Shown here: positions 1-32,000 of the stretch, piece by piece | How the letters are laid out: the number at the start of each line of letters is the position of its first letter | Position numbering within the stretch: position 1 is the stretch's first letter | NCBI GenBank assembly: GCA_027371715.1 | Contig: DAHXMM010000020.1 | Location: 1 to 32,000 of the forward strand | Direction: 5' to 3' | Length of the DNA stretch: 32,000 bases | Origin: Elusimicrobiota bacterium | Lineage (GTDB): Bacteria > Elusimicrobiota > Elusimicrobia > UBA1565 > UBA9628 | Notes under the pieces: model-generated | Seen by the model: only the letters and a program-made list of their open reading frames with translations | The model's database searches: none | What the model was told of the DNA's origin: nothing | Translations under genes and position numbers: made by a program

Positions 1-2
1 TT

Positions 3-3000
3 GGAGATCATCCGACATCTATTGGATCTATCTATGAAAGCCCAGATGGAGTCAATTGGAATTTAGTTTATGCGACTTCAACAGATGCCAATTTCGGGGC
101 TCTATCCGACTTTAACGGGCAACTCTATGCCGGCAGTGTCAATGGTTCAATCTATCAAATCACCCCCGTCGCCGCGACCTTGGCCGGCTCCGATGGGACC
201 AACGCCGCAGAGAAACTCTCGGCTACCGGCCTCAATCTCGTTCAATCCACAAGTACCGTGACCTGCGGCGGGGTTTCTCCTTGCGGGGCGACTGATCAAA
301 TCATATTCACCGCCTCAGATTTGGCGGGAAATGTTTTGGAAAGCGGCCCCTACGCAATTTTAGTCGATACCACCGTCGCTCCGGCAATCTCAACGCCTTC
401 CTATCCCTCAAACGGCGCCTATCTCAACTATCAGACGAATTTCAGCTGGATAGGGCCAAGCACGACCGTCGTCTCGGGGCTCTTGCCTCCTTCCTTTTAC
501 CAACTTGAAGTCTCAAACAACGATCCCACTTTCGCGACGACTTTCGTCAATATCTCAACACCCATTCCGCCGGTCAATACCGGGCTCGCCACCGACAACG
601 GCGCTTATATCTCGACTTACACGTTCGCGAATTTGACGACCTATTATTGGCGCGTGAGAACCGTGGACGGCTTTGGGGGGACCAGCCCCTGGTCCGAGAC
701 CTTCAATTTTACCACCGATTTTTCAAGTCCGACAGCTGTCAACGGAAGTTTCGCGACGCTCAACAGTCTTGGTGGACTCGTTCCAGAAACTCAGGTCACC
801 GTTCTCCAAAACGGGGTGACGGCTCAGCTCAACATCACCGACATCGGGAGCGGGTTTTCCGCATTCAACTCCACGGATTATTCCGTCAGATATTCCACCA
901 ACGCCGGCGCTGTCTGGATTTCAGATCCCTTTTCCGCCCTCGCTTTCACGGGCTTAATCGGCCAAACCTCGACCCAAACTTTCACGGCCTACGGGCTCAA
1001 TCTCGCCGCCTCAACCAACAGCATCGTCTGCGCCGGAATTTCTCCCTGCGGCGCCAGCAATCAAATTGAATTTACGTTTTCGGATCAGGCCGGTAATTTC
1101 ACTACAGCCGGGCCTTATGCCATCATCGTCGACACTCATTCAACCGACGTCTTGGTCTCAACCGCCGATGTCGCGCCCTTGGGAATTCCGCAAAACACCT
1201 CCGTCGCTTTTATCCGATTGACTTTAAACAGTCTCGCCGGAACGGCGCCCTGGACCGGTCTGACGGTTGAACGCCTGGGAAGCGGAACGGACTCGGATGT
1301 TCAAAACGTCGCCATCTACCGCGATTCCCTAGGGACCGGAATTTTCTCGCCCTCGGATACCCAAATCACTCAAAACGCGGTTTTTTCCGGAGGCGTAGTT
1401 AATTTGACGATGACTAATCCCGAGAGCATCACGACCTCGACCAAGACCTATTTCGTGGTCTATACCGCGGCCGCCGGGGCCTTGGTTGGAGACGGTCTCC
1501 AAGCGGAAATTACCTCGACCGCCTCATTTACCTTCAACGGCGGATACGCGATGAGCGCGGCCCAGACGACGATTTATCCCTTGATTTCCAGCACCGCGAC
1601 CGTCGTCGACGGCCCTAATTATCTCTACATCACACCCACAAGCAAGGCGCCCTCGGATGACCCGCCGGGAACCGCCAATATCGAGATGCTCGCCTTAAAA
1701 GCTTATACCAATACCGGAACAAGCACTCTTTCCAAAATCGTCTTTAATCTTTTGGGCACGGGCGCCTCTAATGACATCAGCGCCATCTCCATTTACCGCG
1801 ACTCAAACGGCACCGGAGTCTATGCTAATAACGACGAACTCGTCACCAGCGGTTCGGACGCCTTTTTAAACGGAGTTTCGACCGTCGCCTTCACGACCAC
1901 CATCGCCTCCGAAACCGTGACGACTTCTCCCATTTATTATTTTGTCCTCATCAGCTTGTCTCCGAACGCGCCTTTGGGAGACACGCTGGGAGTTTCCATT
2001 TCCACCCCGTCCAATGTCGAGCTCATCGACGTCTTGGATACGACCACCTTTACAAGCAACCCCGCCGCGTCTTCCCTACTAACTATCGAATACGTCAACA
2101 CCTTGAACGTCCAGGGCGCAAGCCAGATTCCGCCGTCTCTTTTGCAGGGGCAGGAATACGCGGTGTTAAAGGCGAGTTTCACTGTCTCAACAGGGGAAAC
2201 TGCCTTTGATGGAATGGATATCACGCGCCTGGGGCTCGGGCACGATTCGGATATTTCAGCCGTAAGGATTTGGCAGGACCCCAATCCGCCCGAGGCTTTT
2301 AACCCAGCCACTTTCCTTCAGTTGAGTTCCGGAAGCTTCGTCAACGGAAACGCGCAGCTAAACTTTCCGCTTCAAACCTTGTCGGCCGGAACGACCTACG
2401 TCTATTACGTCACCTATGATATCAGCCCCACGGCCACGCAGGGAGACACGTTGGGCGGACGCATTACCAGTAATCTGGATATCTCAGACACCAATCCCGG
2501 AACGACGATTGTCGGCAATTTCTCGATTAATTCGGCCACTTCCCCCGTGGTTCCAACGACCGCGGGGCTTTTTGTCGGCGCTCAAAACGTCGCCCCCAGC
2601 GATCTCTTGCAAGGCGCGACCAATCAACAAATGCTCAATTTGACGATGGATACCACTCAATACTCGGTTCTTTTGGGAGCTTTGACCTTTAATTCCTTGG
2701 GAACGGCGGCGTCTTCCGACATCTCGCGCGTTGAGGTCTATCAAGATCTAGTGGGAAACGGAATTCTAAATACCACCAAAGATCCTCTTTTATCGGCGCT
2801 CTCATATCCTTTTATATCGGGAACCGGCATCATCCCTTTTTCATCTGGAATTACCATCAGCACCATTTCCATCACTCTTTTGGTCGCGGTGGACGTCTCA
2901 ACCGGGGCCAACTATATCAATAACGATTTTGGAATCGGCATCGCGACCCAGGCCAATATTTCGATTAATTCTCCCAATTTCGTCGTTCCCTCAACGACCA

Positions 3001-4481
3001 CTTTCCCGGCTGATTCCGGCATTATTCCCATCACCAAGTCTCCGGATGTCTTGAGCGTATTTCCGACCAACCTTATCAACCCCGCCGGCGTCGTTCAAGG
3101 CCAAAACGCGCCGGCGACGGAACTCAGTCTGATCACCCAGCACAGTTCGGTGACCTGGACGACGATTGCCGTCCAAAGAAGCGGGACCTTGCCGGATTCG
3201 GGAGTTGATTCCGTCAATGTTTATTACGACGCCGATCAAAACGGGGTGTTTGATTCCTCGGACGTCTTGGTCGGAAGCGCGCCGTTTGTTTCCGGAACGG
3301 CTAACATTTCTTTTTCCACCGCTCAGCTGGTCAATCCCGGAGGTTCGGACTATTTCGTCACGCTTCAAATCGATCCGAACGCCACACCCGGAGATACCAT
3401 TGGAATTTCTCTCTCTGGAAATTCTAACTTTAAGGTTTTGCCTCCAGATACGGTTTCGGGATCGAGCCTTCCTTTTAATTCGGCCCTGGCGCCGGTCTTA
3501 AACATAAAAACTCCGATCACGCCCGTCGTCACATTCCCCAATGGAGATTTTTCCAGTTCCTTTGACTCCATCGGATTTATCTGGTATTCGACCGTCGCCG
3601 TCGGGTCTATTTCAAGCGCGGCCTATGCCGTAGGAACGACGCCCGGGGGAACCGATATTGCGCCCTACACCAATATCCCTTTCGCCGCTTCCAGCTTTAC
3701 CGCGGTCAATCTTCTGCTCAGTAACGGCGCGACCTATTACGTATCTGTCGAAGCGACGTCCAACTACGGTTTTACCAGTCCGCCGGGAACCAGCCCCGGG
3801 TTCCTGGTCGATTTGATTACGCCCATGCCGCCGAGTAGTTTGACGGCTAATGTCGGAGTCAGCTCGATTTATCTCACCTGGAATCCCGGCAGCGCGGGGC
3901 CCTCGGGACTCGCGGGATACCTGCTTGAATATTCCGATGTCGAACATCCGACCTGGTATAACGCGAAAACCGGAGCGGTCTCCGCCCTGGAGATGGGGAC
4001 TGTCCCTAACTCCGCCAGCCCGCATTCCGTCTTGTCGGCGAATTTTATTTCCGCTTCGCCGTTCTTGTTCAATAGCCCGCCGCAAGGAACTCTGATGTTC
4101 CGCGTCAGTTCAGTCAACGGCGCGGGGGTACAAAGCGCGCCTTCCGACACCATTCGCGTGCTTTTTGGGACGCAATCGACGGCGGGAATATCCAACGTTT
4201 CCTCCTATCCCAATCCCTTTAATTCTAATTCCGGCGTGGCCACCATCGTCTATACCTTGGACGCGCCGGGAAGCGTCTCGATTCAAATCTACAGCGTCTT
4301 TGGAAGTCTCGTCAAAAGTTTCTCTTATTCCGGTGGAGGCACGGGGGGAGAAGCCGGAGTCAACACCGTCACCTGGGATGGGACGGATTCCGGGGGCCGC
4401 AAAGTATCGAAGGGAATTTACATTGCCGTCCTTAAAGCCAACGGCATGAGCGTCCAATACAAGATCGGGGTCAATCACTGA
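3..4481 (+). CDS. Giant secreted cell-surface protein, 5'-truncated by the window edge; repeat-rich Ig/FN3-like modules with a C-terminal FlgD-Ig / T9SS type-A sorting-like domain
   Basis: Frame 3 is open from the window edge (GDHPTSIGSIYESPDGVNWNLVY... precedes the ORF-track TTG at 180), so the true start lies upstream. Stop TGA is at 4479-4481. Five ~160-aa modules share the motif LGxGxxSDISxVxIYxD. Two Cys-containing ~48-aa modules are present. There is an FN3-like segment (SIYLTWNPGSAGPSGLAGYLLEY). The last ~95 aa (SYPNPFN...VTWDGTDSGGRKVSKGIYI...) resemble FlgD-Ig/Por-secretion tail domains. Confidence 0.85.
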   Translation, partial: GDHPTSIGSIYESPDGVNWNLVYATSTDANFGALSDFNGQLYAGSVNGSIYQITPVAATLAGSDGTNAAEKLSATGLNLVQSTSTVTCGGVSPCGATDQIIFTASDLAGNVLESGPYAILVDTTVAPAISTPSYPSNGAYLNYQTNFSWIGPSTTVVSGLLPPSFYQLEVSNNDPTFATTFVNISTPIPPVNTGLATDNGAYISTYTFANLTTYYWRVRTVDGFGGTSPWSETFNFTTDFSSPTAVNGSFATLNSLGGLVPETQVTVLQNGVTAQLNITDIGSGFSAFNSTDYSVRYSTNAGAVWISDPFSALAFTGLIGQTSTQTFTAYGLNLAASTNSIVCAGISPCGASNQIEFTFSDQAGNFTTAGPYAIIVDTHSTDVLVSTADVAPLGIPQNTSVAFIRLTLNSLAGTAPWTGLTVERLGSGTDSDVQNVAIYRDSLGTGIFSPSDTQITQNAVFSGGVVNLTMTNPESITTSTKTYFVVYTAAAGALVGDGLQAEITSTASFTFNGGYAMSAAQTTIYPLISSTATVVDGPNYLYITPTSKAPSDDPPGTANIEMLALKAYTNTGTSTLSKIVFNLLGTGASNDISAISIYRDSNGTGVYANNDELVTSGSDAFLNGVSTVAFTTTIASETVTTSPIYYFVLISLSPNAPLGDTLGVSISTPSNVELIDVLDTTTFTSNPAASSLLTIEYVNTLNVQGASQIPPSLLQGQEYAVLKASFTVSTGETAFDGMDITRLGLGHDSDISAVRIWQDPNPPEAFNPATFLQLSSGSFVNGNAQLNFPLQTLSAGTTYVYYVTYDISPTATQGDTLGGRITSNLDISDTNPGTTIVGNFSINSATSPVVPTTAGLFVGAQNVAPSDLLQGATNQQMLNLTMDTTQYSVLLGALTFNSLGTAASSDISRVEVYQDLVGNGILNTTKDPLLSALSYPFISGTGIIPFSSGITISTISITLLVAVDVSTGANYINNDFGIGIATQANISINSPNFVVPSTTTFPADSGIIPITKSPDVLSVFPTNLINPAGVVQGQNAPATELSLITQHSSVTWTTIAVQRSGTLPDSGVDSVNVYYDADQNGVFDSSDVLVGSAPFVSGTANISFSTAQLVNPGGSDYFVTLQIDPNATPGDTIGISLSGNSNFKVLPPDTVSGSSLPFNSALAPVLNIKTPITPVVTFPNGDFSSSFDSIGFIWYSTVAVGSISSAAYAVGTTPGGTDIAPYTNIPFAASSFTAVNLLLSNGATYYVSVEATSNYGFTSPPGTSPGFLVDLITPMPPSSLTANVGVSSIYLTWNPGSAGPSGLAGYLLEYSDVEHPTWYNAKTGAVSALEMGTVPNSASPHSVLSANFISASPFLFNSPPQGTLMFRVSSVNGAGVQSAPSDTIRVLFGTQSTAGISNVSSYPNPFNSNSGVATIVYTLDAPGSVSIQIYSVFGSLVKSFSYSGGGTGGEAGVNTVTWDGTDSGGRKVSKGIYIAVLKANGMSVQYKIGVNH
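3995..4011. repeat. Palindrome copy inside the surface-protein CDS (read as MGTVPNS)
   Basis: gagatGGGGACTGTCCCTAACTcc, perfect core at 3996-4006. Confidence 0.85.
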
Positions 4482-5110
4482 CATGAAAAAAAAAGGGACA
4501 GTCCCTTTTTCGGCCGCCCCACATGAGAATCCAGCCCCATTTTCTTTCTTGTCTCCAGCTCACATCCATCATCCACGATATATTTGTAAATCTCCACTCT
4601 CTTTTGGGAAAAGTCAGCCAAAGACAAATAAGCGGGGCTCTCTTCCAAAAAAGGGGACTGTCCCTTTTCTCCCAAATAAAAGCGATAACTGGACCAAGAA
4701 TAATCTTCCGGTTTCCGCGCGATGGCCGCGCGCACGGGATTTAACTCGATATAGCGGCCGCAAAGAAGAAGACTTCGGTCCGTCGGCAATAAAACGCTTT
4801 TATAGCGCCCCTGCCAGAGATGCCCCACCGAGGAATTTTTCTCTCGGAAATAATCGGAATACCCCTGTAAAAGCTTTTGCATCGCCTTGCTCAGGTCTTC
4901 CGGCTTTTGAACCTGGACCAAGAGATGAATATGGTTGGGCATCAGAACATAATGATGGATCCGAAAAGGATTTTTCACCTTGCTCCACCGCAGAATGTCC
5001 AAAAATCTCTCATAATCGGCTGTTTCATGGAACACGGCTTGACGATTATTCCCGCGCGCCATCAAGTGGTAAAACCCTCCTTCAATCAAATGTCTCCCGC
5101 ATCTTGACAT
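4475..5110 (-). CDS. REP-associated tyrosine transposase (RAYT; IS200-like Y1/HUH transposase, COG1943 type)
   Basis: 211-aa ORF with N-terminal GGFYHLMARGNNRQAVF, HUH motif in VLMPNHIHLLV and catalytic-Tyr region GRYIELNPVRA. SD GGGGAG (5118-5123, minus strand) lies 8 nt upstream of the ATG. Palindromic repeats sit on both sides. The last 12 codons run through the repeat at 4486-4510, and codons GEKGQSPF run through the repeat at 4647-4668. Confidence 0.9.
   Translation of the reverse strand: MSRCGRHLIEGGFYHLMARGNNRQAVFHETADYERFLDILRWSKVKNPFRIHHYVLMPNHIHLLVQVQKPEDLSKAMQKLLQGYSDYFREKNSSVGHLWQGRYKSVLLPTDRSLLLCGRYIELNPVRAAIARKPEDYSWSSYRFYLGEKGQSPFLEESPAYLSLADFSQKRVEIYKYIVDDGCELETRKKMGLDSHVGRPKKGLSLFFSCQ
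4486..4510. repeat. Palindrome copy, A/T-run-flanked subtype
   Basis: A9-GGGACAGTCCC-T5, core at 4495-4505, starting 14 nt after the surface-protein stop and inside the RAYT 3' end. Confidence 0.9.
4647..4668. repeat. Palindrome copy, A/T-run-flanked subtype, inside the RAYT CDS
   Basis: A6-G-GGGACTGTCCC-T4, core at 4654-4664. Confidence 0.85.
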
Positions 5111-5179
5111 ATCAGAGTCTCCCCTTATCCGAATTATCTCCTACCTCTCATACGTCAAAAACGAGAAAAAAGTTCCCTC

Positions 5180-5203
5180 AAAAAAAGGGACAGTCCCTTT
5201 TTT
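5180..5203. repeat. Palindrome copy, A/T-run-flanked subtype
   Basis: A7-GGGACAGTCCC-T6, core at 5187-5197, upstream of the RAYT start. Confidence 0.9.
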
Positions 5204-5205
5204 CA

Positions 5206-6765
5206 TTGATTCTAAACAAAAAAGGGACAGTCCCTTTTTTCTTATTTCTACTTCTCTCCTCCATATCGGCATCGGCCGCGAGCTTCTATGCGGGTTCTCC
5301 CAACGAGATATTTCAATTCGGCGCGGATGCCAGGGCCATGGGCATGGGCAACGCCTACACCGCCATTGCCGGTGGAGCGTCTTCCCTTTATTACAACCCG
5401 GCGGGCCTCGGTCTTCTCAATGGCCCCGATGTCAGCGCCATGCAGGCCAGTCTTATTGGCGGCGCGGCCTATGAAGATTTATCCTACGCCCAAAATTTCT
5501 CAAAAATGCCGGGAGCTTGGGGCGTTGAAGCCCTCAATATGGGAGTGGGAGGGGCCGAGCAAAGAGACTCTCAAAATAATCTCACCGGAAGCTTTGGTTT
5601 TCAAGAAACCGGATACGGAGCGGGATTTGGCCTAAGGAATGTCGTCATTCCGAACTTATCCTTGGGAGGCTCTTTTCAGGGGCTCAGCCGAAGCTTGGGC
5701 GGTAGTTCTTCCGACATGCTCTATGGAGCGAATTTGGGAGCCCAGTACGGCCCCTTTTTGGACAATATGGTGACCGCGGGTTTGGTCCTCCAAAACGGTT
5801 TTAACGGAGCGCAAAATACCTTTGACCGGCTACCCACGGTTTTACGCGCAGGGCTCGCCGTCACTCCCATCAATAATCTTCTCATTTCCGCGGATTACGG
5901 CGATGATGGCGATTACGGAATCGGCGCGGAATATCGAATATGGATGTTCGCCATACGAGCCGGATATATCCCCCAAGGCCTCACCTTCGGCGCCGGAATC
6001 TATTATCAATCTCTGGAAGCCGATGTCGCGATGGTCAACGATCCAATTTTTGGAATGGGGGAGAGATTCTCGCTTAATTACCGATTCGCGGGAAAGAAGA
6101 AAGAAAAGCCTCTTGAAGCTTACACTAATAGTTATCTGGATGCCGCAAAAAAAGAATTAAGTCTCCGCAATTATCTCAGCGCGCAATTCGCGCTTGAAGA
6201 AGCGATGGGAGTCTCTCCCGCTCAGATTCCTCAGACATGGAAAGAAAAACTCAAACTTCTTCAAGCTTTTAATGGCAGCCTAGATCTCAAAAACCGTCCG
6301 GATGAGGTCAAAACTCTCCTTGCAAAAGATCAACCGGCCATACTCGCCCAAAAATCGGTTTTTTCTTATTTAAACGGACGCGACGGAGACGCCATGATTT
6401 GGGCGTCCGTGGCAGCCGGAACCGCTCATAAATCCATGCCCTATATTGACTTTGTCAAGACGATGGCTTATCTTACGAATATGAAGGTTTCGGAAGGGGA
6501 TTTATTGCCTCCACCAGATTATGTTTCCAAAAAAATGGAGACTGCTCTTCATGCTATTTATCAAAAGCGTTTTGCCAATGCGGTTAAAAATTGCCAACAG
6601 GCCATCGTGGTAAACCCGAAAGAGCCTTCTGCCTGGACGCGGCTGGGTAGCGCTTATTTTGCCTGGGGACATAAGGATGAAGCCAAAAAAGCCTATCAGA
6701 AAGCTTTAGAGCTTGATCCCAAGAACGAAAATTTAAAGAAATTTATGGAGATGTATATCAAATGA
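5206..6765 (+). CDS. Outer-membrane beta-barrel protein (PorV/PorQ- or UPF0164-like N-terminal motif) with C-terminal TPR domain
   Basis: In-frame TTG at 5206 gives MILNKKGTVPFFLFLLLSSISASAAS, a plausible signal peptide; the first in-frame ATG would remove it. GADARAMGMGNAYTAIAGGASSLYYNPAGLG resembles the conserved N-terminal motif of PorV-like/FadL-like barrels, followed by Gly/aromatic-rich beta-strand-like sequence. The C-terminus has TPR-like repeats (AWTRLGSAYFAWGHKDEAKKAYQKALELDPKN). The 760-aa ORF-track model (4483..) is an antisense-RAYT artefact at its 5' end. Confidence 0.7.
   Translation: MILNKKGTVPFFLFLLLSSISASAASFYAGSPNEIFQFGADARAMGMGNAYTAIAGGASSLYYNPAGLGLLNGPDVSAMQASLIGGAAYEDLSYAQNFSKMPGAWGVEALNMGVGGAEQRDSQNNLTGSFGFQETGYGAGFGLRNVVIPNLSLGGSFQGLSRSLGGSSSDMLYGANLGAQYGPFLDNMVTAGLVLQNGFNGAQNTFDRLPTVLRAGLAVTPINNLLISADYGDDGDYGIGAEYRIWMFAIRAGYIPQGLTFGAGIYYQSLEADVAMVNDPIFGMGERFSLNYRFAGKKKEKPLEAYTNSYLDAAKKELSLRNYLSAQFALEEAMGVSPAQIPQTWKEKLKLLQAFNGSLDLKNRPDEVKTLLAKDQPAILAQKSVFSYLNGRDGDAMIWASVAAGTAHKSMPYIDFVKTMAYLTNMKVSEGDLLPPPDYVSKKMETALHAIYQKRFANAVKNCQQAIVVNPKEPSAWTRLGSAYFAWGHKDEAKKAYQKALELDPKNENLKKFMEMYIK
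5218..5240. repeat. Palindrome copy, A/T-run-flanked subtype, overlapping the OMP signal-peptide codons
   Basis: A6-GGGACAGTCCC-T6, core at 5224-5234, read as KKGTVPFF. Confidence 0.9.
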
Positions 6766-6910
6766 AAGAAACGGAAAGTAAAAGAAAGTTACGGAAAGAA
6801 AATGAAAGAAACAGAAAAAGGCCTTACCTTGCTCTTCGTTCCTTTCTGTTGCTTTCCGTTACTTGCCGTTGCTTTCCGTTTCTTGCCGTTGCTCGCCGTT
6901 GCTGGAGGTT
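6761..6910. repeat. Phased 10-nt repeat array: six NNNGAAAGNN units followed by eight pyrimidine-rich units ending in (C/T/G)GTT, mutually complementary
   Basis: Units at 6761-6820: aatGAAAGaa, acgGAAAGta, aaaGAAAGtt, acgGAAAGaa, aatGAAAGaa, acaGAAAAag. Units at 6831-6910: gctcttcgtt, cctttctgtt, gctttccgtt, acttgccgtt, gctttccgtt, tcttgccgtt, gctcgccgtt, gctggaggtt. There is a perfect 13-nt inverted repeat: AAGAAACGGAAAG (6766-6778) versus CTTTCCGTTTCTT (6872-6884). Confidence 0.8.
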
Positions 6911-6913
6911 ATC

Positions 6914-9430
6914 ATGGACATCTTAATGATCGTTTTTATTCCCAGTCTTTTTATCATCCTGGGAGCCCTAATGTTTATCGTCAGCCGGGTGATGGAATTC
7001 TCGCAATCCAATCGTTATTTCGCAAAACAAAGAGGAAACAGCCTTATGTTTACGCGTTTCATGACTCAAATTGCCATGGCCAAAAGCCAACTTGGAAAAA
7101 GAGCCCAGGAATTGGAAGCTCTGTCCATGCGCCTTCAAATGAATAACGAAGAACTTGCCCGGCTCAACAACCTCAAAATGAAATTCTTATCAATGGCGGT
7201 TCATGATATTCGAAATCCACTCACCGCTATTACCGGTTACAGCGACATTTTGTCTCGCAACAAAAATCTAGGACCCAAAGAGCAGGTTTTGTCAAAAATG
7301 ATTTTGACCGCGACCCGGCAAATCAACCATCTGATGGGAGATCTCACCGATCTCGCCGTCATCGAAGCGGGAAAATTTAAAATGGAAATGGCGCCCTTTG
7401 ATCTGGCCGGACTCATCCAGGAAGTAGGGGCCACTTTGACCCCGGGAGCCTCCAACAAAGGCGTCATTCTTTCTGTTCGAGAACCTCCGCCCGGAATTAT
7501 CATCACCGCCGACCGCTACCGCATTTGGCGCGTTTTGACGAATCTTTTGGGAAATGCCGTTAAATTTACCCCTTCTGGAGGACGCGTCGAACTCCGGGCC
7601 GAAGTCGCGGCGGGAATGGCCATGATTTCAGTCCAAGACAACGGCCCCGGGATTCACCCGACCGAACGGCGGAAAATTTTTGAAAAGTTCTACCAGTCAA
7701 AACACATCAAAGATGAAAAAGCCCGCAAGGGCGGCTGGGGATTGGGACTGGCCATCGCCCAAGAAATTGTTCAGTCCCACGGGGGAGAAATCGGAGTCGA
7801 CAGCCGTGGTCTCGGACACGGTTCTACTTTTTGGGTTCGCATTCCTCTTAAAGCCAAGCGCCCCATCCGCTCCAGCCCCATGCGTCTTGCGCTCGCTTTA
7901 ATCGGGTTTTTAGCGCTCTCTTTGGCGCCGAAAAAAACTCAGGCTCAAACTGTTCCCTTCCTTGAAAAATCAAAATTCGAAAAATCATTGGAAACCAAGG
8001 TGGACGGAGTCCTTCTCAATATCTTGGGGCCCAATCGAGCCAAAGTCATCATCAACGCGACCCTCAATTTCACAAAAACCGAAAGCTTTCAAACCGAAGG
8101 CGCCAGCATCACGACGACAAAAACCTCGGGGCTTCCGTATCTTTGGCAAGAACCCAGTAAAACGGCGCAACCCGAAGAGTTGCTACCGGGAGTGCCGCTT
8201 GATTCCGGCGGCCCGGCTCTTCCCACGCCGCCGCCATCCATCAAGGGCTATAAAAAAGAAGATTCCTTCCCCGCCGAATTTATCAAAAGATTAGACGTCA
8301 CTCTCATTTTGGATAATTCCGTCAAGGGAAACCGGAGCGCCGAAATCGGCAAAATTACGGCCGATCTTCTCAGTCTCAATCCTAAACGAGGAGATTCTCT
8401 GACCGTGGTCCACACCGAGTTTTCTCCGATCTGGAAAACCGTTTGGTACTCTCCGGAAACTGCCGGTATGCTTCTTAAATATATTTTAACCGGATTTCTC
8501 TTTTTTATGGCGCTCATCGTCATCGCCGTCGGATTTATCAAAATCGCCAACGCCATGCGCATGATGGCCAACGCACAATCCCAGCAAATCTCAATGGAAA
8601 TGAAGGGGCTTGATGGCGAGGGGGGAAATGGACCGGGCGGAGTTTTAGGACATAATACGCTCATGATTGGGGATCAGAAATCGGGAGAAAACGCCCCTGA
8701 AAACAAAAACGAACCGGTCATGTTTGACGTGCGAATGGACCAAGTAGAAACCCTGGCTCAAATGCTTCTCCCCGAACCACCTGAAAATGTCGCCATTGTT
8801 GCCTCGCGCTTGACTCCGGATGTTTCAAAAAGGCTCATCGACGCCCTCCCGCCGGAACTGGCGAGCGCGGTCGTCAGTCAACTCGCCCGCCCGCGCTTTA
8901 TCGATCCGGAAATTATCGTCAACTTAAAGGAAGAGTTAGAACGGCGTCTTTCCGGCGCGGTCGGAGGAGTGCATTATCTCGCGGAACTGATGTCGGCCGC
9001 CAGCCAAAAAAGGCGTCATGAAATGCTGGAAGCCGTTCGCTCTCAAAACCAAAACCTCGCCGAGGAACTCAGAAAACGAGTCTTTTTCATCGAGGATCTC
9101 TCAAAACTAACCCAACAAGAATGGTCGTATCTCTTGTCCTTGGTCACTTATCAAGAATGGAGCGCCGGTCTCCATGAGGGTCCCCAAGTCGTCGTTGAAG
9201 CCATCAAACAAAATGTCTCAGAAAAAGCCTGGGGGGTTCTCAGCGAGATGATTGAAGCGGCTTCTCCCACAACAGAACAAACAGAAACGGCGCAAGATAA
9301 AATCGGTCAAAGCGTCTCAGAACTCATCCGGGAACAAAGAATCAAAACCATTGCGCCGCAATTGGGACTTCAAATTCATGAATCTCCAGTTGAAGAAGAA
9401 AAAGGCGCGGAAAGTAGTAAGGGCTCGTGA
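6914..9430 (+). CDS. Three-TM fusion protein: histidine-kinase core (HisKA + HATPase_c), FliF-like periplasmic ring domain and FliG-like (middle + C-terminal) domain
   Basis: ATG 6914 is preceded by GGAGG (6904-6908). TM1 is MDILMIVFIPSLFIILGALMFIV. Kinase motifs: H-box AVHDIRNPL (His codon 7202-7204), N-box LLGNAVKF, DNGPGI, GWGLGLAI. TM2 is at 7880-7927. FliF-like motifs are LGPNRAKVIINATLNF, IKRLDVTLILD and RGDSLTVVHTEFS. TM3 is at 8468-8548. FliG-like motifs are EPPE, GGVHYLAEL, VFFIEDL and NVSEKAWGVLSE. There is no in-frame stop anywhere between the modules. Confidence 0.8.
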   Translation: MDILMIVFIPSLFIILGALMFIVSRVMEFSQSNRYFAKQRGNSLMFTRFMTQIAMAKSQLGKRAQELEALSMRLQMNNEELARLNNLKMKFLSMAVHDIRNPLTAITGYSDILSRNKNLGPKEQVLSKMILTATRQINHLMGDLTDLAVIEAGKFKMEMAPFDLAGLIQEVGATLTPGASNKGVILSVREPPPGIIITADRYRIWRVLTNLLGNAVKFTPSGGRVELRAEVAAGMAMISVQDNGPGIHPTERRKIFEKFYQSKHIKDEKARKGGWGLGLAIAQEIVQSHGGEIGVDSRGLGHGSTFWVRIPLKAKRPIRSSPMRLALALIGFLALSLAPKKTQAQTVPFLEKSKFEKSLETKVDGVLLNILGPNRAKVIINATLNFTKTESFQTEGASITTTKTSGLPYLWQEPSKTAQPEELLPGVPLDSGGPALPTPPPSIKGYKKEDSFPAEFIKRLDVTLILDNSVKGNRSAEIGKITADLLSLNPKRGDSLTVVHTEFSPIWKTVWYSPETAGMLLKYILTGFLFFMALIVIAVGFIKIANAMRMMANAQSQQISMEMKGLDGEGGNGPGGVLGHNTLMIGDQKSGENAPENKNEPVMFDVRMDQVETLAQMLLPEPPENVAIVASRLTPDVSKRLIDALPPELASAVVSQLARPRFIDPEIIVNLKEELERRLSGAVGGVHYLAELMSAASQKRRHEMLEAVRSQNQNLAEELRKRVFFIEDLSKLTQQEWSYLLSLVTYQEWSAGLHEGPQVVVEAIKQNVSEKAWGVLSEMIEAASPTTEQTETAQDKIGQSVSELIREQRIKTIAPQLGLQIHESPVEEEKGAESSKGS

Positions 9431-9498
9431 CAAAATAATAACAGTCTCTATTTACTTCGTCATTTCTTCATGATTCAATACCATTTTTGTTCTATCCT

Positions 9499-10443
9499 AT
9501 GGGTATGGCTGAAAGTCCGAAAGGTTCCATCTTTTCCTCCTTAAGGGCGCTGGAAGAAATTCCGGAAGAAACTCCCGCCGCGCCTCCGACTTCGCAAAAC
9601 CCTTCACCCTCTCCCACCCCCGCCGCACAAACACCAACGCCCACGCCGCCACCTTCGCAAGCGCCTCCTCCATCAGATGAGACTTTGAAAGCCGTGGAGT
9701 CAAAAATCGAAAAGTTAGAACAAAAAATCCAGGAGATGGGGACAGTCCCCAATTCAGACCCTCATCTTAACCGTATTGAAGCCCTGGAGCAAAAATTGCA
9801 ACAAATGCAGGAACGCGCCATTCAGGCGGAGGTCGCTCTCAGAGAGCGCGAGAAATCCCAAGAAGCCGCCCGGCGCGAGACGGAATCTCTTCTTCAAAAT
9901 TTAGCGTCCCAGCGCCGGCTTGAAGAATCGGACCGGCAAATGAAGGAAAATCTGGCTTATTGCCGACGCCGAATCGAAGAATTGGAGGAAAAACAATCCT
10001 CTATTAAAATTCCGGATACCCAACAATCGGAAAATGAGTTTAAATCCCTCCTAAAAAGTTTTATGGAACAGATCGAGCTAAAAACAACTCCGGTTTTAGC
10101 GTCTCTTGTTGATCTCAGGAAAGAAAATGAAAACCGCGAAAAAGAAAATCGCGGCATGGAGCAAAGGATAAACGAGATTGAGAAAAATATCAATTCTTTT
10201 TTTTCGACAGAGTTAGGGCAAGCGAGCGCTCTAGCAGAAGGATTACGCCACCTAAAACAAACCGTGGAACGAGTCAACACGGAAACCGCGGAAAAACTCG
10301 AAAAAATAAGCGCCGCTCTAAGCCTATTAGAATTTAGGCATTCCCAAGCGAAAAACACAACAGAAGAATTACGCGCTCTCGATAAAGACTTTCAGAAAAT
10401 ACTCTCCATTCTCGATGCCAGCGTTTCCAACTCGCCCAAATAA
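9499..10443 (+). CDS. Pro-rich N-terminus / long coiled-coil cytoplasmic protein, unknown function
   Basis: The ORF has heptad-like charged repeats (IEKLEQKIQE, IEALEQKLQQMQERAIQAE, RRRIEELEEKQ) and a PT/PS-rich tract (PSPSPTPAAQTPTPTPPPSQAPPPS). The start is ambiguous (ATG 9499 or 9505; the ORF-track start at 9487 is non-ATG). It contains an in-frame palindrome copy (EMGTVPNS). Confidence 0.7.
   Translation: MGMAESPKGSIFSSLRALEEIPEETPAAPPTSQNPSPSPTPAAQTPTPTPPPSQAPPPSDETLKAVESKIEKLEQKIQEMGTVPNSDPHLNRIEALEQKLQQMQERAIQAEVALREREKSQEAARRETESLLQNLASQRRLEESDRQMKENLAYCRRRIEELEEKQSSIKIPDTQQSENEFKSLLKSFMEQIELKTTPVLASLVDLRKENENREKENRGMEQRINEIEKNINSFFSTELGQASALAEGLRHLKQTVERVNTETAEKLEKISAALSLLEFRHSQAKNTTEELRALDKDFQKILSILDASVSNSPK
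9738..9754. repeat. Palindrome copy inside the coiled-coil CDS (read as MGTVPNS)
   Basis: gagatGGGGACAGTCCCCAATTca, perfect core at 9739-9749. Confidence 0.85.
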
Positions 10444-10444
10444 A

Positions 10445-10460
10445 GGGATAGTCCCTATTA
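10445..10460. repeat. Degenerate palindrome copy GGGATAGTCCC
   Basis: taaaGGGATAGTCCCTATTAg, starting 2 nt after the stop at 10441-10443. Confidence 0.6.
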
Positions 10461-10500
10461 GTATTTGGAATTCTCTTTTCTTTCCTATATAATAAGCAAC

Positions 10501-11238
10501 ATGGAACTAACATCGATCATCGGTCTAGGGGCTATTCTAATTTTAACTGCGATTGGCCTTGCCACTGGAGGGCTTCCGGCGGTTTTCATCAACTGGCATG
10601 GAATTGGAATCGTGCTTGGGGGAACTTTTTGCGCCCTCATGATCAACACCCCACTGGATATTTTGCTCAGAACCGGATCGTCTGTGACCGATTTAATTTC
10701 GGCCGATCCTTATGTCGACCGGATCGCTCTTGTGGACGCCATCATGACACTAGCACAAGAGGTTCAATCCCGGGGAATTAACGCCTTTAACAATGTCAAT
10801 AAAACAGTGGCCGCCGGGTATCTCGCTTACGCCGCTCAAATCGCGGTTGAATATAACAACCCTGAAACCCTCCGACAGGTGCTGGAAAATGAGATCATTC
10901 AAAATTCCGATTTACAGAACGAAGCGGTCAACGTTTTTAGAACCGCCGGAATTTTGGCGCCGATGTTCGGACTTTTGGGAACCTTAATTGGAATTGTCGA
11001 GGTTCTGCGCCAAATCGCCAACCCCGCACAAGTGGGTTCCGCCATGGCGGTCGCCATTACGACCGCTTTTTATGGCATCGCGACCGCAAACGTTTTTTGC
11101 GTGCCGATAGCCGGTAAACTAAGAATTCGCTACTGGAGAGAAACGCAGGCCAAGACCATGATTTTGGAAGGCGTCTTTGAAATCCTCCAGCGAACGCCCG
11201 CCGTCATTATCTCGCGGAAACTGAAATCTTATCTATGA
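10501..11238 (+). CDS. motA: MotA/PomA-family stator proton-channel subunit (MotA_ExbB family)
   Basis: MELTSIIGLGAILILTAIG...IVLGGTF N-terminal TM pair, a long cytoplasmic loop, then GILAPMFGLLGTLIGIVEVL and MAVAITTAFYGIATANVFCVPIAGKL, typical of MotA TM3/TM4. ATG 10501 is preferred over the ORF-track TTG 10465. Confidence 0.85.
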   Translation: MELTSIIGLGAILILTAIGLATGGLPAVFINWHGIGIVLGGTFCALMINTPLDILLRTGSSVTDLISADPYVDRIALVDAIMTLAQEVQSRGINAFNNVNKTVAAGYLAYAAQIAVEYNNPETLRQVLENEIIQNSDLQNEAVNVFRTAGILAPMFGLLGTLIGIVEVLRQIANPAQVGSAMAVAITTAFYGIATANVFCVPIAGKLRIRYWRETQAKTMILEGVFEILQRTPAVIISRKLKSYL

Positions 11239-11241
11239 ATG

Positions 11242-11262
11242 AATTGGGGACTGTCCCTAATT
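11242..11262. repeat. 21-nt palindrome copy between motA and motB
   Basis: AATTGGGGACTGTCCCTAATT, core at 11247-11257, 4 nt after the motA stop and 8 nt before the motB ATG. Confidence 0.9.
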
Positions 11263-11269
11263 ATTAATT

Positions 11270-11962
11270 ATGAGACGCTCAAGGCACGAAGACCTCGAAA
11301 ATCAGCTTGCGAAATCCGCCCAATGGGCCATTACCTATGGGGATTTCATGAGTTATCTCATGATTTTCTTTCTCATCATGTTTTCTTTCACGCTTTCAAA
11401 ATCCGGAGGGAAAACTACGGAAAACGTTAAGTATCAGGAATCCCTCATTAAAATTCAGAAGGTCTTTGGCGGGAAGGGAAGCTCCGTGGATTATGATCGC
11501 CTGATTAAGCGCGAAAAAGAAGAGTCCATGGTCACCCAACTTAAACAAGCTCTTGATAAAAAGGATTTGTCAAAATACGCGAAAATAGAAACCTGGGATA
11601 AAAAAATTCGACTCATCTTAGCCAGCGCGGTTCTTTTTGACTCCGGCCGAGCAAGCTTAGCCCCGCGATCGGAAAAAATTTTAGCCGCCGTCGCCCAACA
11701 ACTTAAAACCTTGGACAACCCGATTCAAATTGAAGGGCATACCGATAACGTTCCTATTAACGGCGGACGCTATAAATCCAATTGGGAACTTTCAATGGCG
11801 CGCGCCTACTCAGTTCTCGTTTTTTTTGAGAAACAAGGCATCGCGCCTCAACGTTTGTCCGCCATCGGCTACGGCCAATATCACCCCATCGCCGACAACA
11901 AAACGCCGGAAGGACGCGCTAAAAATCGTAGAATCGAGATAGATTTATTACGGACGGAATGA
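11270..11962 (+). CDS. motB: MotB-family stator subunit with OmpA-like peptidoglycan-binding domain
   Basis: N-terminal WAITYGDFMSYLMIFFLIMFS is a single TM with the conserved proton-binding Asp context (compare E. coli YADFMTAMMAFF). The C-terminal OmpA-like domain reads IQIEGHTDNVPI...SNWELSMARAYSVLVFF...IGYGQYHPIADNKTPEGRAKNRRIEI. Confidence 0.9.
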   Translation: MRRSRHEDLENQLAKSAQWAITYGDFMSYLMIFFLIMFSFTLSKSGGKTTENVKYQESLIKIQKVFGGKGSSVDYDRLIKREKEESMVTQLKQALDKKDLSKYAKIETWDKKIRLILASAVLFDSGRASLAPRSEKILAAVAQQLKTLDNPIQIEGHTDNVPINGGRYKSNWELSMARAYSVLVFFEKQGIAPQRLSAIGYGQYHPIADNKTPEGRAKNRRIEIDLLRTE

Positions 11963-11976
11963 AAGGGAGATCAAAA

Positions 11977-12999
11977 ATGAAAGAATTGTGGGCTATTCTC
12001 TGCACCATCCTAGTCTTGCCGGTCGCGGCTTTTTCAGCCGCCTCATCCGGAACGAATAATTCGAACACTGCCCCTTATCAAGGAGCCACGGCGCCGCATC
12101 CAAAACTTCCGCAAGATCCTTATCTCACGGCCCTTGACGACATCAAAAGCCCGATTCCCTCGGTTCGTTTGGCGGCAGTTCAAGTTTTAGCTCAAAACCG
12201 TAATCCTGCCTCCATCGCGCCTCTGACCCAAGCCCTTTCCGATAAAAACCCGGCGGTCTGCGCCGCCGCCATTCACGCCTTGGGTCTTTTAAGGGTTAAG
12301 GCCGTAGCTCCAAAAATCGCGCAACTTTTAGCCACCTCCCAAGCTTCCCAAGTCAGGCAAAACGCCGCCGTCGCCTTGGCTTATCTGGCCGATCCGGCGG
12401 CCATCCCCACCTTAATTTCCGCTATTTCCGATTCTCATCGAAGCGTTCGCTATGCGGCAATTAAAACCTTGGGCAGTCTCCACGCCCAGGCTGCATTACC
12501 GGCCCTCATTAACACGCTTAAAAGTTCAAACGCTAATATCCGAGAGACCGCCGCTGCGGCCCTGGGGCAAATTCAATCTCCAAAAGCCTCATCCGCCCTT
12601 GCCGCTTTAACGACCGACCCCAACATCCAAGTTCGAGAGGCCGCCGTCATCGCGCTTGGTTCAACCGGAGGCAAGACCGCCATCTCGCCCCTCCTCAAAG
12701 CGCTTAAGGATTCGAATTTTTCCGTCAGTCTTGATGCGGCCCGCTCTCTTTCAAAACTGGGAAATTTTAAGGGAAAAAGCGTCGCGCTCAAGGGATTGAG
12801 CCAAAAAAACTCCTTTCTCAGGCAAGAAGCCGTCACGGTTTTAGGAATGACCGGAGGGAAAAAAGCTCTCCTTGCGCTTGAAAAACTTTCTAAAAAAGAA
12901 AAAGATCCCGCGACGATTAGCCTCATTGGTTTTGCCGAAGCCCAAATCAAGGGACGCCTTGGAATAAGACCCACGCCTCCTCAATCGCGCAAAAAATGA
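11977..12999 (+). CDS. Secreted HEAT-repeat (PBS-lyase HEAT-like) protein
   Basis: ATG 11977 is preceded by GGGAGA (11965-11970). The signal peptide is MKELWAILCTILVLPVAAFSAASS. There are about 8 repeats of the type VRxxAAxALGxLxxxxAxxxLxxALxDxN. The stop overlaps the next start (ATGA at 12996-12999). Confidence 0.8.
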   Translation: MKELWAILCTILVLPVAAFSAASSGTNNSNTAPYQGATAPHPKLPQDPYLTALDDIKSPIPSVRLAAVQVLAQNRNPASIAPLTQALSDKNPAVCAAAIHALGLLRVKAVAPKIAQLLATSQASQVRQNAAVALAYLADPAAIPTLISAISDSHRSVRYAAIKTLGSLHAQAALPALINTLKSSNANIRETAAAALGQIQSPKASSALAALTTDPNIQVREAAVIALGSTGGKTAISPLLKALKDSNFSVSLDAARSLSKLGNFKGKSVALKGLSQKNSFLRQEAVTVLGMTGGKKALLALEKLSKKEKDPATISLIGFAEAQIKGRLGIRPTPPQSRKK

Positions 13000-15011
13000 G
13001 ACGCCTCTTCGGCCTTTTCTTTTCGCTGGCCTTAAGTTTTCTTTTTATCTTTCTTTATCGGCCAGCCATATTTGAACTCCAAGCCAACGATGTCTTTAAT
13101 AATCTGGAAAACTCTTGGCAGGATTTTCTTTTTCGCGTCAATAGAAATCACCTAAAGCACGGAGACCCTCGCATCATCATCGCGGCCATTGATGATCCCA
13201 CCCTTCATCAATACGGATACCCGCTTCCTAGAATAATTTATGCGAAGCTCTTAGATCGTCTTCACGAGTTAAAAGTCAAGACCGTGGCCTTCGACGTCCT
13301 TTTCGCGGACCCCCGAAAAGGAGATTCTGATTTAGCGCGCGCTCTAGGGAAATTTAATAAAAGCGTTCTCGCCTATGCTTATGATCAAAACAGTTCCGAA
13401 CATTTCGTTTTGCCCACGCGCCCGCTCTATCAAGCCGCAAAAAGACTTGGGTATGTCAATGTGGGAAATTGCATAGATCCTGATGGGCATATCCGAGAAT
13501 TTCAAATTTTTCAGTCTTCTTTTAAAAACCCAAAAACAAATTCGATGGGAGAAGCTCTCTCGGTTCCGACGCTCGCCTATTTTACAGGGCAACTCTTTGA
13601 AAAGACCACCGGCCTCGGCCCAACCGACGCGCATTTCTACATTAATTTTAGGCCGCCTACTTATGCCAACGATCAAGACGTGCTGTTCTCTTATCCCGTT
13701 TTTTCCATCGCCAAGATTTTAAGCAAAAACCTTCCGCAAAAAGAGAAAGATGCTTTAAAAGGAGCCTTAGTTCTTGTCGGCTCAACCGCCCTTTCCGCTT
13801 TCGATCATTATCCCTCGCCCTTTAGCGATGCCAGTCCCGGAGTCGAATATCACGCTAACATTCTGGACAATCTTCTTCATCGCAACTGGATGCGCCCCTT
13901 TTCGCCTTTTTATCAGATATTCATCATACTTTTGTTTATCTGGCTTCCCTTTTTTCTGAGACGCGCGCCGACGCAGTGGGAAACGTTTTCGGTTTTTGGG
14001 GTTTTCTTGGCCTGGCTTTGTTTTTGCGAATGGCAATTTTTGAAAGGAGTTCGCGTGGAATTCGTCCTACCCTCTGCCGCTCTTTTGACGTCTTTTGTCG
14101 GCGAAACTATCCATCAAGCCTTGACCGAGGGGCGGGAGAAAAAATTCATCAAGAACTTATTTACTCAATTTGTCTCTCCCGAAGTGGTTGAGGACCTCGC
14201 CAAAAACCCTGACAAAATTAAACTGGGGGGAGAAAAAAAAGACATGACGGTTCTTTTTTTGGACATCGCCCATTTTACCAGCATCTCAGAAAAAATGTCG
14301 CCGGAAGAACTCATCAAGTTTCTCAATCTCTATCTCTCGCGTTTGAGCCAAGTCATTTACGATTACGGCGGGGTCGTTGATAAATATATTGGAGACTCCA
14401 TCATGGCTTTTTGGAACGCTCCATTAGAAGTAAAATCCCATCGCATGAAGGCCTGCCTTGCGGCGTTATCCCTTCAAGACGCCGTTTTAGAACTCAACAA
14501 AAATCTGCCTTCAAGCATCCCACATCCACCTCAAGTGAGAATTGGAATCAATTCCGGCATTGTCACCGTGGGCCTTACTGGAAGCGAACATAAACTTCAA
14601 TATACCGTGATCGGAGATGAAGTTAATTTAGCCTCTCGCCTTGAAGGGGCCAATAAGTTTTTTAAATCGCAGACCATGATCAGCGAAGCCGTTTACGCCG
14701 AAGCCAAAGCGGAAATAGAGGCTCGGGAAATCGGGATTATCCGCGTTCTTGGGAAAGAAACCCCCATCAAGACTTATCAGATTCTGGCTCGAAAAGGAGC
14801 GCTTTCCCGCTCCTGGAAAACAGCCCTTCCGATTTACAATCAAGCGCTTCAAGACGTACGAAACAAGGAATACGTCAATGCCATCCATCTTTTTGAAACT
14901 TTCCTTAAAATTATTCCCAATGACGGAACCGCCTCATTTTATCTCTCCGCTTGTAAAAAAGCCCAAGAGAGCACTCCATGGGATGGAATTATTCATCTGA
15001 CCTCTAAATAA
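12996..15011 (+). CDS. CHASE2 sensor domain / class III adenylate (guanylate) cyclase with C-terminal TPR-like tail
   Basis: The N-terminal TM is followed by CHASE2-like IIIAAIDDPTLHQYGYPLPRIIYAKLLDRLHELKVKTVAFDVLFADP, then 3 TM helices. Cyclase motifs are MTVLFLDIAHFTSISE, VDKYIGDSIMAFWNAP and YTVIGDEVNLASRLEG. Confidence 0.9.
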   Translation: MRRLFGLFFSLALSFLFIFLYRPAIFELQANDVFNNLENSWQDFLFRVNRNHLKHGDPRIIIAAIDDPTLHQYGYPLPRIIYAKLLDRLHELKVKTVAFDVLFADPRKGDSDLARALGKFNKSVLAYAYDQNSSEHFVLPTRPLYQAAKRLGYVNVGNCIDPDGHIREFQIFQSSFKNPKTNSMGEALSVPTLAYFTGQLFEKTTGLGPTDAHFYINFRPPTYANDQDVLFSYPVFSIAKILSKNLPQKEKDALKGALVLVGSTALSAFDHYPSPFSDASPGVEYHANILDNLLHRNWMRPFSPFYQIFIILLFIWLPFFLRRAPTQWETFSVFGVFLAWLCFCEWQFLKGVRVEFVLPSAALLTSFVGETIHQALTEGREKKFIKNLFTQFVSPEVVEDLAKNPDKIKLGGEKKDMTVLFLDIAHFTSISEKMSPEELIKFLNLYLSRLSQVIYDYGGVVDKYIGDSIMAFWNAPLEVKSHRMKACLAALSLQDAVLELNKNLPSSIPHPPQVRIGINSGIVTVGLTGSEHKLQYTVIGDEVNLASRLEGANKFFKSQTMISEAVYAEAKAEIEAREIGIIRVLGKETPIKTYQILARKGALSRSWKTALPIYNQALQDVRNKEYVNAIHLFETFLKIIPNDGTASFYLSACKKAQESTPWDGIIHLTSK

Positions 15012-15018
15012 ACCCTGC

Positions 15019-15732
15019 ATGATTATATTCTGGCGCTTATTATTCGGGCATTTACTGGCGGATTTTACGCTCCAAACCAACGCCGTCAATCGTTGGAAAA
15101 GAAAAAATATTTTTGGGATGTTGTTTCATTGCGCCATGCACCCCGTTCTCTATGCGCTTTTGACCTATCCCTATCTCTCCCGTCCTTGGATTGAATGGAA
15201 AAGTTTTAGTTTGAATGGATGGGCCTGCATCCTCATCCTCTTCTTAGTTCATTGGATTGAGGATGAATGGCGGGTTTTTACTATTTTTAAATACCATACG
15301 CCCGACAATACGCTTTACTTTCTTTGGGATCAAGTCATTCACATCGCGCTTATTTTTGCGGTAGCGCCTCTTTTGGCCTTTTCCAACCCTTCCCAAGGGC
15401 TTATCCCCGAGAAATGGCCCGTCTTGGGATGCCTTTTTGTCCTCGCAACCCATTTCAGCGCCATTCTGATTTATTTTATCGAGCAAGACATTTTTGGCAA
15501 GCCTTTTCCAGGAACTTTCAAGAAATACGCGCTCATGGCTGAACGCCTGGGACTGGCCCTCTGTTTTCTCGCGCCCATTCATTTATGCTCCGTTTTAGTC
15601 TTGGCGTGGATTGGAATCATGACTTCACTCCGGTTTAAGAAACAAAATGAGTTTTCCTGGACCAGCTTCTTCATTGGTGCTCCTCTCGCCGGGCTTTGCG
15701 GTTTTCTCTCCAGAATCTTGTATTATCAATAG
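15019..15732 (+). CDS. Polytopic membrane protein, DUF3307-like
   Basis: N-terminal FGHLLADFTLQTNAVNRWK matches the H-x-x-x-DF-x-x-Q motif I associate with DUF3307. Multiple hydrophobic helices follow. It starts 7 nt after the cyclase stop. Confidence 0.6.
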   Translation: MIIFWRLLFGHLLADFTLQTNAVNRWKRKNIFGMLFHCAMHPVLYALLTYPYLSRPWIEWKSFSLNGWACILILFLVHWIEDEWRVFTIFKYHTPDNTLYFLWDQVIHIALIFAVAPLLAFSNPSQGLIPEKWPVLGCLFVLATHFSAILIYFIEQDIFGKPFPGTFKKYALMAERLGLALCFLAPIHLCSVLVLAWIGIMTSLRFKKQNEFSWTSFFIGAPLAGLCGFLSRILYYQ

Positions 15733-15735
15733 ATA

Positions 15736-15746
15736 GGGACTGTGCC
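15736..15746. repeat. Degenerate palindrome copy GGGACTGTGCC
   Basis: agataGGGACTGTGCCtcttc, 4 nt after the stop at 15730-15732. It has one mismatch to the core and is complementary to 15770-15780 except at the central base. Confidence 0.6.
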
Positions 15747-15769
15747 TCTTCTTCATAATTCTTAAGGGC

Positions 15770-15780
15770 GGCACTGTCCC
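15770..15780. repeat. Degenerate palindrome copy GGCACTGTCCC
   Basis: aagggcGGCACTGTCCCgacc, with one mismatch to the core. Confidence 0.55.
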
Positions 15781-15801
15781 GACCTTAAGGTTCTAAGGAA
15801 A

Positions 15802-15817
15802 GGGACAGTCCCTAATT
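15802..15817. repeat. Palindrome copy GGGACAGTCCC + TAATT flank
   Basis: ggaaaGGGACAGTCCCTAATTatt, with a perfect core, 24 nt upstream of the thiolase ATG. Confidence 0.85.
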
Positions 15818-15836
15818 ATTTAAAGGAGGCATTTGT

Positions 15837-16982
15837 ATGGAAGAAGTTTTCATTCTCTCGGCCGCAAGAACGCCAATTGGTTCTCTTAACGGTTCTCTTG
15901 CCGCCTACAGCGCGCCGCAATTAGGCGGGAAAATTTTAGCCGAGGCCGTCAAAAGAGCCGGAATTTCCCCTGAAGCTCTAAGCGAAGTCATCATGGGAAA
16001 TGTGTTGTCCGGAGGAGTGGGTCAAGCGCCAGCCAGGCAAGCAATGATGGCGGCCCAATTTCCCATCTCGGTTGGAGCGACTACGGTCAATAAAGTTTGC
16101 GGTTCGGGCCTTAAGGCAGTCATGATGGCTTCTCAATCCATCGCCCTGGGCGAAGAAGACTACGCTGCGGCGGGGGGAATGGAATCCATGTCCCAATCTC
16201 CGTTCATGCTTGAAAAAGCTAGAGGCGGTTATCGCTATGGAAACGGAGTTTTGATTGATTCTATTTTAAAAGACGGTCTCATTGATCCCTATTCCAATTG
16301 GCATATGGGAGAATGCGGAGAGTTATGCGCGGAAACCCACGCCATCAGCCGTGAGATGCAGGACGCCCACGCCGCTGAAAGTTACGCAAGGGCTCTTAAA
16401 GCCCAGCAAAGCGGCGCTTTTACGGAGGAAATTTTCGCCATTGACGGAATCGCCTTGGATGAAGAACCAGGGCGAGGAAAACCGGAAAAAATCGCGCGTC
16501 TTAAACCCGCCTTTAAATCCGGTGGCACCATTACCGCGGCCAACGCTTCAAAACTCAATGACGGCGCCGCAGCTTTGGTTTTATCGAGCGCGAAAGGGGC
16601 CGCCGGAAAAAAACCCTTGGCCCGCATCGCGGGATGGACCACTTTTTCCCAAGAGCCTAAATGGTTTACCACCGCCCCCGCCGGAGCGATTGAAAAACTC
16701 CTTAAGAAAACGGGCTGGGCAAAAGAATCTGTCGATATTTTCGAAGTCAACGAAGCCTTTAGCGTAGTGGCTTTAGCCGTTCAGAAACTGGTAGGTCTTA
16801 ATCCGGAAAAAATCAATGTCAACGGCGGAGCTGTCGCTTTAGGACATCCCTTGGGGGCCAGCGGAGCGCGAATTTTGGTCACCCTCTTACACGCTCTCAA
16901 AGCGCGGCAAGGAAAACGCGGCATTGCGGCCATTTGTCTGGGAGGGGGAGAATCCGTTGCCGTCGCCATTGAAAGAATTTAA
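15837..16982 (+). CDS. Acetyl-CoA C-acetyltransferase (thiolase II)
   Basis: SD AAAGGAGG lies upstream. Motifs: SAARTPIGS, active-site Cys context VNKVCGSGLKAV, and C-terminal NGGAVALGHPLGASGARILVTLLHAL...CLGGGESVAVAIERI. Confidence 0.93.
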   Translation: MEEVFILSAARTPIGSLNGSLAAYSAPQLGGKILAEAVKRAGISPEALSEVIMGNVLSGGVGQAPARQAMMAAQFPISVGATTVNKVCGSGLKAVMMASQSIALGEEDYAAAGGMESMSQSPFMLEKARGGYRYGNGVLIDSILKDGLIDPYSNWHMGECGELCAETHAISREMQDAHAAESYARALKAQQSGAFTEEIFAIDGIALDEEPGRGKPEKIARLKPAFKSGGTITAANASKLNDGAAALVLSSAKGAAGKKPLARIAGWTTFSQEPKWFTTAPAGAIEKLLKKTGWAKESVDIFEVNEAFSVVALAVQKLVGLNPEKINVNGGAVALGHPLGASGARILVTLLHALKARQGKRGIAAICLGGGESVAVAIERI

Positions 16983-18459
16983 GCTCCCCAAAAAACTTTC
17001 TCTTTTTGATTTGAGGCTATTGGACGGCTCCGCTCGGGCCGTCTTAGACTCTTTGAGCGTAAACAAAATCAAAAGATCGCGCGCGATAGTCGAAAAGATT
17101 GCAGCCGGTCAAAAACCGGTCTACGGAATTAATACCGGTTTTGGGAGTCTCGCCTCTCAGAAAATCCCCAAAGAAAACCTACTCGAACTTCAAAAAAATC
17201 TCGTTCTCAGCCATGCCTGCGGGGTGGGGGAAATTTTAAGCGAAAAAGAAGCTCGGGCCATTTTGTTTTTACGGCTTAATGAACTTTCCCGGGGTTACTC
17301 AGGGGTCAGAATGAATCTTGTCGAACACATGATTCGGATTTTTAATTCCCCGGCTTCTCCGTTGATTCCTTCTCAAGGCTCTGTTGGCGCCAGCGGAGAT
17401 TTGGCGCCGCAAGCGCACATGGCGCTTCTTCTTTTGGGAGAGGGAAAGGCTTTTTTAAATGGAAAGCTTATGCCAAGCCGAAAAATTTTGCGCACGATTG
17501 GTCTTTCTCCCATTCAGCTGGAAGCGAAAGAAGGTCTTTCGCTCATTAATGGAACGCAAGCCATGCAAGCGGTTGGAGGGCTGGCCTTATCCTTGGCCTA
17601 TCGAGTTTTTGAGACAGCCCAAAAAACGGCGGCCCTCAGCCTTGAAGCCTTAACGGGAAGCCCGGTTCCCTTTGAAGATAGAATTCAAAGACTTAAACCC
17701 CATCCGGGCCAAATCGAGACCGGGCGAACGCTGACCCAAATTCTTAAAGACAGCCCCTTAAGAGAATCTCATCGCGCCAATGATCCGCGTGTTCAAGACC
17801 CTTATAGCCTTCGTTGTCTTCCGCAGGTTCACGGCGCGGTTTTAGACGCGCTTGAATTCGCCAGAAAAACCGTCGAGCGCGAAATGGCGAGCGTGACGGA
17901 CAACCCCCTGGTTTTTCCCGATGGAGAAATTATCTCAGCCGGCAATTTTCATGGTCAAGCTTTAAGCCTTGCCTTTGACTTTGCCAGTTTGGCGCTGACT
18001 TCGCTTGGAAACATGTCCGAGCGAAGAATCTTTCAACTCATTTTAGGTCAGGCCCCGCGTTTAAAACCCTTCTTAGCTCAAAGACCTGGACTTGAGTCCG
18101 GTTGGATGATCGCCCAAGTCGCGGCGGCGGCCTTGGCTTCCGAAAATAAGACTCTCGCTCATCCCTCTTCTTCAGACTCCATTCCCACTTCAGCCAATCA
18201 GGAAGATTTTGTCAGCATGGGGATGAACGCGGCTCTTAAACTTAAGCGCGTCGTTCAAAACGTTTCCCGCATTGTCGCCATTGAAATGCTCTGCGCGGCC
18301 TGCGCCGTTGAGTCTCACAAGCCCCTCAAGCCCGGAAAAGGAGTTCGCGATTTACTCAAGCGGCTCAACGCTCAATTAGACACCATGCCCAAAGAGCGCT
18401 CTTTATCCCCTGAAATCGAAAAAGCCCATCTTTTAATTTTAGATGGATATTTTGATTGA
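16957..18459 (+). CDS. hutH: Histidine ammonia-lyase (HAL/PAL aromatic amino-acid lyase family)
   Basis: VYGINTGFGSLA is present, and the MIO-forming Ala-Ser-Gly sits in SQGSVGASGDLAPQAHMAL. The start is uncertain. TTG 16957 lies 5 nt after GGGAGGGGGAG. Alternatives are ATG 16924 (59-nt overlap with thiolase) or TTG 16969. Confidence 0.88.
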   Translation: MPSPLKEFKLPKKLSLFDLRLLDGSARAVLDSLSVNKIKRSRAIVEKIAAGQKPVYGINTGFGSLASQKIPKENLLELQKNLVLSHACGVGEILSEKEARAILFLRLNELSRGYSGVRMNLVEHMIRIFNSPASPLIPSQGSVGASGDLAPQAHMALLLLGEGKAFLNGKLMPSRKILRTIGLSPIQLEAKEGLSLINGTQAMQAVGGLALSLAYRVFETAQKTAALSLEALTGSPVPFEDRIQRLKPHPGQIETGRTLTQILKDSPLRESHRANDPRVQDPYSLRCLPQVHGAVLDALEFARKTVEREMASVTDNPLVFPDGEIISAGNFHGQALSLAFDFASLALTSLGNMSERRIFQLILGQAPRLKPFLAQRPGLESGWMIAQVAAAALASENKTLAHPSSSDSIPTSANQEDFVSMGMNAALKLKRVVQNVSRIVAIEMLCAACAVESHKPLKPGKGVRDLLKRLNAQLDTMPKERSLSPEIEKAHLLILDGYFD

Positions 18460-18490
18460 CAAAGCCCTTAAACTTCTCTAAGATAAAACC

Positions 18491-19165
18491 ATGAATGCCT
18501 ATACCAGCTTGATTCTCGATCCATTAAGCGACGCGCTGACACGTTTTGCGTCGCATCTGCCGCAACTCGCGGCGGCGATTGTGTTATTGATTATTGGGAT
18601 GTTCGTGGCCAGAGCCTTGCGCACAGTGGTTGACAAGCTCTTTGAGCGCGCCCATCTGGATGAATATACCAGCCGAATCGGCCTCAACGAGGTCTTTTCG
18701 CATCTGGGCTTTGGAAAATCCCCCACCTACGTGGCCTCGTTTCTGATCTATTGGTTTGTTTTGTTTATCTTCATTATTTCTGCGGCCAATGCGGTCAATA
18801 TGACGGTGGTGTCAAGTCTCCTTGAAAAATTCGCGCTTTTTCTGCCGACCCTTGTGGCCGCGATTCTGATTCTGTTTGGCGGTCTTTTTTTCGCGCGTTT
18901 TCTCTCAACTGTCGTCGAGAACGCAGCGAAATCAAATGGAATTTCAGGAAGCGCGTTTATTGCTGAAATTACCTATACCTTTGTTCTTATTTTCACGGCA
19001 ATGACCGCCCTCCAACAGTTGGGGTTTAAAATGGAACTCTTAACGGTCGCAATTGAAATTCTTTTGGCCTCAATAGGCCTGGCAGCGGCAATCGCTTTCG
19101 GATTAGGCGGGAAAGACGCGGCAGCAGAATTAATCCGCGATTTCGTCAAAAAATCAAAAGGTTAA
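18491..19165 (+). CDS. Conserved TM-helix repeat membrane protein (resembles the N-terminal region of some MscS-family proteins)
   Basis: 224 aa with ~5 hydrophobic helices and repeated xxLPxLxxAIxxLxxGxxxARxL segments (LPQLAAAIVLLIIGMFVARAL; LPTLVAAILILFGGLFFARFL). There is no MscS beta-domain. Confidence 0.55.
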   Translation: MNAYTSLILDPLSDALTRFASHLPQLAAAIVLLIIGMFVARALRTVVDKLFERAHLDEYTSRIGLNEVFSHLGFGKSPTYVASFLIYWFVLFIFIISAANAVNMTVVSSLLEKFALFLPTLVAAILILFGGLFFARFLSTVVENAAKSNGISGSAFIAEITYTFVLIFTAMTALQQLGFKMELLTVAIEILLASIGLAAAIAFGLGGKDAAAELIRDFVKKSKG

Positions 19166-19170
19166 AAAAT

Positions 19171-19242
19171 TGGGCCGTAGAGGATTTGAACCTCTGACAT
19201 CTGTCGTGTGAGGACAGCGCTCTACCGCTGAGCTAACGGCCC
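19171..19242 (-). tRNA. tRNA-Val (anticodon CAC)
   Basis: The reverse complement GGGCCGTTAGCTCAGCGGTAGAGCGCTGTCCTCACACGACAGATGTCAGAGGTTCAAATCCTCTACGGCCCA folds as a cloverleaf. It has a 7-bp acceptor stem, GCTC/GAGC D stem, CTGTC/GACAG anticodon stem with loop CTCACAC, a 5-nt variable loop, and AGAGG/CCTCT T stem with TTCAAAT loop. CCA is not encoded. Confidence 0.95.
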
Positions 19243-19251
19243 GACTTTTTG

Positions 19252-19280
19252 ATTTTACAAAATAATTAGGGACTGTCCCT
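19252..19280 (-). promoter_or_regulatory. Possible sigma70-type promoter for tRNA-Val: -35-like GGGACA (inside the palindrome), 16-nt spacer, -10 TAAAAT
   Basis: The minus strand reads AGTTAGGGACAGTCCCTAATTATTTTGTAAAATCAAAAAGTC followed by the tRNA 5' G. TAAAAT (19257-19252) is 9 nt from the mature 5' end. This is a by-eye match only. Confidence 0.25.
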
Positions 19281-19284
19281 AACT
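19264..19284. repeat. 21-nt palindrome copy between tRNA-Val and the FAH gene
   Basis: AATTAGGGACTGTCCCTAACT, core at 19269-19279, 7 nt before ATG 19291. Confidence 0.9.
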
Positions 19285-19290
19285 CTGATC

Positions 19291-20328
19291 ATGAAGCTGT
19301 TAAGTTTTGAGATTTCAACGCCGCTAGGACCCAAAGAACGCCTCGGCGTTTTATCCGGCGCTCATGTTATCGACATCAGCCTCGCCACAAGACTTCGATT
19401 CGAAGCGGAAGGAAAATCTAATCCTGAAAGACTTGCCGAGGTCTTTGCTCCGCCGGAAATAATCGCTTTTTTAGATATGGGAAACGAGTCTTTTTCGGCC
19501 GCGCGGGAGACCCTCGATTTTTTATCTAAAAACTTTCCCCAAAAAACGCCTCTTGGAAGTCGTGGGGAAAAAATTGACTACTTGGAAGAAGAAATTCGCT
19601 ATCTTCCGCCCATCCCTCACCCTGGAGCTTTGAGAGATTTCTTCGCCTTTGAGGATCACGCTCTTAAGGCTTCTGAACGCCGGAACGAGCCCTTAAGCGA
19701 GGCCTGGTATAACCAACCGATTTATTACAAAGGAAATCACCGCGAAATTTATGGGCATAAAGCAGTTATCCCCTGGCCCAGTTATACCCGGCGTTTTGAT
19801 TTTGAACTTGAAATCGCCTGCGTTATTAAAAAAAAGGGGCGCAATATTCCGGTTGAAAAAGCAGGCGAATATATCGCCGGATATTCAATATTAAATGATT
19901 TCTCCGCCCGCGACATTCAAAAAAACGAGATGGTTTGCCGCATGGGCCCCGCCAAAGGAAAAGATTTCGCGACTGGCCTTGGGCCTTATCTGGCGACGCC
20001 CGATGAAATCAAAGACCCAAATAATCTCGCGATGTCTGTTTCCATCAACGGCGAAAAATGGAGCGCGGGAAATTCCGGCGGAAGGTACTGGAGTTTTGAG
20101 ACCATGATTTCTCATATCTCCCAAGAAGAAACAATTTATCCCGGAGATATTCTGGGATCAGGAACCTATTACCGCGGTTGCGGACTTGATTTGGACCGCT
20201 GGGTTAAGCCGGGAGACTTGATCGAACTTGAAGTCGAAGGTCTGGGAAAACTCATTAATAAGGTCGGAACATCCAAAGAACAAAGACAGCTTAAATACCC
20301 GAGAAAAGCAAATGTCCTTGATCGTTAA
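19291..20328 (+). CDS. Fumarylacetoacetate hydrolase (FAH) family protein
   Basis: 345 aa with a C-terminal FAH fold signature: PIYYKGNHREIYGH, ELEIACVIKKKG, GYSILNDFSARDIQKNEM...GPAKGKDFATGLGPYL. It sits next to the HGD gene. Confidence 0.85.
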   Translation: MKLLSFEISTPLGPKERLGVLSGAHVIDISLATRLRFEAEGKSNPERLAEVFAPPEIIAFLDMGNESFSAARETLDFLSKNFPQKTPLGSRGEKIDYLEEEIRYLPPIPHPGALRDFFAFEDHALKASERRNEPLSEAWYNQPIYYKGNHREIYGHKAVIPWPSYTRRFDFELEIACVIKKKGRNIPVEKAGEYIAGYSILNDFSARDIQKNEMVCRMGPAKGKDFATGLGPYLATPDEIKDPNNLAMSVSINGEKWSAGNSGGRYWSFETMISHISQEETIYPGDILGSGTYYRGCGLDLDRWVKPGDLIELEVEGLGKLINKVGTSKEQRQLKYPRKANVLDR

Positions 20329-21529
20329 GCGCGGAGACGTCCCTAAAACCCCACACACTGAATTTTACGGGCGAAAAAATATTCTGTCTTTGGAAGAAAT
20401 CCACGGCACCTACGGTTTTTCCGGAGCTTTCTCCCGGAAGATGCACTTGCGTCGCTACCCGACGATTCAAATAGAAAGCCCTAAACTCCTGCCATTAAAC
20501 CTCAGTAGTCCCGTTCTTAAGGACGCGCCGCTCAGCCCCTATCATCTTTTGACCGGAAAAATACCCTCTCAAGGGGTTTTCGAGCGTTCAAGGCATTGTC
20601 TTCTCAAAGGTCCAAGCGCCGTGATTTCAGTTTCCAAACCAACGAATTCTTCTCCTGAAAATGATTTTTTTCGAAACGCGGAAAGGCACGAATGTCTTTT
20701 CGTACAAGAAGGAAACGGAATTTTGGCCAGCGAATACGGCGAGCTCAAATTTCAAGAAAAAAAATATCTCGTCATTCCCAAGGGAACGACCTATCAATTC
20801 CGCCTTTCAAGTAAACGCGCCTTCTTTCTAATCATTGAATCTCTCTACCCTATTCGCTTTGCCCCGCATTACCTTAACTCCGAGGGACAAGCCACTTTGA
20901 TGTCTCCGGTCATTGAGACTGAAATTGGCATTCCCCAGCTCAAAGAGCCTCTGGACATCTCGGGGAAGTTTAACATCCTCTCTAAACATGACGACGGGAA
21001 AATGACAAAGATTGTCTTGGGGCATCACCCCTTTGATCTCATCGGCTGGGAAGGCGCGCTTTACCCCTTTACCTTTGACTCATCCGATCATCATTCCATC
21101 GCGCGCGAAATTCACACCGCCCCGCCGGTTCGGCAAACCTTTCAAGCGGGAAACGCGCCCCATAGCGGATTTTCAATCTGCACTTTCCGCGCTCAAATCG
21201 AGGGATGGAACCCCAAGGACGTGCCCGCGCCCTATGCGCATTATAATGTTGACTCCGATGAAATGATGTTCTTTTCAAACACAAGCTACGGGGCCCGGAA
21301 AGGAATCGTTGAACCCGGTTCCATCACCTTTCATCCCTCGGGTCTTCCGCATAGCCCGCATGGAGACGCCGCAAAAAAGTCCTTTAAATCTCGCGGCACA
21401 CTGTCGGATTATCTAGCCGTCATGTTGGATACATTTTTTGAATCTCTTCAGCCCACAAAAGAAGCCCTTAAATATTGCGACTCCCAATATCCGCTGAGTT
21501 GGGCCAAAGCGGAAGGGGACTGTCCCTAA
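20312..21529 (+). CDS. hmgA: Homogentisate 1,2-dioxygenase (short bacterial/archaeal COG3508-type cupin)
   Basis: ATG 20312 (MSLIVKRGDVPKTPHTEF...EEIHGTYGFSG) overlaps the FAH stop by 17 nt. The cupin core is ERHECLFVQEGNGILASEYGELKFQEKKYLVIPKGTTYQF, followed by FHPSGLPHSPHG. The stop TAA (21527-21529) is supplied by the palindrome flank. Confidence 0.75.
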   Translation: MSLIVKRGDVPKTPHTEFYGRKNILSLEEIHGTYGFSGAFSRKMHLRRYPTIQIESPKLLPLNLSSPVLKDAPLSPYHLLTGKIPSQGVFERSRHCLLKGPSAVISVSKPTNSSPENDFFRNAERHECLFVQEGNGILASEYGELKFQEKKYLVIPKGTTYQFRLSSKRAFFLIIESLYPIRFAPHYLNSEGQATLMSPVIETEIGIPQLKEPLDISGKFNILSKHDDGKMTKIVLGHHPFDLIGWEGALYPFTFDSSDHHSIAREIHTAPPVRQTFQAGNAPHSGFSICTFRAQIEGWNPKDVPAPYAHYNVDSDEMMFFSNTSYGARKGIVEPGSITFHPSGLPHSPHGDAAKKSFKSRGTLSDYLAVMLDTFFESLQPTKEALKYCDSQYPLSWAKAEGDCP

Positions 21530-21531
21530 CT
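21515..21531. repeat. Palindrome copy at the HGD 3' end that supplies its stop codon
   Basis: ggaaGGGGACTGTCCCTAACTccATG, core at 21516-21526. The TAA at 21527-21529 is the HGD stop. Confidence 0.9.
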
Positions 21532-21533
21532 CC

Positions 21534-22142
21534 ATGCCCTCCATAGATATCGAAACACTCAACGTCCGGGAACGGTATCATCTTTTGGTTGCAACCGTTA
21601 TTCCGCGCCCCATCGCGTGGGTTTCAAGCATGAACAAAGCGGGTCAAACCAATCTCGCGCCCTTTAGCTTCTTTAACGCCGTCGCGGCCAACCCCATGAG
21701 CGTTTGCTTTGCTCCCGTCAATGATCGAAACGGAAAGCCCAAGGACACTCTTCTCAATATCAAGGAAACCGGCCAATTCGTCGTCAATATCGCCAACGAA
21801 GACAATGCGGAAAAAATGAACGCAACTTCTGAAACCTATCCTTACGGGGTCAGCGAGTTTGAGAAAGCGGGGCTGACCCCGATTCCATCTCTAAAAATTA
21901 AACCGCCCCGCGTGAAAGAATCCCCCGTTCAAATGGAATGCGAATTGCTTCAAATTGTGACTTTAAGCGAAGGCCCCTTGGGTGGAAATCTTGTCATCGG
22001 CCAAGTTGTCATGTTTCACGTCGATGAAAAAATATGGAATAATGGGGATATTCGACATCAGGATTTAAAGGCCGTCGGACGTATGGCGGGAAACTGGTAT
22101 GCGAAAACAAAAGACGCCTTTGAGCTCATTCGGCCTAAATAA
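21534..22142 (+). CDS. Flavin reductase-like FMN-binding split-barrel protein
   Basis: YHLLVATVIPRPIAWVSSMNKAGQTNLAPFSFFNAVAANPMSVCF is typical of the Flavin_Reduct family. Confidence 0.85.
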   Translation: MPSIDIETLNVRERYHLLVATVIPRPIAWVSSMNKAGQTNLAPFSFFNAVAANPMSVCFAPVNDRNGKPKDTLLNIKETGQFVVNIANEDNAEKMNATSETYPYGVSEFEKAGLTPIPSLKIKPPRVKESPVQMECELLQIVTLSEGPLGGNLVIGQVVMFHVDEKIWNNGDIRHQDLKAVGRMAGNWYAKTKDAFELIRPK

Positions 22143-22157
22143 AGAGAGGGCATTGCT

Positions 22158-22907
22158 ATGAAAAAACCGTTCATGAACTTTGTCGTTGACCACATGACTT
22201 TTCTCGTCGAACCGCGTTTTTATCCCGTCACATACGCTCTTTTTAGAATTATCTTTGGTCTTGGGGATGAAGACATCATCTACAATAAACGCCGAAAATG
22301 GCCTGGCGAGAACCAGGAAAAATCAATGACCTTTGCCGCCCGGCTTGGACGTTATGAGGGAAAGCCAGGACTCGATCAATCCATCATAGCTGTCGTTCAG
22401 CCCTCCGAACCCGAATCCCAGCCGTCTCACGTCCGGGAAATGCTTAAAAACCGAGGAGGATCCGCTCATTGGCAGCATATTGCTCTGAGAACGCCGGATT
22501 TAATGGCCTTTCACAAATACGCGCTTGAGCGCGGGGTCAATTTCATTACGCCTATTCTCAAAGACGCGGAAGAAGATTTAATTCAGGTCTTTAGCGGCGA
22601 GTGGAAGCTCCCCGGAATGCCGTCCAGCGGAATCTTTTTTGAGTTTGTCCAGAGAAACCCCTCCGCCGAACTCCTTGAGAAAATTACATCCAACCGCGAG
22701 GCTTTCTTTCGGGATAAAACTTTCTTGGGCCTTTACCAAGAAAAGGAAGCTGAATATCAAAGCAAAAAAGTTCGCCCTTTTATCGATGACGATCTTTTCT
22801 TTCAAATGGAAAAATCCTTGGCGGGGAAACCTATTTGGGAATTGACAGCTCAAGATTTGCGCCTCGTGGAAGAAAAAATGAAAAACTATGCCCATTCAGC
22901 GGTTTGA
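22158..22907 (+). CDS. VOC (glyoxalase/dioxygenase) superfamily protein, 4-hydroxyphenylpyruvate dioxygenase C-domain-like
   Basis: HWQHIALRTPDLMAFHKYALERGVNFITP...IQVFSGEW...GIFFEFVQRN resembles the HPPD C-terminal catalytic module (QHIA...F.E.IQR). At 249 aa it is shorter than canonical HPPD. Confidence 0.6.
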   Translation: MKKPFMNFVVDHMTFLVEPRFYPVTYALFRIIFGLGDEDIIYNKRRKWPGENQEKSMTFAARLGRYEGKPGLDQSIIAVVQPSEPESQPSHVREMLKNRGGSAHWQHIALRTPDLMAFHKYALERGVNFITPILKDAEEDLIQVFSGEWKLPGMPSSGIFFEFVQRNPSAELLEKITSNREAFFRDKTFLGLYQEKEAEYQSKKVRPFIDDDLFFQMEKSLAGKPIWELTAQDLRLVEEKMKNYAHSAV

Positions 22908-22908
22908 T

Positions 22909-22923
22909 AGGGACTGTCTAACT
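22909..22923. repeat. Degenerate palindrome copy with a 2-nt deletion
   Basis: tgatAGGGACTGTC--TAACTctg versus 19268-19286 AGGGACTGTCCCTAACTctg. It lies between convergent stops. Confidence 0.6.
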
Positions 22924-23703
22924 CTGGGGAGGGGGATAAGGTAGTCCGCGCACGGAAAACTCGGCGCTGACATCGCCCAAAATAGCGTTTTCGCCAAAAG
23001 CCGCCATCTCAAGCCTGGCCGAATTAAGCGTTTTCTTCCCACGGCGGATATTGAGGTGAGAGATAAAAACCTTTCCAGAACTCGCGAAATTTTCGCTAAA
23101 GCCAATTTTTTGATCTTCTAATTGATGAGAATTTAAAAACTTTTCCTTTTGACTTCGGTCTAAGATTGAAACAATGACCGGCTGAACCTTAGTCAAACGA
23201 GTTTTCGAAATAAAAAATCTTAACTCCAAATGTTTGCGCAAATCTTTCAAGGATTTAGGAAATAGAGAAACAATAAATTCTCCATTCGAGGAATTTCCGT
23301 AAAATGCGGAAAAGACTTTGGCGGAAGACTCCTCGCCCTTTAAGGCTTTTTTAAGCGTCACTTTTTTAGTCTTTTTGTTTTTAATTTTCTCAACTACATT
23401 TTGAATCTGGCGCACAAAGAAGGCGGATTTAAAGTTTTTCTTTTTCTCTTTAAAAACTTGAATGGGCTTCCAATGGACCGAATCCTTAGGAATGAAAACC
23501 TCTACGGATGCCTTATATTTTTTCTTTTTTTTCTTTAAACTTCCTTTTTTATTTTCTTTCTTAGGACGTTTAAGGGCCAATTTGTGATTAGATTTTGATT
23601 TTTTCGTTGAGGTGCTTGTGGCGACGTTTTGAGCCGGCAAAACAGTAGGAAATGCCGCCCCTAAAAAAAACCACGCCATTAAAATCGAAAAAAATTTTTT
23701 CAA
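22918..23703 (-). CDS. Lys-rich secreted protein, unknown function
   Basis: TTG start 23703-23701 overlaps the valS stop (TTGA). The signal peptide is MKKFFSILMAWFFLGAAFPTVLPAQN. Poly-Lys tracts are present (KKENKKGSLKKKKKKYK). The gene is visibly more A/T-rich than its neighbours. Confidence 0.6.
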   Translation of the reverse strand: MKKFFSILMAWFFLGAAFPTVLPAQNVATSTSTKKSKSNHKLALKRPKKENKKGSLKKKKKKYKASVEVFIPKDSVHWKPIQVFKEKKKNFKSAFFVRQIQNVVEKIKNKKTKKVTLKKALKGEESSAKVFSAFYGNSSNGEFIVSLFPKSLKDLRKHLELRFFISKTRLTKVQPVIVSILDRSQKEKFLNSHQLEDQKIGFSENFASSGKVFISHLNIRRGKKTLNSARLEMAAFGENAILGDVSAEFSVRGLPYPPPQS

Positions 23704-26414
23704 GCGAGAACCTTAATCAATTCTTCAAGGCGCGCTTTTTTAGAGAGCGCCGTATCCTGGAGAAACCGCGTTTCAGAGACCTCTTCCATAGCCGCTTTTG
23801 AAAGATAATTGGGATCAGAGAGCTTCTGCGATAATTTGCCCAAATCGTTTTCAACTTTTCCAAGCTCTTTTTTTAAGCGTTCAGATTCTTTCTTAAAATC
23901 AATCAAGCCTTCAAGCGGAACATAGAAGGTAAAGTGCGGAGTCACCGTGGAAGCCGCCTTGGTGGGCAGAGATTCTCGCTTAGAACTTAAGAAAGAAATC
24001 TCTCTTCCCCCGGCTAACGCCGCTAAATAAAGAAGATTCTCTTTTAAGAAGTTTGTCTCTGCGGCGTCTTCGCTTTGACAAATGACGGGAATCTTAAGCC
24101 CTGGAGAGATGCCCAGCTGCGCGCGCAAGGACCTTAAAGACTTAACCGCTTCAATTAAAGCGCTCATTCCTTTTTGGGTTTCTTCCGTAATTTTAATTTC
24201 CGGGACATTTGGAAAACGGGAATTCATCAAAAAATCCGCGGGTTCGGTATCCCAAGTTTTTAGGACCGAATAAATTTCTTCCGTGACAAAAGGCATCAAG
24301 GGATGAAGCATTTTAACGACGCCATTTAAAACGGTTATTAAAACGCGAAACGCCGTTTTTTTGGCTCTTAGATCGGCGCCTTGAAGGCGGAGTTTTGCTA
24401 TTTCTACATACCAATCGCAAAACTCATCCCACAAAAACTCATACATTTTCTCCGTCGCGTTGGCGAGATTATAAATTTCAATTTCTTCTTGAACGGAAAG
24501 AATCATCTTTTGGTATTCAGACAAGATCCAAACATCCGCCGCCTCTAATTGGAAGTTAGGGACTGTCCCTAACTCTTCAGGGGCGACCGCATTCATCAAG
24601 GCAAAGCGCGCGGTATTCCAGAGTTTATTGGTAAAATTTCGTCCGGCAATCAGCGAATCTTCCGAAAATAAGATGTCTTTTCCGGGACGGGCTTGGGAAA
24701 TTAAGGAAAAGCGAAGAGCGTCGGTTCCATATTTGTCCATCATCTCGATCGGATCGATAACGTTTCCGAGAGACTTCGACATTTTTTTTCCCTTTTTATC
24801 GCGAATGATGCCGTGGATAAACGCTTCGGAAAAGGGGACCTTCCCGGTTAAATAGAGACCCATCATCTGCATACGAGCGACCCACAGATAGATAATTTCG
24901 TATCCCGTGACGAGAATTTGAGTTGGGTAATAACGCTGGAGATCCTGATTTTTTTCCGGCCAGCCAAAAACGGAGAAAGGCCAAAGGGCCGAGGAAAACC
25001 AGGTGTCTAAAACGTCGGGGTCTTGAATCAATTCCAAATGACCGCAAACAGAACAAGCCTTTGGCTTTTCGCGAGAGACCACTCCCCTAAGATTAGGAAT
25101 TTGATGGAAAGATGAGTCTTTTGAAATCGCGTTGCATTTAAGACAGTACCAAACGGGAATTTCATGTCCCCACCAAATTTGGCGGGAGACGCACCAATCG
25201 CGAATATCGAGGAGCCAGTTCCTATAAGGCTCTTTCCAGGAGGCCGGATAAATTTTAAATTGGTTATTCTCCAAAGTCTTCAAAGCCCCGGCGGCCAAGT
25301 CCTTGGTTTTAACAAACCACTGCCAGGAAAGAAGCGGTTCAATAATTTCCTGACAACGATAACAAATTCCGACCGCGTGCGGATGGGTTTCCGTCTTTTC
25401 CAAAAAGCCTTGGAATTCCAAGTCTTGAATAATTTTTTTGCGCGCATCTTCTCTGGACAATCCGGCATAAAGGCCGCCTTCTTCAGTGATTTTTCCGGAA
25501 GGGGAAATGACCTTGATGCGGGGAAGTTGATGCCGAAGACCCATTTCAAAGTCATTGGGATCATGAGCGGGAGTGACCTTGACGGCTCCCGTTCCAAAAG
25601 AAGACTCGACAAAACCATCTTCAATCACCGGAATTTCTCGGTTCACAAGCGGCAAGCGAAGTTTTTTTCCAATTAAAGACCGATAGCGCTTGTCCTCGGG
25701 GTAAACGGCGACCGCGACATCTCCCAGCATGGTTTCAGGCCGGGTGGTGGCCACAACCAACCCCGGTCCGCCGGAAGCCTCCGGGTAGCGGATATGCCAG
25801 AGATTTCCCTTTCTTTCCTCATGCTCAACTTCTATGTCGGATAAAGCCGTTCCGCATCTCACGCACCAGTTGACCAACCGCTCCCCGCGGTAAAGAAGCC
25901 CGTCATCCCACAATTTTTTAAACGCCTCAAAAACGGCCGCTTTTCGTTTTTCATCCATCGTAAAGGACTCACGGCTAAAATCAAGCGAACATCCGAGTTT
26001 CTTGAGTTGCCCCAAAATCGTCTCTTTACAATGAAGCGTCCAATCTTCCATGCGCTGGGTAAAAGCCTCCCTTCCAATTCTAACGCGAGAAGTGTTTTCA
26101 GCCTTTAAAATTTTTTCCATTACGGTTTGAGTCGCGATGCCGCCGTGATCGGTTCCAGGAACCCAGCAGAGATCTTTTCCTGACATTCTCTTTAAGCGGG
26201 CCAGAAAATCTTGAATGGTATTATTGAGCGCATGCCCAACATGAAGCGCTCCCGTTACATTCGGAGGGGGAATGACCAGGGAATACGGTTCTTGATTTAA
26301 ATCAGGATGAGAATTGAAAATCCCCGATTGAGCCCAATGGTTCACCCAGCGAGCCTCAACATCCTTGGGACTATAGGCTTTGTCCCAGGTTTTTATTTCG
26401 GTCGTTTCATTCAT
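23700..26414 (-). CDS. valS: Valine--tRNA ligase
   Basis: 904 aa with HIGH motif PPPNVTGALHVGHALN, KMSKS motif GKKMSKSLGN, editing-domain TTRPETMLGDVAVAV and a C-terminal coiled coil. Confidence 0.97.
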   Translation of the reverse strand: MNETTEIKTWDKAYSPKDVEARWVNHWAQSGIFNSHPDLNQEPYSLVIPPPNVTGALHVGHALNNTIQDFLARLKRMSGKDLCWVPGTDHGGIATQTVMEKILKAENTSRVRIGREAFTQRMEDWTLHCKETILGQLKKLGCSLDFSRESFTMDEKRKAAVFEAFKKLWDDGLLYRGERLVNWCVRCGTALSDIEVEHEERKGNLWHIRYPEASGGPGLVVATTRPETMLGDVAVAVYPEDKRYRSLIGKKLRLPLVNREIPVIEDGFVESSFGTGAVKVTPAHDPNDFEMGLRHQLPRIKVISPSGKITEEGGLYAGLSREDARKKIIQDLEFQGFLEKTETHPHAVGICYRCQEIIEPLLSWQWFVKTKDLAAGALKTLENNQFKIYPASWKEPYRNWLLDIRDWCVSRQIWWGHEIPVWYCLKCNAISKDSSFHQIPNLRGVVSREKPKACSVCGHLELIQDPDVLDTWFSSALWPFSVFGWPEKNQDLQRYYPTQILVTGYEIIYLWVARMQMMGLYLTGKVPFSEAFIHGIIRDKKGKKMSKSLGNVIDPIEMMDKYGTDALRFSLISQARPGKDILFSEDSLIAGRNFTNKLWNTARFALMNAVAPEELGTVPNFQLEAADVWILSEYQKMILSVQEEIEIYNLANATEKMYEFLWDEFCDWYVEIAKLRLQGADLRAKKTAFRVLITVLNGVVKMLHPLMPFVTEEIYSVLKTWDTEPADFLMNSRFPNVPEIKITEETQKGMSALIEAVKSLRSLRAQLGISPGLKIPVICQSEDAAETNFLKENLLYLAALAGGREISFLSSKRESLPTKAASTVTPHFTFYVPLEGLIDFKKESERLKKELGKVENDLGKLSQKLSDPNYLSKAAMEEVSETRFLQDTALSKKARLEELIKVLA
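24554..24574. repeat. Perfect 21-nt palindrome inside valS (read as ELGTVPNF)
   Basis: AGTTAGGGACTGTCCCTAACT, core at 24559-24569. The arms are exact reverse complements. Confidence 0.9.
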
Positions 26415-26788
26415 TTTTTTAAATGTGATTTAATTTTAGCGAGTAAAATGTTGACATCAATAGGCTTAACCACATATTCAACCGCGCCTGCGTCAACCCC
26501 GGCTAAACGATCGATTTTTTCAGTTGAAGAAGTAAACAAGATAACCGGAATATCCTTAGTCTTTAGATTTTGTTTTAGCTTCCGACAAATATCTAAGCCG
26601 CTGAAATCCCTAATGTAGAGGTCTAGTAAAATAATATCGGGGTCAACCGCTTCGGCTTTCTCAACAAAATTCTCTCCAGGGATCTCAAAAGCCTCAACCT
26701 CCATGCCGGCCCAGCGAAGCGCGGCTCCAACCGCTTCGCGTAAAAGGTCGTCATCATCCACCAAAAGAATTTTAGCTGTTTTTTCCAT
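26411..26788 (-). CDS. Single-domain response regulator (CheY-like receiver)
   Basis: KILLVDDDD, phospho-acceptor context IILLDLYI, ILFTSS and VVKPID. The stop overlaps the valS start (ATGA). Confidence 0.9.
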   Translation of the reverse strand: MEKTAKILLVDDDDLLREAVGAALRWAGMEVEAFEIPGENFVEKAEAVDPDIILLDLYIRDFSGLDICRKLKQNLKTKDIPVILFTSSTEKIDRLAGVDAGAVEYVVKPIDVNILLAKIKSHLKK

Positions 26789-26797
26789 TTGAGCACC

Positions 26798-28102
26798 TCA
26801 CAATAAATCGGAAGCGAGAGCCGCCAAAAGACTTCTTTCGCTCTTGGTAAAAGTCACGTGGCCATAAAGCCCTTGTCCCTTAAAACGTTCGACCAAATAG
26901 GTCAAGCCGTTGGAAGCCGAATCCAAATAATAATTATCTATTTGATAAGGGTCCCCGGTCAAAACTATTTTCGCGCCTTGCCCCGCGCGTGAAATAATCG
27001 TCTTCATTTCATGAGGAGTCAGGTTCTGGGCGTCGTCGATAATAATAAAAAGGTTCGGAAGCGTACGGCCTCTTAAATAGGTCACGGCCTCGATTTCAAG
27101 CATCCCTTCTTCCATCAGCATTTGGATATCCATGTCGGAAGTCTCAAGAGAGCCGTGCGGGCGCTCCAAAAGGTAGCTTAAATTATCGTAGATGGCTCCC
27201 ATCCAGTTGGTCAGCTTCTCTTCCTTCGTTCCGGGCAAAAATCCGATGTCGTGCCCGACCGCCACGATCGGGCGGCCGACAAAAATGCGGCGATAATATT
27301 TCTCCTCAAGGCTTTGTTGCAAGGCCGTCGCCAAAGCCAGCAAGGTTTTTCCCGATCCCGCCAGTCCCACCAAGGTCACCAACTGGATATCCTTGTTAAG
27401 CAACAGCTCAAGCGCGAAACGCTGTTCGACGTTTAAGGGTTTAATTCCCCACGGCACCGAGTCGGCATGGGCAAGGGGCAAGAGATTTCCTGTTTTCTTA
27501 TCGAATCTCGTCAAAGCTGTTTGCGATTGAGAAGCTCTAAGAAGAATAAACTCATTAGGCGCCGCCTCGATTTTTAAATCGGAAGCCGGTATTCTCTTTT
27601 CTTTATAAAACCTGTCGATGACCGCGGGTTCAACAGGTTCTTCTCTCCAGCCGGAATAAAGCTCGGAGACGTCTACTTTTTGCTTCTCATAATCTTCCGT
27701 CTCAAGGCCTAAGGCATCCGCCTTGATTCGGAGGTTGATGTCCTTGGAAATGAAGACGACGTGTTCCTCGACCTTGCTGAGATAAAGAGCGGAGCCTAAA
27801 ATGGCGTTATCTTTGTGCTGAATGGGAAGCTCTTTTGGGAGATTCGCGACGGTTTTGAGTTCGACTTTAAGCTTCCCGCCATTTTCTAAATCAACCCAGT
27901 CGGAAAGACGTCCTTTTTGGCGAAGTTCGTCAAGTTTTCTAGCGACCAATCGCGCGGAACGCCCGCGCTCATCATTGGAGCGTTTAAAAGAATCAAGCTC
28001 TTCGATAACGCCAAGCGGAATTACCACCCGCGAACCCGCAAAAGAAAACGGAGCGAGCGGATCATGCAAAATGACGTTGGTATCTAAAACGAATGTTTTC
28101 AT
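26798..28102 (-). CDS. PIN-domain + PhoH-like ATPase (YlaK/PhoH2-type)
   Basis: N-terminal PIN (FVLDTNVILHDP), Walker A GLAGSGKTLLALA, Walker B-like FIIIDDAQN, and TGDPYQID. Confidence 0.92.
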   Translation of the reverse strand: MKTFVLDTNVILHDPLAPFSFAGSRVVIPLGVIEELDSFKRSNDERGRSARLVARKLDELRQKGRLSDWVDLENGGKLKVELKTVANLPKELPIQHKDNAILGSALYLSKVEEHVVFISKDINLRIKADALGLETEDYEKQKVDVSELYSGWREEPVEPAVIDRFYKEKRIPASDLKIEAAPNEFILLRASQSQTALTRFDKKTGNLLPLAHADSVPWGIKPLNVEQRFALELLLNKDIQLVTLVGLAGSGKTLLALATALQQSLEEKYYRRIFVGRPIVAVGHDIGFLPGTKEEKLTNWMGAIYDNLSYLLERPHGSLETSDMDIQMLMEEGMLEIEAVTYLRGRTLPNLFIIIDDAQNLTPHEMKTIISRAGQGAKIVLTGDPYQIDNYYLDSASNGLTYLVERFKGQGLYGHVTFTKSERSLLAALASDLL

Positions 28103-29226
28103 GAAAGGGCCTCGCTTGGTTGTATTCGATCAAAGGGGGGAACAAATTCCATAAAAACTTGATTGGCGACGAAGACGCCTTCCTTGGTCAATCTAAAAAC
28201 GTTTTCGCGCCTTTCAATGAGGCCGCGGCCCATCAAGGAATTCCATTGGGAATTAAACACCCTAAGAGATTCCTCGGAAGGGACATACCCTTCAATCATC
28301 CGCAGTCCTAAAAAAGCCTTTTCGCCCAAGCTCGCCACTCCTTCCAGTTTCTCCGATGAAGACAACGGAATTTGTCCTGATTCCACCTTCACGCAGTAAG
28401 AAATAAGCCGATCCTCGTTTATCGAGCGCGTTCCATTCAAATAAGAAGCCGCTCCGCAGCCGAGGCCCAGATATTCCCCGTTTCTCCAGTAGATCTTATT
28501 ATGCAAAGATTCCGAGCCCAAACGCGCGAAATTCGATATTTCGTAATGAATAAAACCCGCCTCTTTCAGGATTTCAATCGAGCGCTCGAACATCTCCCGC
28601 GCGAGATTCTCATCGACTTTGACGTCTCTTTTCGAGAATAAAGTCCAATCCTCGACTTGAAGGCCGTAAAGAGAAATATGCTCCGGAGACAGATCAAGAA
28701 CCCGTTTCAAAGTTTCAAGATGAGTTTTAAGACTCTGATTGGGAAGGCCGTACATTAAATCAACGGAAATCGAAAACCCGCCCGCTTTTCTTACGCTTGA
28801 AAAAACATCGAAAAAATCTTCAGAGGAATGTCGGCGTCCGATTAATTTAAGCAAATGGTCGTCAAGAGTTTGAAGCCCAAGGCTAAGGCGGTTAACTCCC
28901 GATTCTTTTAATATTTTAATCTTATCCATATCGAGGCTTTCGGGATTAGCCTCAAAGGTCGCTTCTTTAAAATCAGCTCTAGGAAAGCGGGAGTGAATAA
29001 TTTTAAAAAGTGTTTGTAATTCTTCTGCTGAAAGCTCTGAAGGGGTTCCGCCTCCGATGTAGAGAGTCTCCGGGTTAAATTCCGGAAAAAAAGAGGCCTC
29101 TTGGTCTAAGGCCGACAAATAGCGGGAAATGGTTTTCTTTTGCCCGGAAAACGCCGTAAAATCACAATAAAAACACTTAATGGAACAAAACGGAATATGC
29201 AGATAAAGCCCGCGTTGCGGTTTCAA
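28099..29226 (-). CDS. hemW: Radical SAM family heme chaperone HemW (oxygen-independent coproporphyrinogen-III oxidase-like)
   Basis: LYLHIPFCSIKCFYCDF (CxxxCxxC), GGGTPS, and 375 aa length with a HemN_C-like tail. Confidence 0.88.
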   Translation of the reverse strand: MKPQRGLYLHIPFCSIKCFYCDFTAFSGQKKTISRYLSALDQEASFFPEFNPETLYIGGGTPSELSAEELQTLFKIIHSRFPRADFKEATFEANPESLDMDKIKILKESGVNRLSLGLQTLDDHLLKLIGRRHSSEDFFDVFSSVRKAGGFSISVDLMYGLPNQSLKTHLETLKRVLDLSPEHISLYGLQVEDWTLFSKRDVKVDENLAREMFERSIEILKEAGFIHYEISNFARLGSESLHNKIYWRNGEYLGLGCGAASYLNGTRSINEDRLISYCVKVESGQIPLSSSEKLEGVASLGEKAFLGLRMIEGYVPSEESLRVFNSQWNSLMGRGLIERRENVFRLTKEGVFVANQVFMEFVPPFDRIQPSEALS

Positions 29227-29229
29227 GCT

Positions 29230-31206
29230 TTAAGTCTCAACAAAATTAGATTTTGGAATTAAGTCCGTCGCGCGCCGAGACCAAGTCTTCGGGGCGTTTC
29301 CATAATCGATGTAGGTATATTTTTTCATCGCCGCTTCATACTCATCGAGCAAATCGACGCCTTCGCGAGGCTTAATCGCGCCTGAGCGAACCCGGCTATC
29401 AATGGCGGATTTGAGCATTTTAATGAGCTCAAAATCGCTGTATTGAATACTCTGAAGAACATCTCGAACATTTTGGCCTTGAATCATTTCCTCGATATAA
29501 TACCCAGACGGTTCCGTAGGATCTTCAAAAACATGAACCTCGCTAACCCGGCCAAACAAATTATGAATATCTCCCATCGTCGCCTGATAAGCGCCCATCA
29601 GGAAAACGCCCAAATAGTAAGGATCTCCCGGTTGAATCGGATGAAGAGGGAGAGTTCCTCCCGCTTTCCGGTGACACGCGAATTGAGAAATTTTTCCGTC
29701 TGAATCGCAAGTGATATCCACCAATGCCGCCCGGTGGGTCGGCTCCTCGTTTAAGCGCTCCAAGGGCATGATGGGGAAAAGCTGTCCTATGGCCCAACTG
29801 TCCGGCAGGGATTGAAAAATAGAAAAATTACACAAATACTGATCGCGCAAGGCCTTTGACATTTCAAGAATGTCATCGGGAACGTCTTTAATTTTGGCCA
29901 ACACGCCTCCGATTTCCCGGCAAAGACTCCAAAAAAGAGTTTCCGCCTTGGCCCGGTCCTCAAGGCCCAAGTATCCCAAATTAAACAAGGAAAACGCCTC
30001 ATCGCGCTTCTGAACGGCTTGATGGTAACTCTCGACAACCGTCCTAGGGCTCAGATCGGCAAACAGGGAACGCAAAGACTTGACGATTTCGTGCTCGTCC
30101 TCGGTCGGAAGAAACTCAGCGGGCCGTGATCCGCCCTCGATGAACCCAAAGACATTGACGGCCAGCATCGAGTGATGAGCGACCAGGGAACGCCCTGATT
30201 CGGTTACGATGTTAGGCTCGGGAACCTTCTCTTGCCGACAAACTTCCTGAATGGTCATGACCAAAGCTCGCGCGTATTCTCTTAAATTATAGTTGACGGA
30301 ACTGTCGACCGAGGAATGGGAACCGTCGTAATCGACCCCCAAGCCGCCGCCACAGTCGAGATATTCCATCTCAACGCCCATCTTGCGAAGCTTGGCGTAG
30401 ACGCGCGAGGCTTCTTTGACCGCGTCTTTAATCGTCTGAATGTTGGTGATTTGAGAGCCGATATGAAAATGCAAAAGTTTAGCGGAGGAAACAAGCCCGG
30501 CGGATTTAAGCTCGGAAACGGCTTCCAAAATTTCGGAGGTGGTCAAGCCGAATTTCGCGGAGTGCCCGCTCGAATACTTCCACTTTCCACTTCCTTCGGT
30601 TTGAAGGCGAACGCGAATCCCGATTGTCGGAACCACATTGAGGTCCTTGGCGGCCTTGATGAGAAGCGCGAGTTCCCCGGGCTTTTCAATGACGACGATG
30701 ACTTTTTTACCGATCTTGGTTCCGATCATGGCCAAACGCATCATGGTCTCGTCTTTATAACCGTTGAGAATGGTCAAGCCTTCCGAATTATTCATCGCCA
30801 AAACCGCGACCAATTCCCCAAGGCTTCCGGCCTCAAGGCCGAACTGATAGGGAGCGCCCGCATCCAGAATTTCCTCGACGACTTCCCGCAACTGATTGAC
30901 TTTAATGGGATAAACGCCGTAATAACGGCCTTTGTATTTAAAATCCGAAACCGCCTTTTTAAAAGTCTCGTTTAAAAGCTCGACGCGATGGCGGAGGATA
31001 TCTTGAAAGCGAAAAAGAACCGGCAGGCGCAGTCCGCGGCTCAAAACATCATCAATGATCTTGCGAATTTCAATAGGATGCTCGACATCAAAGCGGGGGT
31101 GAACGGCTAAGCGTCCTTCCGGAGTGATTCCAAAATATTTAAGGCCCCATCCTTTGAGATTGTAAATCGAGGCGGAGTCATCAACGGTCCAAGGGCGGTT
31201 GTTCAT
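29230..31206 (-). CDS. speA: Biosynthetic arginine decarboxylase
   Basis: 658 aa. The N-terminal WTVDDSASIYNLKGWGLKYFGITPEGRLAVHP is typical of SpeA. The PLP-Lys context is YGVYPIKVNQ, and CGGGLGVDY is present. Confidence 0.93.
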   Translation of the reverse strand: MNNRPWTVDDSASIYNLKGWGLKYFGITPEGRLAVHPRFDVEHPIEIRKIIDDVLSRGLRLPVLFRFQDILRHRVELLNETFKKAVSDFKYKGRYYGVYPIKVNQLREVVEEILDAGAPYQFGLEAGSLGELVAVLAMNNSEGLTILNGYKDETMMRLAMIGTKIGKKVIVVIEKPGELALLIKAAKDLNVVPTIGIRVRLQTEGSGKWKYSSGHSAKFGLTTSEILEAVSELKSAGLVSSAKLLHFHIGSQITNIQTIKDAVKEASRVYAKLRKMGVEMEYLDCGGGLGVDYDGSHSSVDSSVNYNLREYARALVMTIQEVCRQEKVPEPNIVTESGRSLVAHHSMLAVNVFGFIEGGSRPAEFLPTEDEHEIVKSLRSLFADLSPRTVVESYHQAVQKRDEAFSLFNLGYLGLEDRAKAETLFWSLCREIGGVLAKIKDVPDDILEMSKALRDQYLCNFSIFQSLPDSWAIGQLFPIMPLERLNEEPTHRAALVDITCDSDGKISQFACHRKAGGTLPLHPIQPGDPYYLGVFLMGAYQATMGDIHNLFGRVSEVHVFEDPTEPSGYYIEEMIQGQNVRDVLQSIQYSDFELIKMLKSAIDSRVRSGAIKPREGVDLLDEYEAAMKKYTYIDYGNAPKTWSRRATDLIPKSNFVET

Positions 31207-31249
31207 CGATTATTCTTATTATTATATCACGTTCAGGGAAAATAAGAAC

Positions 31250-31276
31250 GGGAATTGAGGACAGTCCCCAATTCCC
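31250..31276. repeat. 27-nt near-palindrome (degenerate core AGGACAGTCCC) upstream of speA
   Basis: GGGAATTGAGGACAGTCCCCAATTCCC has 13-nt arms with one mismatch. It lies in the 98-nt gap between the CDGSH stop and the speA start. Confidence 0.75.
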
Positions 31277-31304
31277 GACTTATCTTTCCTTAATTTATTT
31301 CAGC

Positions 31305-31550
31305 TTAAGGAAGGTTTTTGTGAGCGCCATCGCAATAGGGCTTGTTTTTTGAATGCTTGCATCCGCACCACGCCACTTTCTTGGCCTCGGTCAACTCGAC
31401 GATAATCGGAGTCATTCCGGTGTTCATTTTAGAATGACTGCCGTCGCAGTAGGGCTGATTTTTTGAATGTCCGCACGCGCACCAAGCGTATTTGCCCGGT
31501 TTTTCATCTTTCACGTACGGCGCTTTTTGCGCCACTTTAGGTTCGCTCAT
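31305..31550 (-). CDS. CDGSH-type iron-sulfur domain protein (two CDGSH motifs)
   Basis: CACGHSKNQPYCDGSH and CGCKHSKNKPYCDGAH. SD AGGAG lies upstream on the minus strand. Confidence 0.92.
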   Translation of the reverse strand: MSEPKVAQKAPYVKDEKPGKYAWCACGHSKNQPYCDGSHSKMNTGMTPIIVELTEAKKVAWCGCKHSKNKPYCDGAHKNLP

Positions 31551-31564
31551 GGAAGGTCTCCTTT

Positions 31565-32000
31565 TTATTTTTTCGCTTTGGGCGCGATAATCGCCTCGAC
31601 ATCCAGCTTAATTTTGATTCTATTTCCAACTAAAAGACCGCCGCTTTCCAAGACCTTGTTATACATCAGGCCGAAGTCCTTGCGGTTAATGCTAGTTGTC
31701 GCGACCGCTCCCAAACGCTGATTTCCCCACGGATCCTTGACGACTCCGCCAATTTTCATTTTCAAGACGACGGGTTTGGTGACGCCGTGAATCGTCAGGT
31801 TTCCCAACAAGTCGGCGGTCTTCCCTTTAACGCCCTCGACTTTGACGCTTTTAAAGACAATCTCGGGATATTTCTTGACGTCCAAGAAATTAGACGAGCG
31901 CACGTCATTATCGCGCATTTGAATGCGGGTGTCGATGGAAGCCGCGTCGATATGCGCCTCCGTTTTCCACAGCTTCGGTTTTCCCGGAACGTAATCGACG
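31565..32000 (-). CDS. YceI-like polyisoprenoid-binding protein, 5' end outside the window
   Basis: The frame stays open upstream of the ORF-track Met to the window edge (VDYVPGKPKLWKTEAHIDAASIDTRIQMRDNDVRSSNFLDVKKYPEIVFKS). HGVTKPVVL and INRKDFG motifs fit the YceI family. Confidence 0.85.
   Translation of the reverse strand, partial: VDYVPGKPKLWKTEAHIDAASIDTRIQMRDNDVRSSNFLDVKKYPEIVFKSVKVEGVKGKTADLLGNLTIHGVTKPVVLKMKIGGVVKDPWGNQRLGAVATTSINRKDFGLMYNKVLESGGLLVGNRIKIKLDVEAIIAPKAKK

Follow-up and report, generated by a model that had tools for sequence, protein, structure and literature searches.

The gene at positions 4475 to 5110 of the window, by which we mean the whole 32-kb stretch of DNA analysed, is best explained as a RAYT (REP-associated tyrosine transposase) that serves as the domesticated enzyme of a REP-like palindrome family with the core GGGACWGTCCC, and we regard this reading as probable. 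Sequence searches and genome comparisons showed that the gene is domesticated and inherited vertically, that the palindromes form a genus-specific REP-like family of this RAYT, and that palindrome density is raised near the gene. The link between enzyme and repeat is one that we infer by analogy with characterized Y1 enzymes, because the related genome G005 holds 100 intact copies of the core without a detectable RAYT gene.

The initial annotation had described an intact Y1 transposase with HUH and catalytic tyrosine motifs, and both motifs were located in the ORF, as follows.

4475 to 5110, minus strand: RAYT gene, encoding a TnpA-REP-class Y1 HUH nuclease of 211 aa (domain, profile and fold matches)
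4925 to 4933, minus strand: HUH motif His60-Ile61-His62 (sequence reading; columns invariant in alignments A1 and A2)
4751 to 4753, minus strand: catalytic tyrosine Tyr120, within RYIELNPV (aligned to Y115 of 4ER8, E. coli TnpA-REP)
4505 to 4519, minus strand: C-terminal GRPKK, AT-hook-like (family alignments, consensus RGRPKK)

The Tyr120 column was invariant or almost so across the family alignments, and a WSSY serine motif lies downstream of RYIELNPV. The protein matched Pfam Y1_Tnp PF01797 with E = 1.4e-15 and the NCBIfam model REP_Tyr_transpos NF047646 with 87.4 bits, above the curated cut-off of 80, while its score against the IS200 model NF033573 was 22.8, under the cut-off of 55. Its top sequence match was 4ER8, the E. 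coli TnpA-REP (3e-5), which was also the top fold match of an AF2 model with a pLDDT of 87.7 (Foldseek E = 1.5e-9, TM 0.75). The ORF is thus established as an intact REP-associated tyrosine transposase, a single-stranded DNA nuclease of the HUH/Y1 type. The domain search found no second Pfam domain in this protein or its close relatives, and no HTH-type C-terminal domain. The GRPKK tail is disordered in the structure model and may contact DNA; the codons of its KK are the A-run of the 3' palindrome described below. The RAYT gene and the giant surface-protein gene are convergent, and they overlap by 7 nt at their stops.

The count of RAYT paralogues gave a single copy, with one match in the 1.58-Mb MAG, which is 71% complete; a PF07282 search of the same 71%-complete MAG gave no match for TnpB, and its assembled 1.58 Mb held no second Y1 gene. 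The RAYT gene keeps a fixed syntenic position in four genomes of the genus (the window, L002/G001, L006 and G003), with a giant FlgD-Ig protein gene on one side and a PorV-like/TPR protein gene on the other. Its core dN/dS was 0.07 to 0.12 against three orthologs, with dS greater than 1, and the gene evolves under purifying selection. The single genome copy, the lack of TnpB, the shared neighbours and the core dN/dS together are the reason for calling the gene domesticated. The initial annotation had named two outcomes that would speak against its reading, namely that the palindromes show no association with a RAYT or that the protein groups with TnpB-partnered IS200/IS605 TnpA, and neither was observed.

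Four palindromes lie around and inside the gene, at the positions first reported for them and with T at the centre of the internal copy, together with a short conserved box.

5218 to 5240, unstranded: distal upstream palindrome, A6-GGGACAGTCCC-T6 (sequence reading)
5180 to 5203, unstranded: proximal upstream palindrome, A7-GGGACAGTCCC-T6 (sequence reading)
5172 to 5179, minus strand: GAGGGAAC box on the RAYT sense strand, directly downstream of the proximal palindrome (locus alignment)
4647 to 4668, unstranded: internal palindrome, A6-G-GGGACTGTCCC-T4, centre T, RAYT codons 148 to 155 (sequence and alignment)
4486 to 4510, unstranded: 3' palindrome, A9-GGGACAGTCCC-T5, within the final 12 RAYT codons (sequence reading)

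The proposed RAYT-type arrangement of palindrome, gene and palindrome, internal copy included, recurs at four orthologous loci, which share two palindromes upstream, one internal and one or two at the 3' end. In the alignment, the internal palindrome falls at one and the same position in the window, L002 and L006, and the G003 protein has it at the corresponding place. It translates as KGQSPF in the window; a 1-nt shift of the core against the reading frame makes the encoded peptide differ from ortholog to ortholog. Alignment of the window, L002 and L006 loci shows the GAGGGAAC box conserved in all three (as AAGGGAAC in L006), and the box is able to pair with one palindrome arm. The distal palindrome may also encode KKGTVPFF, the signal-peptide n-region of the PorV-like/TPR gene, if TTG at 5206 is the start, and, more speculatively, the RAYT-local palindromes may also act in autoregulation. 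Within 760 nt at the RAYT gene lie 4 of the 52 cores of the genome (Poisson P ~2e-8), and seven more occur in the window's 32 kb, where 1.0 would be expected.

The core GGGACNGTCCC was found 11 times in the window compared with 0.03 expected from shuffles, and GGGACWGTCCC 52 times in the 1.58-Mb MAG compared with ~0.7 expected from base composition. Classified by flank, 8 of the 52 copies are of the A-run/T-run type and the remaining 44 carry AT-rich flanks, GARWTR...YAWYTC, several of them imperfect. The claim that A/T-run copies occur only near the RAYT gene held within the window, where there are four, but failed genome-wide, where four more were found: two on contig C38 and a doublet that lies within the gene for arginyl-tRNA synthetase. 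The A/T-run subfamily that flanks RAYT is rare in the genome, and the abundant, recently active subfamily has other flanks, which is a point against the enzyme reading. The repeat unit is 21 nt long and consists of a GC-rich top, with a 4-5 bp stem and a C-W-G loop, over a 5-6 bp AT-rich lower stem; its hairpins have folding energies as DNA of -4 to -8.4 kcal/mol. When copies were oriented by the centre base, the core-adjacent stem pair was G-T in 23 and A-C in 3 (P = 9e-5), demonstrating strand polarity. The oriented consensus was GARWTR-GGGACTGTCCC-YAWYTC or the A-run/T-run form, with no conserved GTAG/GTGG (the GT[AG]G guide tetranucleotide) beside the hairpin stem. Many copies lie at gene ends and many others deep within coding regions.

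The core is abundant in all 6 genus genomes, with 16 to 142 copies each, and 32 of the 35 further genomes searched hold 0 to 8. The A/T-run type predominates in RAYT-bearing G001 (103/142) and G003 (43/76), and the other type in G000 and in G005. In L006 the copies beside and within the RAYT gene have GAAATA...TATTTC flanks. The division into two subfamilies made in the initial annotation is real, but the two are genome-specific variants of one family, which replace each other at orthologous sites.

Comparison of orthologous sites was informative for the following dispersed copies.

3991 to 4011, plus strand: 21-nt unit, in-frame in the giant surface-protein gene, adding EMGTVPN (ortholog comparison); missing from the G001, G002 and G003 orthologs, without target-site duplication
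9733 to 9755, unstranded: copy in a coding region, intact in the window and decayed in G001 and G002 (ortholog comparison)
11241 to 11263, unstranded: intergenic copy (ortholog comparison); the site is of A/T-run type in G001, hybrid in G003 and empty in G002
15736 to 15812, unstranded: composite of three related palindromes folding as a single long hairpin (fold and comparison); a single unit in G001 and G003
19264 to 19284, unstranded: copy adjoining a tRNA gene (ortholog comparison); the same 21-nt unit exactly inverted in G001
21510 to 21532, unstranded: dispersed copy; an A/T-run doublet at the G001 site (ortholog comparison)
24553 to 24575, unstranded: copy inside the 905-aa ORF 23700 to 26414 on the minus strand (ortholog comparison); decayed in G001, with no difference in ORF length

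The repeat is mobile, as demonstrated by the 21-nt insertion without target duplication, the inversions and the subfamily replacements at orthologous sites. Host genes with in-frame units, which lie in loops of the encoded proteins and are often doublets, include those for arginyl-tRNA synthetase, an AMP-binding enzyme, the surface protein and the transposase itself.

This uncultured Elusimicrobiota genus offers a compact natural comparison, with four genomes carrying the gene at one locus and one in which the gene is deleted and the repeats are decayed, and it covers two genomes without a detectable RAYT gene. At the syntenic site of G002 there is no RAYT gene, the hairpins are missing too, and a different repeat fills the gap. 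Perfect cores number only 16 in this genome, decay is plain to see in its copies at orthologous sites, and the ratio of one-mismatch cores (above background) to perfect cores is ~1.1, compared with 0.2 to 0.3 in RAYT-bearing genomes. In G005, which is 94% complete, no Y1 gene was detected, yet very few of its copies are decayed. Beyond the genus, G035, from another family, encodes a Y1 protein 31% identical to that of the window with the same core on both flanks, and L007 one that is 52% identical and flanked by a variant core. Among the distant homologs L055-L057, no such hairpin directly flanks any of the genes, and the core was present only in L056, ~1.4 kb off.

It is rather unlikely that the palindromes are host elements, such as two-way terminators, RNA-stability hairpins or protein-binding sites, which spread or persist without RAYT, the clustering being secondary and the enzyme having another role on single-stranded DNA. 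The intact copies of G005 would fit such elements, as would the simple terminator-like pattern of A/T-run copies on both strands, the many copies at gene ends and the difference between the genome's dominant subfamily and the RAYT-flanking copies. Host function, however, leaves unexplained the decay in RAYT-less G002 against the perfect cores of RAYT-bearing relatives, as well as the 21-nt insertion and the units that were inverted or exchanged for the other subfamily at fixed sites. In addition, many copies lie deep in coding regions, a harmful place for a terminator, and in other lineages the same core stands beside Y1 genes of only 31-52% identity.

A further explanation, which we consider improbable, is that a second Y1 enzyme, missing from the 71%-complete MAG, mobilises the GARWTR...YAWYTC subfamily and that RAYT serves the A/T-run copies only. 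The distribution of dominant types, A/T-run in G001 and G003 and the other in G000 and RAYT-less G005, is compatible with this, and G001 does have a second, distant Y1 gene. Against it, the orthologous RAYT of L006 is accompanied by GAAATA...TATTTC copies outside and inside the gene, doublets and single copies switch subfamily at orthologous sites, as would suit a single machinery that works on a common core, and the assembled 1.58 Mb lack a second Y1 gene. That the gene and its hairpins are an autonomous insertion sequence of the IS200/IS605 type, whose left and right ends the palindromes would form, is very improbable, since the Y1_Tnp fold and the subterminal hairpins on both sides do resemble IS200/IS608 ends but there is one copy without TnpB, with the same chromosomal neighbours in four genomes diverged to dS > 1 and an IS200 model score under the cut-off, the hairpins are found 52 times without the gene, and the G002 site is not a clean IS-sized empty site but has lost gene and hairpins and holds another repeat.

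Under the preferred reading of RAYT as the enzyme of the family, and by analogy with E. coli TnpA-REP and the IS608/ISDra2 TnpA, the repeat unit would fold as a hairpin in single-stranded DNA at the replication fork; RAYT would bind the hairpin, and Tyr120 would cut at its foot using the HUH-bound metal. Strand transfer could next excise, insert, invert or overwrite units, and through this action cores would stay perfect wherever the gene is retained and decay after its loss. More speculatively, the GRPKK tail may read the AT-rich lower stem, which would explain the tolerance of several AT-rich flank subfamilies. An extension that we offer only tentatively, and think unlikely, is that the Y1 enzyme repeatedly rewrites 21-nt units in place by overwriting, inverting or swapping subfamily, with the AT-hook-like tail reading the lower stem, and so homogenises the population to a genome-specific master; if true, HUH activity would here drive something akin to gene conversion, at sites that include loops of essential genes and the enzyme's own coding sequence.

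To our knowledge, experimental work on RAYT/REP systems has been confined almost entirely to Proteobacteria. In this genus the short unit's gains, inversions and changes of subfamily are directly visible at orthologous sites, those in essential genes included, which makes it testable whether the enzyme maintains the repeats, what it recognises in a unit with a shared GC-rich top and a variable AT-rich stem, and how proteins tolerate 7-codon hairpin inserts.

The system is not a new kind, and its closest known counterparts are the REPtrons and TIRtrons (TIRYT, TnpA-Y1 subclass 2.1-like). The E. coli REPtron, TnpA-REP (YafM/RayT, PDB 4ER8) with REP/BIME, provides the best structural and sequence match, and like it and the Pseudomonas RAYT/REPIN systems, the window has a single-copy vertical gene flanked by a genome-dispersed hairpin family. 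The imperfect palindromes of defined polarity and the doublets are REPtron-like, and the decay of repeats after RAYT loss is as described for REPIN populations. On the other hand, identity to E. coli TnpA-REP is only ~20%, the GT[AG]G guide is lacking, and the GTAG-reading residues E100, H101 and R104 are not conserved, although W94-Q95 are; the units are 21 nt rather than 35-40 nt, a large share of them lie inside genes, and the phylum is Elusimicrobiota. The IS200/IS605 TnpA proteins (IS608, ISDra2, IS200) share the HUH/Y1 fold with its single catalytic tyrosine, insertion without target-site duplication and, by analogy, probably the recognition of single-stranded hairpins; they differ in that the window gene is not repeated, has no TnpB and falls below the IS200 cut-off, with hairpins dispersed without the gene.

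TIRYT are RAYT-like Y1 genes in species without GTAG REPs, whose flanking inverted repeats share GGGGWSAS (Di Nocera et al. 2013, PMC3733652); some of these TIRs are self-complementary, and moderately abundant families occur in dimers or clusters (PMC3733652). The TIRtrons/TIRYT of PMC3733652 have been equated with TnpA-Y1 subclass 2.1 (PMC6006769) and RAYT Group 1 (Bertels et al. 2017, PMC5581495), and Quentin et al. 2018 did not find REP-like sequences near subclass 2.1 genes (PMC6006769). Similar to TIRYT, the Y1 gene is flanked by inverted repeats. GGGGWSAS is matched by GGGGACAG in L002/G001 and G035, while the window's own copies, AGGGACAG or GGGGACTG, match at 7 of 8 positions. The G035 relative with the same flanking core (284 aa) has an HTH_38/HTH_23 domain, the C-terminal HTH typical of subclass 2.1, whereas the window protein is short (211 aa), without an HTH or DnaA_C-like domain (Bac_DnaA_C, HTH_23, HTH_28), and has the GRPKK AT-hook-like tail instead; another difference is that each flanking repeat in the window is a complete 21-23-nt hairpin and not one arm of a long TIR. 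The in-frame copies resemble intragenic REPs and Rickettsia palindromic elements (Ogata et al.; Di Nocera et al. 2013), which are in-frame palindromes in loops of functional proteins, although the window unit is much shorter at 7 codons. They also recall subclass 2.4, in which in-frame REPs sit inside tnpA-REP itself (Quentin et al. 2018); the internal copy of the window RAYT, however, lies past the catalytic tyrosine and not between HUH and Tyr, and, unlike in intragenic REPs, it is kept at the DNA level while its peptide changes frame between orthologs.

The ORF at 4475-5110 on the reverse strand, initially annotated as an intact REP-associated tyrosine transposase (RAYT), encodes a Y1 protein of 211 aa in which His60-Ile-His62 and Tyr120 are present, and its Pfam domain is Y1_Tnp. 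The NCBIfam REP_Tyr_transpos equivalog scored 87.4 bits (cut-off 80) in comparison to 22.8 for the IS200 model (cut-off 55), and a search of the MAG (G000; 1.58 Mb, 71% complete) for TnpB-type domains was negative, in agreement with that annotation. By sequence, the closest solved structure was E. coli TnpA-REP (4ER8), whose catalytic Y115 aligned with Tyr120. For the AlphaFold model, which took 63 homologs as input (pLDDT 87.7, pTM 0.82), 4ER8 was again the first structural match (E = 1.5e-9, TM 0.75, 171 columns), followed by the IS608, ISDra2 and IS200 transposases at about 1e-6. A promoter scan of the gene gave no convincing candidate.

The four palindromes that had been assigned to the gene were all recovered at their positions:

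5180-5203, palindrome upstream of the RAYT
5218-5240, palindrome upstream of the RAYT
4486-4510, palindrome at the 3' end of the RAYT
4647-4668, palindrome inside the RAYT coding region, centre base T

The window contains 11 copies of the core GGGACNGTCCC, in comparison to 0.03 expected from shuffles, and G000 contains 52, in comparison to about 0.7 expected from composition. The Poisson probability of four copies within 760 nt of a single gene is about 2e-8, in support of the proposed association of the palindromes with the RAYT. With the copies at the gene excluded, the repeat density near the locus was 4-7 times the genome average (7 observed versus 1.0 expected in the window, 10 versus 2.4 and 5 versus 0.7 in the congeneric genomes G001 and G003), which may reflect local (cis) action, and the three regions have sites in common, so that this excess does not represent three independent observations.

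When oriented by its centre base, the unit consists of a GC-rich top (GGGAC-T-GTCCC) above an AT-rich lower stem, which in G000 is of the GARWTR...YAWYTC type in 44 copies and an A-run/T-run in 8. Outer-stem positions co-vary with pairing preserved, and at the pair adjacent to the core 23 copies have G-T versus 3 with A-C (P = 9e-5), which gives the unit a polarity such as copies of an imperfect master hairpin would have. The 23-mers folded as single-stranded DNA at -4 to -8.4 kcal/mol. The 21-nt unit preserves the reading frame, with G-T-V-P always encoded in one frame, and the A/T-run type, as read from the sequence, is free of stop codons in every frame. An Rfam search returned nothing above gathering scores, with weak generic hairpin matches for the doublet only. 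The A/T-run units match a terminator pattern on both strands, yet their stems have only 3 G-C pairs, and the terminator reading was not adopted. A composite was also found to recur, with a CTGTCCCGACCTTAAG-type sequence, made up of a one-mismatch core and a spacer, ahead of a perfect unit:

window 15736-15812, composite repeat
G000 C6 6640, composite repeat
G000 C12 30327, composite repeat
G000 C38 17520 and 17889, composite repeats

The composite at window 15736-15812, which resembles a higher-order element of the REPIN type, folds as a single hairpin of 80 nt (-21.8 kcal/mol). On C38, 17403-17889 holds 4 units in less than 500 nt. They lie upstream of a long ORF that has Rce1-like, trypsin and PDZ domains, or else within its N-terminal part, and this cluster may be either coding or a BIME-like intergenic array.

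RAYT orthologs of 66-70% identity were located in L002/G001, in G003 and at locus L006 between the same two neighbours, a giant surface protein with an FlgD-Ig tail and a PorV-like/TPR outer-membrane protein. Core dN/dS for the RAYT is 0.07-0.12 with dS above 1. Purifying selection has therefore long maintained the gene at a single site, as is characteristic of domesticated RAYTs (Bertels et al. 2017, PMC5581495). The layout is the same in all orthologs, with 2 palindromes upstream, 1 inside the coding region and 1 or 2 in the last codons. The internal palindrome occupies an identical aligned position in the three DNA-aligned loci and the equivalent place in the G003 protein; because orthologs differ by one base in the phase of its core and also in the encoded peptide (KGQSPF in the window, RDSPHF in L006, GDSPLF in G003), it is the DNA hairpin that is conserved and not the peptide. 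An apparent stop codon inside the G003 match proved to be the gene's own stop, and the G003 RAYT is intact. The locus was not found in G004 and G005, where the best PorV-like/TPR homolog was only 26% identical and had no adjoining RAYT or palindromes. Should the PorV-like/TPR gene begin at TTG 5206 (window 5206-5290), the palindrome 5218-5240 would encode a KKGTVPFF signal-peptide start. A beta-barrel gene on G005:C11 (1494-1600 of locus L020) starts MNKKRGQSPFSFSRKGTVPFF, with two palindromes in the signal-peptide region.

The core is abundant throughout the genus, with 52, 142, 16, 76, 23 and 100 copies in its six genomes. Among 35 other genomes of the order, 32 have 0-8 copies, G019 has 17, and G031 and G035, which belong to one genus, have 35 and 158. 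G035 encodes a Y1 protein of 284 aa, with an identity of only 31% and a C-terminal HTH, that has the same core on both sides within a longer stem. In a 52%-identical relative (L007), the flanking copies are of the variant GGGGACAGACCCC with A/T runs. No such hairpins flank three more distant homologs (L055, L056, L057); of these, L056 alone, on a Patescibacteria contig, has the core, as AATAA-GGGGACTGTCCCC-TTATT some 1.4 kb away, and the gene-repeat association is therefore not established across the protein family as a whole.

Within the genus, the RAYT ortholog is present in G000, G001 and G003; G002, G004 and G005 yielded no Y1 gene. The syntenic site in G002 has neither gene nor palindromes and is occupied by a different inverted array of 10-nt repeats. 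G002 has 16 perfect cores, its ratio of one-mismatch cores (above control background) to perfect cores is about 1.1 in comparison to 0.2-0.3 in the three RAYT-bearing genomes, and its orthologous copies are visibly mutated. Loss of the RAYT followed by decay has been described for REPIN populations, and the G002 pattern fits it. G005 is an exception: its assembly, 94% complete, yielded no Y1 gene but contains 100 perfect cores, at a ratio of about 0.06. On the whole, the putative functional link between the enzyme and the repeat is well supported by comparison between genomes. The 10-nt arrays form a second repeat family, of inverted units of about 10 nt that are AACGGAAAG-like in one arm and CTTTCCGTT-like in the other:

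window 6775-6900, 10-nt inverted array
G002:C33, 1096-1501 of locus L019, 10-nt inverted array

Such an array occupies the gap after the PorV-like/TPR gene in the window and in G002, while G001 and G003 have GGGGACAGTCCCC palindromes there.

Comparison of orthologous sites also offers evidence for mobility of the repeat. At 3996, a 21-nt copy has been cleanly inserted in frame into the giant surface-protein gene, to which it adds EMGTVPN, and it is absent from the orthologs in G001, G002 and G003; there is no target duplication, and HUH/Y1 chemistry is expected to insert without one. The 19269 unit is the same 21 nt in exact inversion in G001, and unit number varies between genomes at 21516 and 15736-15812. 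Intragenic copies were counted only where a Pfam domain or an ortholog alignment confirmed them, simple ORF calling being prone to overstate their number, and in-frame copies were confirmed at four places:

G000 C6 60927-60975, AMP-binding enzyme, doublet just ahead of the SGTTG motif
G000 C14 12430-12480, DALR domain of arginyl-tRNA synthetase, in-frame doublet
linker of an ankyrin-caspase protein, in-frame copy
RAYT coding region itself, in-frame copy

The AMP-binding doublet reads EIGTVPISA/ELGTVPISA in G000 and, at the same position but with the other flank subfamily, KKGTVPFIE/EKGTVPFSA in G001, and is missing from G002, G003 and G005. The arginyl-tRNA synthetase doublet is common to G000, G001 and G003 and is decayed in G002.

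The initial annotation had divided the palindromes into two subfamilies and confined A/T-run flanks to the RAYT. The confinement holds within the window but not genome-wide, as 4 of the 8 A-run/T-run copies lie elsewhere (2 in the arginyl-tRNA synthetase doublet and 2 on C38). Both flank types are real: the A/T-run type is commonest in G001 (103 of 142) and G003 (43 of 76), and the WTR...YAW type in G005 (80 of 100) and in G000. We do not read them as two independent systems, however, since sites switch type between genomes; intergenic site 11247 is GAATTG-type here, A/T-run in G001, hybrid in G003 and empty in G002, and the RAYT-flanking and internal copies of L006 have GAAATA...TATTTC flanks instead of A/T runs. 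We thus read the subfamilies as genome-specific variants of one family with a common recognised core. A second, unassembled RAYT is a possible alternative; the paralogue count in the G000 assembly gave the RAYT as its sole Y1 gene.

Of 101 homologs with 180 aa or more, 46 end in the motif [RK]GRP[RK] (family consensus RGRPKK), which we take to be the core of an AT-hook. In the RAYT it is GRPKK, residues 198-202, within a region left disordered by the model, and its lysine codons make the A-run of the 3' palindrome. We hypothesize that this tail binds the AT-rich lower stem of the palindrome; no paper combining an AT-hook with TnpA-REP was found in the literature searched.

TnpA-Y1 proteins were split into subclasses by Quentin et al. 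2018 (PMC6006769), with in-frame REPs inside tnpA-REP genes in subclass 2.4, and with C-terminal HTH domains and no REP-like sequences nearby in subclass 2.1; the window protein differs from the latter in having no HTH domain, and the system differs from the canonical REPtron in having no GTAG foot. TIRYT genes are flanked by inverted repeats with a common GGGGWSAS, some of them self-complementary and moderately repeated, and intragenic REPs are listed for several species (Di Nocera et al. 2013, PMC3733652). The core (G)GGGACAG of the present repeat fits GGGGWSAS in L002/G001 and G035, and the window's own copies agree with it at 7 of 8 positions. The gene and its repeats are, judged by sequence, a REPtron/TIRtron-type arrangement; the initial RAYT finding is real and its interpretation sound. 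The system is of a known kind with some unusual traits, namely a 21-nt unit, many in-frame intragenic copies, an AT-hook-like tail, a hairpin in the transposase gene that is retained as DNA, and genome-specific subfamilies at orthologous sites.

Follow-up and report, generated by a model that had tools for sequence, protein, structure and literature searches.

A short palindromic repeat nested around the single RAYT/TIRYT-type Y1 transposase gene of an Elusimicrobiota genome

Introduction

Most known REP/RAYT partnerships come from Proteobacteria, and the repeats there have a GTAG foot. Such partnerships include the REPtrons (RAYT/TnpArep with REP, BIME or REPIN), with E. coli YafM (PDB 4ER8) and the Pseudomonas REPINs among them, and a published pattern is that a repeat population decays once its RAYT is lost. 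A second group, the TIRtrons with their TIRYT enzymes (Di Nocera et al. 2013, PMC3733652), is equivalent to TnpAY1 subclass 2.1 (Quentin et al. 2018, PMC6006769) and to Bertels group 1. The published TIRYT consensus is GGGGWSAS (PMC3733652), and subclass 2.1 enzymes were reported without REP-like sequences. Palindromic inserts within genes are represented by the Rickettsia palindromic elements (RPE) and the intragenic REPs of Opitutus terrae (PMC3733652), and an in-frame REP inside the transposase gene itself is described for subclass 2.4 tnpAREP genes (PMC6006769).

Here we analysed a 32,000-nt stretch of an Elusimicrobiota bacterium (contig DAHXMM010000020.1, positions 1 to 32,000; the window), and compared its repeats with these systems. 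The locus shares with the TIRtrons the YIELNP, NH-hydrophobic-H HuH and WQ motifs, a low gene copy number, and flanking repeats whose tips may be GGGGWSAS-like, placed at about 50-80 nt on the upstream side of the gene and 0-20 nt on the downstream side. Self-complementarity and moderate repetition are also found in some of the published TIR families. It differs from them in its 11-nt, fully self-complementary core (versus a 15-30-nt inverted repeat), in the amplification of the repeat to 52-142 copies, and in a shorter protein (211 aa; median 238). As in the REPtrons, a single-copy Y1 gene is surrounded by its own hairpin repeats, which form a dispersed family that includes inverted doublets (common in the sister species G001), has fewer copies where the gene is missing and places many copies at the 3' ends of genes. 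In contrast to REPtron repeats, the palindrome is near-perfect with a one-base centre and no GT[AG]G foot, it is not strictly extragenic (about 40% of copies are intragenic), and the enzyme falls in a different subclass (its match to 4ER8 has E=3e-5). In-frame palindromic inserts translated as short peptides, even in essential genes, and doublets within genes recall the RPE and the Opitutus terrae REPs, whereas the sequence is unrelated to RPE and far shorter than RPE-1, and a candidate mobilising enzyme is present. The REP inside the transposase gene is reminiscent of subclass 2.4, except that it is placed after the Y motif, at about aa 149-152, in an enzyme with the motifs of subclass 2.1. 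A partnership of the REP/RAYT type is already known; here it occurs in a branch said to lack REPs, and roughly 40% of copies are intragenic and in frame. A literature search found no mention of the motif as a bacterial repeat, nor of REPs in Elusimicrobia.

Results and discussion

The palindrome is the core of a hairpin-forming repeat

An earlier note on this DNA had described 11 exact copies of GGGACWGTCCC and five imperfect ones. All 11 exact copies were located at the coordinates given there, against 0.01 expected from dinucleotide shuffles, and the one-mismatch variants at 10445, 15736, 15770 and 31258 as well as the deletion variant at 22910 were recovered (Table 1). The over-representation holds genome-wide: the 1.58 Mb genome contains 52 exact copies where Markov models of orders 1-5 predict 0.3-0.5, and the motif is its most frequent 11-mer once low-complexity ones are set aside. 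The enrichment exceeds 100-fold both in the window and in the genome. An additional one-mismatch match at 15549, which lacks palindromic arms, is probably due to chance (chance expectation 0.34 per window).

The extended palindrome was likewise confirmed, with arm positions 2-6 complementary in 30-47 of the 52 copies, and the repeat as a whole forms a hairpin of 21-25 nt with GGGACWGTCCC as its invariant core. When the copies are oriented, the centre base is linked to the first arm mismatch by 23:3, which fits copying from one oriented master sequence. Two arm subtypes were distinguished: an A/T-armed one, dominant in G001 (25/30), and a TAAYTC-armed one that forms the majority in the genome of the window (G000). 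The position table of the 52 oriented copies shows palindromic arms only and no conserved asymmetric tetranucleotide; canonical REPs have a GT[AG]G foot, which is absent here.

A second palindrome, CCAAGGCCTTGG, is likewise enriched within genes, and its flanks are not conserved. Together with the shortness of GGGACWGTCCC and its frequency within genes, this would agree with a HIP1-like compositional effect, in which methylation, restriction or repair bias enriches a palindrome with no element being copied. We consider this explanation scarcely credible, since the complementary arms of GGGACWGTCCC reach well past the core, copies appear as discrete 21-34-nt indels relative to orthologues, and the repeat forms doublets and clusters around the transposase gene.

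Table 1 Features of the palindromic repeat family in the window.
Feature	Coordinates	Strand	Remarks
Intragenic REP, giant-protein gene	3996..4006	.	Read LEMGTVPNS; 21-nt in-frame insertion missing from the G001 and G003 orthologues
RAYT/TIRYT-type Y1 (HUH) transposase gene	4475..5110	minus	211 aa; only Y1 gene of the genome (one match, whole genome)
REP, A/T arms	4495..4505	.	Overlaps last RAYT codons; 14 nt past the stop of the giant-protein gene
REP within RAYT ORF	4654..4664	.	In-frame reading KGQSP; position retained in G001 and G003
REP, A/T arms	5187..5197	.	77 nt upstream of RAYT start; relatives have the upstream terminal inverted repeat there
REP, A/T arms, second upstream of RAYT	5224..5234	.	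Direct doublet with 5187
Intragenic REP, 314-aa gene (9499-10443)	9739..9749	.	Read QEMGTVPNS; degenerate version of equal length in relatives
Degenerate REP GGGATAGTCCC	10445..10455	.	Begins 2 nt past the stop at 10443
REP filling the motA-motB spacer	11247..11257	.	8 nt past stop, 12 nt ahead of start
Composite long-hairpin element	15733..15815	+	Conserved two-hairpin core with REP units as caps; includes variants 15736 and 15770 and exact copy 15802
Intergenic REP	19269..19279	.	11 nt ahead of start at 19291; site occupied in G001, G003 and G005
REP over 3' end of gene 20312-21529	21516..21526	.	TAA arm provides the stop codon of the gene
Deletion-variant REP, GGGACTGTC-TAACTC	22910..22924	.	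Past the stop at 22907; begins three bases past the TGA at 22905-22907
Intragenic REP, valyl-tRNA synthetase (23700-26414, minus)	24559..24569	.	Read EELGTVPNF; between catalytic and anticodon-binding domains
Degenerate REP AGGACAGTCCC, 8-bp arms	31258..31268	.	Hairpin kept in G001 and G004 with a different core; absent in G002, G003 and G005

A single Y1 transposase gene is nested among the copies

The protein encoded by the RAYT gene matches Pfam Y1_Tnp (E=1.4e-15) and passes the cut-off of the NCBIfam equivalog NF047646 (REP_Tyr_transpos; 87.4 bits, cut-off 80); its best PDB match is 4ER8 TnpArep (E=3e-5). The HuH motif NHIH, the WQ motif and the Y motif YIELNP are all present. PNHIHLL and YIELNP are invariant across three orthologues, the HuH motif reading NHIH in G000 (Ile for Val) and NHVH in G001 and G003. 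These motifs agree with the subclass 2.1 set of NHVH or NH[YF]H, W[EQ], and YIELNP or Y[IV]HLNP (Table 1 in PMC6006769), and by them the enzyme matches the Quentin subclass 2.1 / TIRYT branch. The C-terminal tail of 60 aa is conserved within the genus, and Pfam calls no domain there.

The gene, present once and intact, lies in a nest of repeat copies. Four exact copies lie in or flank it, 77 and 114 nt upstream, within the ORF and at the 3' end, and the DNA hairpin of the 5187 copy has an energy of -8.3 kcal/mol. The two sister species G001 and G003 have the same cassette layout, with proteins of 67-70% identity. In a genome of another family (G035, 158 copies), the RAYT is merely 31% identical yet is bracketed by the same core. 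Clustering extends beyond the cassette, with 18 of the 52 copies in a stretch of about 40 kb around the gene, an excess of about tenfold, and G001 behaves likewise.

The flanks of related genes offer a possible source for the palindrome. Five relatives (L011, L014, L018, L022 and L027) have terminal inverted repeats that share GGGGWSAS; those of RAYT-related genes start GGGGTCAG or GGGGGTCAC and lie at matching distances. In the genus, the corresponding flanks are short palindromes that read GGGGACAG or GGGGACTG, solely where G precedes the core. These observations suggest that the palindrome reads like two fused terminal-inverted-repeat tips, which would be a simple origin for a repeat.

Taken together, the palindrome is probably a non-autonomous, REP-like DNA element that owes both its spread and its maintenance to the one RAYT/TIRYT-type Y1 HUH transposase of the genome. 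The REP interpretation raised in the earlier note gains support from the RAYT-type gene in a nest of copies, the dispersed family, the genus-wide copy number that tracks the gene, and differences in site presence and absence. The GT[AG]G foot of the classical picture is missing, and the enzyme is of the TIRYT / subclass 2.1 type. By analogy with E. coli TnpArep and IS200/IS605 enzymes, the RAYT enzyme would recognise the hairpin on single-stranded DNA, cut it and rejoin it. New copies would then settle either in the short gaps between genes or, keeping the frame, in tolerant protein linkers. The palindrome itself may have arisen when two GGGGWSAS tips of the inverted repeats flanking related genes were fused. 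The case ties a clear repeat population to the TIRYT / subclass 2.1 branch, which previously had no defined substrate family.

Copy number and site occupancy vary across the genus

Among six related, non-independent genomes of the genus, GGGACWGTCCC occurs 52, 142 and 76 times in those with a RAYT gene (G000, G001 and G003) and 16 and 23 times in the two assemblies without it (G002, where the syntenic site was checked, and G004). The sixth, G005, has 100 copies and no Y1 gene was found in it, but its syntenic region is unassembled. In a 301-genome sample of the phylum, counts of the 11-mer are 0-8 in almost all other genomes, and four genomes outside the genus (G148, G241, G242 and G311) have 15-25 copies. 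Amplification of the repeat is limited to this genus and a few other lineages. With 91-93% identity between G002 and both G003 and G005, the genus provides a natural comparison of sister species with and without the gene, suited to following repeat decay after enzyme loss.

Orthologous sites were found filled, empty or occupied by other repeats. The REP sites mappable from relatives number 44, with 23 occupied and 21 unoccupied in G000. The in-frame insertion at 3996 is private to G000, and the other indels also keep the frame. Arms at orthologous sites are species-specific and change as a block by species, a pattern that neither simple vertical descent nor simple insertion explains. Over 15 kb, the repeat did not differ between strains of the same species, for which six near-identical contigs (99.6-100% identity) were compared. 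No target-site duplication or insertion consensus was definable from the empty-versus-filled comparisons, which are too diverged.

These patterns bear directly on the operator for a dimeric regulator that the earlier note had considered, which would make the palindrome a binding site for a global regulator or nucleoid-associated protein that binds DNA as a dimer. The perfect 5+1+5 dyad with its invariant core, the occupancy of some sites in most species of the genus, and the C-terminal helix-turn-helix-like domain described for subclass 2.1 enzymes (PMC6006769) would suit such a role. The comparison does not support it: the 52-142 copies have no fixed position relative to promoters, many are discrete 21-24-nt insertions in coding sequence, sites are gained or lost between species that are 91-93% identical, arms switch as a block by species, and base-paired arms are unnecessary for an operator. 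We judge this role highly improbable.

Copies lie within genes as well as at gene ends

The earlier note had placed the palindrome usually just after stop codons. The distances quoted there are correct to within a base, but the generalisation fails genome-wide and fits about 30% of copies. Gene calls outside the window were made with a crude codon-score caller, which agreed with the pipeline calls within the window; on these calls, 22 of the 52 copies are intergenic, with about 10 of the 22 at most 14 nt after a stop, and 30 overlap ORFs. Five further copies overlap a gene 3' end. The largest class, about 21 copies (~40%), lies deep inside ORFs and in frame. Hosts of intragenic copies include valS and argS, which shows the extent to which such elements are tolerated within essential genes. 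The common form of the repeat has a single open reading frame, encoding ELGTVPNS, and ELGTVPNS-type inserts and "extended" ORF ends in the annotation of these genomes derive from the repeat.

An RNA hairpin acting at mRNA 3' ends had also been proposed. On this account, the hairpins are primarily functional and are selected at gene ends as intrinsic terminators or 3'-end protectors, with the transposase incidental or an occasional helper. About 15 of the 52 copies overlap a 3' end or lie within 14 nt past a stop, and the A/T-armed subtype that dominates G001 fits the terminator consensus; in the window, the A/T-armed copies at 4489-4511, 5181-5203 and 5218-5240 match it with a stem plus T tract. 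The hairpin at 31258 is retained in three species despite different cores, and it has been argued in print that many REPs function as RNA. Against this, about 40% of copies are deep in ORFs, seven lie between divergent genes, some operons contain a copy 5-12 nt ahead of the next start (e.g. motA-motB), the TAAYTC-armed majority in G000 has no T tract, and fewer copies occur where the RAYT is missing. Orientation relative to transcription is unbiased (20 sense, 22 antisense), so RNA-level selection on orientation was rejected and an RNA hairpin is not supported as the primary cause. Selection at gene ends is an unlikely explanation of the family as a whole; under the preferred reading, in which the transposase spreads the element, A/T-armed copies may have a secondary terminator role.

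A bolder version of the preferred reading is also conceivable, and we put it forward tentatively. A TIRYT / subclass 2.1 transposase may have turned the two tips of its inverted repeats into a minimal, cargo-free palindromic element, which would turn over at hot spots to give species-specific arms, colonise coding sequence in frame (essential aminoacyl-tRNA synthetase genes included) and seed longer composite hairpins. If true, it would show REPs being born from transposon ends.

Composite and variable sites in the window

At gathering score, Rfam finds one tRNA in the window and nothing else, and a permissive search at 15650-15900 returned only noise-level matches, none to the composite element. 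A riboswitch or leader RNA was considered for the element at 15736-15812 and rejected, as its ten copies face genes either way and are found between convergent or antisense genes too. Two further sites illustrate the turnover of the repeat. The motA-motB site is occupied with other arms in G001, G003 and G005 and is absent in G002. The 21516 site is occupied in G001 (by a doublet), G003 and G005, is degenerate in G004 and holds another repeat in G002.

Census and anatomy of the repeat

The palindrome GGGACWGTCCC, the core of the short hairpin repeat (REP), has 11 exact matches in the window against 0.01 expected. The 11 exact copies located by the earlier note were all recovered, as were its one-mismatch copies at 10445, 15736, 15770 and 31258 and its deletion variant at 22910. 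The enrichment holds genome-wide, with 52 exact copies in G000 (the source genome) versus 0.3-0.5 expected under Markov models of orders 1-5, and the core is the commonest 11-mer of G000 once low-complexity words are set aside. Furthermore, about 12 additional degenerate copies retain their arms; a one-mismatch match at 15549 lacks arms and is probably due to chance.

Oriented by the centre base, the 52 copies yield the consensus GARWTR-GGGAC-W-GTCCC-YAWYTC, with arms complementary to about six positions out and Watson-Crick pairs at arm positions 2-6 in 30-47 copies. Folding of the copies as single-stranded DNA gave stems of 7-10 bp with a 3-nt loop, at -5 to -8 kcal/mol. The symmetry is imperfect: a T centre is paired with G:T at the first arm position in 23 copies versus 3 (on the opposite strand, an A centre accompanies A:C), a linkage that would be expected from copying of one oriented master sequence. 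Outside the palindrome, the 52 oriented copies share no conserved GTAG-like tetranucleotide. Two arm types were identified: TTR/YAA-type arms in 43 copies and A/T arms (AAAAAA..TTTTTT) in 8, among them the four at the transposase gene. The A/T-armed copies match a terminator consensus and may have been co-opted as terminators.

The transposase gene and its flanking copies

The protein encoded by the Y1 HUH transposase gene scores 87.4 bits against the NCBIfam REP-associated tyrosine transposase (cut-off 80), and its closest solved structure is E. coli TnpArep (4ER8). The gene's start is preceded by REP copies at distances of 77 and 114 nt, one further copy lies within the ORF (translated KGQSP) and one covers the last codons; an identical layout of gene and REPs is found at the orthologues (67-70% identical) in G001 and G003, two genomes of the same genus. 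The motifs NHIH, WQ and YIELNP are those of TnpAY1 subclass 2.1 of Quentin et al. (PMC6006769), corresponding to the TIRYT genes of Di Nocera et al. (PMC3733652), for which no REPs but terminal inverted repeats with a common GGGGWSAS were reported (PMC6006769, PMC3733652). In same-family relatives, inverted repeats beginning GGGGTCAG or GGGGGTCAC bracket the Y1 genes, about 50-80 nt upstream and 0-20 nt downstream. When preceded by G, the core (GGGGAC-W-GTCCCC) resembles two inverted-repeat tips overlapping head to head, and the REP may have originated from such fused tips. In G035, from another family of the order (158 copies), a RAYT only 31% identical has the same core on both sides. G001 also carries a second Y1 gene that G000 lacks; with a 30-nt terminal inverted repeat on either side, it forms a classic TIRtron.

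Positions of features, in window coordinates unless a contig is named
Feature	Position	Strand	Details
Y1 HUH transposase gene	4475-5110	-	211 aa; Pfam Y1_Tnp 1.4e-15; only Y1 gene in G000
REP in valyl-tRNA synthetase gene (valS)	24559		REP between catalytic and anticodon-binding domains
tRNA gene	19171-19242	-	Rfam 70.6 bits; 27 nt from REP 19269
Operon of HisKA-FliF/FliG fusion, MotA, MotB, HEAT protein and CHASE2 cyclase	6914-15732		Operator-free; REPs in two spacers
Palindrome of 9-mers AACGGAAAG / CTTTCCGTT	6764-6900		Long, imperfect; between TPR gene and HisKA-FliG gene
REP and composite cluster	G000:C38:17380-17930		Four REPs and two composite elements in 500 nt; one unbroken 887-codon frame
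Second G001 Y1 gene (locus L029)	G001:C5:15953-16384		219 aa; YVELNP
Third repeat family (locus L190)	G002:C33:20850-21650		Two GC-rich hairpins round CCGGAATCCAG / GGATTCCGG

Copy number and clustering round the gene

The core is enriched in all six genomes of the genus (16-142 copies), which fall into clade A (about 86% identical) and clade B (91-93% identical). Nearly all others among the 341 genomes sampled from the order and phylum have 0-8 copies, with separate amplifications in G019, G031, G035, G148, G241, G242 and G311.

Exact REP copies and Y1 genes in the six genomes of the genus
Genome	Clade	Y1 gene	Exact copies	Assembly and locus
G000	A	Present	52	1.58 Mb, 38 contigs, 71% complete
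G001	A	Present	142	
G004	A	Not found	23	Block equivalent to window 1-12000 not found
G002	B	Absent at syntenic site	16	Other repeats replace cassette
G003	B	Present	76	
G005	B	Not found	100	Region equivalent to window ~3200-10990 missing

Small repeat populations in two separate lineages without the gene agree with the published pattern in which the population decays once the RAYT is lost, a comparison of six related genomes rather than a statistical test; G005 is uninformative here because of its missing region. When the end of contig C12 is placed beside the start of C26, the contig of which the window is positions 1-32000, by synteny with G001, 18 of the 52 copies fall within about 40 kb round the transposase gene, some 2.5% of the assembly. 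In G001, about 22 of 142 copies lie in 36 kb round its Y1 gene.

Position relative to genes

Gene positions come from a codon-score caller whose calls agreed with those of the pipeline in the window. The 52 copies comprise 22 intergenic ones and 30 overlapping ORFs. The earlier note had placed the palindrome usually 2-14 nt after stop codons; about 10 intergenic copies do lie at most 14 nt past a stop, but the generalization is too broad, as about 21 copies sit deep within 13 genes. Five copies overlap gene 3' ends, the arm providing the stop codon in two (window 21516; C22 22964), several lie 5-24 nt ahead of the next start, and seven are found in spacers between divergent genes. Nearly all deep intragenic copies are translated as E-[LMI]-G-T-V-P-N-[SYF], the sole open frame of the TTA..TAA form. 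Besides valS, the hosts include genes for arginyl-tRNA synthetase, an aldehyde dehydrogenase fusion, an AMP-binding enzyme and an ankyrin-caspase protein. REP orientation showed no bias relative to transcription (20 sense, 22 antisense).

Variation at orthologous sites and a probable mechanism

The earlier note took strict conservation at orthologous sites in distant relatives as favouring an operator; within the genus, sites filled in some species are empty or replaced in others. The copy at 3996 is an in-frame 21-nt insertion private to G000; that at 11247 is present in G000, G001, G003 and G005 and cleanly missing from G002; that at 31258 is absent from clade B. Four species have a REP doublet in the C35 gene and two have unrelated sequence instead, with all length differences multiples of three. 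Among 44 REP sites of relatives mappable to G000, 23 have an exact G000 copy and 21 none. The palindrome read as an operator, or as a HIP1-like word, fits poorly, since the copies are discrete insertions bearing base-paired arms.

The arms at occupied orthologous sites differ by species, being mostly TTR/YAA in G000 and G005, mostly AAAAAG..CTTTTT in G001 (25 of 30) and of both types in G003. At certain sites, where one species has a single copy, another has a doublet or a member of a different repeat family. These patterns point to turnover at preferred sites or some form of conversion. At valS (24545-24580) and a 314-aa gene (9725-9760), a perfect REP in G000 corresponds to a same-length, half-decayed-looking segment in relatives, a pattern more suggestive of refreshment or conversion than of simple insertion. 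No REP differences were found between strains of one species over 15 kb (99.6-100% identical); therefore any movement is slow on that scale.

From the observed association with the gene, its conservation, the distribution of copies, the indels and the clustering, we infer that the RAYT/TIRYT enzyme quite probably recognises the hairpin as single-stranded DNA and spreads or maintains the REP. The copies that survive would be insertions into spacers, or in-frame insertions into tolerant protein linkers. The system is of a known kind (REP/RAYT, TIRtron), and its intragenic REPs and the REP within the transposase gene are likewise known side features. What is new here is that a short perfect palindrome with no GTAG foot goes with a subclass 2.1 enzyme, together with the unusually high intragenic share and the species-specific arms; no mention of the GGGACWGTCCC repeat was found in the literature searched.

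Composite hairpin and other repeat families

The variants at 15736 and 15770, counted by the earlier note as separate copies, do exist but are not independent decayed copies, since both belong, with 15802, to one 95-nt long hairpin. Its 65-nt core consists of two hairpins and has 10 copies in G000, at least 25 in G001 and at least 10 in G004, with or without REP caps that bear species-typical arms. One stem shows covariation (G-C 21, A-U 8 at one pair) and the other is invariant; copies are oriented either way relative to facing genes, and no Rfam match was found. We read this composite element as a REPIN- or MITE-like derivative. The C38 cluster coincides with its gene's variable part in all five relatives.

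The AACGGAAAG / CTTTCCGTT family has many copies in G002, G003 and G005, and in G002 such an element stands in place of the entire RAYT cassette. The palindrome CCAAGGCCTTGG is over-represented in a HIP-like way and is not related to the REP; its 13 copies in G000 lie mostly in coding sequence and have no conserved flanks (e.g. C30:94548, C33:43490). The third family, near-absent in G000 (2-4 word matches), occupies sites filled by REPs in other species, among them the G004 and G002 equivalents of window 15736-15812 and 21516.

Follow-up and report, generated by a model that had tools for sequence, protein, structure and literature searches.

A natural histidine kinase-FliF-FliG fusion of an uncultured Elusimicrobiota bacterium, and its possible place in a non-flagellar stator-rotor machine

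What might a single protein made of a histidine kinase and pieces of the flagellar rotor do in the Elusimicrobiota? In free-living members of this phylum flagellar structural genes are absent, and homologues of motAB, flbD and fliG are present in a role described as enigmatic (bioRxiv 10.1101/2022.07.08.499144). The window considered here is a 32,000-nucleotide stretch of contig DAHXMM010000020.1. From its sequence alone, an earlier note had described one uninterrupted frame with a transmembrane (TM) helix, a kinase core, a second TM helix, a periplasmic FliF-like segment, a third TM helix, a Gly-rich linker and a FliG-like region. Independent sequence, profile and fold tests bear out all of these modules and their order (TM1, HisKA, HATPase_c, a signal-peptide-like TM2, FliF RBM3, TM3, linker, FliG middle and C-terminal domains), and the kinase-FliF-FliG fusion is confirmed as an observation. 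An ORF scan found the frame unbroken on the forward strand from 6863, or from the ATG at 6914 with GGAGG 7 nt before it, to 9430. The positions that had been assigned to the H97 codon (7202-7204), the hydrophobic stretch of TM2 (7880-7927), RGDSLTVVHTEFS (8387-8425) and TM3 are correct (Table 1). As the note had surmised, no characterised protein of this architecture came to light, since a literature search found no paper describing it.

Table 1. Features of the fusion gene and its neighbours in the window
Feature	Position	Strand	Support
Giant surface-protein gene, 3' part, frame open to window edge	1..4481	+	no stop between 3 and 260
Outer-membrane PorV/PorQ/FadL-like beta-barrel, signal peptide, C-terminal TPR	5200..6765	+	NCBIfam PorV_fam, TPR_1
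Histidine kinase-FliF RBM3-FliG middle and C-terminal fusion, 838 aa	6914..9430	+	ORF, Pfam, hhalign, PDB profile
TM1, aa 4-24	6923..6985	+	hydropathy 2.82
Kinase core: DHp (HisKA, aa 88-153, H97) and HATPase_c (aa 200-313)	7175..7852	+	Pfam
"TM2", resembles signal peptide, c-region ends T-Q-A344↓Q345	7880..7945	+	orthologue alignment, hydropathy
Periplasmic FliF RBM3 (S-ring) domain, shortened beta-collar insertion	7955..8428	+	hhalign, AlphaFold, Foldseek
TM3, aa 519-545, runs on as long cytoplasmic helix	8468..8548	+	hydropathy 2.79
Gly-rich disordered linker	8606..8704	+	pLDDT below 50
FliG middle (aa 612-682) and C-terminal (aa 707-810) domains, torque helix included	8747..9343	+	Pfam, hhalign, PDB, rmsd
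Coiled-coil protein, Pro-rich N-terminus	9487..10443	+	hydropathy, synteny
MotA-type stator A subunit, 4 TM helices	10465..11238	+	MotA_ExbB 80 bits
MotB-type stator B subunit: TM with conserved Asp, plug, OmpA-like peptidoglycan-binding domain	11270..11962	+	Pfam
HEAT-repeat protein with signal peptide	11959..12999	+	domain match
CHASE2 adenylate/guanylate cyclase	12996..15011	+	domain match

Four methods concur on the domains of the fusion: Pfam, profile-profile comparison (hhalign, with a fusion profile from 18 homologues), a profile search of the PDB, and Foldseek searches with AlphaFold models. All five Pfam families that had been expected were matched, namely HisKA (49 bits), HATPase_c (95 bits), YscJ_FliF_C (aa 457-503, 26.0 bits, cutoff 23.8), FliG_M (42 bits) and FliG_C (48.7 bits). 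In the hhalign comparison, aa 353-504 aligned with residues 236-430 of E. coli FliF, which correspond to RBM3 (92.5% probability, E 4.7e-7), and aa 596-810 with residues 104-321 of E. coli FliG (96.9% probability). The PDB search returned FliG (1lkv, E 3.7e-34) or FliF apart from a 16S rRNA methyltransferase (E 0.087), a weak chance match. Modelled by AlphaFold with a core pLDDT of 86-89, the periplasmic domain has the topology alpha-beta-beta-(insertion)-beta-beta-alpha-beta, and its 18 best PDB matches in Foldseek are all FliF RBM3/S-ring structures (first 7bk0_B, E 3.6e-8); the beta-collar insertion (aa ~395-445) holds an invariant L-P-G motif. For the model of the C-terminal half, all matches with E <= 1e-4 are FliG or FliF, and the modelled FliG domains lie within an rmsd of 1.6-2.1 A of those of T. 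maritima FliG. TM3 with its cytoplasmic continuation is supported by helix 192-243 of the AlphaFold model. It leads towards a linker whose length and sequence vary between homologues and which stands in for the interface between the FliF C-terminus and the FliG N-domain.

The absence of the N-terminal ring motifs of FliF and of the FliG N-domain, also proposed in the earlier note, was upheld: Pfam gave no match to YscJ_FliF (RBM1/2) in the fusion, and its sole FliG_N match (22.5 bits) falls below the cutoff of 25 and overlaps the M domain. Among orthologues the Gly-Gly hinge of the FliG part is invariant, and the FliM-binding EHPQR motif is lost, with another conserved motif, E/Q-D-P-A/E-N, in its place. 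The reading of K, E and M at the torque-helix positions of E. coli R281, D288 and D289 is right for the window. Of 40 orthologues, 28 have K and 10 have G/T/A at the R281 position; D288 is replaced by Q/E, and D289 by M/S/T. The classical torque-helix and stator-contact charges are not conserved.

The kinase has no sensor domain, as had been claimed, because only 3 residues lie outside the membrane at TM1; TM1 and a juxtamembrane motif are conserved in homologues. H97 never varies, the N, G1 and G2 boxes hardly do, and 32 of 34 orthologues have all four kinase motifs intact. Judged by these motifs, the kinase is predicted to be catalytically competent. The proposed three-TM topology needs one correction: TM2 is shorter and less hydrophobic than TM1 and TM3, with a hydropathy below the TM threshold, and has the layout of a signal peptide, with a positively charged n-region, a hydrophobic region of ~14 residues and a c-region. 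Of 34 orthologues, 29 have A and 4 have S at position -1 of the putative cleavage site, the residue at -3 is small or aliphatic, and P or G occurs at -4 to -6; fused and split forms share this pattern. Since the junction keeps a signal-peptidase-like A-x-A↓Q site, the kinase and the ring protein may separate after membrane insertion; cleavage there, inferred from the pattern alone, is given an even chance or slightly better.

The orthologue search that had been suggested recovered the same in-frame fusion in ~20 independent Elusimicrobiota MAG assemblies, with identities down to ~35%. An assembly artefact is thereby effectively excluded, and the fusion is a natural gene of an uncultured Elusimicrobiota bacterium. 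The covalent link to the kinase is not universal, as the same kinase is a separate gene of the same operon in ~15 of 38 species. The synteny set consisted of 38 species-level genomes, all Elusimicrobia. At E below 1e-30 the family comprises 218 representative clusters, and RBM3-FliG fusions of 480-660 aa without the kinase make up the majority of them.

The conserved cluster consists of a giant protein, a PorV/PorP-like barrel-TPR protein, the kinase, the RBM3-FliG protein, a coiled-coil protein, MotA and MotB. Type A has the order giant protein, PorV-TPR, kinase fused to the FliF-FliG part, coiled coil, MotA, MotB, and type B has barrel-TPR, kinase, MotA, FliF-FliG protein, coiled coil, MotB. 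Type C consists of a giant protein, PorV-TPR, a FliF-FliG-TPR protein, a 925-aa protein, FlbD, MotA and MotB, and type D of a CHU_C protein, PorP_SprF-TPR, a HAMP kinase and the FliF-FliG protein. A neighbour-joining tree separates types A and B and places one later fission inside type A (loci L025 and L043). In the loci compared, the fusion is always encoded together with flagellar-type MotA/MotB and a PorV/PorP/FadL-like barrel-TPR gene; in most cases a giant protein ending in a T9SS-like domain is encoded there too. The same kinase is in the operon in every case, even as a separate gene. The giant gene is directly upstream in 17 loci. Type B loci have none immediately upstream, and the link to an adhesin is therefore not universal. 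Across 760 kb of these loci (not whole genomes), no other flagellar genes turned up at distances of up to 10 kb, with FliE, FliH, FliF RBM1/2, the FliF C-terminus and the FliG N-domain all absent.

Orthologues of the giant protein range from 2,200 to >6,900 aa. The window's copy matches FlgD_ig (28.4 bits, aa 1354-1420), and its C-terminus, which matches Por_Secre_tail (TIGR04183, 22 bits, cutoff 23) and the C-terminal regions of PorU and PorZ, appears to resemble a T9SS sorting domain. The barrel, kept in types A and B, matches PorV_fam with an E of 2.4e-20 but, at 73 bits, short of the cutoff of 90, and TPR_1 at 51 bits; its orthologues match UPF0164, PorV or PorP_SprF, and its TPR domain is presumed to be periplasmic. 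The listed start of this ORF at 4483 is spurious, and the true start lies near 5200. The coiled-coil gene occupies the same position in ~18 loci, and its product has no TM helix, signal peptide or Pfam family above threshold. The genes for the HEAT-repeat protein, which is probably exported given its signal peptide, and the CHASE2 cyclase, a possible second-messenger output, are confined to the window's clade (the window, L008 and L009). Regulators often lie near the cluster, with REC-GGDEF genes at six loci and CheY-like single REC domains at others; the window cluster has no adjoining cognate regulator, the nearest REC gene (26411-26788) being 15 kb off.

The best NCBIfam matches of MotA are flagellar MotA and PomA, with TolQ reaching merely 27 bits, and all 38 orthologues keep the equivalents of E. 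coli P173 and P222. MotB matches MotB_plug (38 bits) and OmpA (78.6 bits), and its Y-G-D-F/L-M motif occurs in all 31 orthologues. With the ion-binding Asp, plug, peptidoglycan anchor and channel prolines kept, the stator is predicted to be competent. MotA E98 is replaced by K/R/Q among orthologues; of 38 loci, 21 pair K/R at this position with E at FliG position 287, and 9 have neutral residues at both. This pairing could reflect a rewired stator-rotor contact, but it rests on few independent changes. Because the classical charge pairs are not conserved, the contact between MotA and FliG may differ or be absent.

The best explanation, a probable one, is that the Elusimicrobiota have a conserved stator-rotor machine that is not a flagellum, and that this gene supplies its rotor and signalling core. 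The firmest part of this explanation is the existence of a non-flagellar MotAB-FliG/FliF module, which is likely; coupling of the motor to the barrel and giant protein is only slightly favoured, and readout of motor state by the kinase remains tentative. The parts that tie these proteins to a flagellum are missing, namely RBM1/2, the FliG N-domain, EHPQR and the canonical torque-helix charges. A ring or rotor assembly coupled to phosphotransfer, as the earlier note suggested, is more strongly inferred because MotA/MotB and the same kinase share the operon. Rotation, ring formation and kinase coupling are nevertheless all inferences, and only monomers were modelled.

In this machine, RBM3 would build a multi-subunit S-ring-like ring, with a FliG torque domain hanging under the membrane from each subunit. 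Peptidoglycan-anchored MotA5B2 would push the FliG domains by ion flow, so that the ring turns or becomes loaded. The ring collar and the periplasmic TPR domain of the barrel would couple the ring to the barrel and giant adhesin, which it may move, secrete, anchor or tension; by analogy, such coupling would resemble that of GldLM with SprB/SprF or of SiiAB with SiiE. The sensor-less kinase, fused or from an adjacent gene, would be made beside the ring protein, where it might sense motor state (load, stall or assembly) through membrane contacts and then phosphorylate nearby REC-GGDEF, CheY-like or OmpR-like regulators. As the conserved A-x-A↓Q site suggests, fusion would ensure 1:1 co-insertion, after which signal peptidase I may cut. 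If this is true, the locus encodes a non-flagellar motor that has not been described before and that has a signalling arm of its own.

It is possible, though unlikely, that the system serves secretion or anchoring rather than motility, with MotAB and RBM3-FliG in the role of PorLM/PorKN. The motor would then power the passage of the giant protein through the PorV/PorP-like barrel, or its attachment at the surface onto that barrel. The giant proteins bear FlgD_ig, Por_Secre_tail or CHU_C C-terminal domains, the adjoining barrels match PorV, PorQ or PorP_SprF, and type B C-terminal-domain proteins are paired with PorP-like proteins in Bacteroidota (PMC9143113). MotAB-like SiiAB is also part of the SPI-4 type I system that secretes giant SiiE (10.1101/641415, PMC6272769). 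Several of these matches, however, are below threshold (the window's PorV-family and C-terminal-domain matches miss curated cutoffs), type B loci lack the adjoining giant gene, and an unsystematic look at the loci revealed no SprA/Sov translocon or PorK/N. This reading is in any case compatible with a stator-rotor machine, as it alters only the use of the torque.

Alternatively, and somewhat less likely still, the kinase could be the input and the rotor its target. A membrane-anchored kinase would receive a signal from a partner, and a CheY-like single-domain regulator from a nearby gene, once phosphorylated by the kinase, would bind the FliG middle domain and start, stop or reverse the motor, a short-circuited chemotaxis pathway within the rotor. 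Single-domain REC genes directly 3' of motB in L002, L006, L007, L012, L017 and L020 fit this proposal, and FliG-M has a free, conserved surface since FliM/FliN are not encoded nearby and EHPQR is replaced. CheY-like PorX has been proposed to act on the T9SS motor (PMC10951265). A separate input is not evident, however, without a sensor domain; many loci have REC-GGDEF or OmpR-type regulators, which are output-type effectors, in place of single-domain REC, and the window's clade has no adjoining REC gene.

A static platform, in which an RBM3-FliG ring recruits MotAB-like channels and the kinase without rotating, senses proton-motive force or envelope state and uses FliG-C as a mere docking site, is improbable. 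It would accommodate the lost torque-helix charges, the lack of axle, rod and bearing genes nearby, and the static RBM rings of SpoIIIAG and PrgK, which are weaker fold matches. It leaves unexplained the full torque-generating kit of MotB plug, Asp and peptidoglycan anchor with both MotA prolines, the conserved FliG-C fold and Gly-Gly hinge, and FlbD, a stator-associated flagellar protein, before motA in type C. A frameshift or mis-assembly of two ordinary genes, or a degenerating flagellar locus, could be entertained for a metagenome-type assembly without reads and with the kinase and ring protein as adjacent separate ORFs in L025 and L043, but is effectively refuted by the recurrence of the fusion, the size of the family, the conservation of all catalytic and structural motifs and the failure to find an internal start with a Shine-Dalgarno sequence at the kinase/ring junction.

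Among known systems, SpoIIIAG and PrgK/EscJ share the ring-building-motif fold, but their Foldseek matches (2y9j, E 1.8e-3; 5wc3, E 3e-3) are far weaker than those of FliF RBM3 (E 1e-8 to 1e-6), and none is fused to FliG. For the kinase, possible comparisons are flagellum-dependent mechanosensing (for example DegS-DegU of Bacillus) and the intramembrane-sensing kinases of the BceS/LiaS type, which lack an extracytoplasmic sensor and are presumed to respond to the activity of a membrane machine with which they are paired. The Elusimicrobiota kinase differs in being one chain with the ring protein or encoded by an adjacent gene, and no experimental link exists.

The flagellar rotor (FliF and FliG with MotA5B2) has the same RBM3 fold as the fusion, collar motif included, and the same folds of the FliG middle and C-terminal domains, again with the Gly-Gly hinge. 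MotA and MotB of the operon are of the flagellar type too, and the Asp, the plug and the peptidoglycan-binding domain are all present. RBM1/2 of FliF hold the type III export gate; the fusion lacks them and therefore, unlike flagellar FliF, has no seat for it. It also lacks the FliG N-domain and the FliF C-terminal peptide, EHPQR and the R281/D288/D289 charges are not conserved in its family, and the N-terminal anchor of its ring part is a signal-peptide-like segment. No FliM, FliN, FliE, FliH or rod genes are near it, and its host phylum is largely without flagellar structural genes. A covalent FliF-FliG link also occurs in engineered fusions of Salmonella and Vibrio (PDB 8z4d/8z4g), and 8z4d is among the sequence and fold matches of the window's protein. 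Those are laboratory-made and join complete proteins, whereas the fusion here is natural and consists of RBM3 and FliG-MC with a Gly-rich linker and a kinase. The engineered full-length fusions assemble rings (PMC11481574, PMC10941966, PMC6079021).

In SiiAB/SiiE of Salmonella SPI-4, too, the genes of a MotAB-like proton channel and of a giant non-fimbrial adhesin go together (PMC6272769, 10.1101/641415), but secretion is of type I, and the system lacks both a kinase and a rotor like FliG/FliF. In the T9SS and gliding machinery of Bacteroidota (GldLM/PorLM, GldKN, PorV, PorP/SprF, SprB) the motor is GldLM with GldKN, whereas that of the Elusimicrobiota is MotAB with a FliG/FliF-derived ring. 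The Elusimicrobiota barrels end in a TPR domain, and the loci (whole genomes not included) showed no T9SS core genes. Common to both systems would be a PMF-driven 5:2-type motor that is genetically tied to a PorV/PorP-family barrel and to a giant adhesin whose C-terminus serves for sorting, and the T9SS is also under two-component control, by PorXY (PMC10951265).

The kinase-rotor fusion (HK::FliFG) is encoded by an uninterrupted ORF in which the ATG lies 7 nt 3' of a GGAGG sequence and gives a product of 838 amino acids. Five Pfam domains follow one another in this protein in the order that the earlier note had read from the sequence by eye, and both the coordinates of the note and its claim of a single ORF hold. 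The FliF domain is the weakest of the five matches, and its identity was therefore tested in three further ways. A profile of 18 homologues aligned residues 353-504 onto E. coli FliF 236-430, which is its RBM3/S-ring region, in hhalign with a probability of 92.5% (E = 4.7e-7). A profile search of all PDB sequences returned FliG (1lkv, E = 3.7e-34) and FliF chains, and the sole other match, to a 16S rRNA methyltransferase, was weak (E = 0.087) and is ascribed to chance. In an AlphaFold monomer model of the periplasmic segment, the core reaches a pLDDT of 86-89 and the secondary structure runs alpha-beta-beta-(insertion)-beta-beta-alpha-beta; the best 18 Foldseek matches of this model in the PDB are all FliF RBM3 rings (E = 3.6e-8 to 2.4e-6), with PrgK and SpoIIIAG matching far more weakly. 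In remote relatives of the ring protein, the match extends over the whole 1-147 profile of YscJ_FliF_C.

The FliG part aligns to E. coli FliG 104-321 (96.9% probability in hhalign), its structure model superposes on the domains of T. maritima FliG at 1.6-2.1 A, and the Gly-Gly hinge between the middle and C-terminal domains is invariant (40/40). Within the kinase, H97 is invariant, and 32 of 34 orthologues have the H, N, G1 and G2 motifs all intact. The DHp domain is preceded by nothing more than TM1 and a coiled-coil linker, with no recognisable sensor domain. The FliF-like ring domain, the FliG middle and C-terminal domains and the sensor-less kinase core proposed in the earlier note are thus all supported by profile searches, and the first two by structure models as well.

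Positions of the features in the window, with Pfam scores for the domains of the fusion
Feature	Position (nt)	Residues of fusion (aa)	Strand	Remark
Giant surface-protein gene, 3' end	upstream of barrel gene			C-terminus like T9SS sorting domain
REP-like GGGACAGTCCC sites	3996, 4495, 4654, 5187, 5224, 9739, 10445, 11247, 15736-15812, 19269, 21516, 24559, 31258			
IS200/Y1-transposase (RAYT-like) gene	4475-5110		-	
PorV/PorQ-family-like barrel with C-terminal TPR domain	about 5200-6765			directly before kinase-rotor gene
Leader array	6759-6900			just upstream of kinase-rotor gene
Kinase-rotor fusion	6863 (TTG) or 6914 (ATG) to 9430		+	
HisKA		88-153		49 bits
HATPase_c		200-313		95 bits
TM2 with signal-peptidase-I-like site at kinase/ring junction	7880-7948	323-345		
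YscJ_FliF_C (RBM3/S-ring domain with beta-collar)		457-503		26.0 bits, cutoff 23.8
FliG_M		612-682		42 bits
FliG_C		707-810		48.7 bits
Coiled-coil protein	9487-10443		same as fusion	no Pfam match above threshold
MotA	10465-11238		same as fusion	
MotB with plug and OmpA domain	11270-11962		same as fusion	
HEAT-repeat protein with signal peptide, then CHASE2 adenylate/guanylate cyclase	11959-15011		same as fusion	after motB
Aromatic amino-acid catabolism-type genes	15837-22907			downstream of cluster

RBM1 and RBM2 of FliF lie around the export gate, and no match to them (YscJ_FliF, PF01514) was obtained in the fusion with Pfam at E <= 1; the periplasmic segment is only ~175 amino acids long. 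The C-terminal cytoplasmic peptide of FliF, which binds the FliG N-domain, is absent, and in its place a Gly-rich linker is joined directly to FliG-M. The match to FliG_N is sub-threshold and overlaps the M domain, and the FliG alignment starts at residue 104. The inference in the earlier note that the FliF N-terminal ring motifs and the FliG N-domain are missing, and that a covalent link replaces the interface on which FliF and FliG dock, is therefore upheld. The EHPQR motif of FliG-M, which binds FliM, is replaced by E/Q-D-P-A/E-N, and R160 is not conserved. The residues that had been assigned by eye to E. coli R281, D288 and D289 in the torque helix (K, E and M) are correct for the window protein. 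Among orthologues the canonical charges are not kept: the R281 equivalent is K in 28/40, R in 2 and otherwise G/T/A, the D288 equivalent is Q in 30/40 and E in 10/40, and the D289 equivalent is M/S/T. What is conserved in the helix is K-x-W-x-x-x-E-Q, unlike the canonical pattern. With E. coli FliE, FliH, FliF 1-230, FliF 451-552 and FliG 1-100 as queries, nothing was found in 760 kb of loci; in the same search only RBM3 and FliG-MC matched, each time in the fusion itself. The fusion protein has domains homologous to FliF and to FliG but is an orthologue of neither: RBM1/2, the FliG-binding tail and a flagellar context are missing on the FliF side, and the N-domain, the EHPQR motif and the charge pattern on the FliG side. 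The possibility that this is an ordinary flagellar locus was rejected, as the neighbours are PorV-like, MotAB, coiled-coil and giant proteins and there is no FliE or FliH in the loci searched.

When the C-terminal 516 amino acids of the fusion were searched against 5.8 billion proteins, 16 further complete kinase-RBM3-FliG proteins (819-876 aa, identity down to 38%) and one 534-aa protein without the kinase were recovered. A scan limited to one genome per species gave 38 loci from groundwater, sediment and soil; all records that name a taxon are Elusimicrobia or Elusimicrobiota, and five are labelled merely 'bacterium'. The RBM3 core, an L-P-G collar motif, the Gly-Gly hinge and much of FliG-C are conserved among the homologues. 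Orthologues with the same fusion, for which the earlier note had proposed a search in other metagenome-assembled genomes, are thus present in ~20 independent assemblies. No reads were mapped, but this recurrence, together with the conservation of H97, the N, G1 and G2 boxes and the core regions of RBM3 and FliG-C, rules out a frameshift or mis-assembly artefact. When 1.84 billion cluster representatives were searched, 218 clusters were found at E below 1e-30, most of them kinase-less RBM3-TM-FliG proteins of 480-660 aa, which shows that the natural RBM3-FliG fusion is a sizeable family. The kinase is a recurrent partner of RBM3-FliG and is physically fused to it in one clade. Hardly any of the remote relatives carries a taxon; those that are named belong to Elusimicrobia or Elusimicrobiota, except for one short contig labelled Thermoprotei that is probably mis-binned. 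A separate set of ~30 proteins of roughly 624 aa (P0183-P0212), one of which is labelled as derived from a Deltaproteobacteria MAG, has FliG_N, FliG_M and FliG_C plus ~300 extra residues, an unusual FliG architecture unrelated to the RBM3-FliG family.

The window's proteins were mapped onto all fetched loci, which fall into several types. Type A, found in about 20 species including that of the window, has the giant protein, PorV-TPR, HK::FliFG, the coiled coil, MotA and MotB. Type B (about 15 species) has barrel-TPR, a separate kinase gene (~315 aa), MotA, FliFG (~520 aa), the coiled coil and MotB. The two types separate in a distance tree of the ring protein, where loci L025 and L043 represent a later fission within the fused clade. 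Among more distant relatives, type C has the giant protein, PorV-TPR, FliFG with an extra C-terminal TPR, a 925-aa protein, FlbD, MotA and MotB. Type D has a CHU_C protein, PorP_SprF-TPR, a kinase and FliFG, with MotAB nearby in 1 of 2 contigs; its kinase contains a HAMP domain, in contrast to the window kinase, which has no sensor domain. In the window, the barrel (PorV_fam, 73 bits against a cutoff of 90) and the giant protein (Por_Secre_tail, 22 against 23) fall below the curated thresholds; relatives give clear PorV, PorP_SprF and CHU_C matches. Neither SprA/Sov nor GldK/L/M/N is visible in the Pfam-annotated ±10 kb loci, to which this negative result is confined. Greedy clustering of the ORFs of the loci for further conserved neighbours was noisy because of antisense ORFs in GC-rich DNA, and only the core genes emerged from it.

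REC-GGDEF response regulators occur near the cluster in six loci, and single REC or OmpR-like ones in others. No response regulator gene adjoins the cluster in the window, and phosphotransfer to the regulators of other loci is only inferred. The HEAT-repeat and CHASE2 cyclase genes after motB are confined to the window's clade (the window and loci L008 and L009), and in other clades REC-GGDEF or CheY-like genes close to the cluster take the place of this pair. The system may therefore have a different output in different clades, cNMP in one and c-di-GMP in another. Two loci with kinase-less relatives of the ring protein contain genes for small proteins from motility regulation or stator function: a Roadblock/LC7 (MglB-like) gene downstream of the ring gene in L047 (15798-16145), and an FlbD gene directly 5' of motA in L048 (14819-15052). 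The catabolism-type run downstream of the window's cluster encodes a thiolase, a histidine/phenylalanine ammonia-lyase family enzyme, a fumarylacetoacetate hydrolase, a weak homogentisate-dioxygenase-like protein and a flavin reductase, and probably has no connection with the motor cluster.

About 14 sites in the window, mostly intergenic, carry a REP-like palindrome, GGGACAGTCCC (27 strand-matches at up to 1 mismatch versus 0.3 expected), and the IS200/Y1-transposase gene lies close to such sites. When translated, the palindrome yields the recurring peptide 'KKGTVPF', which artificially lengthens both ORF 4483-6765 and, at its annotated N-terminus, the orthologue P0001. The leader of the kinase-rotor gene is an array with a 10-nt period, in which GAAAGnnAnn is repeated ~5 times and then the complement, GCTTTCCGTT, ~7 times. 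It folds into an imperfect hairpin with 54-nt arms (RNA fold -58.8 kcal/mol, z = -5.7, no shuffle as stable) that may be a processing, stability or attenuation element. A 93%-identical orthologue (P0001/P0218, on the L008 contig) has an annotated N-terminal extension with the REP-derived 'KKGTVPF', and its leader may therefore differ, to judge from the annotated protein and not from the L008 DNA.

The second TM helix of the earlier note is correctly placed but is not a typical membrane helix. TM2 resembles a signal peptide, with a hydrophobic core of ~14 residues and hydropathy below threshold, TM1 and TM3 being well above it. Six Lys/Arg residues stand just N-terminal to it, Pro or Gly is found at -4 to -6, and it ends in a signal-peptidase-I-type site, A-x-A/Q (the slash marks the predicted cut), at the kinase/ring junction, with Ala at -1 in 29/34 orthologues and Ser in 4/34, a small or aliphatic residue at -3 and an almost invariant Gln at +1. 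The ring protein of split forms has this segment as its N-terminal signal peptide, and fused forms keep all the signal-peptide features despite divergence to about 35-40% identity. The fusion likely originated through loss of a stop codon between adjacent kinase and ring genes arranged as in L025 and L043. Retention of the site in both fused and split forms suggests that the fusion may be cut after membrane insertion. After cleavage, a kinase with two TM helices would stand beside a ring protein that crosses the membrane once and starts at Q345, in which case the fusion would be a guarantee of 1:1 synthesis and co-insertion and not a permanent mechanical link, although this is an inference. 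Internal translation initiation at M323 was also considered and rejected, as no SD-like sequence precedes the ATG at 7880 and the Met is unconserved outside the window's clade.

MotA of the cluster has four TM helices and both channel prolines, which are invariant, and MotB has the TM Asp (31/31 orthologues), a plug and an OmpA-like domain. The two proteins score below the NCBIfam equivalog cutoffs (144 vs 237 and 177 vs 283), which marks them as a divergent branch of flagellar-type stators. In an approximate alignment of the MotA loop, the R90 position is Q/R/H and the E98 position is K/R/Q/N. A basic residue at MotA 98 is accompanied by an acidic residue at FliG 287 in 21/38 loci, and both positions are neutral in 9/38. 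These residues hint that the MotA-FliG contact may have been rewired, but the independent changes are few and phylogenetically confounded, and they are no proof. An ExbBD/TolQR-type motor was rejected, as the best matches are flagellar MotA, PomA, MotB and MotD, with TolQ at only 27 bits. Zorya has ZorA with a long cytoplasmic tail together with ZorC/D or ZorE. Both Zorya (ZorAB) and other defence systems were rejected with PADLOC, in which the 257-aa MotA had no match and only MotB matched ZorB, through shared MotB/OmpA homology.

What has been observed is the set of parts, their conservation and the intact state of kinase and stator; the way in which the parts operate together is inferred. 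RBM3 would build an S-ring-like ring, an inference from monomer models only, and the FliG-C domains under the ring would be engaged by peptidoglycan-anchored MotA5B2, with ion flow loading or turning the ring. The collar side of the ring would face the periplasmic TPR domain of the PorV/PorP-like barrel, and the barrel, by analogy with PorV and SprF, may hold the giant surface protein by its C-terminal domain. In this way the adhesin would be moved, secreted or tensioned by the machine, as SprB is by GldLM and as is proposed for SiiE and the MotAB-like pair SiiAB. The kinase, which has no sensor and is always co-encoded, would read the state of the motor and pass it to second-messenger or CheY-like outputs. 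Reading of the motor state is the most likely role of the kinase, although it is inferred. A serious rival is that signalling runs in the reverse direction, with the kinase controlling the rotor via a CheY-like protein on the FliM-less surface of FliG-M. That the assembly serves merely as a static platform for docking is less likely, given that all of the torque kit has been retained.

It is possible, although rather doubtful at present, that Elusimicrobiota hold an ion-driven surface machine of a third kind. This would be a free-standing rotary motor with no components other than an RBM3-FliG ring and MotAB, without type III export, rod or filament; it would drive or tension giant T9SS-type adhesins via PorV/PorP-like barrels and report load through a kinase that is made as one chain with the rotor. 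A rotor-stator module as small as this could have come down from a pre-flagellar motor as a relic, or could be a radical reduction of the flagellum. To our knowledge, FliG and the FliF ring have not been described outside the flagellum. The fusion is a natural, trimmed, single-chain rotor whose stator genes have been kept with nothing of the secretion, rod or switch apparatus, in a phylum mostly without flagellar structural genes. The novelty lies in the redeployment of flagellar-type rotor and stator parts outside the flagellum; that they constitute a distinct type of surface machine is a tentative suggestion for which the odds are somewhat unfavourable. If true, the half of the flagellum that generates torque can exist and work independently of the half that secretes. 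Should the module operate as a motor, it would be a minimal system for torque generation consisting of one ring protein and MotAB, and the joining of the flagellar motor and export apparatus would become directly testable. We know of no more direct genetic link between a rotor-stator machine and two-component signalling than a kinase that is fused or always adjacent, and this link provides a tangible model of how a motor could serve to sense surfaces or load.

A preprint on magnetotactic Elusimicrobiota describes cultured members as non-motile, and reports a full flagellar gene set in only a few genomes of the phylum and motAB, flbD and fliG homologues of 'unclear' role in most free-living members (10.1101/2022.07.08.499144). 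These orphan annotations evidently correspond to the present locus, and a working motor module would explain such 'enigmatic' genes. No published description of the RBM3-FliG family, the kinase fusion or the gene cluster was found in a literature search of incomplete coverage, in which subscription journals were mostly missing, and the sole related statement was the one on orphan motAB, flbD and fliG; within that limit, the statement of the earlier note that no protein of this architecture has been characterised stands. For the covalent link, laboratory FliF-FliG fusions (PMC11481574, PMC10941966, PMC6079021) are the nearest precedents, and in function the T9SS gliding motor and SiiAB/SiiE come closest. 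The pairing with PorV/PorP-like barrels and giant adhesins hints at a device for gliding or secretion whose evolution ran parallel to that of the T9SS of Bacteroidota.

Follow-up and report, generated by a model that had tools for sequence, protein, structure and literature searches.

A conserved Elusimicrobiota gene cluster points to a possible rotor-stator machine distinct from the flagellum

What purpose could a flagellar-type rotor protein and stator serve where no other flagellar genes are found? The question is raised by a 32,000-nucleotide stretch of Elusimicrobiota DNA (the window), in which seven co-directional open reading frames are separated by 68, 57, 31, 14, -4 and 7 nt (Table 1, fusion gene to DUF3307 gene). 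Each frame was confirmed by mapping gene calls to the window, and coordinates and all six gaps matched the original prediction exactly; Pfam agreed with its domain assignments gene by gene. Its cluster boundaries (6914 and 15732) were wrong, as related loci (20 fully evaluable) give a different conserved unit: a PorV/PorQ-family barrel with TPR domain, a kinase (fused or separate), the FliF′-FliG′ protein (FliF′G′), a coiled-coil protein, MotA and MotB. This unit begins 5′ of the fusion gene, because the PorV-TPR barrel (present in 33/34 evaluable loci) and a giant sorting-domain protein precede it. The window locus was recovered in 8 independent contigs. Reading function from gene context, we give a probability of roughly 0.45 to the locus encoding a flagellum-independent rotor-stator machine that is controlled by a two-component system and coupled to an apparatus for surface proteins.

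Table 1. Features of the window, with positions, strand and supporting evidence
Feature	Position	Strand	Evidence
Giant secreted/surface protein, C-terminal part (about 1490 aa), running off the 5′ end of the window	1..4481	+	Pfam, TIGR04183
T9SS type-A sorting domain closing the giant protein	about 4206-4466	+	TIGR04183
PorV/PorQ-family outer-membrane beta-barrel with C-terminal (periplasmic) TPR domain	5206..6765	+	NF033709 PorV_fam, TPR_1; first gene of conserved core
Three-TM fusion: TM1, cytoplasmic histidine kinase, TM2, periplasmic FliF RBM3/collar, TM3, cytoplasmic FliG middle and C-terminal domains	6914..9430	+	Pfam, AlphaFold model, family alignment, dN/dS 0.04-0.05
Kinase core: HisKA (residues 88-153, H-box HDIRNPL), HATPase_c (residues 200-313; N, G1, G2 boxes)	7175..7852	+	Pfam, Foldseek, motifs
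Periplasmic FliF-like RBM3 and beta-collar (S-ring), residues 347-500	7952..8413	+	Profile versus PDB, Foldseek
FliG_M (residues 612-682) and FliG_C (residues 707-810), near-invariant Gly-Gly linker, torque-helix region	8747..9343	+	Pfam, PDB matches
Cytoplasmic coiled-coil protein (gene 2), Pro-rich linker, N-terminal S-[IVLMF]-F-[SA]-x-[LIF] motif	9499..10443	+	Orthologue synteny; dN/dS 0.15
MotA, flagellar-type, PomA-like length, full cytoplasmic domain	10501..11238	+	MotA_ExbB 1.6e-22 (Pfam), solved-stator matches
MotB: TM Asp, plug, OmpA-type peptidoglycan-binding domain	11270..11962	+	MotB_plug 1.2e-9, OmpA 4.7e-22 (Pfam)
Signal-peptide HEAT-repeat protein	11977..12999	+	HEAT_2 1.4e-58 (Pfam); lineage-specific
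CHASE2/class III nucleotidyl cyclase; start overlaps HEAT gene by 4 nt	12996..15011	+	CHASE2 4e-42, Guanylate_cyc 6.4e-24 (Pfam); lineage-specific
DUF3307 polytopic membrane protein	15019..15732	+	PF11750 2.2e-13; lineage-specific

In the fusion, Pfam identified HisKA (5.6e-13), HATPase_c (3.8e-27), FliG_M (8.8e-11, 42.3 bits) and FliG_C (1e-12, 48.7 bits), with both FliG domains exceeding their cut-offs, and YscJ_FliF_C (1.4e-5, 26.0 bits; cut-off 23.8). The kinase part, which lacks a sensor domain, gave HK853 and other kinases as best Foldseek matches (E about 1e-15), and its motifs were kept in 13/13 fused homologues in the family alignment. For the FliF′ region, profile comparison with the PDB returned FliF 9yh6 at 2.4e-5 and 6scn (residues 240-285), and each of the best 18 Foldseek PDB matches of the domain model was a FliF RBM3/collar ring (E 8.9e-7 to 8.4e-5, TMq 0.48-0.56). 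FliG′ matched T. maritima FliG 1lkv at 1.1e-20 by sequence and 1.5e-42 by profile, and in a residue census the Gly-Gly linker was present in 119-121 of 128 FliF′G′ family sequences. By sequence and model, the fusion retains of FliF only the ring-forming S-ring domain, linked covalently to the FliG middle and C-terminal domains that receive torque; rings still form when FliF and FliG are fused by engineering (PMC10941966; PDB 8z4d).

MotA aligned end-to-end with C. sporogenes MotA, PomA and further solved stators (3e-26 to 1e-23), and the equivalents of Pro173 and Pro222 were invariant (37/37). MotB matched solved MotB and PomB at 5e-32 to 1e-22 and, as had been proposed, retained both the OmpA-like anchor and the context of the transmembrane Asp (YGDFMS; Asp32 equivalent), which was invariant in 27/27 family sequences. 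By sequence, the stator retains the residues required for ion-coupled rotation, plus plug and peptidoglycan anchor. Canonical MotA-FliG charge pairs are retained in part only: in the window clade, Gln replaces Arg90 and Asn occupies the Glu98/99 positions of MotA, and in FliG′ positions 281 and 288 carry Lys and Glu, respectively, position 289 is not acidic and position 297 is not Arg. The coiled-coil protein belongs to no Pfam family; its N-terminal motif (also written S-x-F-[SA]-x-[LI]) is conserved, and orthologues of 286-634 aa lie directly 3′ of FliF′G′ in 42/47 evaluable loci, frequently with a second paralogue. It had been described as a Pro-rich protein in the fliH position without likeness to FliH by eye, and no FliH similarity was found, including with Pfam and with phmmer using the E. 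coli flagellar set; judged from its sequence, it is a conserved accessory of a separate family and not FliH.

The homology to FliF, FliG, MotA and MotB is unambiguous, as would be expected if the locus encoded a divergent but conventional MS-ring and FliG, with the rest of a true flagellum encoded elsewhere in the genome; a few Elusimicrobiota possess full flagellar sets (10.1101/2022.07.08.499144). This explanation is nevertheless highly improbable. FliF RBM1 and RBM2 were absent from the fusion by profile search against the PDB and in the AlphaFold model, FliG_N was absent by Pfam (22.5 bits, cut-off 25), and the FliM-binding EHPQR motif was degenerate (E-P-P-E in the window, E-D-P-A in the family consensus). 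In FliF, RBM1 and RBM2 house the export gate. Pfam found no further flagellar genes among the scanned large ORFs of the window. When 27 E. coli flagellar proteins, together with MotA and MotB, were compared by phmmer with 0.95 Mb of the window and related loci, only FliG-, MotA-, MotB- and CheY-like matches were obtained, with no export, rod, hook or C-ring homologue, and a flagellar gene lay within 10 kb of 0/59 loci; the claim that stator and FliG-like element occur together with no other flagellar genes in 32 kb therefore holds for the large ORFs scanned and for the 0.95 Mb. A 'FliI' match in L036 carries ATP-synt_ab_N and ATP-synt_ab_C and is an F1-ATPase alpha/beta-family subunit. Compared with the flagellar motor core, the cluster has a homologous S-ring domain (RBM3 and collar), FliG middle/C-terminal domains with Gly-Gly linker, flagellar-type MotA torque domain and MotB plug, Asp and OmpA domain, and in L020 an FlbD gene precedes motAB; in contrast, FliF and FliG are naturally fused, FliM/FliN, export, rod, hook and filament genes are absent near every locus, and the constant partners are the PorV-like barrel with TPR, the kinase and the coiled coil.

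In a survey of 219 Elusimicrobiota genomes, most free-living members lacked flagellar structural genes and had che genes, and those without structural genes carried motAB, flbD and fliG homologues, whose role was termed enigmatic and for which gliding was raised as possible (Uzun et al., 10.1101/2022.07.08.499144). That study, unlike the present one, used KEGG-level gene counts only and did not recognize the FliF-FliG fusion, kinase fusion, PorV-TPR, giant protein or operon; in the literature, these homologues are mentioned in passing only. The two refuting outcomes named with the original prediction, a normal flagellum lacking its own fliF and fliG and a gene order not shared by relatives, are answered, the first by such homologues reported in surveyed free-living members without structural flagellar genes, the second by the conserved order. 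Dozens of distinct loci share the core order (29-93% identity); it varies among clades, and the set of members stays the same. PorV-TPR and kinase were each present in all 20 fully evaluable loci, MotA and MotB in 19 and the coiled coil in 18, although L015 and L019 have no MotAB nearby despite ample flanks. At E<=1e-30 the FliF′G′ family comprises 447 cluster representatives; it reaches Nitrospirota-labelled relatives. Core-gene dN/dS against relatives was 0.03-0.07 (coiled-coil gene, 0.15) with dS of 0.8-1.4, supporting conservation of the cluster by purifying selection. With a mere fragment of the flagellar gene set left in a mostly non-flagellated phylum, a functionless, decaying remnant of a flagellum since lost might be suspected, but this is refuted by these selection and conservation data, including the invariant catalytic and structural residues, the family size and the conserved synteny with non-flagellar partners.

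The upstream partners had been missed. The window barrel matched PorV_fam (NF033709) end-to-end at 2.4e-20 and 73.4 bits, below the cut-off of 90, and orthologues in L010, L035, L044 and L020 scored 136-161 bits; TPR_1 was found in its tail (2e-14). TTG at 5206 is the probable start, yielding a signal peptide that the automated call at 5338 removes. The gene's dN/dS was 0.055-0.07, and with a separate HMM a full-length PorV-TPR partner was detected in the distant loci L019, L020 and L074. The giant protein, 2491 aa in contig L002, contains FlgD_ig (1.7e-6), fn3 and Ig-like domains. TIGR04183 scored 29.8 bits on its isolated C-terminus and 22.0 within the whole fragment (cut-off 23), and the cut-off was passed by 9/9 giant-protein C-termini tested. 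A giant sorting-domain gene lies upstream of PorV-TPR in all 8 kinase-fused loci with sufficient upstream sequence. Across the loci, giant genes directly upstream encode 2491 to 9602 aa, and the C-terminal domain 'YPNPF...KVSKGIY...KIGV.H' terminates giants in 6/8 kinase-fused loci with enough flank, in several other loci and in L074; the giant gene is missing from many separate-kinase loci. PorV-TPR and the giant sorting-domain protein move the likely role away from signalling alone and closer to an apparatus for surface proteins. The hypothesis of a motor module for signalling or envelope work is partly supported.

As a signalling device, ring and stators would sense ion-motive force, envelope load or surface contact, with kinase phosphorylation and, here, a CHASE2 cyclic nucleotide as output and no mechanical work on a surface protein. 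This is unlikely, although it has points in its favor. The sensor-less kinase is fused or adjacent to FliF′G′ in 41/43 evaluable loci, response regulators (the nearby ones single-domain) cluster beside most loci, in the window the cyclase gene shows translational coupling, and flagellar stators are described as load sensors (PMC7157525). However, a ring-forming rotor and full stator would be an expensive sensor, PorV-TPR and the giant proteins are left unaccounted for, and the kinase is missing from L020/L074-type loci and from the minimal Nitrospirota-type operon (FliF′G′, MotA, MotB, a MotB-like OmpA protein and a TPR protein), which also has neither PorV nor giant protein. The HEAT, CHASE2 cyclase and DUF3307 genes are confined to the window, L012 and L013 (86-93% identity) and lie outside the conserved core; of the proposed bracketing by kinase and cyclase, the kinase link holds and the cyclase is a lineage-specific add-on, since these genes occur in only three close relatives.

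Anti-phage defence, of Zorya type or as a Pycsar-like cyclase-effector pair, is very doubtful. In PADLOC, MotB matched ZorB models (3e-22) and the cyclase PycC models (2e-25), but these matches come from the general homology among OmpA/MotB proteins and among class III cyclases. MotA has normal length and no ZorA match, ZorC/D and nuclease genes are absent, DUF3307 has no cyclic-nucleotide-binding domain, and the neighbors are housekeeping-type envelope genes, vertically conserved. The original prediction was accordingly right to set the locus apart from Zorya and to see a conserved flagellar-type rotor-stator pair with a kinase link; it erred on boundaries, upstream partners and the membership of cyclase, HEAT and DUF3307 genes.

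In a static, Tol-Pal-like system, MotAB would power conformational work on a TPR protein linked to the outer membrane (envelope integrity, outer-membrane tethering or division), with FliF′G′ as assembly platform rather than turning rotor. The minimal operon resembles tolQ-tolR-...-pal-cpoB, its TPR protein weakly matches YbgF, BamD and PilW, and the torque-helix charges are canonical in part only. We regard this as improbable, since the tie to giant sorting-domain proteins would be left unexplained and the FliG C-terminal domain is not known to do anything but receive torque. In addition, MotA has the full torque domain of the flagellar type and is not of the condensed TolQ/ExbB type (classification, PMC12505986), and TolQ and ExbB models scored far below the flagellar-type match.

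Type IX secretion and Bacteroidota gliding combine a GldLM/PorLM motor, PorV/PorQ barrels and CTD cargo, for example the giant adhesin SprB, whose barrel is SprF. Likewise, a PorV/PorQ-family barrel gene here immediately follows the gene of a giant protein that has a type-A sorting domain, the cluster includes an ion-driven motor that homology places in the 5:2 class, and two-component control acts at the motor, as with PorXY. The motor, however, is MotAB with a FliF/FliG ring, the barrel bears a TPR tail, and the hosts are Elusimicrobiota (the core also Nitrospirota-labelled), whereas T9SS was described in the FCB group. The loci encode no SprA/Sov, PorK/N, PorU, PorZ or periplasm-spanning shaft or translocon; GldK-like FGE-sulfatase proteins gave weak matches in 4 loci. 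Ion-driven motors are coupled to giant adhesins in GldLM with SprB (PMC8986121) and in Salmonella SPI-4, where the MotAB-like proton-channel proteins SiiA/SiiB are encoded with SiiE and required for its function (10.1101/641415), but SiiAB assist type I secretion, and neither a FliF/FliG-like ring nor a PorV-like barrel nor a kinase is part of that system. Myxococcus Agl-Glt shares an ion-driven 5:2-class motor with TPR and outer-membrane proteins and cytoplasmic coiled-coil regulators, and a Roadblock/LC7 gene adjoins L019; its motor, in contrast, is TolQR-like with a condensed cytoplasmic domain and lacks a FliG-like partner and a ring-forming FliF domain.

In the favored rotor-stator reading, FliF′G′ would assemble as an inner-membrane ring that MotAB turn or load by ion-motive force. 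The barrel's TPR tail, periplasmic by beta-barrel topology, would connect the motor with the outer membrane, and the PorV-like barrel would hold the giant protein's sorting domain, so that ion-motive force could move, deploy or export the giant protein. Alternatively, the tail may be a stator scaffold, as are the TPR proteins PflA/PflB in Campylobacter motors. The kinase and nearby response regulators may control or report motor state locally, and in the window lineage the periplasmic HEAT protein, CHASE2 cyclase and DUF3307 protein may supply a cyclic-nucleotide branch. Such an apparatus would be gliding-like or type-IX-like, with a flagellar rotor-stator replacing GldLM/PorLM. The cluster points to an undescribed envelope-spanning rotary machine, not a flagellum.

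The histidine kinase (HK)-FliF′G′ fusion, in which a kinase is joined to FliF RBM3/collar and FliG_M/FliG_C parts, opens a run of seven co-directional genes on the + strand with intervals of 68, 57, 31, 14, -4 and 7 nt, as the original prediction had it, and every domain that it named was recovered using Pfam (Table). Its operon boundaries, 6914–15732, are too narrow: upstream genes for a PorV/PorQ-family outer-membrane barrel with a TPR tail (PorV-TPR) and for a giant surface protein were left out. Eight independently assembled contigs, including one that belongs to MAG GCA_021796015.1, carry the identical locus, and close relatives carry the labels Elusimicrobia or Elusimicrobiota.

Table. 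Coordinates of features in the window and, where a locus is named, in related loci
Feature	Coordinates	Strand	Matches and remarks
Giant protein	to 4481
REP-associated Y1-type (IS200-like) tyrosine transposase	4475-5110	-	Between giant gene and PorV-TPR gene
PorV-TPR	5206-6765
Repeat-containing gap	6760-6903
Gene 1, HK-FliF′G′ fusion	6914-9430	+	HisKA 5.6e-13; HATPase_c 3.8e-27; YscJ_FliF_C 26.0 bits (cut-off 23.8; weak); FliG_M 8.8e-11; FliG_C 1e-12
Gene 2, coiled coil	9499-10443	+	No Pfam family
Gene 3, MotA	10501-11238	+	MotA_ExbB 1.6e-22
Gene 4, MotB	11270-11962	+	MotB_plug 1.2e-9; OmpA 4.7e-22
Gene 5, HEAT protein	11977-12999	+	HEAT_2 1.4e-58
Gene 6, CHASE2 cyclase	12996-15011	+	CHASE2 4e-42 (145 bits); Guanylate_cyc 6.4e-24 (85 bits)
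Gene 7, DUF3307 membrane protein	15019-15732	+	DUF3307 2.2e-13
Aromatic amino-acid catabolism block, apparently unrelated	15837-22142		Thiolase, aromatic/histidine ammonia-lyase, FAA hydrolase, flavin reductase; weak HgmA_N (homogentisate dioxygenase-like) match
Small MscS-type TM protein, embedded in the block	18491-19165
tRNA, embedded in the block	19171-19242	-
Stand-alone receiver response regulator, 125 aa	26411-26788	-	Response_reg 2.4e-22; between ValRS and PIN-PhoH gene
FlbD gene, locus L020	15199-15420
Roadblock/LC7 (MglB-like) gene, locus L019	15798-16145
FGE-sulfatase protein, locus L008	899-1963
FGE-sulfatase protein, locus L010	2072-2935

The fusion protein was modeled with AlphaFold (23 homologues, mean pLDDT 67, folded domains mostly 70–86). 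The predicted order is an N-terminal TM helix, cytoplasmic DHp/CA kinase, TM2, periplasmic unit, TM3, disordered linker, FliG_M and FliG_C, with the periplasmic unit (residues 347–500) modeled as alpha-beta-beta, a disordered insert plus beta-hairpin, and alpha-beta. FliF carries RBM1, RBM2 and RBM3 with a beta-collar between two TM helices; instead of three RBMs, a single RBM3-plus-collar unit lies between TM2 and TM3 of the fusion. With the family profile, this unit matched FliF in the PDB (9yh6, E 2.4e-5; Salmonella FliF residues 240–285). A fold search with the whole protein gave matches to histidine kinases alone. The periplasmic domain was then modeled by itself (pLDDT 70), and in a Foldseek search of the PDB each of its top 18 matches was to a FliF RBM3/collar S-ring structure (E 8.9e-7 to 8.4e-5, probability 1.00, TMq 0.48–0.56), with SpoIIIAG, PrgK and EscJ ranking after FliF at E > 0.02 only. 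The profile and Foldseek matches thus indicate that the fusion protein has the S-ring-forming part of FliF without RBM1 and RBM2, the two motifs that encircle the export gate of flagella.

FliG_M and FliG_C scored 42.3 and 48.7 bits, both above the Pfam cut-offs, and the FliG part was aligned to T. maritima FliG (1lkv) at 1.1e-20, or 1.5e-42 using the family profile; the Gly-Gly linker is present in 119–121 of 128 family sequences. The N-terminal domain of FliG binds the FliF C terminus. In the fusion protein, the Pfam FliG_N match stayed below the cut-off (22.5 versus 25 bits) and overlaps the M domain, and the covalent join to FliF′ takes the place of FliG_N. At the FliM-docking EHPQR motif, the window protein reads E-P-P-E and the family consensus E-D-P-A; the Arg160 position in the E. 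coli-anchored alignment is not Arg, an Arg a few residues off being common in the wider family. The H, N, G1 and G2 motifs of the kinase are all intact, and its HisKA domain with phospho-acceptor His and its HATPase_c domain identify it as a two-component kinase; no periplasmic or cytoplasmic sensor domain was detected.

MotA (245 aa) aligned end to end with flagellar stators of known structure, among them C. sporogenes MotA and PomA (3e-26 to 1e-23), and MotB has a plug and an OmpA-type domain. In a residue census anchored on E. coli MotA, MotB and FliG, equivalents of MotA Pro173 and Pro222 were present in 37/37 family sequences and of MotB Asp32 in 27/27. A stator survey characterizes the flagellar type (FIT) by a full torque-generating domain, plug and expanded peptidoglycan-binding domain (PMC12505986), and by these criteria the window MotA and MotB are, judged from sequence, a flagellar-type stator. 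The equivalog cut-offs of the named NCBIfam MotA/MotB/PomA/MotCD models were not reached (144 versus 237 bits; 178 versus 283 bits), which sets the pair apart as a distinct subfamily. TolQ and ExbB models gave far lower scores against the window MotA, and we regard a Tol-like or static role in the envelope as improbable.

The torque helix of E. coli FliG bears the charges K264, R281, D288, D289 and R297, matched to MotA R90/E98. Across the FliG′ family, Lys stands at position 281 in 35 of 49 sequences, position 288 carries Gln in 37 and Glu in 11, Ser, Thr or Met is found at 289, and 297 is not basic; the window FliG′ has Lys at R281, Glu at D288, a non-acidic residue at D289 and a residue other than Arg at R297. 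In the MotA family, Arg occupies position 90 in 29/37, Arg or Lys position 92 in 33/37 and Glu or Asp position 99 in 28/37, and MotA of the window clade has Gln at 90, a retained Arg at 92 and Asn at 98 and 99. Clean charge covariation between MotA and FliG′ was sought in the E. coli-anchored family alignment and was not found.

The claim of an orphan rotor-stator proved right: FliF′, FliG′, MotA and MotB are encoded together, and neither the window nor the 10 kb around each of 59 loci yielded a homologue of the type III export apparatus, rod, hook, filament or FliM/FliN C-ring. When 27 E. coli flagellar proteins plus MotA and MotB were run with phmmer against 0.95 Mb of loci, only FliG-, MotA-, MotB- and CheY-like matches were obtained. 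One match to FliI, in locus L036, belongs instead to an F1-ATPase alpha/beta-family subunit. The window system works most like the flagellar rotor-stator, yet it falls outside the flagellum, having neither RBM1/2, FliG_N nor the FliM site; with no export or axial genes nearby, a conventional flagellum is a reading to which we give almost no weight. A decaying relic is very hard to reconcile with dN/dS values of 0.03–0.15 across the core genes, calculated for the window against the related loci L012, L013 and L014 (FliF′G′ 0.04–0.05, MotA 0.03–0.06, MotB 0.03, PorV-TPR 0.055–0.07, coiled coil 0.15; dS 0.8–1.4). In a preprint survey of 219 Elusimicrobiota genomes, a complete flagellar gene set was found in a few only, and most free-living members, including flagellum-less magnetotactic ones, carried numerous motAB, flbD and fliG homologues whose role was called "unclear" (10.1101/2022.07.08.499144).

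Neighborhoods were assembled from exact-protein look-ups, a genome scan and a metagenome scan (49 loci) and annotated using HMMs built from the locus proteins. The genome-collection scan, run with a single protein, gave three close relatives only, and the metagenome scan covers mainly the Elusimicrobiota-type subfamily because a single peptide pattern was used. Counts are of non-redundant loci with enough flank; the best-flanked set comprises 20 loci with at least 4.2 kb upstream and at least 4.7 kb downstream. PorV-TPR was present in 33/34 evaluable loci (20/20 best-flanked), the coiled coil in 42/47 (18/20), MotA in 36/38 (19/20) and MotB in 26/28 (19/20). The kinase, whose link to the motor had been predicted, was found in 41/43 (20/20), fused in 10 and otherwise a separate 313-aa gene. 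Genes of the fused clade are ordered PorV-TPR, HK-FliF′G′, coiled coil, MotA, MotB, and those of the separate clade PorV-TPR, HK, MotA, FliF′G′, coiled coil, often a second coiled-coil paralogue, and MotB. Order is thus shuffled between clades while membership is kept, which argues for functional linkage rather than inertia.

Conservation of the core did not extend to the other partners foreseen for it. The HEAT, CHASE2 cyclase and DUF3307 genes occur only in the window, L012 (93% identity) and L013 (86%), so the cyclase link is lineage-specific and the three genes were added recently. Judging by a 4-nt overlap and 7- and 14-nt gaps, their translation appears to be coupled in the window. The cyclase has a CHASE2 sensor, a TM region and a catalytic domain with the metal-binding Asp pair (LFLDIAHFT, YIGDS), and its Lys/Asp specificity pair suggests ATP as the predicted substrate. 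The cyclase and the polytopic DUF3307 protein bear a superficial likeness to the cyclase plus TM-effector pairs of defense systems. Pycsar was rejected: the PycC match (2e-25) reflects homology common to class III cyclases in general, and a nucleotide-binding domain is lacking in DUF3307. Zorya had already been discounted in the original prediction, and PADLOC agreed, with no ZorA match for MotA, a generic ZorB match and no ZorC/D. An anti-phage defense system is accordingly most improbable.

The coiled-coil protein had been compared with FliH from its position after FliF′G′; this analogy is wrong, as no similarity to FliH was found with Pfam, NCBIfam or phmmer. With its conserved N-terminal peptide, flexible Pro-rich linker and coiled coil, the protein looks like a docking module. 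In many separate-kinase loci (L025, L035, L038, L041, L049 and L067), a second, shorter paralogue placed between the coiled-coil gene and motB shares the N-terminal motif [DG]S[LFV]FS.[IL]K with the first.

Eight separate-kinase loci (L008, L023, L025, L026, L033, L035, L038 and L041) have a second kinase (~465 aa) and two to four receivers directly upstream of PorV-TPR, which suggests a dedicated multi-component phosphorelay; one of these receivers is a 337–344-aa protein whose C-terminal half has no assigned family. Apart from the 125-aa receiver, the window has no response regulator; the receivers of relatives directly adjoin the motor cluster. That the assembly is a pure signaling device, as a kinase kept in nearly every locus might invite one to think, we consider unlikely.

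The window PorV-TPR matched NF033709 end to end (73.4 bits, E 2.4e-20), below the 90-bit cut-off, as did the orthologues of L007, L017 and L074 (77–84 bits); those of L010, L044, L035 and L020 lie above it (161, 158, 148 and 136.5 bits), and the tail matched TPR_1 (2e-14). On these matches, the window protein is a PorV/PorQ homologue of a divergent subfamily with an added TPR tail. The automated start, ATG 5338, cuts off the signal peptide; the in-frame TTG 5206 restores a canonical one, MILNKKGTVPFFLFLLLSSISASAAS, and a length of 519 aa that matches the orthologues, and is the likely start. Because an outer-membrane barrel has its two termini on the periplasmic side, the TPR tail is expected to lie in the periplasm.

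The window begins inside the giant gene, which encodes 2491 aa in contig L002. Its last 100 residues matched TIGR04183, the model of the type-A sorting domain of type IX secretion, at 29.8 bits (curated cut-off 23), and eight other giant proteins preceding PorV-TPR in related loci scored 28.4–42.1 bits at their C termini; a separate score of 34 bits was obtained for L007. A giant gene lies upstream of PorV-TPR in 8/8 kinase-fused loci that reach far enough upstream. Giant genes are also present in several loci of the separate-kinase type (L052, L053 and L059) and in two loci at greater distance, L020 (8833 aa) and L074 (9602 aa).

Repeats were also seen in this region. A short palindrome, (A)GGGACAGTCCC(T), occurs at window positions 4489, 4648, 5181, 5218, 9733, 10444, 11242 and 15801, including the coiled coil-MotA and MotA-MotB intergenic gaps and the DUF3307 end, and REP palindromes lie together with the transposase between the giant and PorV-TPR genes; an extended 18-nt form of the pattern gave 8 matches versus 0.03 expected by chance. 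Two copies encode "KKGTVPF" at the start of the PorV-TPR signal peptide, and in L012 and L013 this palindrome is found in different gaps. In the gap that precedes the kinase gene, purine-rich 20-nt repeats, GAAAGAAACGGAAAG (~3 copies), are followed by pyrimidine-rich complements (~3.6 copies), and the two are predicted to pair as a long hairpin (-55.5 kcal/mol, z -5.8) whose end falls immediately ahead of the kinase-gene GGAGG/ATG. The hairpin was rejected as a part of the system, as it is not conserved in L012–L014, where the gap holds REP palindromes or the purine arm only. A search of the window with Rfam detected no riboswitch or leader, only tRNA.

Cargo signal and barrel resemble those of type IX secretion and gliding. 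Unlike those systems, the loci have none of the defining components (PorL/PorM or GldL/GldM, PorK/PorN, SprA/Sov), and their hosts lie outside the phyla in which type IX secretion is described. FGE-sulfatase proteins in four loci only (L008, L010, L037 and L041) had PorK/GldK as best NCBIfam match (1e-26); identity with GldK is unsupported, at 94 bits against a cut-off of 350 and with similar EgtB and PvdO scores.

A profile search of 1.84 billion cluster representatives (50% identity) gave 447 FliF′G′ proteins at E ≤ 1e-30; the best 150 are mostly near-full-length, spanning FliF′ and FliG′ in 450–700 aa, together with truncated fragments. Three sampled loci illustrate the range: L020 encodes a giant protein, PorV-TPR, FliF′G′ with C-terminal TPR, a 1091-aa coiled coil, FlbD, MotA and MotB; L019 encodes sorting-domain proteins, two PorV genes, PorV-TPR, FliF′G′-TPR and a Roadblock/LC7 gene, with no MotAB within 10 kb; and L070, whose close relatives are labeled Nitrospirae or Thermodesulfovibrionales, has only FliF′G′, MotA, MotB, a MotB-like OmpA protein and a TPR protein. 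From these loci the recurring core is FliF′G′ plus MotAB, though MotAB is missing within 10 kb in L015 and L019. All sampled loci pair FliF′G′ with a TPR element, and the Elusimicrobiota type elaborates the core with the PorV barrel, the kinase, the coiled coil and the giant cargo. In L020, flbD, otherwise a flagellar stator-associated gene, directly precedes motA, and in L019 the Roadblock/LC7 gene is downstream of FliF′G′. Two weak matches, P0187 and P0188, are natural ~615-aa proteins in which a FliM and a FliG Pfam domain are combined (JGI/ENA); they are rotor-switch fusions of another kind.

With the parts list, its conservation and its synteny established by these comparisons and the topology predicted, we favor, at slightly below even odds (roughly 0.45), a trans-envelope machine acting on the giant surface protein. 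FliF′G′ would form a ring in the inner membrane, crowned on its cytoplasmic side by the FliG torque domains, and peptidoglycan-anchored MotAB units would act on this ring through the ion-motive force. The periplasmic tail of PorV-TPR would join this motor to the outer membrane, through the S-ring or MotB, and the PorV-like barrel would bind the sorting domain of the giant protein, which the machine would move, deploy or export. In the fused form the kinase, which has no sensor, would be tethered to the ring at roughly one copy per subunit; ring assembly or motor state could act as its switch, or alternatively it could feed neighboring single-domain receivers, which could act on the motor like CheY. 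Several findings weigh against a machine acting on the giant protein: no shaft or translocon gene is present in the loci, many loci lack the giant gene, the stator-rotor charges of the window clade are non-canonical, and MotAB is absent near L015 and L019.

We propose, tentatively, an undescribed envelope-spanning rotary machine in which a MotAB-driven minimal flagellar rotor, made of the S-ring and the FliG torque domains and with the kinase in the rotor, powers movement or export of the giant sorting-domain protein via the PorV-like barrel. This would be a type-IX-like or gliding apparatus that has flagellar instead of GldLM motors and neither an export apparatus nor an axial structure. Analogues of the proposed surface-protein machine would be the movement of SprB by GldLM together with type IX secretion (PMC8986121), and SiiAB with SiiE (10.1101/641415). 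In full-text searches of the literature, no description of the HK-FliF′G′/MotAB/PorV-TPR architecture was found, only a passing gene-count remark (10.1101/2022.07.08.499144). We rate it a new kind of system made from known parts, with rotation and function putative.

FliG and flagellar-type MotAB are regarded as specialized for flagellar rotation, and the stator survey takes flagellar function as the defining trait of the flagellar-type class (PMC12505986). The torque-generating pair described here has been kept without a flagellum, across 447 cluster representatives from Elusimicrobiota and Nitrospirota-labeled relatives. If the ring turns, it would be a new kind of bacterial rotary machine and a candidate motility or secretion apparatus for phyla with unexplained movement, including the flagellum-less magnetotactic Elusimicrobiota. 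As a natural minimal rotor-stator, the system lends itself to structural and biophysical study, and it makes testable the old question whether an S-ring, FliG and stator module can function apart from the type III secretion core; the kinase tethered to the rotor suggests a new coupling of two-component signaling to a motor. If the proposal is true, the FliF S-ring, FliG and MotAB would be an autonomous module, with a bearing on the evolution of the flagellar motor, whether the module is a remnant that was co-opted or a pre-flagellar rotor that has survived.

Follow-up and report, generated by a model that had tools for sequence, protein, structure and literature searches.

The palindrome GGGACWGTCCC is likely the invariant core of a REP hairpin belonging to a REP-RAYT system of an Elusimicrobiota bacterium, and the three copies that are read as G-T-V-P-N within genes have three different histories. 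The core occurs 11 times in the window (the whole 32,000-nt stretch analyzed) compared with 0.01 expected occurrences, a count that was reached in none of 100 shuffles. In the window species, the unit is a 21-nt REP palindrome, AGTTAGGGACWGTCCCTAACT, that is self-complementary over its full length with a 3-nt loop. The copies in the window and the associated transposase gene are listed in Table 1.

Table 1. REP copies and the RAYT gene in the window
Feature	Position	Strand	Description
REP in ORF1 (large surface-protein gene)	3991..4011, core 3996-4006		AGATGGGGACTGTCCCTAACT; read (E)MGTVPN, context EMGTVPNSASPH
RAYT gene (REP-associated tyrosine transposase)	4475..5110	-	211 aa; ORF runs through two REPs
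REP with A-run/T-run arms, 3' end of RAYT ORF	4490..4510, core 4495		read KKGLSLFFSCQ*
REP core within RAYT ORF	4649..4669, core 4654		read GEKGQSPFLEE
Two REPs directly upstream of RAYT gene	5182-5202 and 5219-5239, cores 5187 and 5224
REP in coiled-coil gene	9734..9754, core 9739-9749		AGATGGGGACAGTCCCCAATT; read EMGTVPNSDPH
Degenerate REP	10440..10460		GGGATAGTCCC; after coiled-coil gene
Intergenic REP, motA/motB	11242..11262		orthologous copies in species S, U and V
55-nt inverted doublet of imperfect REPs (REPIN-like)	15736..15790		adjoins singlet REP 15797..15817
Intergenic REP, DUF3307/thiolase genes	15797..15817
Intergenic REP, tRNA-Val/FAA-hydrolase gene	19264..19284		tRNA-Val on minus strand
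REP over 3' end of HgmA-like ORF 20228-21529	21511..21531, core 21516		read AEGDCP*; supplies TAA stop
Degenerate REP	22905..22925		between two convergent hypothetical genes
REP in valS	24554..24574	gene on minus strand	perfect consensus AGTTAGGGACWGTCCCTAACT; read E-L-G-T-V-P-N-F
Degenerate REP	31253..31273		GAGGACAGTCCCC; beyond speA gene

The repeat family and its RAYT gene

The protein encoded by the RAYT ORF scores 87.4 bits against the NCBIfam family NF047646 REP_Tyr_transpos (equivalog cut-off 80) and 1.4e-15 against Pfam Y1_Tnp (PF01797), and its top match in the PDB is 4ER8 TnpArep. It carries the HUH motif, the catalytic Tyr, YIELNPV, and WSSY. Of the 11 cores, four flank the gene or overlap it, two on one side (4495 and 4654) and two on the other (5187 and 5224). 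The gene, which the earlier note overlooked (ORF 4475-5110, minus strand), is the putative cause of the repeat family.

The linkage between gene and core extends beyond the window. In related species (lettered S to X; about 130 kb of clade data were compared in total), species S, U, and X likewise have a RAYT gene with flanking cores at the syntenic location; the gene order ORF1-RAYT-TPR is syntenic in four species, with RAYT identities of 65-70%. A RAYT homologue with 52% identity is flanked by the inverted pair GGGGACAGACCCC / GGGGTCTGTCCCC. Among the 138 matches listed, which were fetched by DNA pattern alone, five loci (Caldiserica, Carboxydothermus, Sphingorhabdus, Tissierellia, and Acidobacteria) have a RAYT homologue directly flanked by the core. 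At the level of sequence, the comparison shows the 11-nt core accompanying a single RAYT clade in at least six phyla, and the core is therefore a good candidate for the recognition element of the transposase.

The 11-nt core is invariant and the arms are variable, also between phyla. REP copies are predicted to fold as hairpins. In a set of 46 copies the outer stem shows covariation, with 85% of cells paired compared with 77% after shuffling and a covariation score of 0.269 compared with 0.147 in shuffles (matched in none of 500). Positions in the window with at least 14 of 21 matches to the consensus are exclusively REPs. By analogy with E. coli TnpA-REP, the RAYT protein would recognize the hairpin on single-stranded DNA, cut it, and rejoin it, and this activity would allow copies to spread without target duplications. 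Most copies are located at gene boundaries and a few are in ORFs, where a copy would survive only if its length were a multiple of three (21 nt is seven codons), its arm TAG and TAA triplets lay out of frame, and the host protein offered a tolerant loop. With TAG and TAA out of frame, only L-G-T-V-P-N would be left.

Copies at gene boundaries

Intergenic sequence makes up 3.9% of the window and contains five of the 11 cores; the core density there is approximately 20-fold higher than in the rest of the window. Intergenic copies sit at orthologous positions in four species although the neighboring sequence has diverged, and many copies are located 7-25 nt upstream of start codons within operons. 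These features, together with A-run/T-run variants that score as bidirectional terminator-like sites, would also be expected if the hairpins were primarily host regulatory elements, such as intrinsic terminators, mRNA-stabilizing or processing hairpins, or operator sites, selected at gene boundaries with the coding copies as by-products. We consider this account unlikely. The dominant REP variant in this species, with TTA and TAA arms, lacks a T-run, one copy separates a divergent tRNA gene from a protein gene, and a regulatory origin leaves both the RAYT linkage and the intragenic copies unexplained. Termination was rejected as a general explanation because only the copies with A-runs and T-runs are terminator-like. 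A regulatory role is compatible with the REP interpretation as a secondary, co-opted function. Such a co-opted role has been proposed for the REPs of E. coli.

REP copies are fixed and identical across several independent assemblies of the same species, so an assembly artefact was ruled out. Signs of mobility come from two presence/absence differences, a 21-nt indel in ORF1 and an indel of the 55-nt doublet. Species S, T, and V lack the doublet at this location, and a copy at a non-orthologous site in species S shares 94.5% identity with it, whereas identity at the fourfold sites of valS is just 57%. The doublet has a predicted fold of -11.9 kcal/mol (z -3.1).

Histories of the three GTVPN copies

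The earlier note had drawn attention to copies in ORF1, the coiled-coil gene, and valS (context EELGTVPNFQ), and each of these is present and is read as GTVPN. Its statement that TAG or TAA closes two of the three frames on each strand of the TTA..TAA form was also borne out, as was its view that the copies belong to a single repeat family and are not convergent protein motifs. Stop codons in the arms account for the reading frame: copies with TTA..TAA arms are read as GTVPN because TAG and TAA leave no other frame open, and copies whose arms lack stops occur in all three frames. The wording "always" was too strong, since three further exact cores in ORFs use the other two frames (4654, GQSP; 4495, GLSL; 21516, GDCP*). 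The REP site at 4649..4669 is likewise read in other frames in RAYT orthologues (GDSP and RDSP), and in species T the REP at the 3' end of the HgmA-like gene is read ELGTVPN*.

An identical pentapeptide in three proteins might suggest that G-T-V-P-N was selected convergently as a peptide motif, with the palindrome as its consequence. We give this idea almost no credence: it is already contradicted by the frame data, with the core elsewhere specifying the five other peptides above, five of the 11 copies of the core lie between genes, and orthologues of ORF1 lack the peptide. In addition, synonymous third positions covary in a manner that preserves the stem (GAA..AAT versus GAG..AAC). In annotating these genomes, the peptide GTVPN and a number of gene ends should be treated as encoded by the repeat and not as protein motifs.

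The ORF1 copy is a clean in-frame insertion of exactly 21 nt without target duplication, and it is missing in species S (L123), U (L130), and X (L133). These alignments show a young, lineage-specific insertion. The earlier note had proposed that a common unit of approximately 35 nt was inserted, on the basis of flanking sequence shared by ORF1 and the coiled-coil gene beyond the palindrome; insertion was upheld for ORF1, but neither the unit length nor the extension to valS and the coiled-coil gene was. The right flank of the ORF1 copy (CC GCC AGC CCG CAT) is ancestral host sequence that is present in palindrome-free orthologues, and only the left AGATG of the shared flank is part of the repeat unit. 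An origin of all three coding copies by RPE-like in-frame insertion of a single ~35-nt mobile unit is very unlikely, despite the clean insertion exactly at this place in ORF1 and the AGATG left arm common to the ORF1 and coiled-coil copies. The ORF1 insert measures 21 nt, valS aligns with its orthologue without an indel, and the coiled-coil site aligns codon for codon with its homologues in all relatives.

At the coiled-coil site, all five lineages share the pattern E-[LM]-G-x-[VLI]-P and 14-18 of 21 matches to the consensus, and two of them lack the exact palindrome. Despite differences at 7 of 21 positions, the copies in species U and V retain all nine stem pairs, with two double compensatory changes. 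The aligned codons show an old intragenic REP common to related lineages, in some of which the stem has been kept by compensatory changes, including synonymous ones. No homologue of the coiled-coil gene was found outside the clade.

The valS copy matches the consensus at 21 of 21 positions with 10 of 10 pairs, and is predicted to form a 9-bp DNA hairpin (-7.6 kcal/mol, z -3.5). As the earlier note stated, it falls within the length-variable segment that separates ARFALMN from DVWILSE, and the expected loop was recovered in an AlphaFold model as a coil between helices 587-607 and 625-646 (block pLDDT 64). The indel anticipated at GTVPN was not found: against an 85%-identical orthologue the gene aligns ungapped, with ELGTVPNF opposite ELGDLQDF, and the loop is no longer than in orthologues at 55-85% identity. 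Alignment of the whole gene to that of species S is ungapped at 81.9% identity, whereas the 21-mer itself is identical at only 10 of 21 positions, which ranks it among the lowest 1.2% of 21-nt segments of the gene. The alignments show that a perfect consensus REP replaced the homologous 21 nt in a surface loop with the length unchanged. We infer that this occurred by templated conversion or by replacement of an older REP-like sequence. An insertion together with an exactly compensating 21-nt deletion would give the same present-day pattern, but is unparsimonious. Simple insertion does not account for the valS copy, and for this one focal case out of three an additional, putative mechanism is required.

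Because the repeat in valS replaced codons without an indel, a conversion-like route of REP renewal is suggested. Tentatively, REPs in this lineage might be renewed in place by templated replacement or conversion, possibly mediated by the RAYT protein, in addition to insertion and decay. The consensus would overwrite an existing REP-like stretch at constant length, and in valS four codons of an essential enzyme would have been rewritten. Renewal of this kind would explain the species-specific differences between REP arms at orthologous intergenic sites and the paired stem changes, including synonymous ones, within ORFs. If it is true, then a DNA hairpin dictates protein sequence.

It is also conceivable, but quite unlikely, that the palindrome resembles HIP1 or uptake sequences and arose in place by point mutation and a genome-wide bias (uptake, methylation-linked repair, or selection) with no transposition. 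Only substitutions separate the valS and coiled-coil copies from their orthologues, an intermediate state, GGAGCAGTCCC, is found in a third lineage (L134), and the constancy of the core amid variable arms, even between phyla, would fit such a process. It is opposed by the tight association of the core with RAYT genes in the clade and, among the matches listed, in five other phyla, as well as by the clean 21-nt and 55-nt presence/absence indels. The intergenic bias is unlike the coding-wide distribution of HIP1, and covarying stems point to a hairpin and not a linear word. The cyanobacterial HIP1 sequence, GCGATCGC, has zero copies in the window. HIP1 and uptake sequences do resemble the REPs described here in that a short exact word occurs far above chance, also in genes, where it favors one reading frame and protein segments under weaker constraint. 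Substitution likewise gives rise to some copies, an origin that in our data fits valS only. They differ in that the motif described here forms a hairpin whose arms covary, is strongly intergenic, and is linked to a transposase.

Relation to known repeat systems

The closest parallels are the REP-RAYT systems of E. coli (TnpA-REP/YafM with REP/BIME) and Pseudomonas (REPIN-RAYT). As in those systems, a RAYT-type HUH/Y1 transposase is flanked by its own short palindromic repeats, which are over-represented, mostly extragenic hairpins; insertions occur without target duplication, and RAYT has a constant syntenic location among related species, a pattern compatible with vertical inheritance. The present repeats also depart from those systems. 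The unpaired GTAG that is the classical tag at the REP end was absent in the 21-mers examined, each unit instead being a fully self-complementary 21-mer with a 3-nt loop. Furthermore, the copies are mostly singlets, as opposed to REPIN doublets; one 55-nt inverted doublet of imperfect REPs is mobile between sites.

A second comparison is with TIRYT/TIRtron elements, in which RAYT-like genes are flanked by repeats sharing GGGGWSAS (Di Nocera et al. 2013, PMC3733652); some of these flanking repeats are self-complementary, forming moderately abundant families in many phyla (PMC3733652). The left half of the commonest core form here, GGGGACAG, fits GGGGWSAS, a likeness drawn from the motif description, and the occurrence across phyla is also shared. 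The TIRYT repeats are described as terminal inverted repeats and not as 21-nt hairpins (PMC3733652).

The earlier note regarded copies within ORFs as unusual for REPs, but intragenic REPs and repeat ends that give stop codons to neighboring ORFs are already documented (Di Nocera 2013, PMC3733652), and in-frame repeat-encoded peptides are known from otherwise normal proteins, including housekeeping enzymes (PMC3733652; PMC3184786). Intragenic REPs are a documented phenomenon, found here in a little-studied phylum, the Elusimicrobiota, with similar in-frame repeat-encoded peptides and a similar use of repeat ends as stop codons. The scale is different: RPE or REP dimers contribute 20-50 residues, compared with seven codons from one REP singlet here, and RPEs are approximately 100-150 nt long and encode 30-50 residues, compared with a unit of 21 nt. 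Moreover, only one of the three copies here is a demonstrable insertion, and that in valS replaced codons at the same length. Length-neutral replacement of codons by a repeat is not described in PMC3733652 or PMC3184786, and the valS copy is the one point that goes beyond these papers.

The Elusimicrobiota are not mentioned in the surveys PMC3733652 and PMC6006769, and with the present data this phylum, which is known chiefly through metagenomes, would gain a compact REP-RAYT system. A literature search for the exact core returned no bacterial papers, and the HUH-endonuclease survey PMC6006769 does not mention it. An Rfam scan of the window gave the tRNA as its sole match. When metagenomes were scanned with the perfect 21-mer, essentially one locus was found, from a low-GC gut organism, and no more copies from this clade. 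A scan of a genome collection with the 14-mer GGGACTGTCCCTAA matched mostly other phyla, with two Elusimicrobiota loci among the matches listed.

A transposase gene and its probable cognate palindrome

The word GGGACWGTCCC occurs exactly 11 times in the 32-kb window, against 0.01 expected from dinucleotide-preserving shuffles. Six cores lie inside ORFs and five are intergenic, although intergenic DNA makes up 3.9% of the window; the intergenic copies sit at gene ends or 7–25 nt ahead of start codons. Assembly error was ruled out as the source of the copies because several independent assemblies of one species carry them unchanged, as does every member of the 90% protein clusters.

The earlier note overlooked a gene in the window that encodes a REP-associated tyrosine transposase (RAYT), REPs being short palindromic hairpin repeats. 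The product matches Pfam Y1_Tnp (1.4e-15) and the NCBIfam equivalog NF047646, "REP-associated tyrosine transposase" (87.4 bits; cut-off 80), its best and only PDB match is E. coli TnpA-REP (4ER8), and it carries the HUH (NHIHLL), HLWQGRYKS, YIELNPV, and WSSY motifs. Four cores flank or overlap the gene, two toward one end (4495 and 4654) and two toward the other (5187 and 5224). Its position between the surface-protein gene (ORF1) and a TPR gene is kept in three species related to the window species W, namely S (loci L123 and L001), U (L130), and X (L133), with the same cores around the gene each time. A one-base core variant (GGGGACAGACCCC and GGGGTCTGTCCCC) brackets, as an inverted pair, a 52%-identical RAYT of another Elusimicrobiota MAG. 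Among 138 loci listed by a genome-collection pattern scan made for another purpose, at least five have GGGACWGTCCC directly flanking a RAYT homologue of 31–41% identity (Caldiserica, Carboxydothermus islandicus, Sphingorhabdus buctiana, a Tissierellia MAG, and an Acidobacteria MAG), and in these and other phyla the outer stems are lineage specific and perfectly complementary. Because the core flanks RAYT genes both in this clade and in other phyla, within lineage-specific stems, a single RAYT clade appears to have this palindrome as its cognate repeat.

For a REP family, it is striking that an 11-nt core stays invariant from phylum to phylum. Repeated cores with long, lineage-specific complementary arms were also seen in Sphingomonadales, Oscillospiraceae, Collinsella, Acidobacteriota, Carboxydothermus, and Aeribacillus (L052, L048, L030, L015, L040, L107, and others), with 10 cores in 8 kb of the Sphingomonadales locus L052. 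The conserved C-terminal GRPKK motif of the RAYT is partly encoded by the A-run of a flanking REP; the ORF ends inside the REP or just past it, and orthologues read the REP in all three frames.

That RAYTs are flanked by REPs, are inherited largely vertically, and persist for long is established (PMC5581495; bioRxiv 10.1101/2021.07.10.451892 and 10.1101/2024.10.14.618302). Di Nocera et al. (2013; PMC3733652) described a class of RAYT-like genes whose flanking repeats share GGGGWSAS, a motif that GGGGACAG of the present repeat fits. Classical REPs have an unpaired GTAG tag, whereas the present family has none, and its copies, unlike classical REPs, are mostly singlets; the family fits the GGGGWSAS-flanked class better than classical REPs. 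A literature search found no bacterial paper naming a GGGACWGTCCC core. In-frame colonization of ORFs by a palindrome is accounted for by known biology: intragenic REPs have been described (PMC3733652) and reviewed (PMC3184786), including copies in housekeeping genes, stop codons supplied by REP ends, and a link to Rickettsia palindromic elements.

Positions of the repeats and associated features in the window
Feature	Position	Strand	Detail
ORF1, surface protein	180-4481		copy reads EMGTVPNSASPH
RAYT gene	4475-5110	minus	211 aa, REP-associated tyrosine transposase; overlaps convergent ORF1 by 7 nt (4475-4481)
Core in RAYT gene	4495	minus (ORF)	..KKGLSLFFSCQ*
Core in RAYT gene	4654	minus (ORF)	..GEKGQSPFLEE..
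GRPKK/REP segment	4475-4520		RAYT C terminus
Left arms AGATG	3991-3995, 9734-9738	plus	coding copies, 5.7 kb apart
Kinase-fusion ORF	6914-9430	plus	HisKA + HATPase_c, FliF and FliG segments
Coiled-coil gene	9487-10443		copy reads EMGTVPNSDPH
Extra codons	9755-9790		S-D-P-H-L-N-R-I-E-A-L-E
Downstream ORFs	9499-10443, 10501-11238, 11270-11962
Shared REPs	11242-11262, 15797-15817, 19264-19284, 21511-21531		positions common to four to five species
REP doublet	15736-15790		55 nt, inverted
tRNA-Val	19171-19242	minus	anticodon CAC
Core at 3' end of homogentisate-dioxygenase-like (HgmA-like) ORF	21516		last residues ..AEGDCP + TAA stop
valS, valyl-tRNA synthetase	23700-26414	minus	copy at 24554-24574 reads EELGTVPNFQ

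Repeat unit and reading frames

Two independent lines fix the repeat unit at 21 nt: the ORF1 insertion (AGATGGGGACTGTCCCTAACT) and the perfect valS palindrome (AGTTAGGGACAGTCCCTAACT). The unit of about 35 nt proposed earlier does not agree with the 21-nt insertion. Folded as single-stranded DNA, the unit forms a hairpin of 9 bp around a 3-nt loop (valS copy, -7.6 kcal/mol, z = -3.5). In an alignment of 46 distinct clade copies, none of the four scored core pairs varies and the outer pairs covary; the second pair outward of the core (alignment columns 10/24), for instance, is A-T and T-A in 21 copies each. Of all cells, 85% were paired (77% in shuffles), and none of 500 shuffles matched the covariation score of 0.269 (versus 0.147), although subfamily structure inflates these figures somewhat.

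The window sequence and ORF translation confirmed the positions and GTVPN translations of the ORF1, coiled-coil, and valS copies. Contrary to the earlier claim, GTVPN is not universal, because the other three of the six ORF-internal cores use the two remaining frames. When the arms are AGTTA..TAACT, a first frame meets AGT TAG and a second finishes in TAA, so that the sole open frame is TTA GGG ACW GTC CCT AAC; the opposite strand likewise leaves only LGTVPN, in agreement with the earlier statement that TAG or TAA closes the other two frames of each strand. Since the arm stops shut those frames and the 21-nt length preserves the downstream reading frame, surviving internal copies of this form must read LGTVPN, a matter of filtering rather than preference. 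Where the arms are stop-free, comparison of RAYT and HgmA-like orthologues found every frame in use. The RAYT tail reads GLSLFF in W, GTVPFF (twice) in S, and GQSLF in the orthologue P0132; the internal RAYT copy reads KGQSPF in W and S, GDSPLF in P0132, and RDSPHF in the orthologue P0133; and the HgmA-like C terminus is GDCP* in W versus ELGTVPN* in species T (L003). It is the DNA word that is conserved, not the peptide.

Histories of the three GTVPN copies

Compared with S, U, and X, ORF1 of W is longer by 21 bases, located between ..GCC CTG G and CC GCC.., with unambiguous boundaries and without target duplication. This copy is a recent insertion of a single REP unit, in frame; the earlier note had also proposed an insertion here. 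The downstream CC GCC AGC CCG CAT, previously assigned to the mobile unit, is host sequence because it is present in orthologues without the repeat. A 55-nt element, made of two imperfect REPs as an inverted doublet, adjoins a singlet REP in W, and the corresponding site of S, T, and V (L131) lacks it. Its counterpart in S (L123 9888-9942) occupies a different intergenic site, also beside a singlet REP, and is 94.5% identical, far above the neutral sites of the two species (valS four-fold sites, 57%). Together, the ORF1 insert and the doublet argue for real mobility. Within the window, AGATG, a left arm that departs from the consensus, occurs solely in the two plus-strand coding copies. Because the coiled-coil ATG is found in W and in the further related lineage L134, it is older, and the source of the ORF1 insert may have been an intragenic REP that was already "translatable".

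In the coiled-coil gene, the codons at the site align one to one across five lineages. Cyclase and MotA identities group the species as (W, S) and (U, V), with about 90% identity within pairs and about 72% between.

Codons at the coiled-coil site
Lineage	Codons
W	GAG ATG GGG ACA GTC CCC AAT
S	GAA TTA GGA AAT CTC CCA ATC
U	GAA TTG GGG ACA GTC CCT AAT
V	GAG TTG GGA AAT ATT CCC AAC
L134	GAA ATG GGA GCA GTC CCT CAT

All five lineages match the REP consensus at 14–18 of 21 positions, and within the window 14 or more matches are reached by true REP copies only; the site is therefore an old intragenic REP in every lineage, with E-[LM]-G-x-[VLI]-P encoded by the repeat. Of the insertion proposed for this copy, membership of the repeat family was upheld, but the site is matched codon for codon in all five lineages. 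A homologue of the coiled-coil protein was looked for outside the clade, and none was found. Although 7 of the 21 positions separate U from V, all nine stem pairs are intact in both. Two of the changes are double compensatory ones. At pair 2/20, where both bases are synonymous third positions, U has A-T and V has G-C; at pair 8/14, U has G-C and V has A-T. The hairpin stem is maintained within coding sequence, via selection or palindrome-templated correction. V has two adjacent coiled-coil paralogues (L131 3447-4556 and 2621-3460) that share the N-terminal region, both with a variant perfect hairpin (AGTTGGGAAATATTCCCAACT). Right after the REP, about 10 extra codons are present in the W/S clade and missing in the U/V clade, a second length change beside this REP.

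The valS product has its best protein matches in Elusimicrobiota MAGs, which places the window in that phylum. Its copy had also been taken for an insertion, a reading that is contradicted because the gene aligns without gaps and at equal length with its closest orthologue (S; 85% identity, 81.9% at the nucleotide level), the loop has the same length in X, and more distant orthologues are not shorter. G AGT TAG GGA CAG TCC CTA ACT T in W faces G AAT TGG GCG ATC TCC AGG ATT T in S (ELGTVPNF versus ELGDLQDF). Matches to the REP consensus number 21/21 in W, 11/21 in S (window background about 0.7%), and 9/21 in X, and the three outermost stem pairs are retained in both S and X. Under neutrality, a perfect copy inherited from the W/S ancestor would have decayed; because four-fold sites have diverged so far, the copy is either young or actively held at consensus, and in either case it arrived without a length change. 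We infer templated replacement, which could be gene conversion by another REP or transposase-mediated exchange at an older REP-like site. As the earlier note expected, the site maps to a surface loop: the AlphaFold model (mean pLDDT 86.8) places it in a coil between helices 587–607 and 625–646, the 10-residue block that it forms being the least confident part of the region (pLDDT 64), and the T. thermophilus enzyme (1GAX) shows a gap of 4 residues at this place. The loop is thus predicted to be tolerant.

Arm variation and genomic surroundings

The arms are species typical even at orthologous intergenic sites (TTA..TAA in W and T, AAAAAG..CTTTTT in S and U, and AAATA..TATTT in X), and the 11-nt core is unchanged, which suggests homogenization or in-place replacement. 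Conversion-like renewal of REPs, if true, is the part of this system that would be of interest. Only the A/T-run forms resemble intrinsic terminators. The shared REP positions were established against L123, L001, L003, L130, and L133. The tRNA-Val gene, 5 kb from valS, is the sole Rfam or ARAGORN match in the window; because it and the neighboring FAA-hydrolase gene are divergent, the REP between them falls within a promoter region rather than where a transcript ends.

Metagenome contigs L135–L153 (GC 27–31%) contain the identical 21-mer within a 29-nt palindrome (GCCCAGTTAGGGACWGTCCCTAACTGGGC), with more related copies nearby; they seemingly derive from one low-GC gut organism unrelated to the source of the window.

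Upstream of the coiled-coil gene, a single ORF joins a histidine kinase to a FliF C-terminal-like segment and the FliG middle and C-terminal domains, an apparent sensor-kinase/rotor-switch fusion of an unusual kind. Next come the coiled-coil gene, motA, motB, and a HEAT-repeat gene, an arrangement conserved in all related loci.
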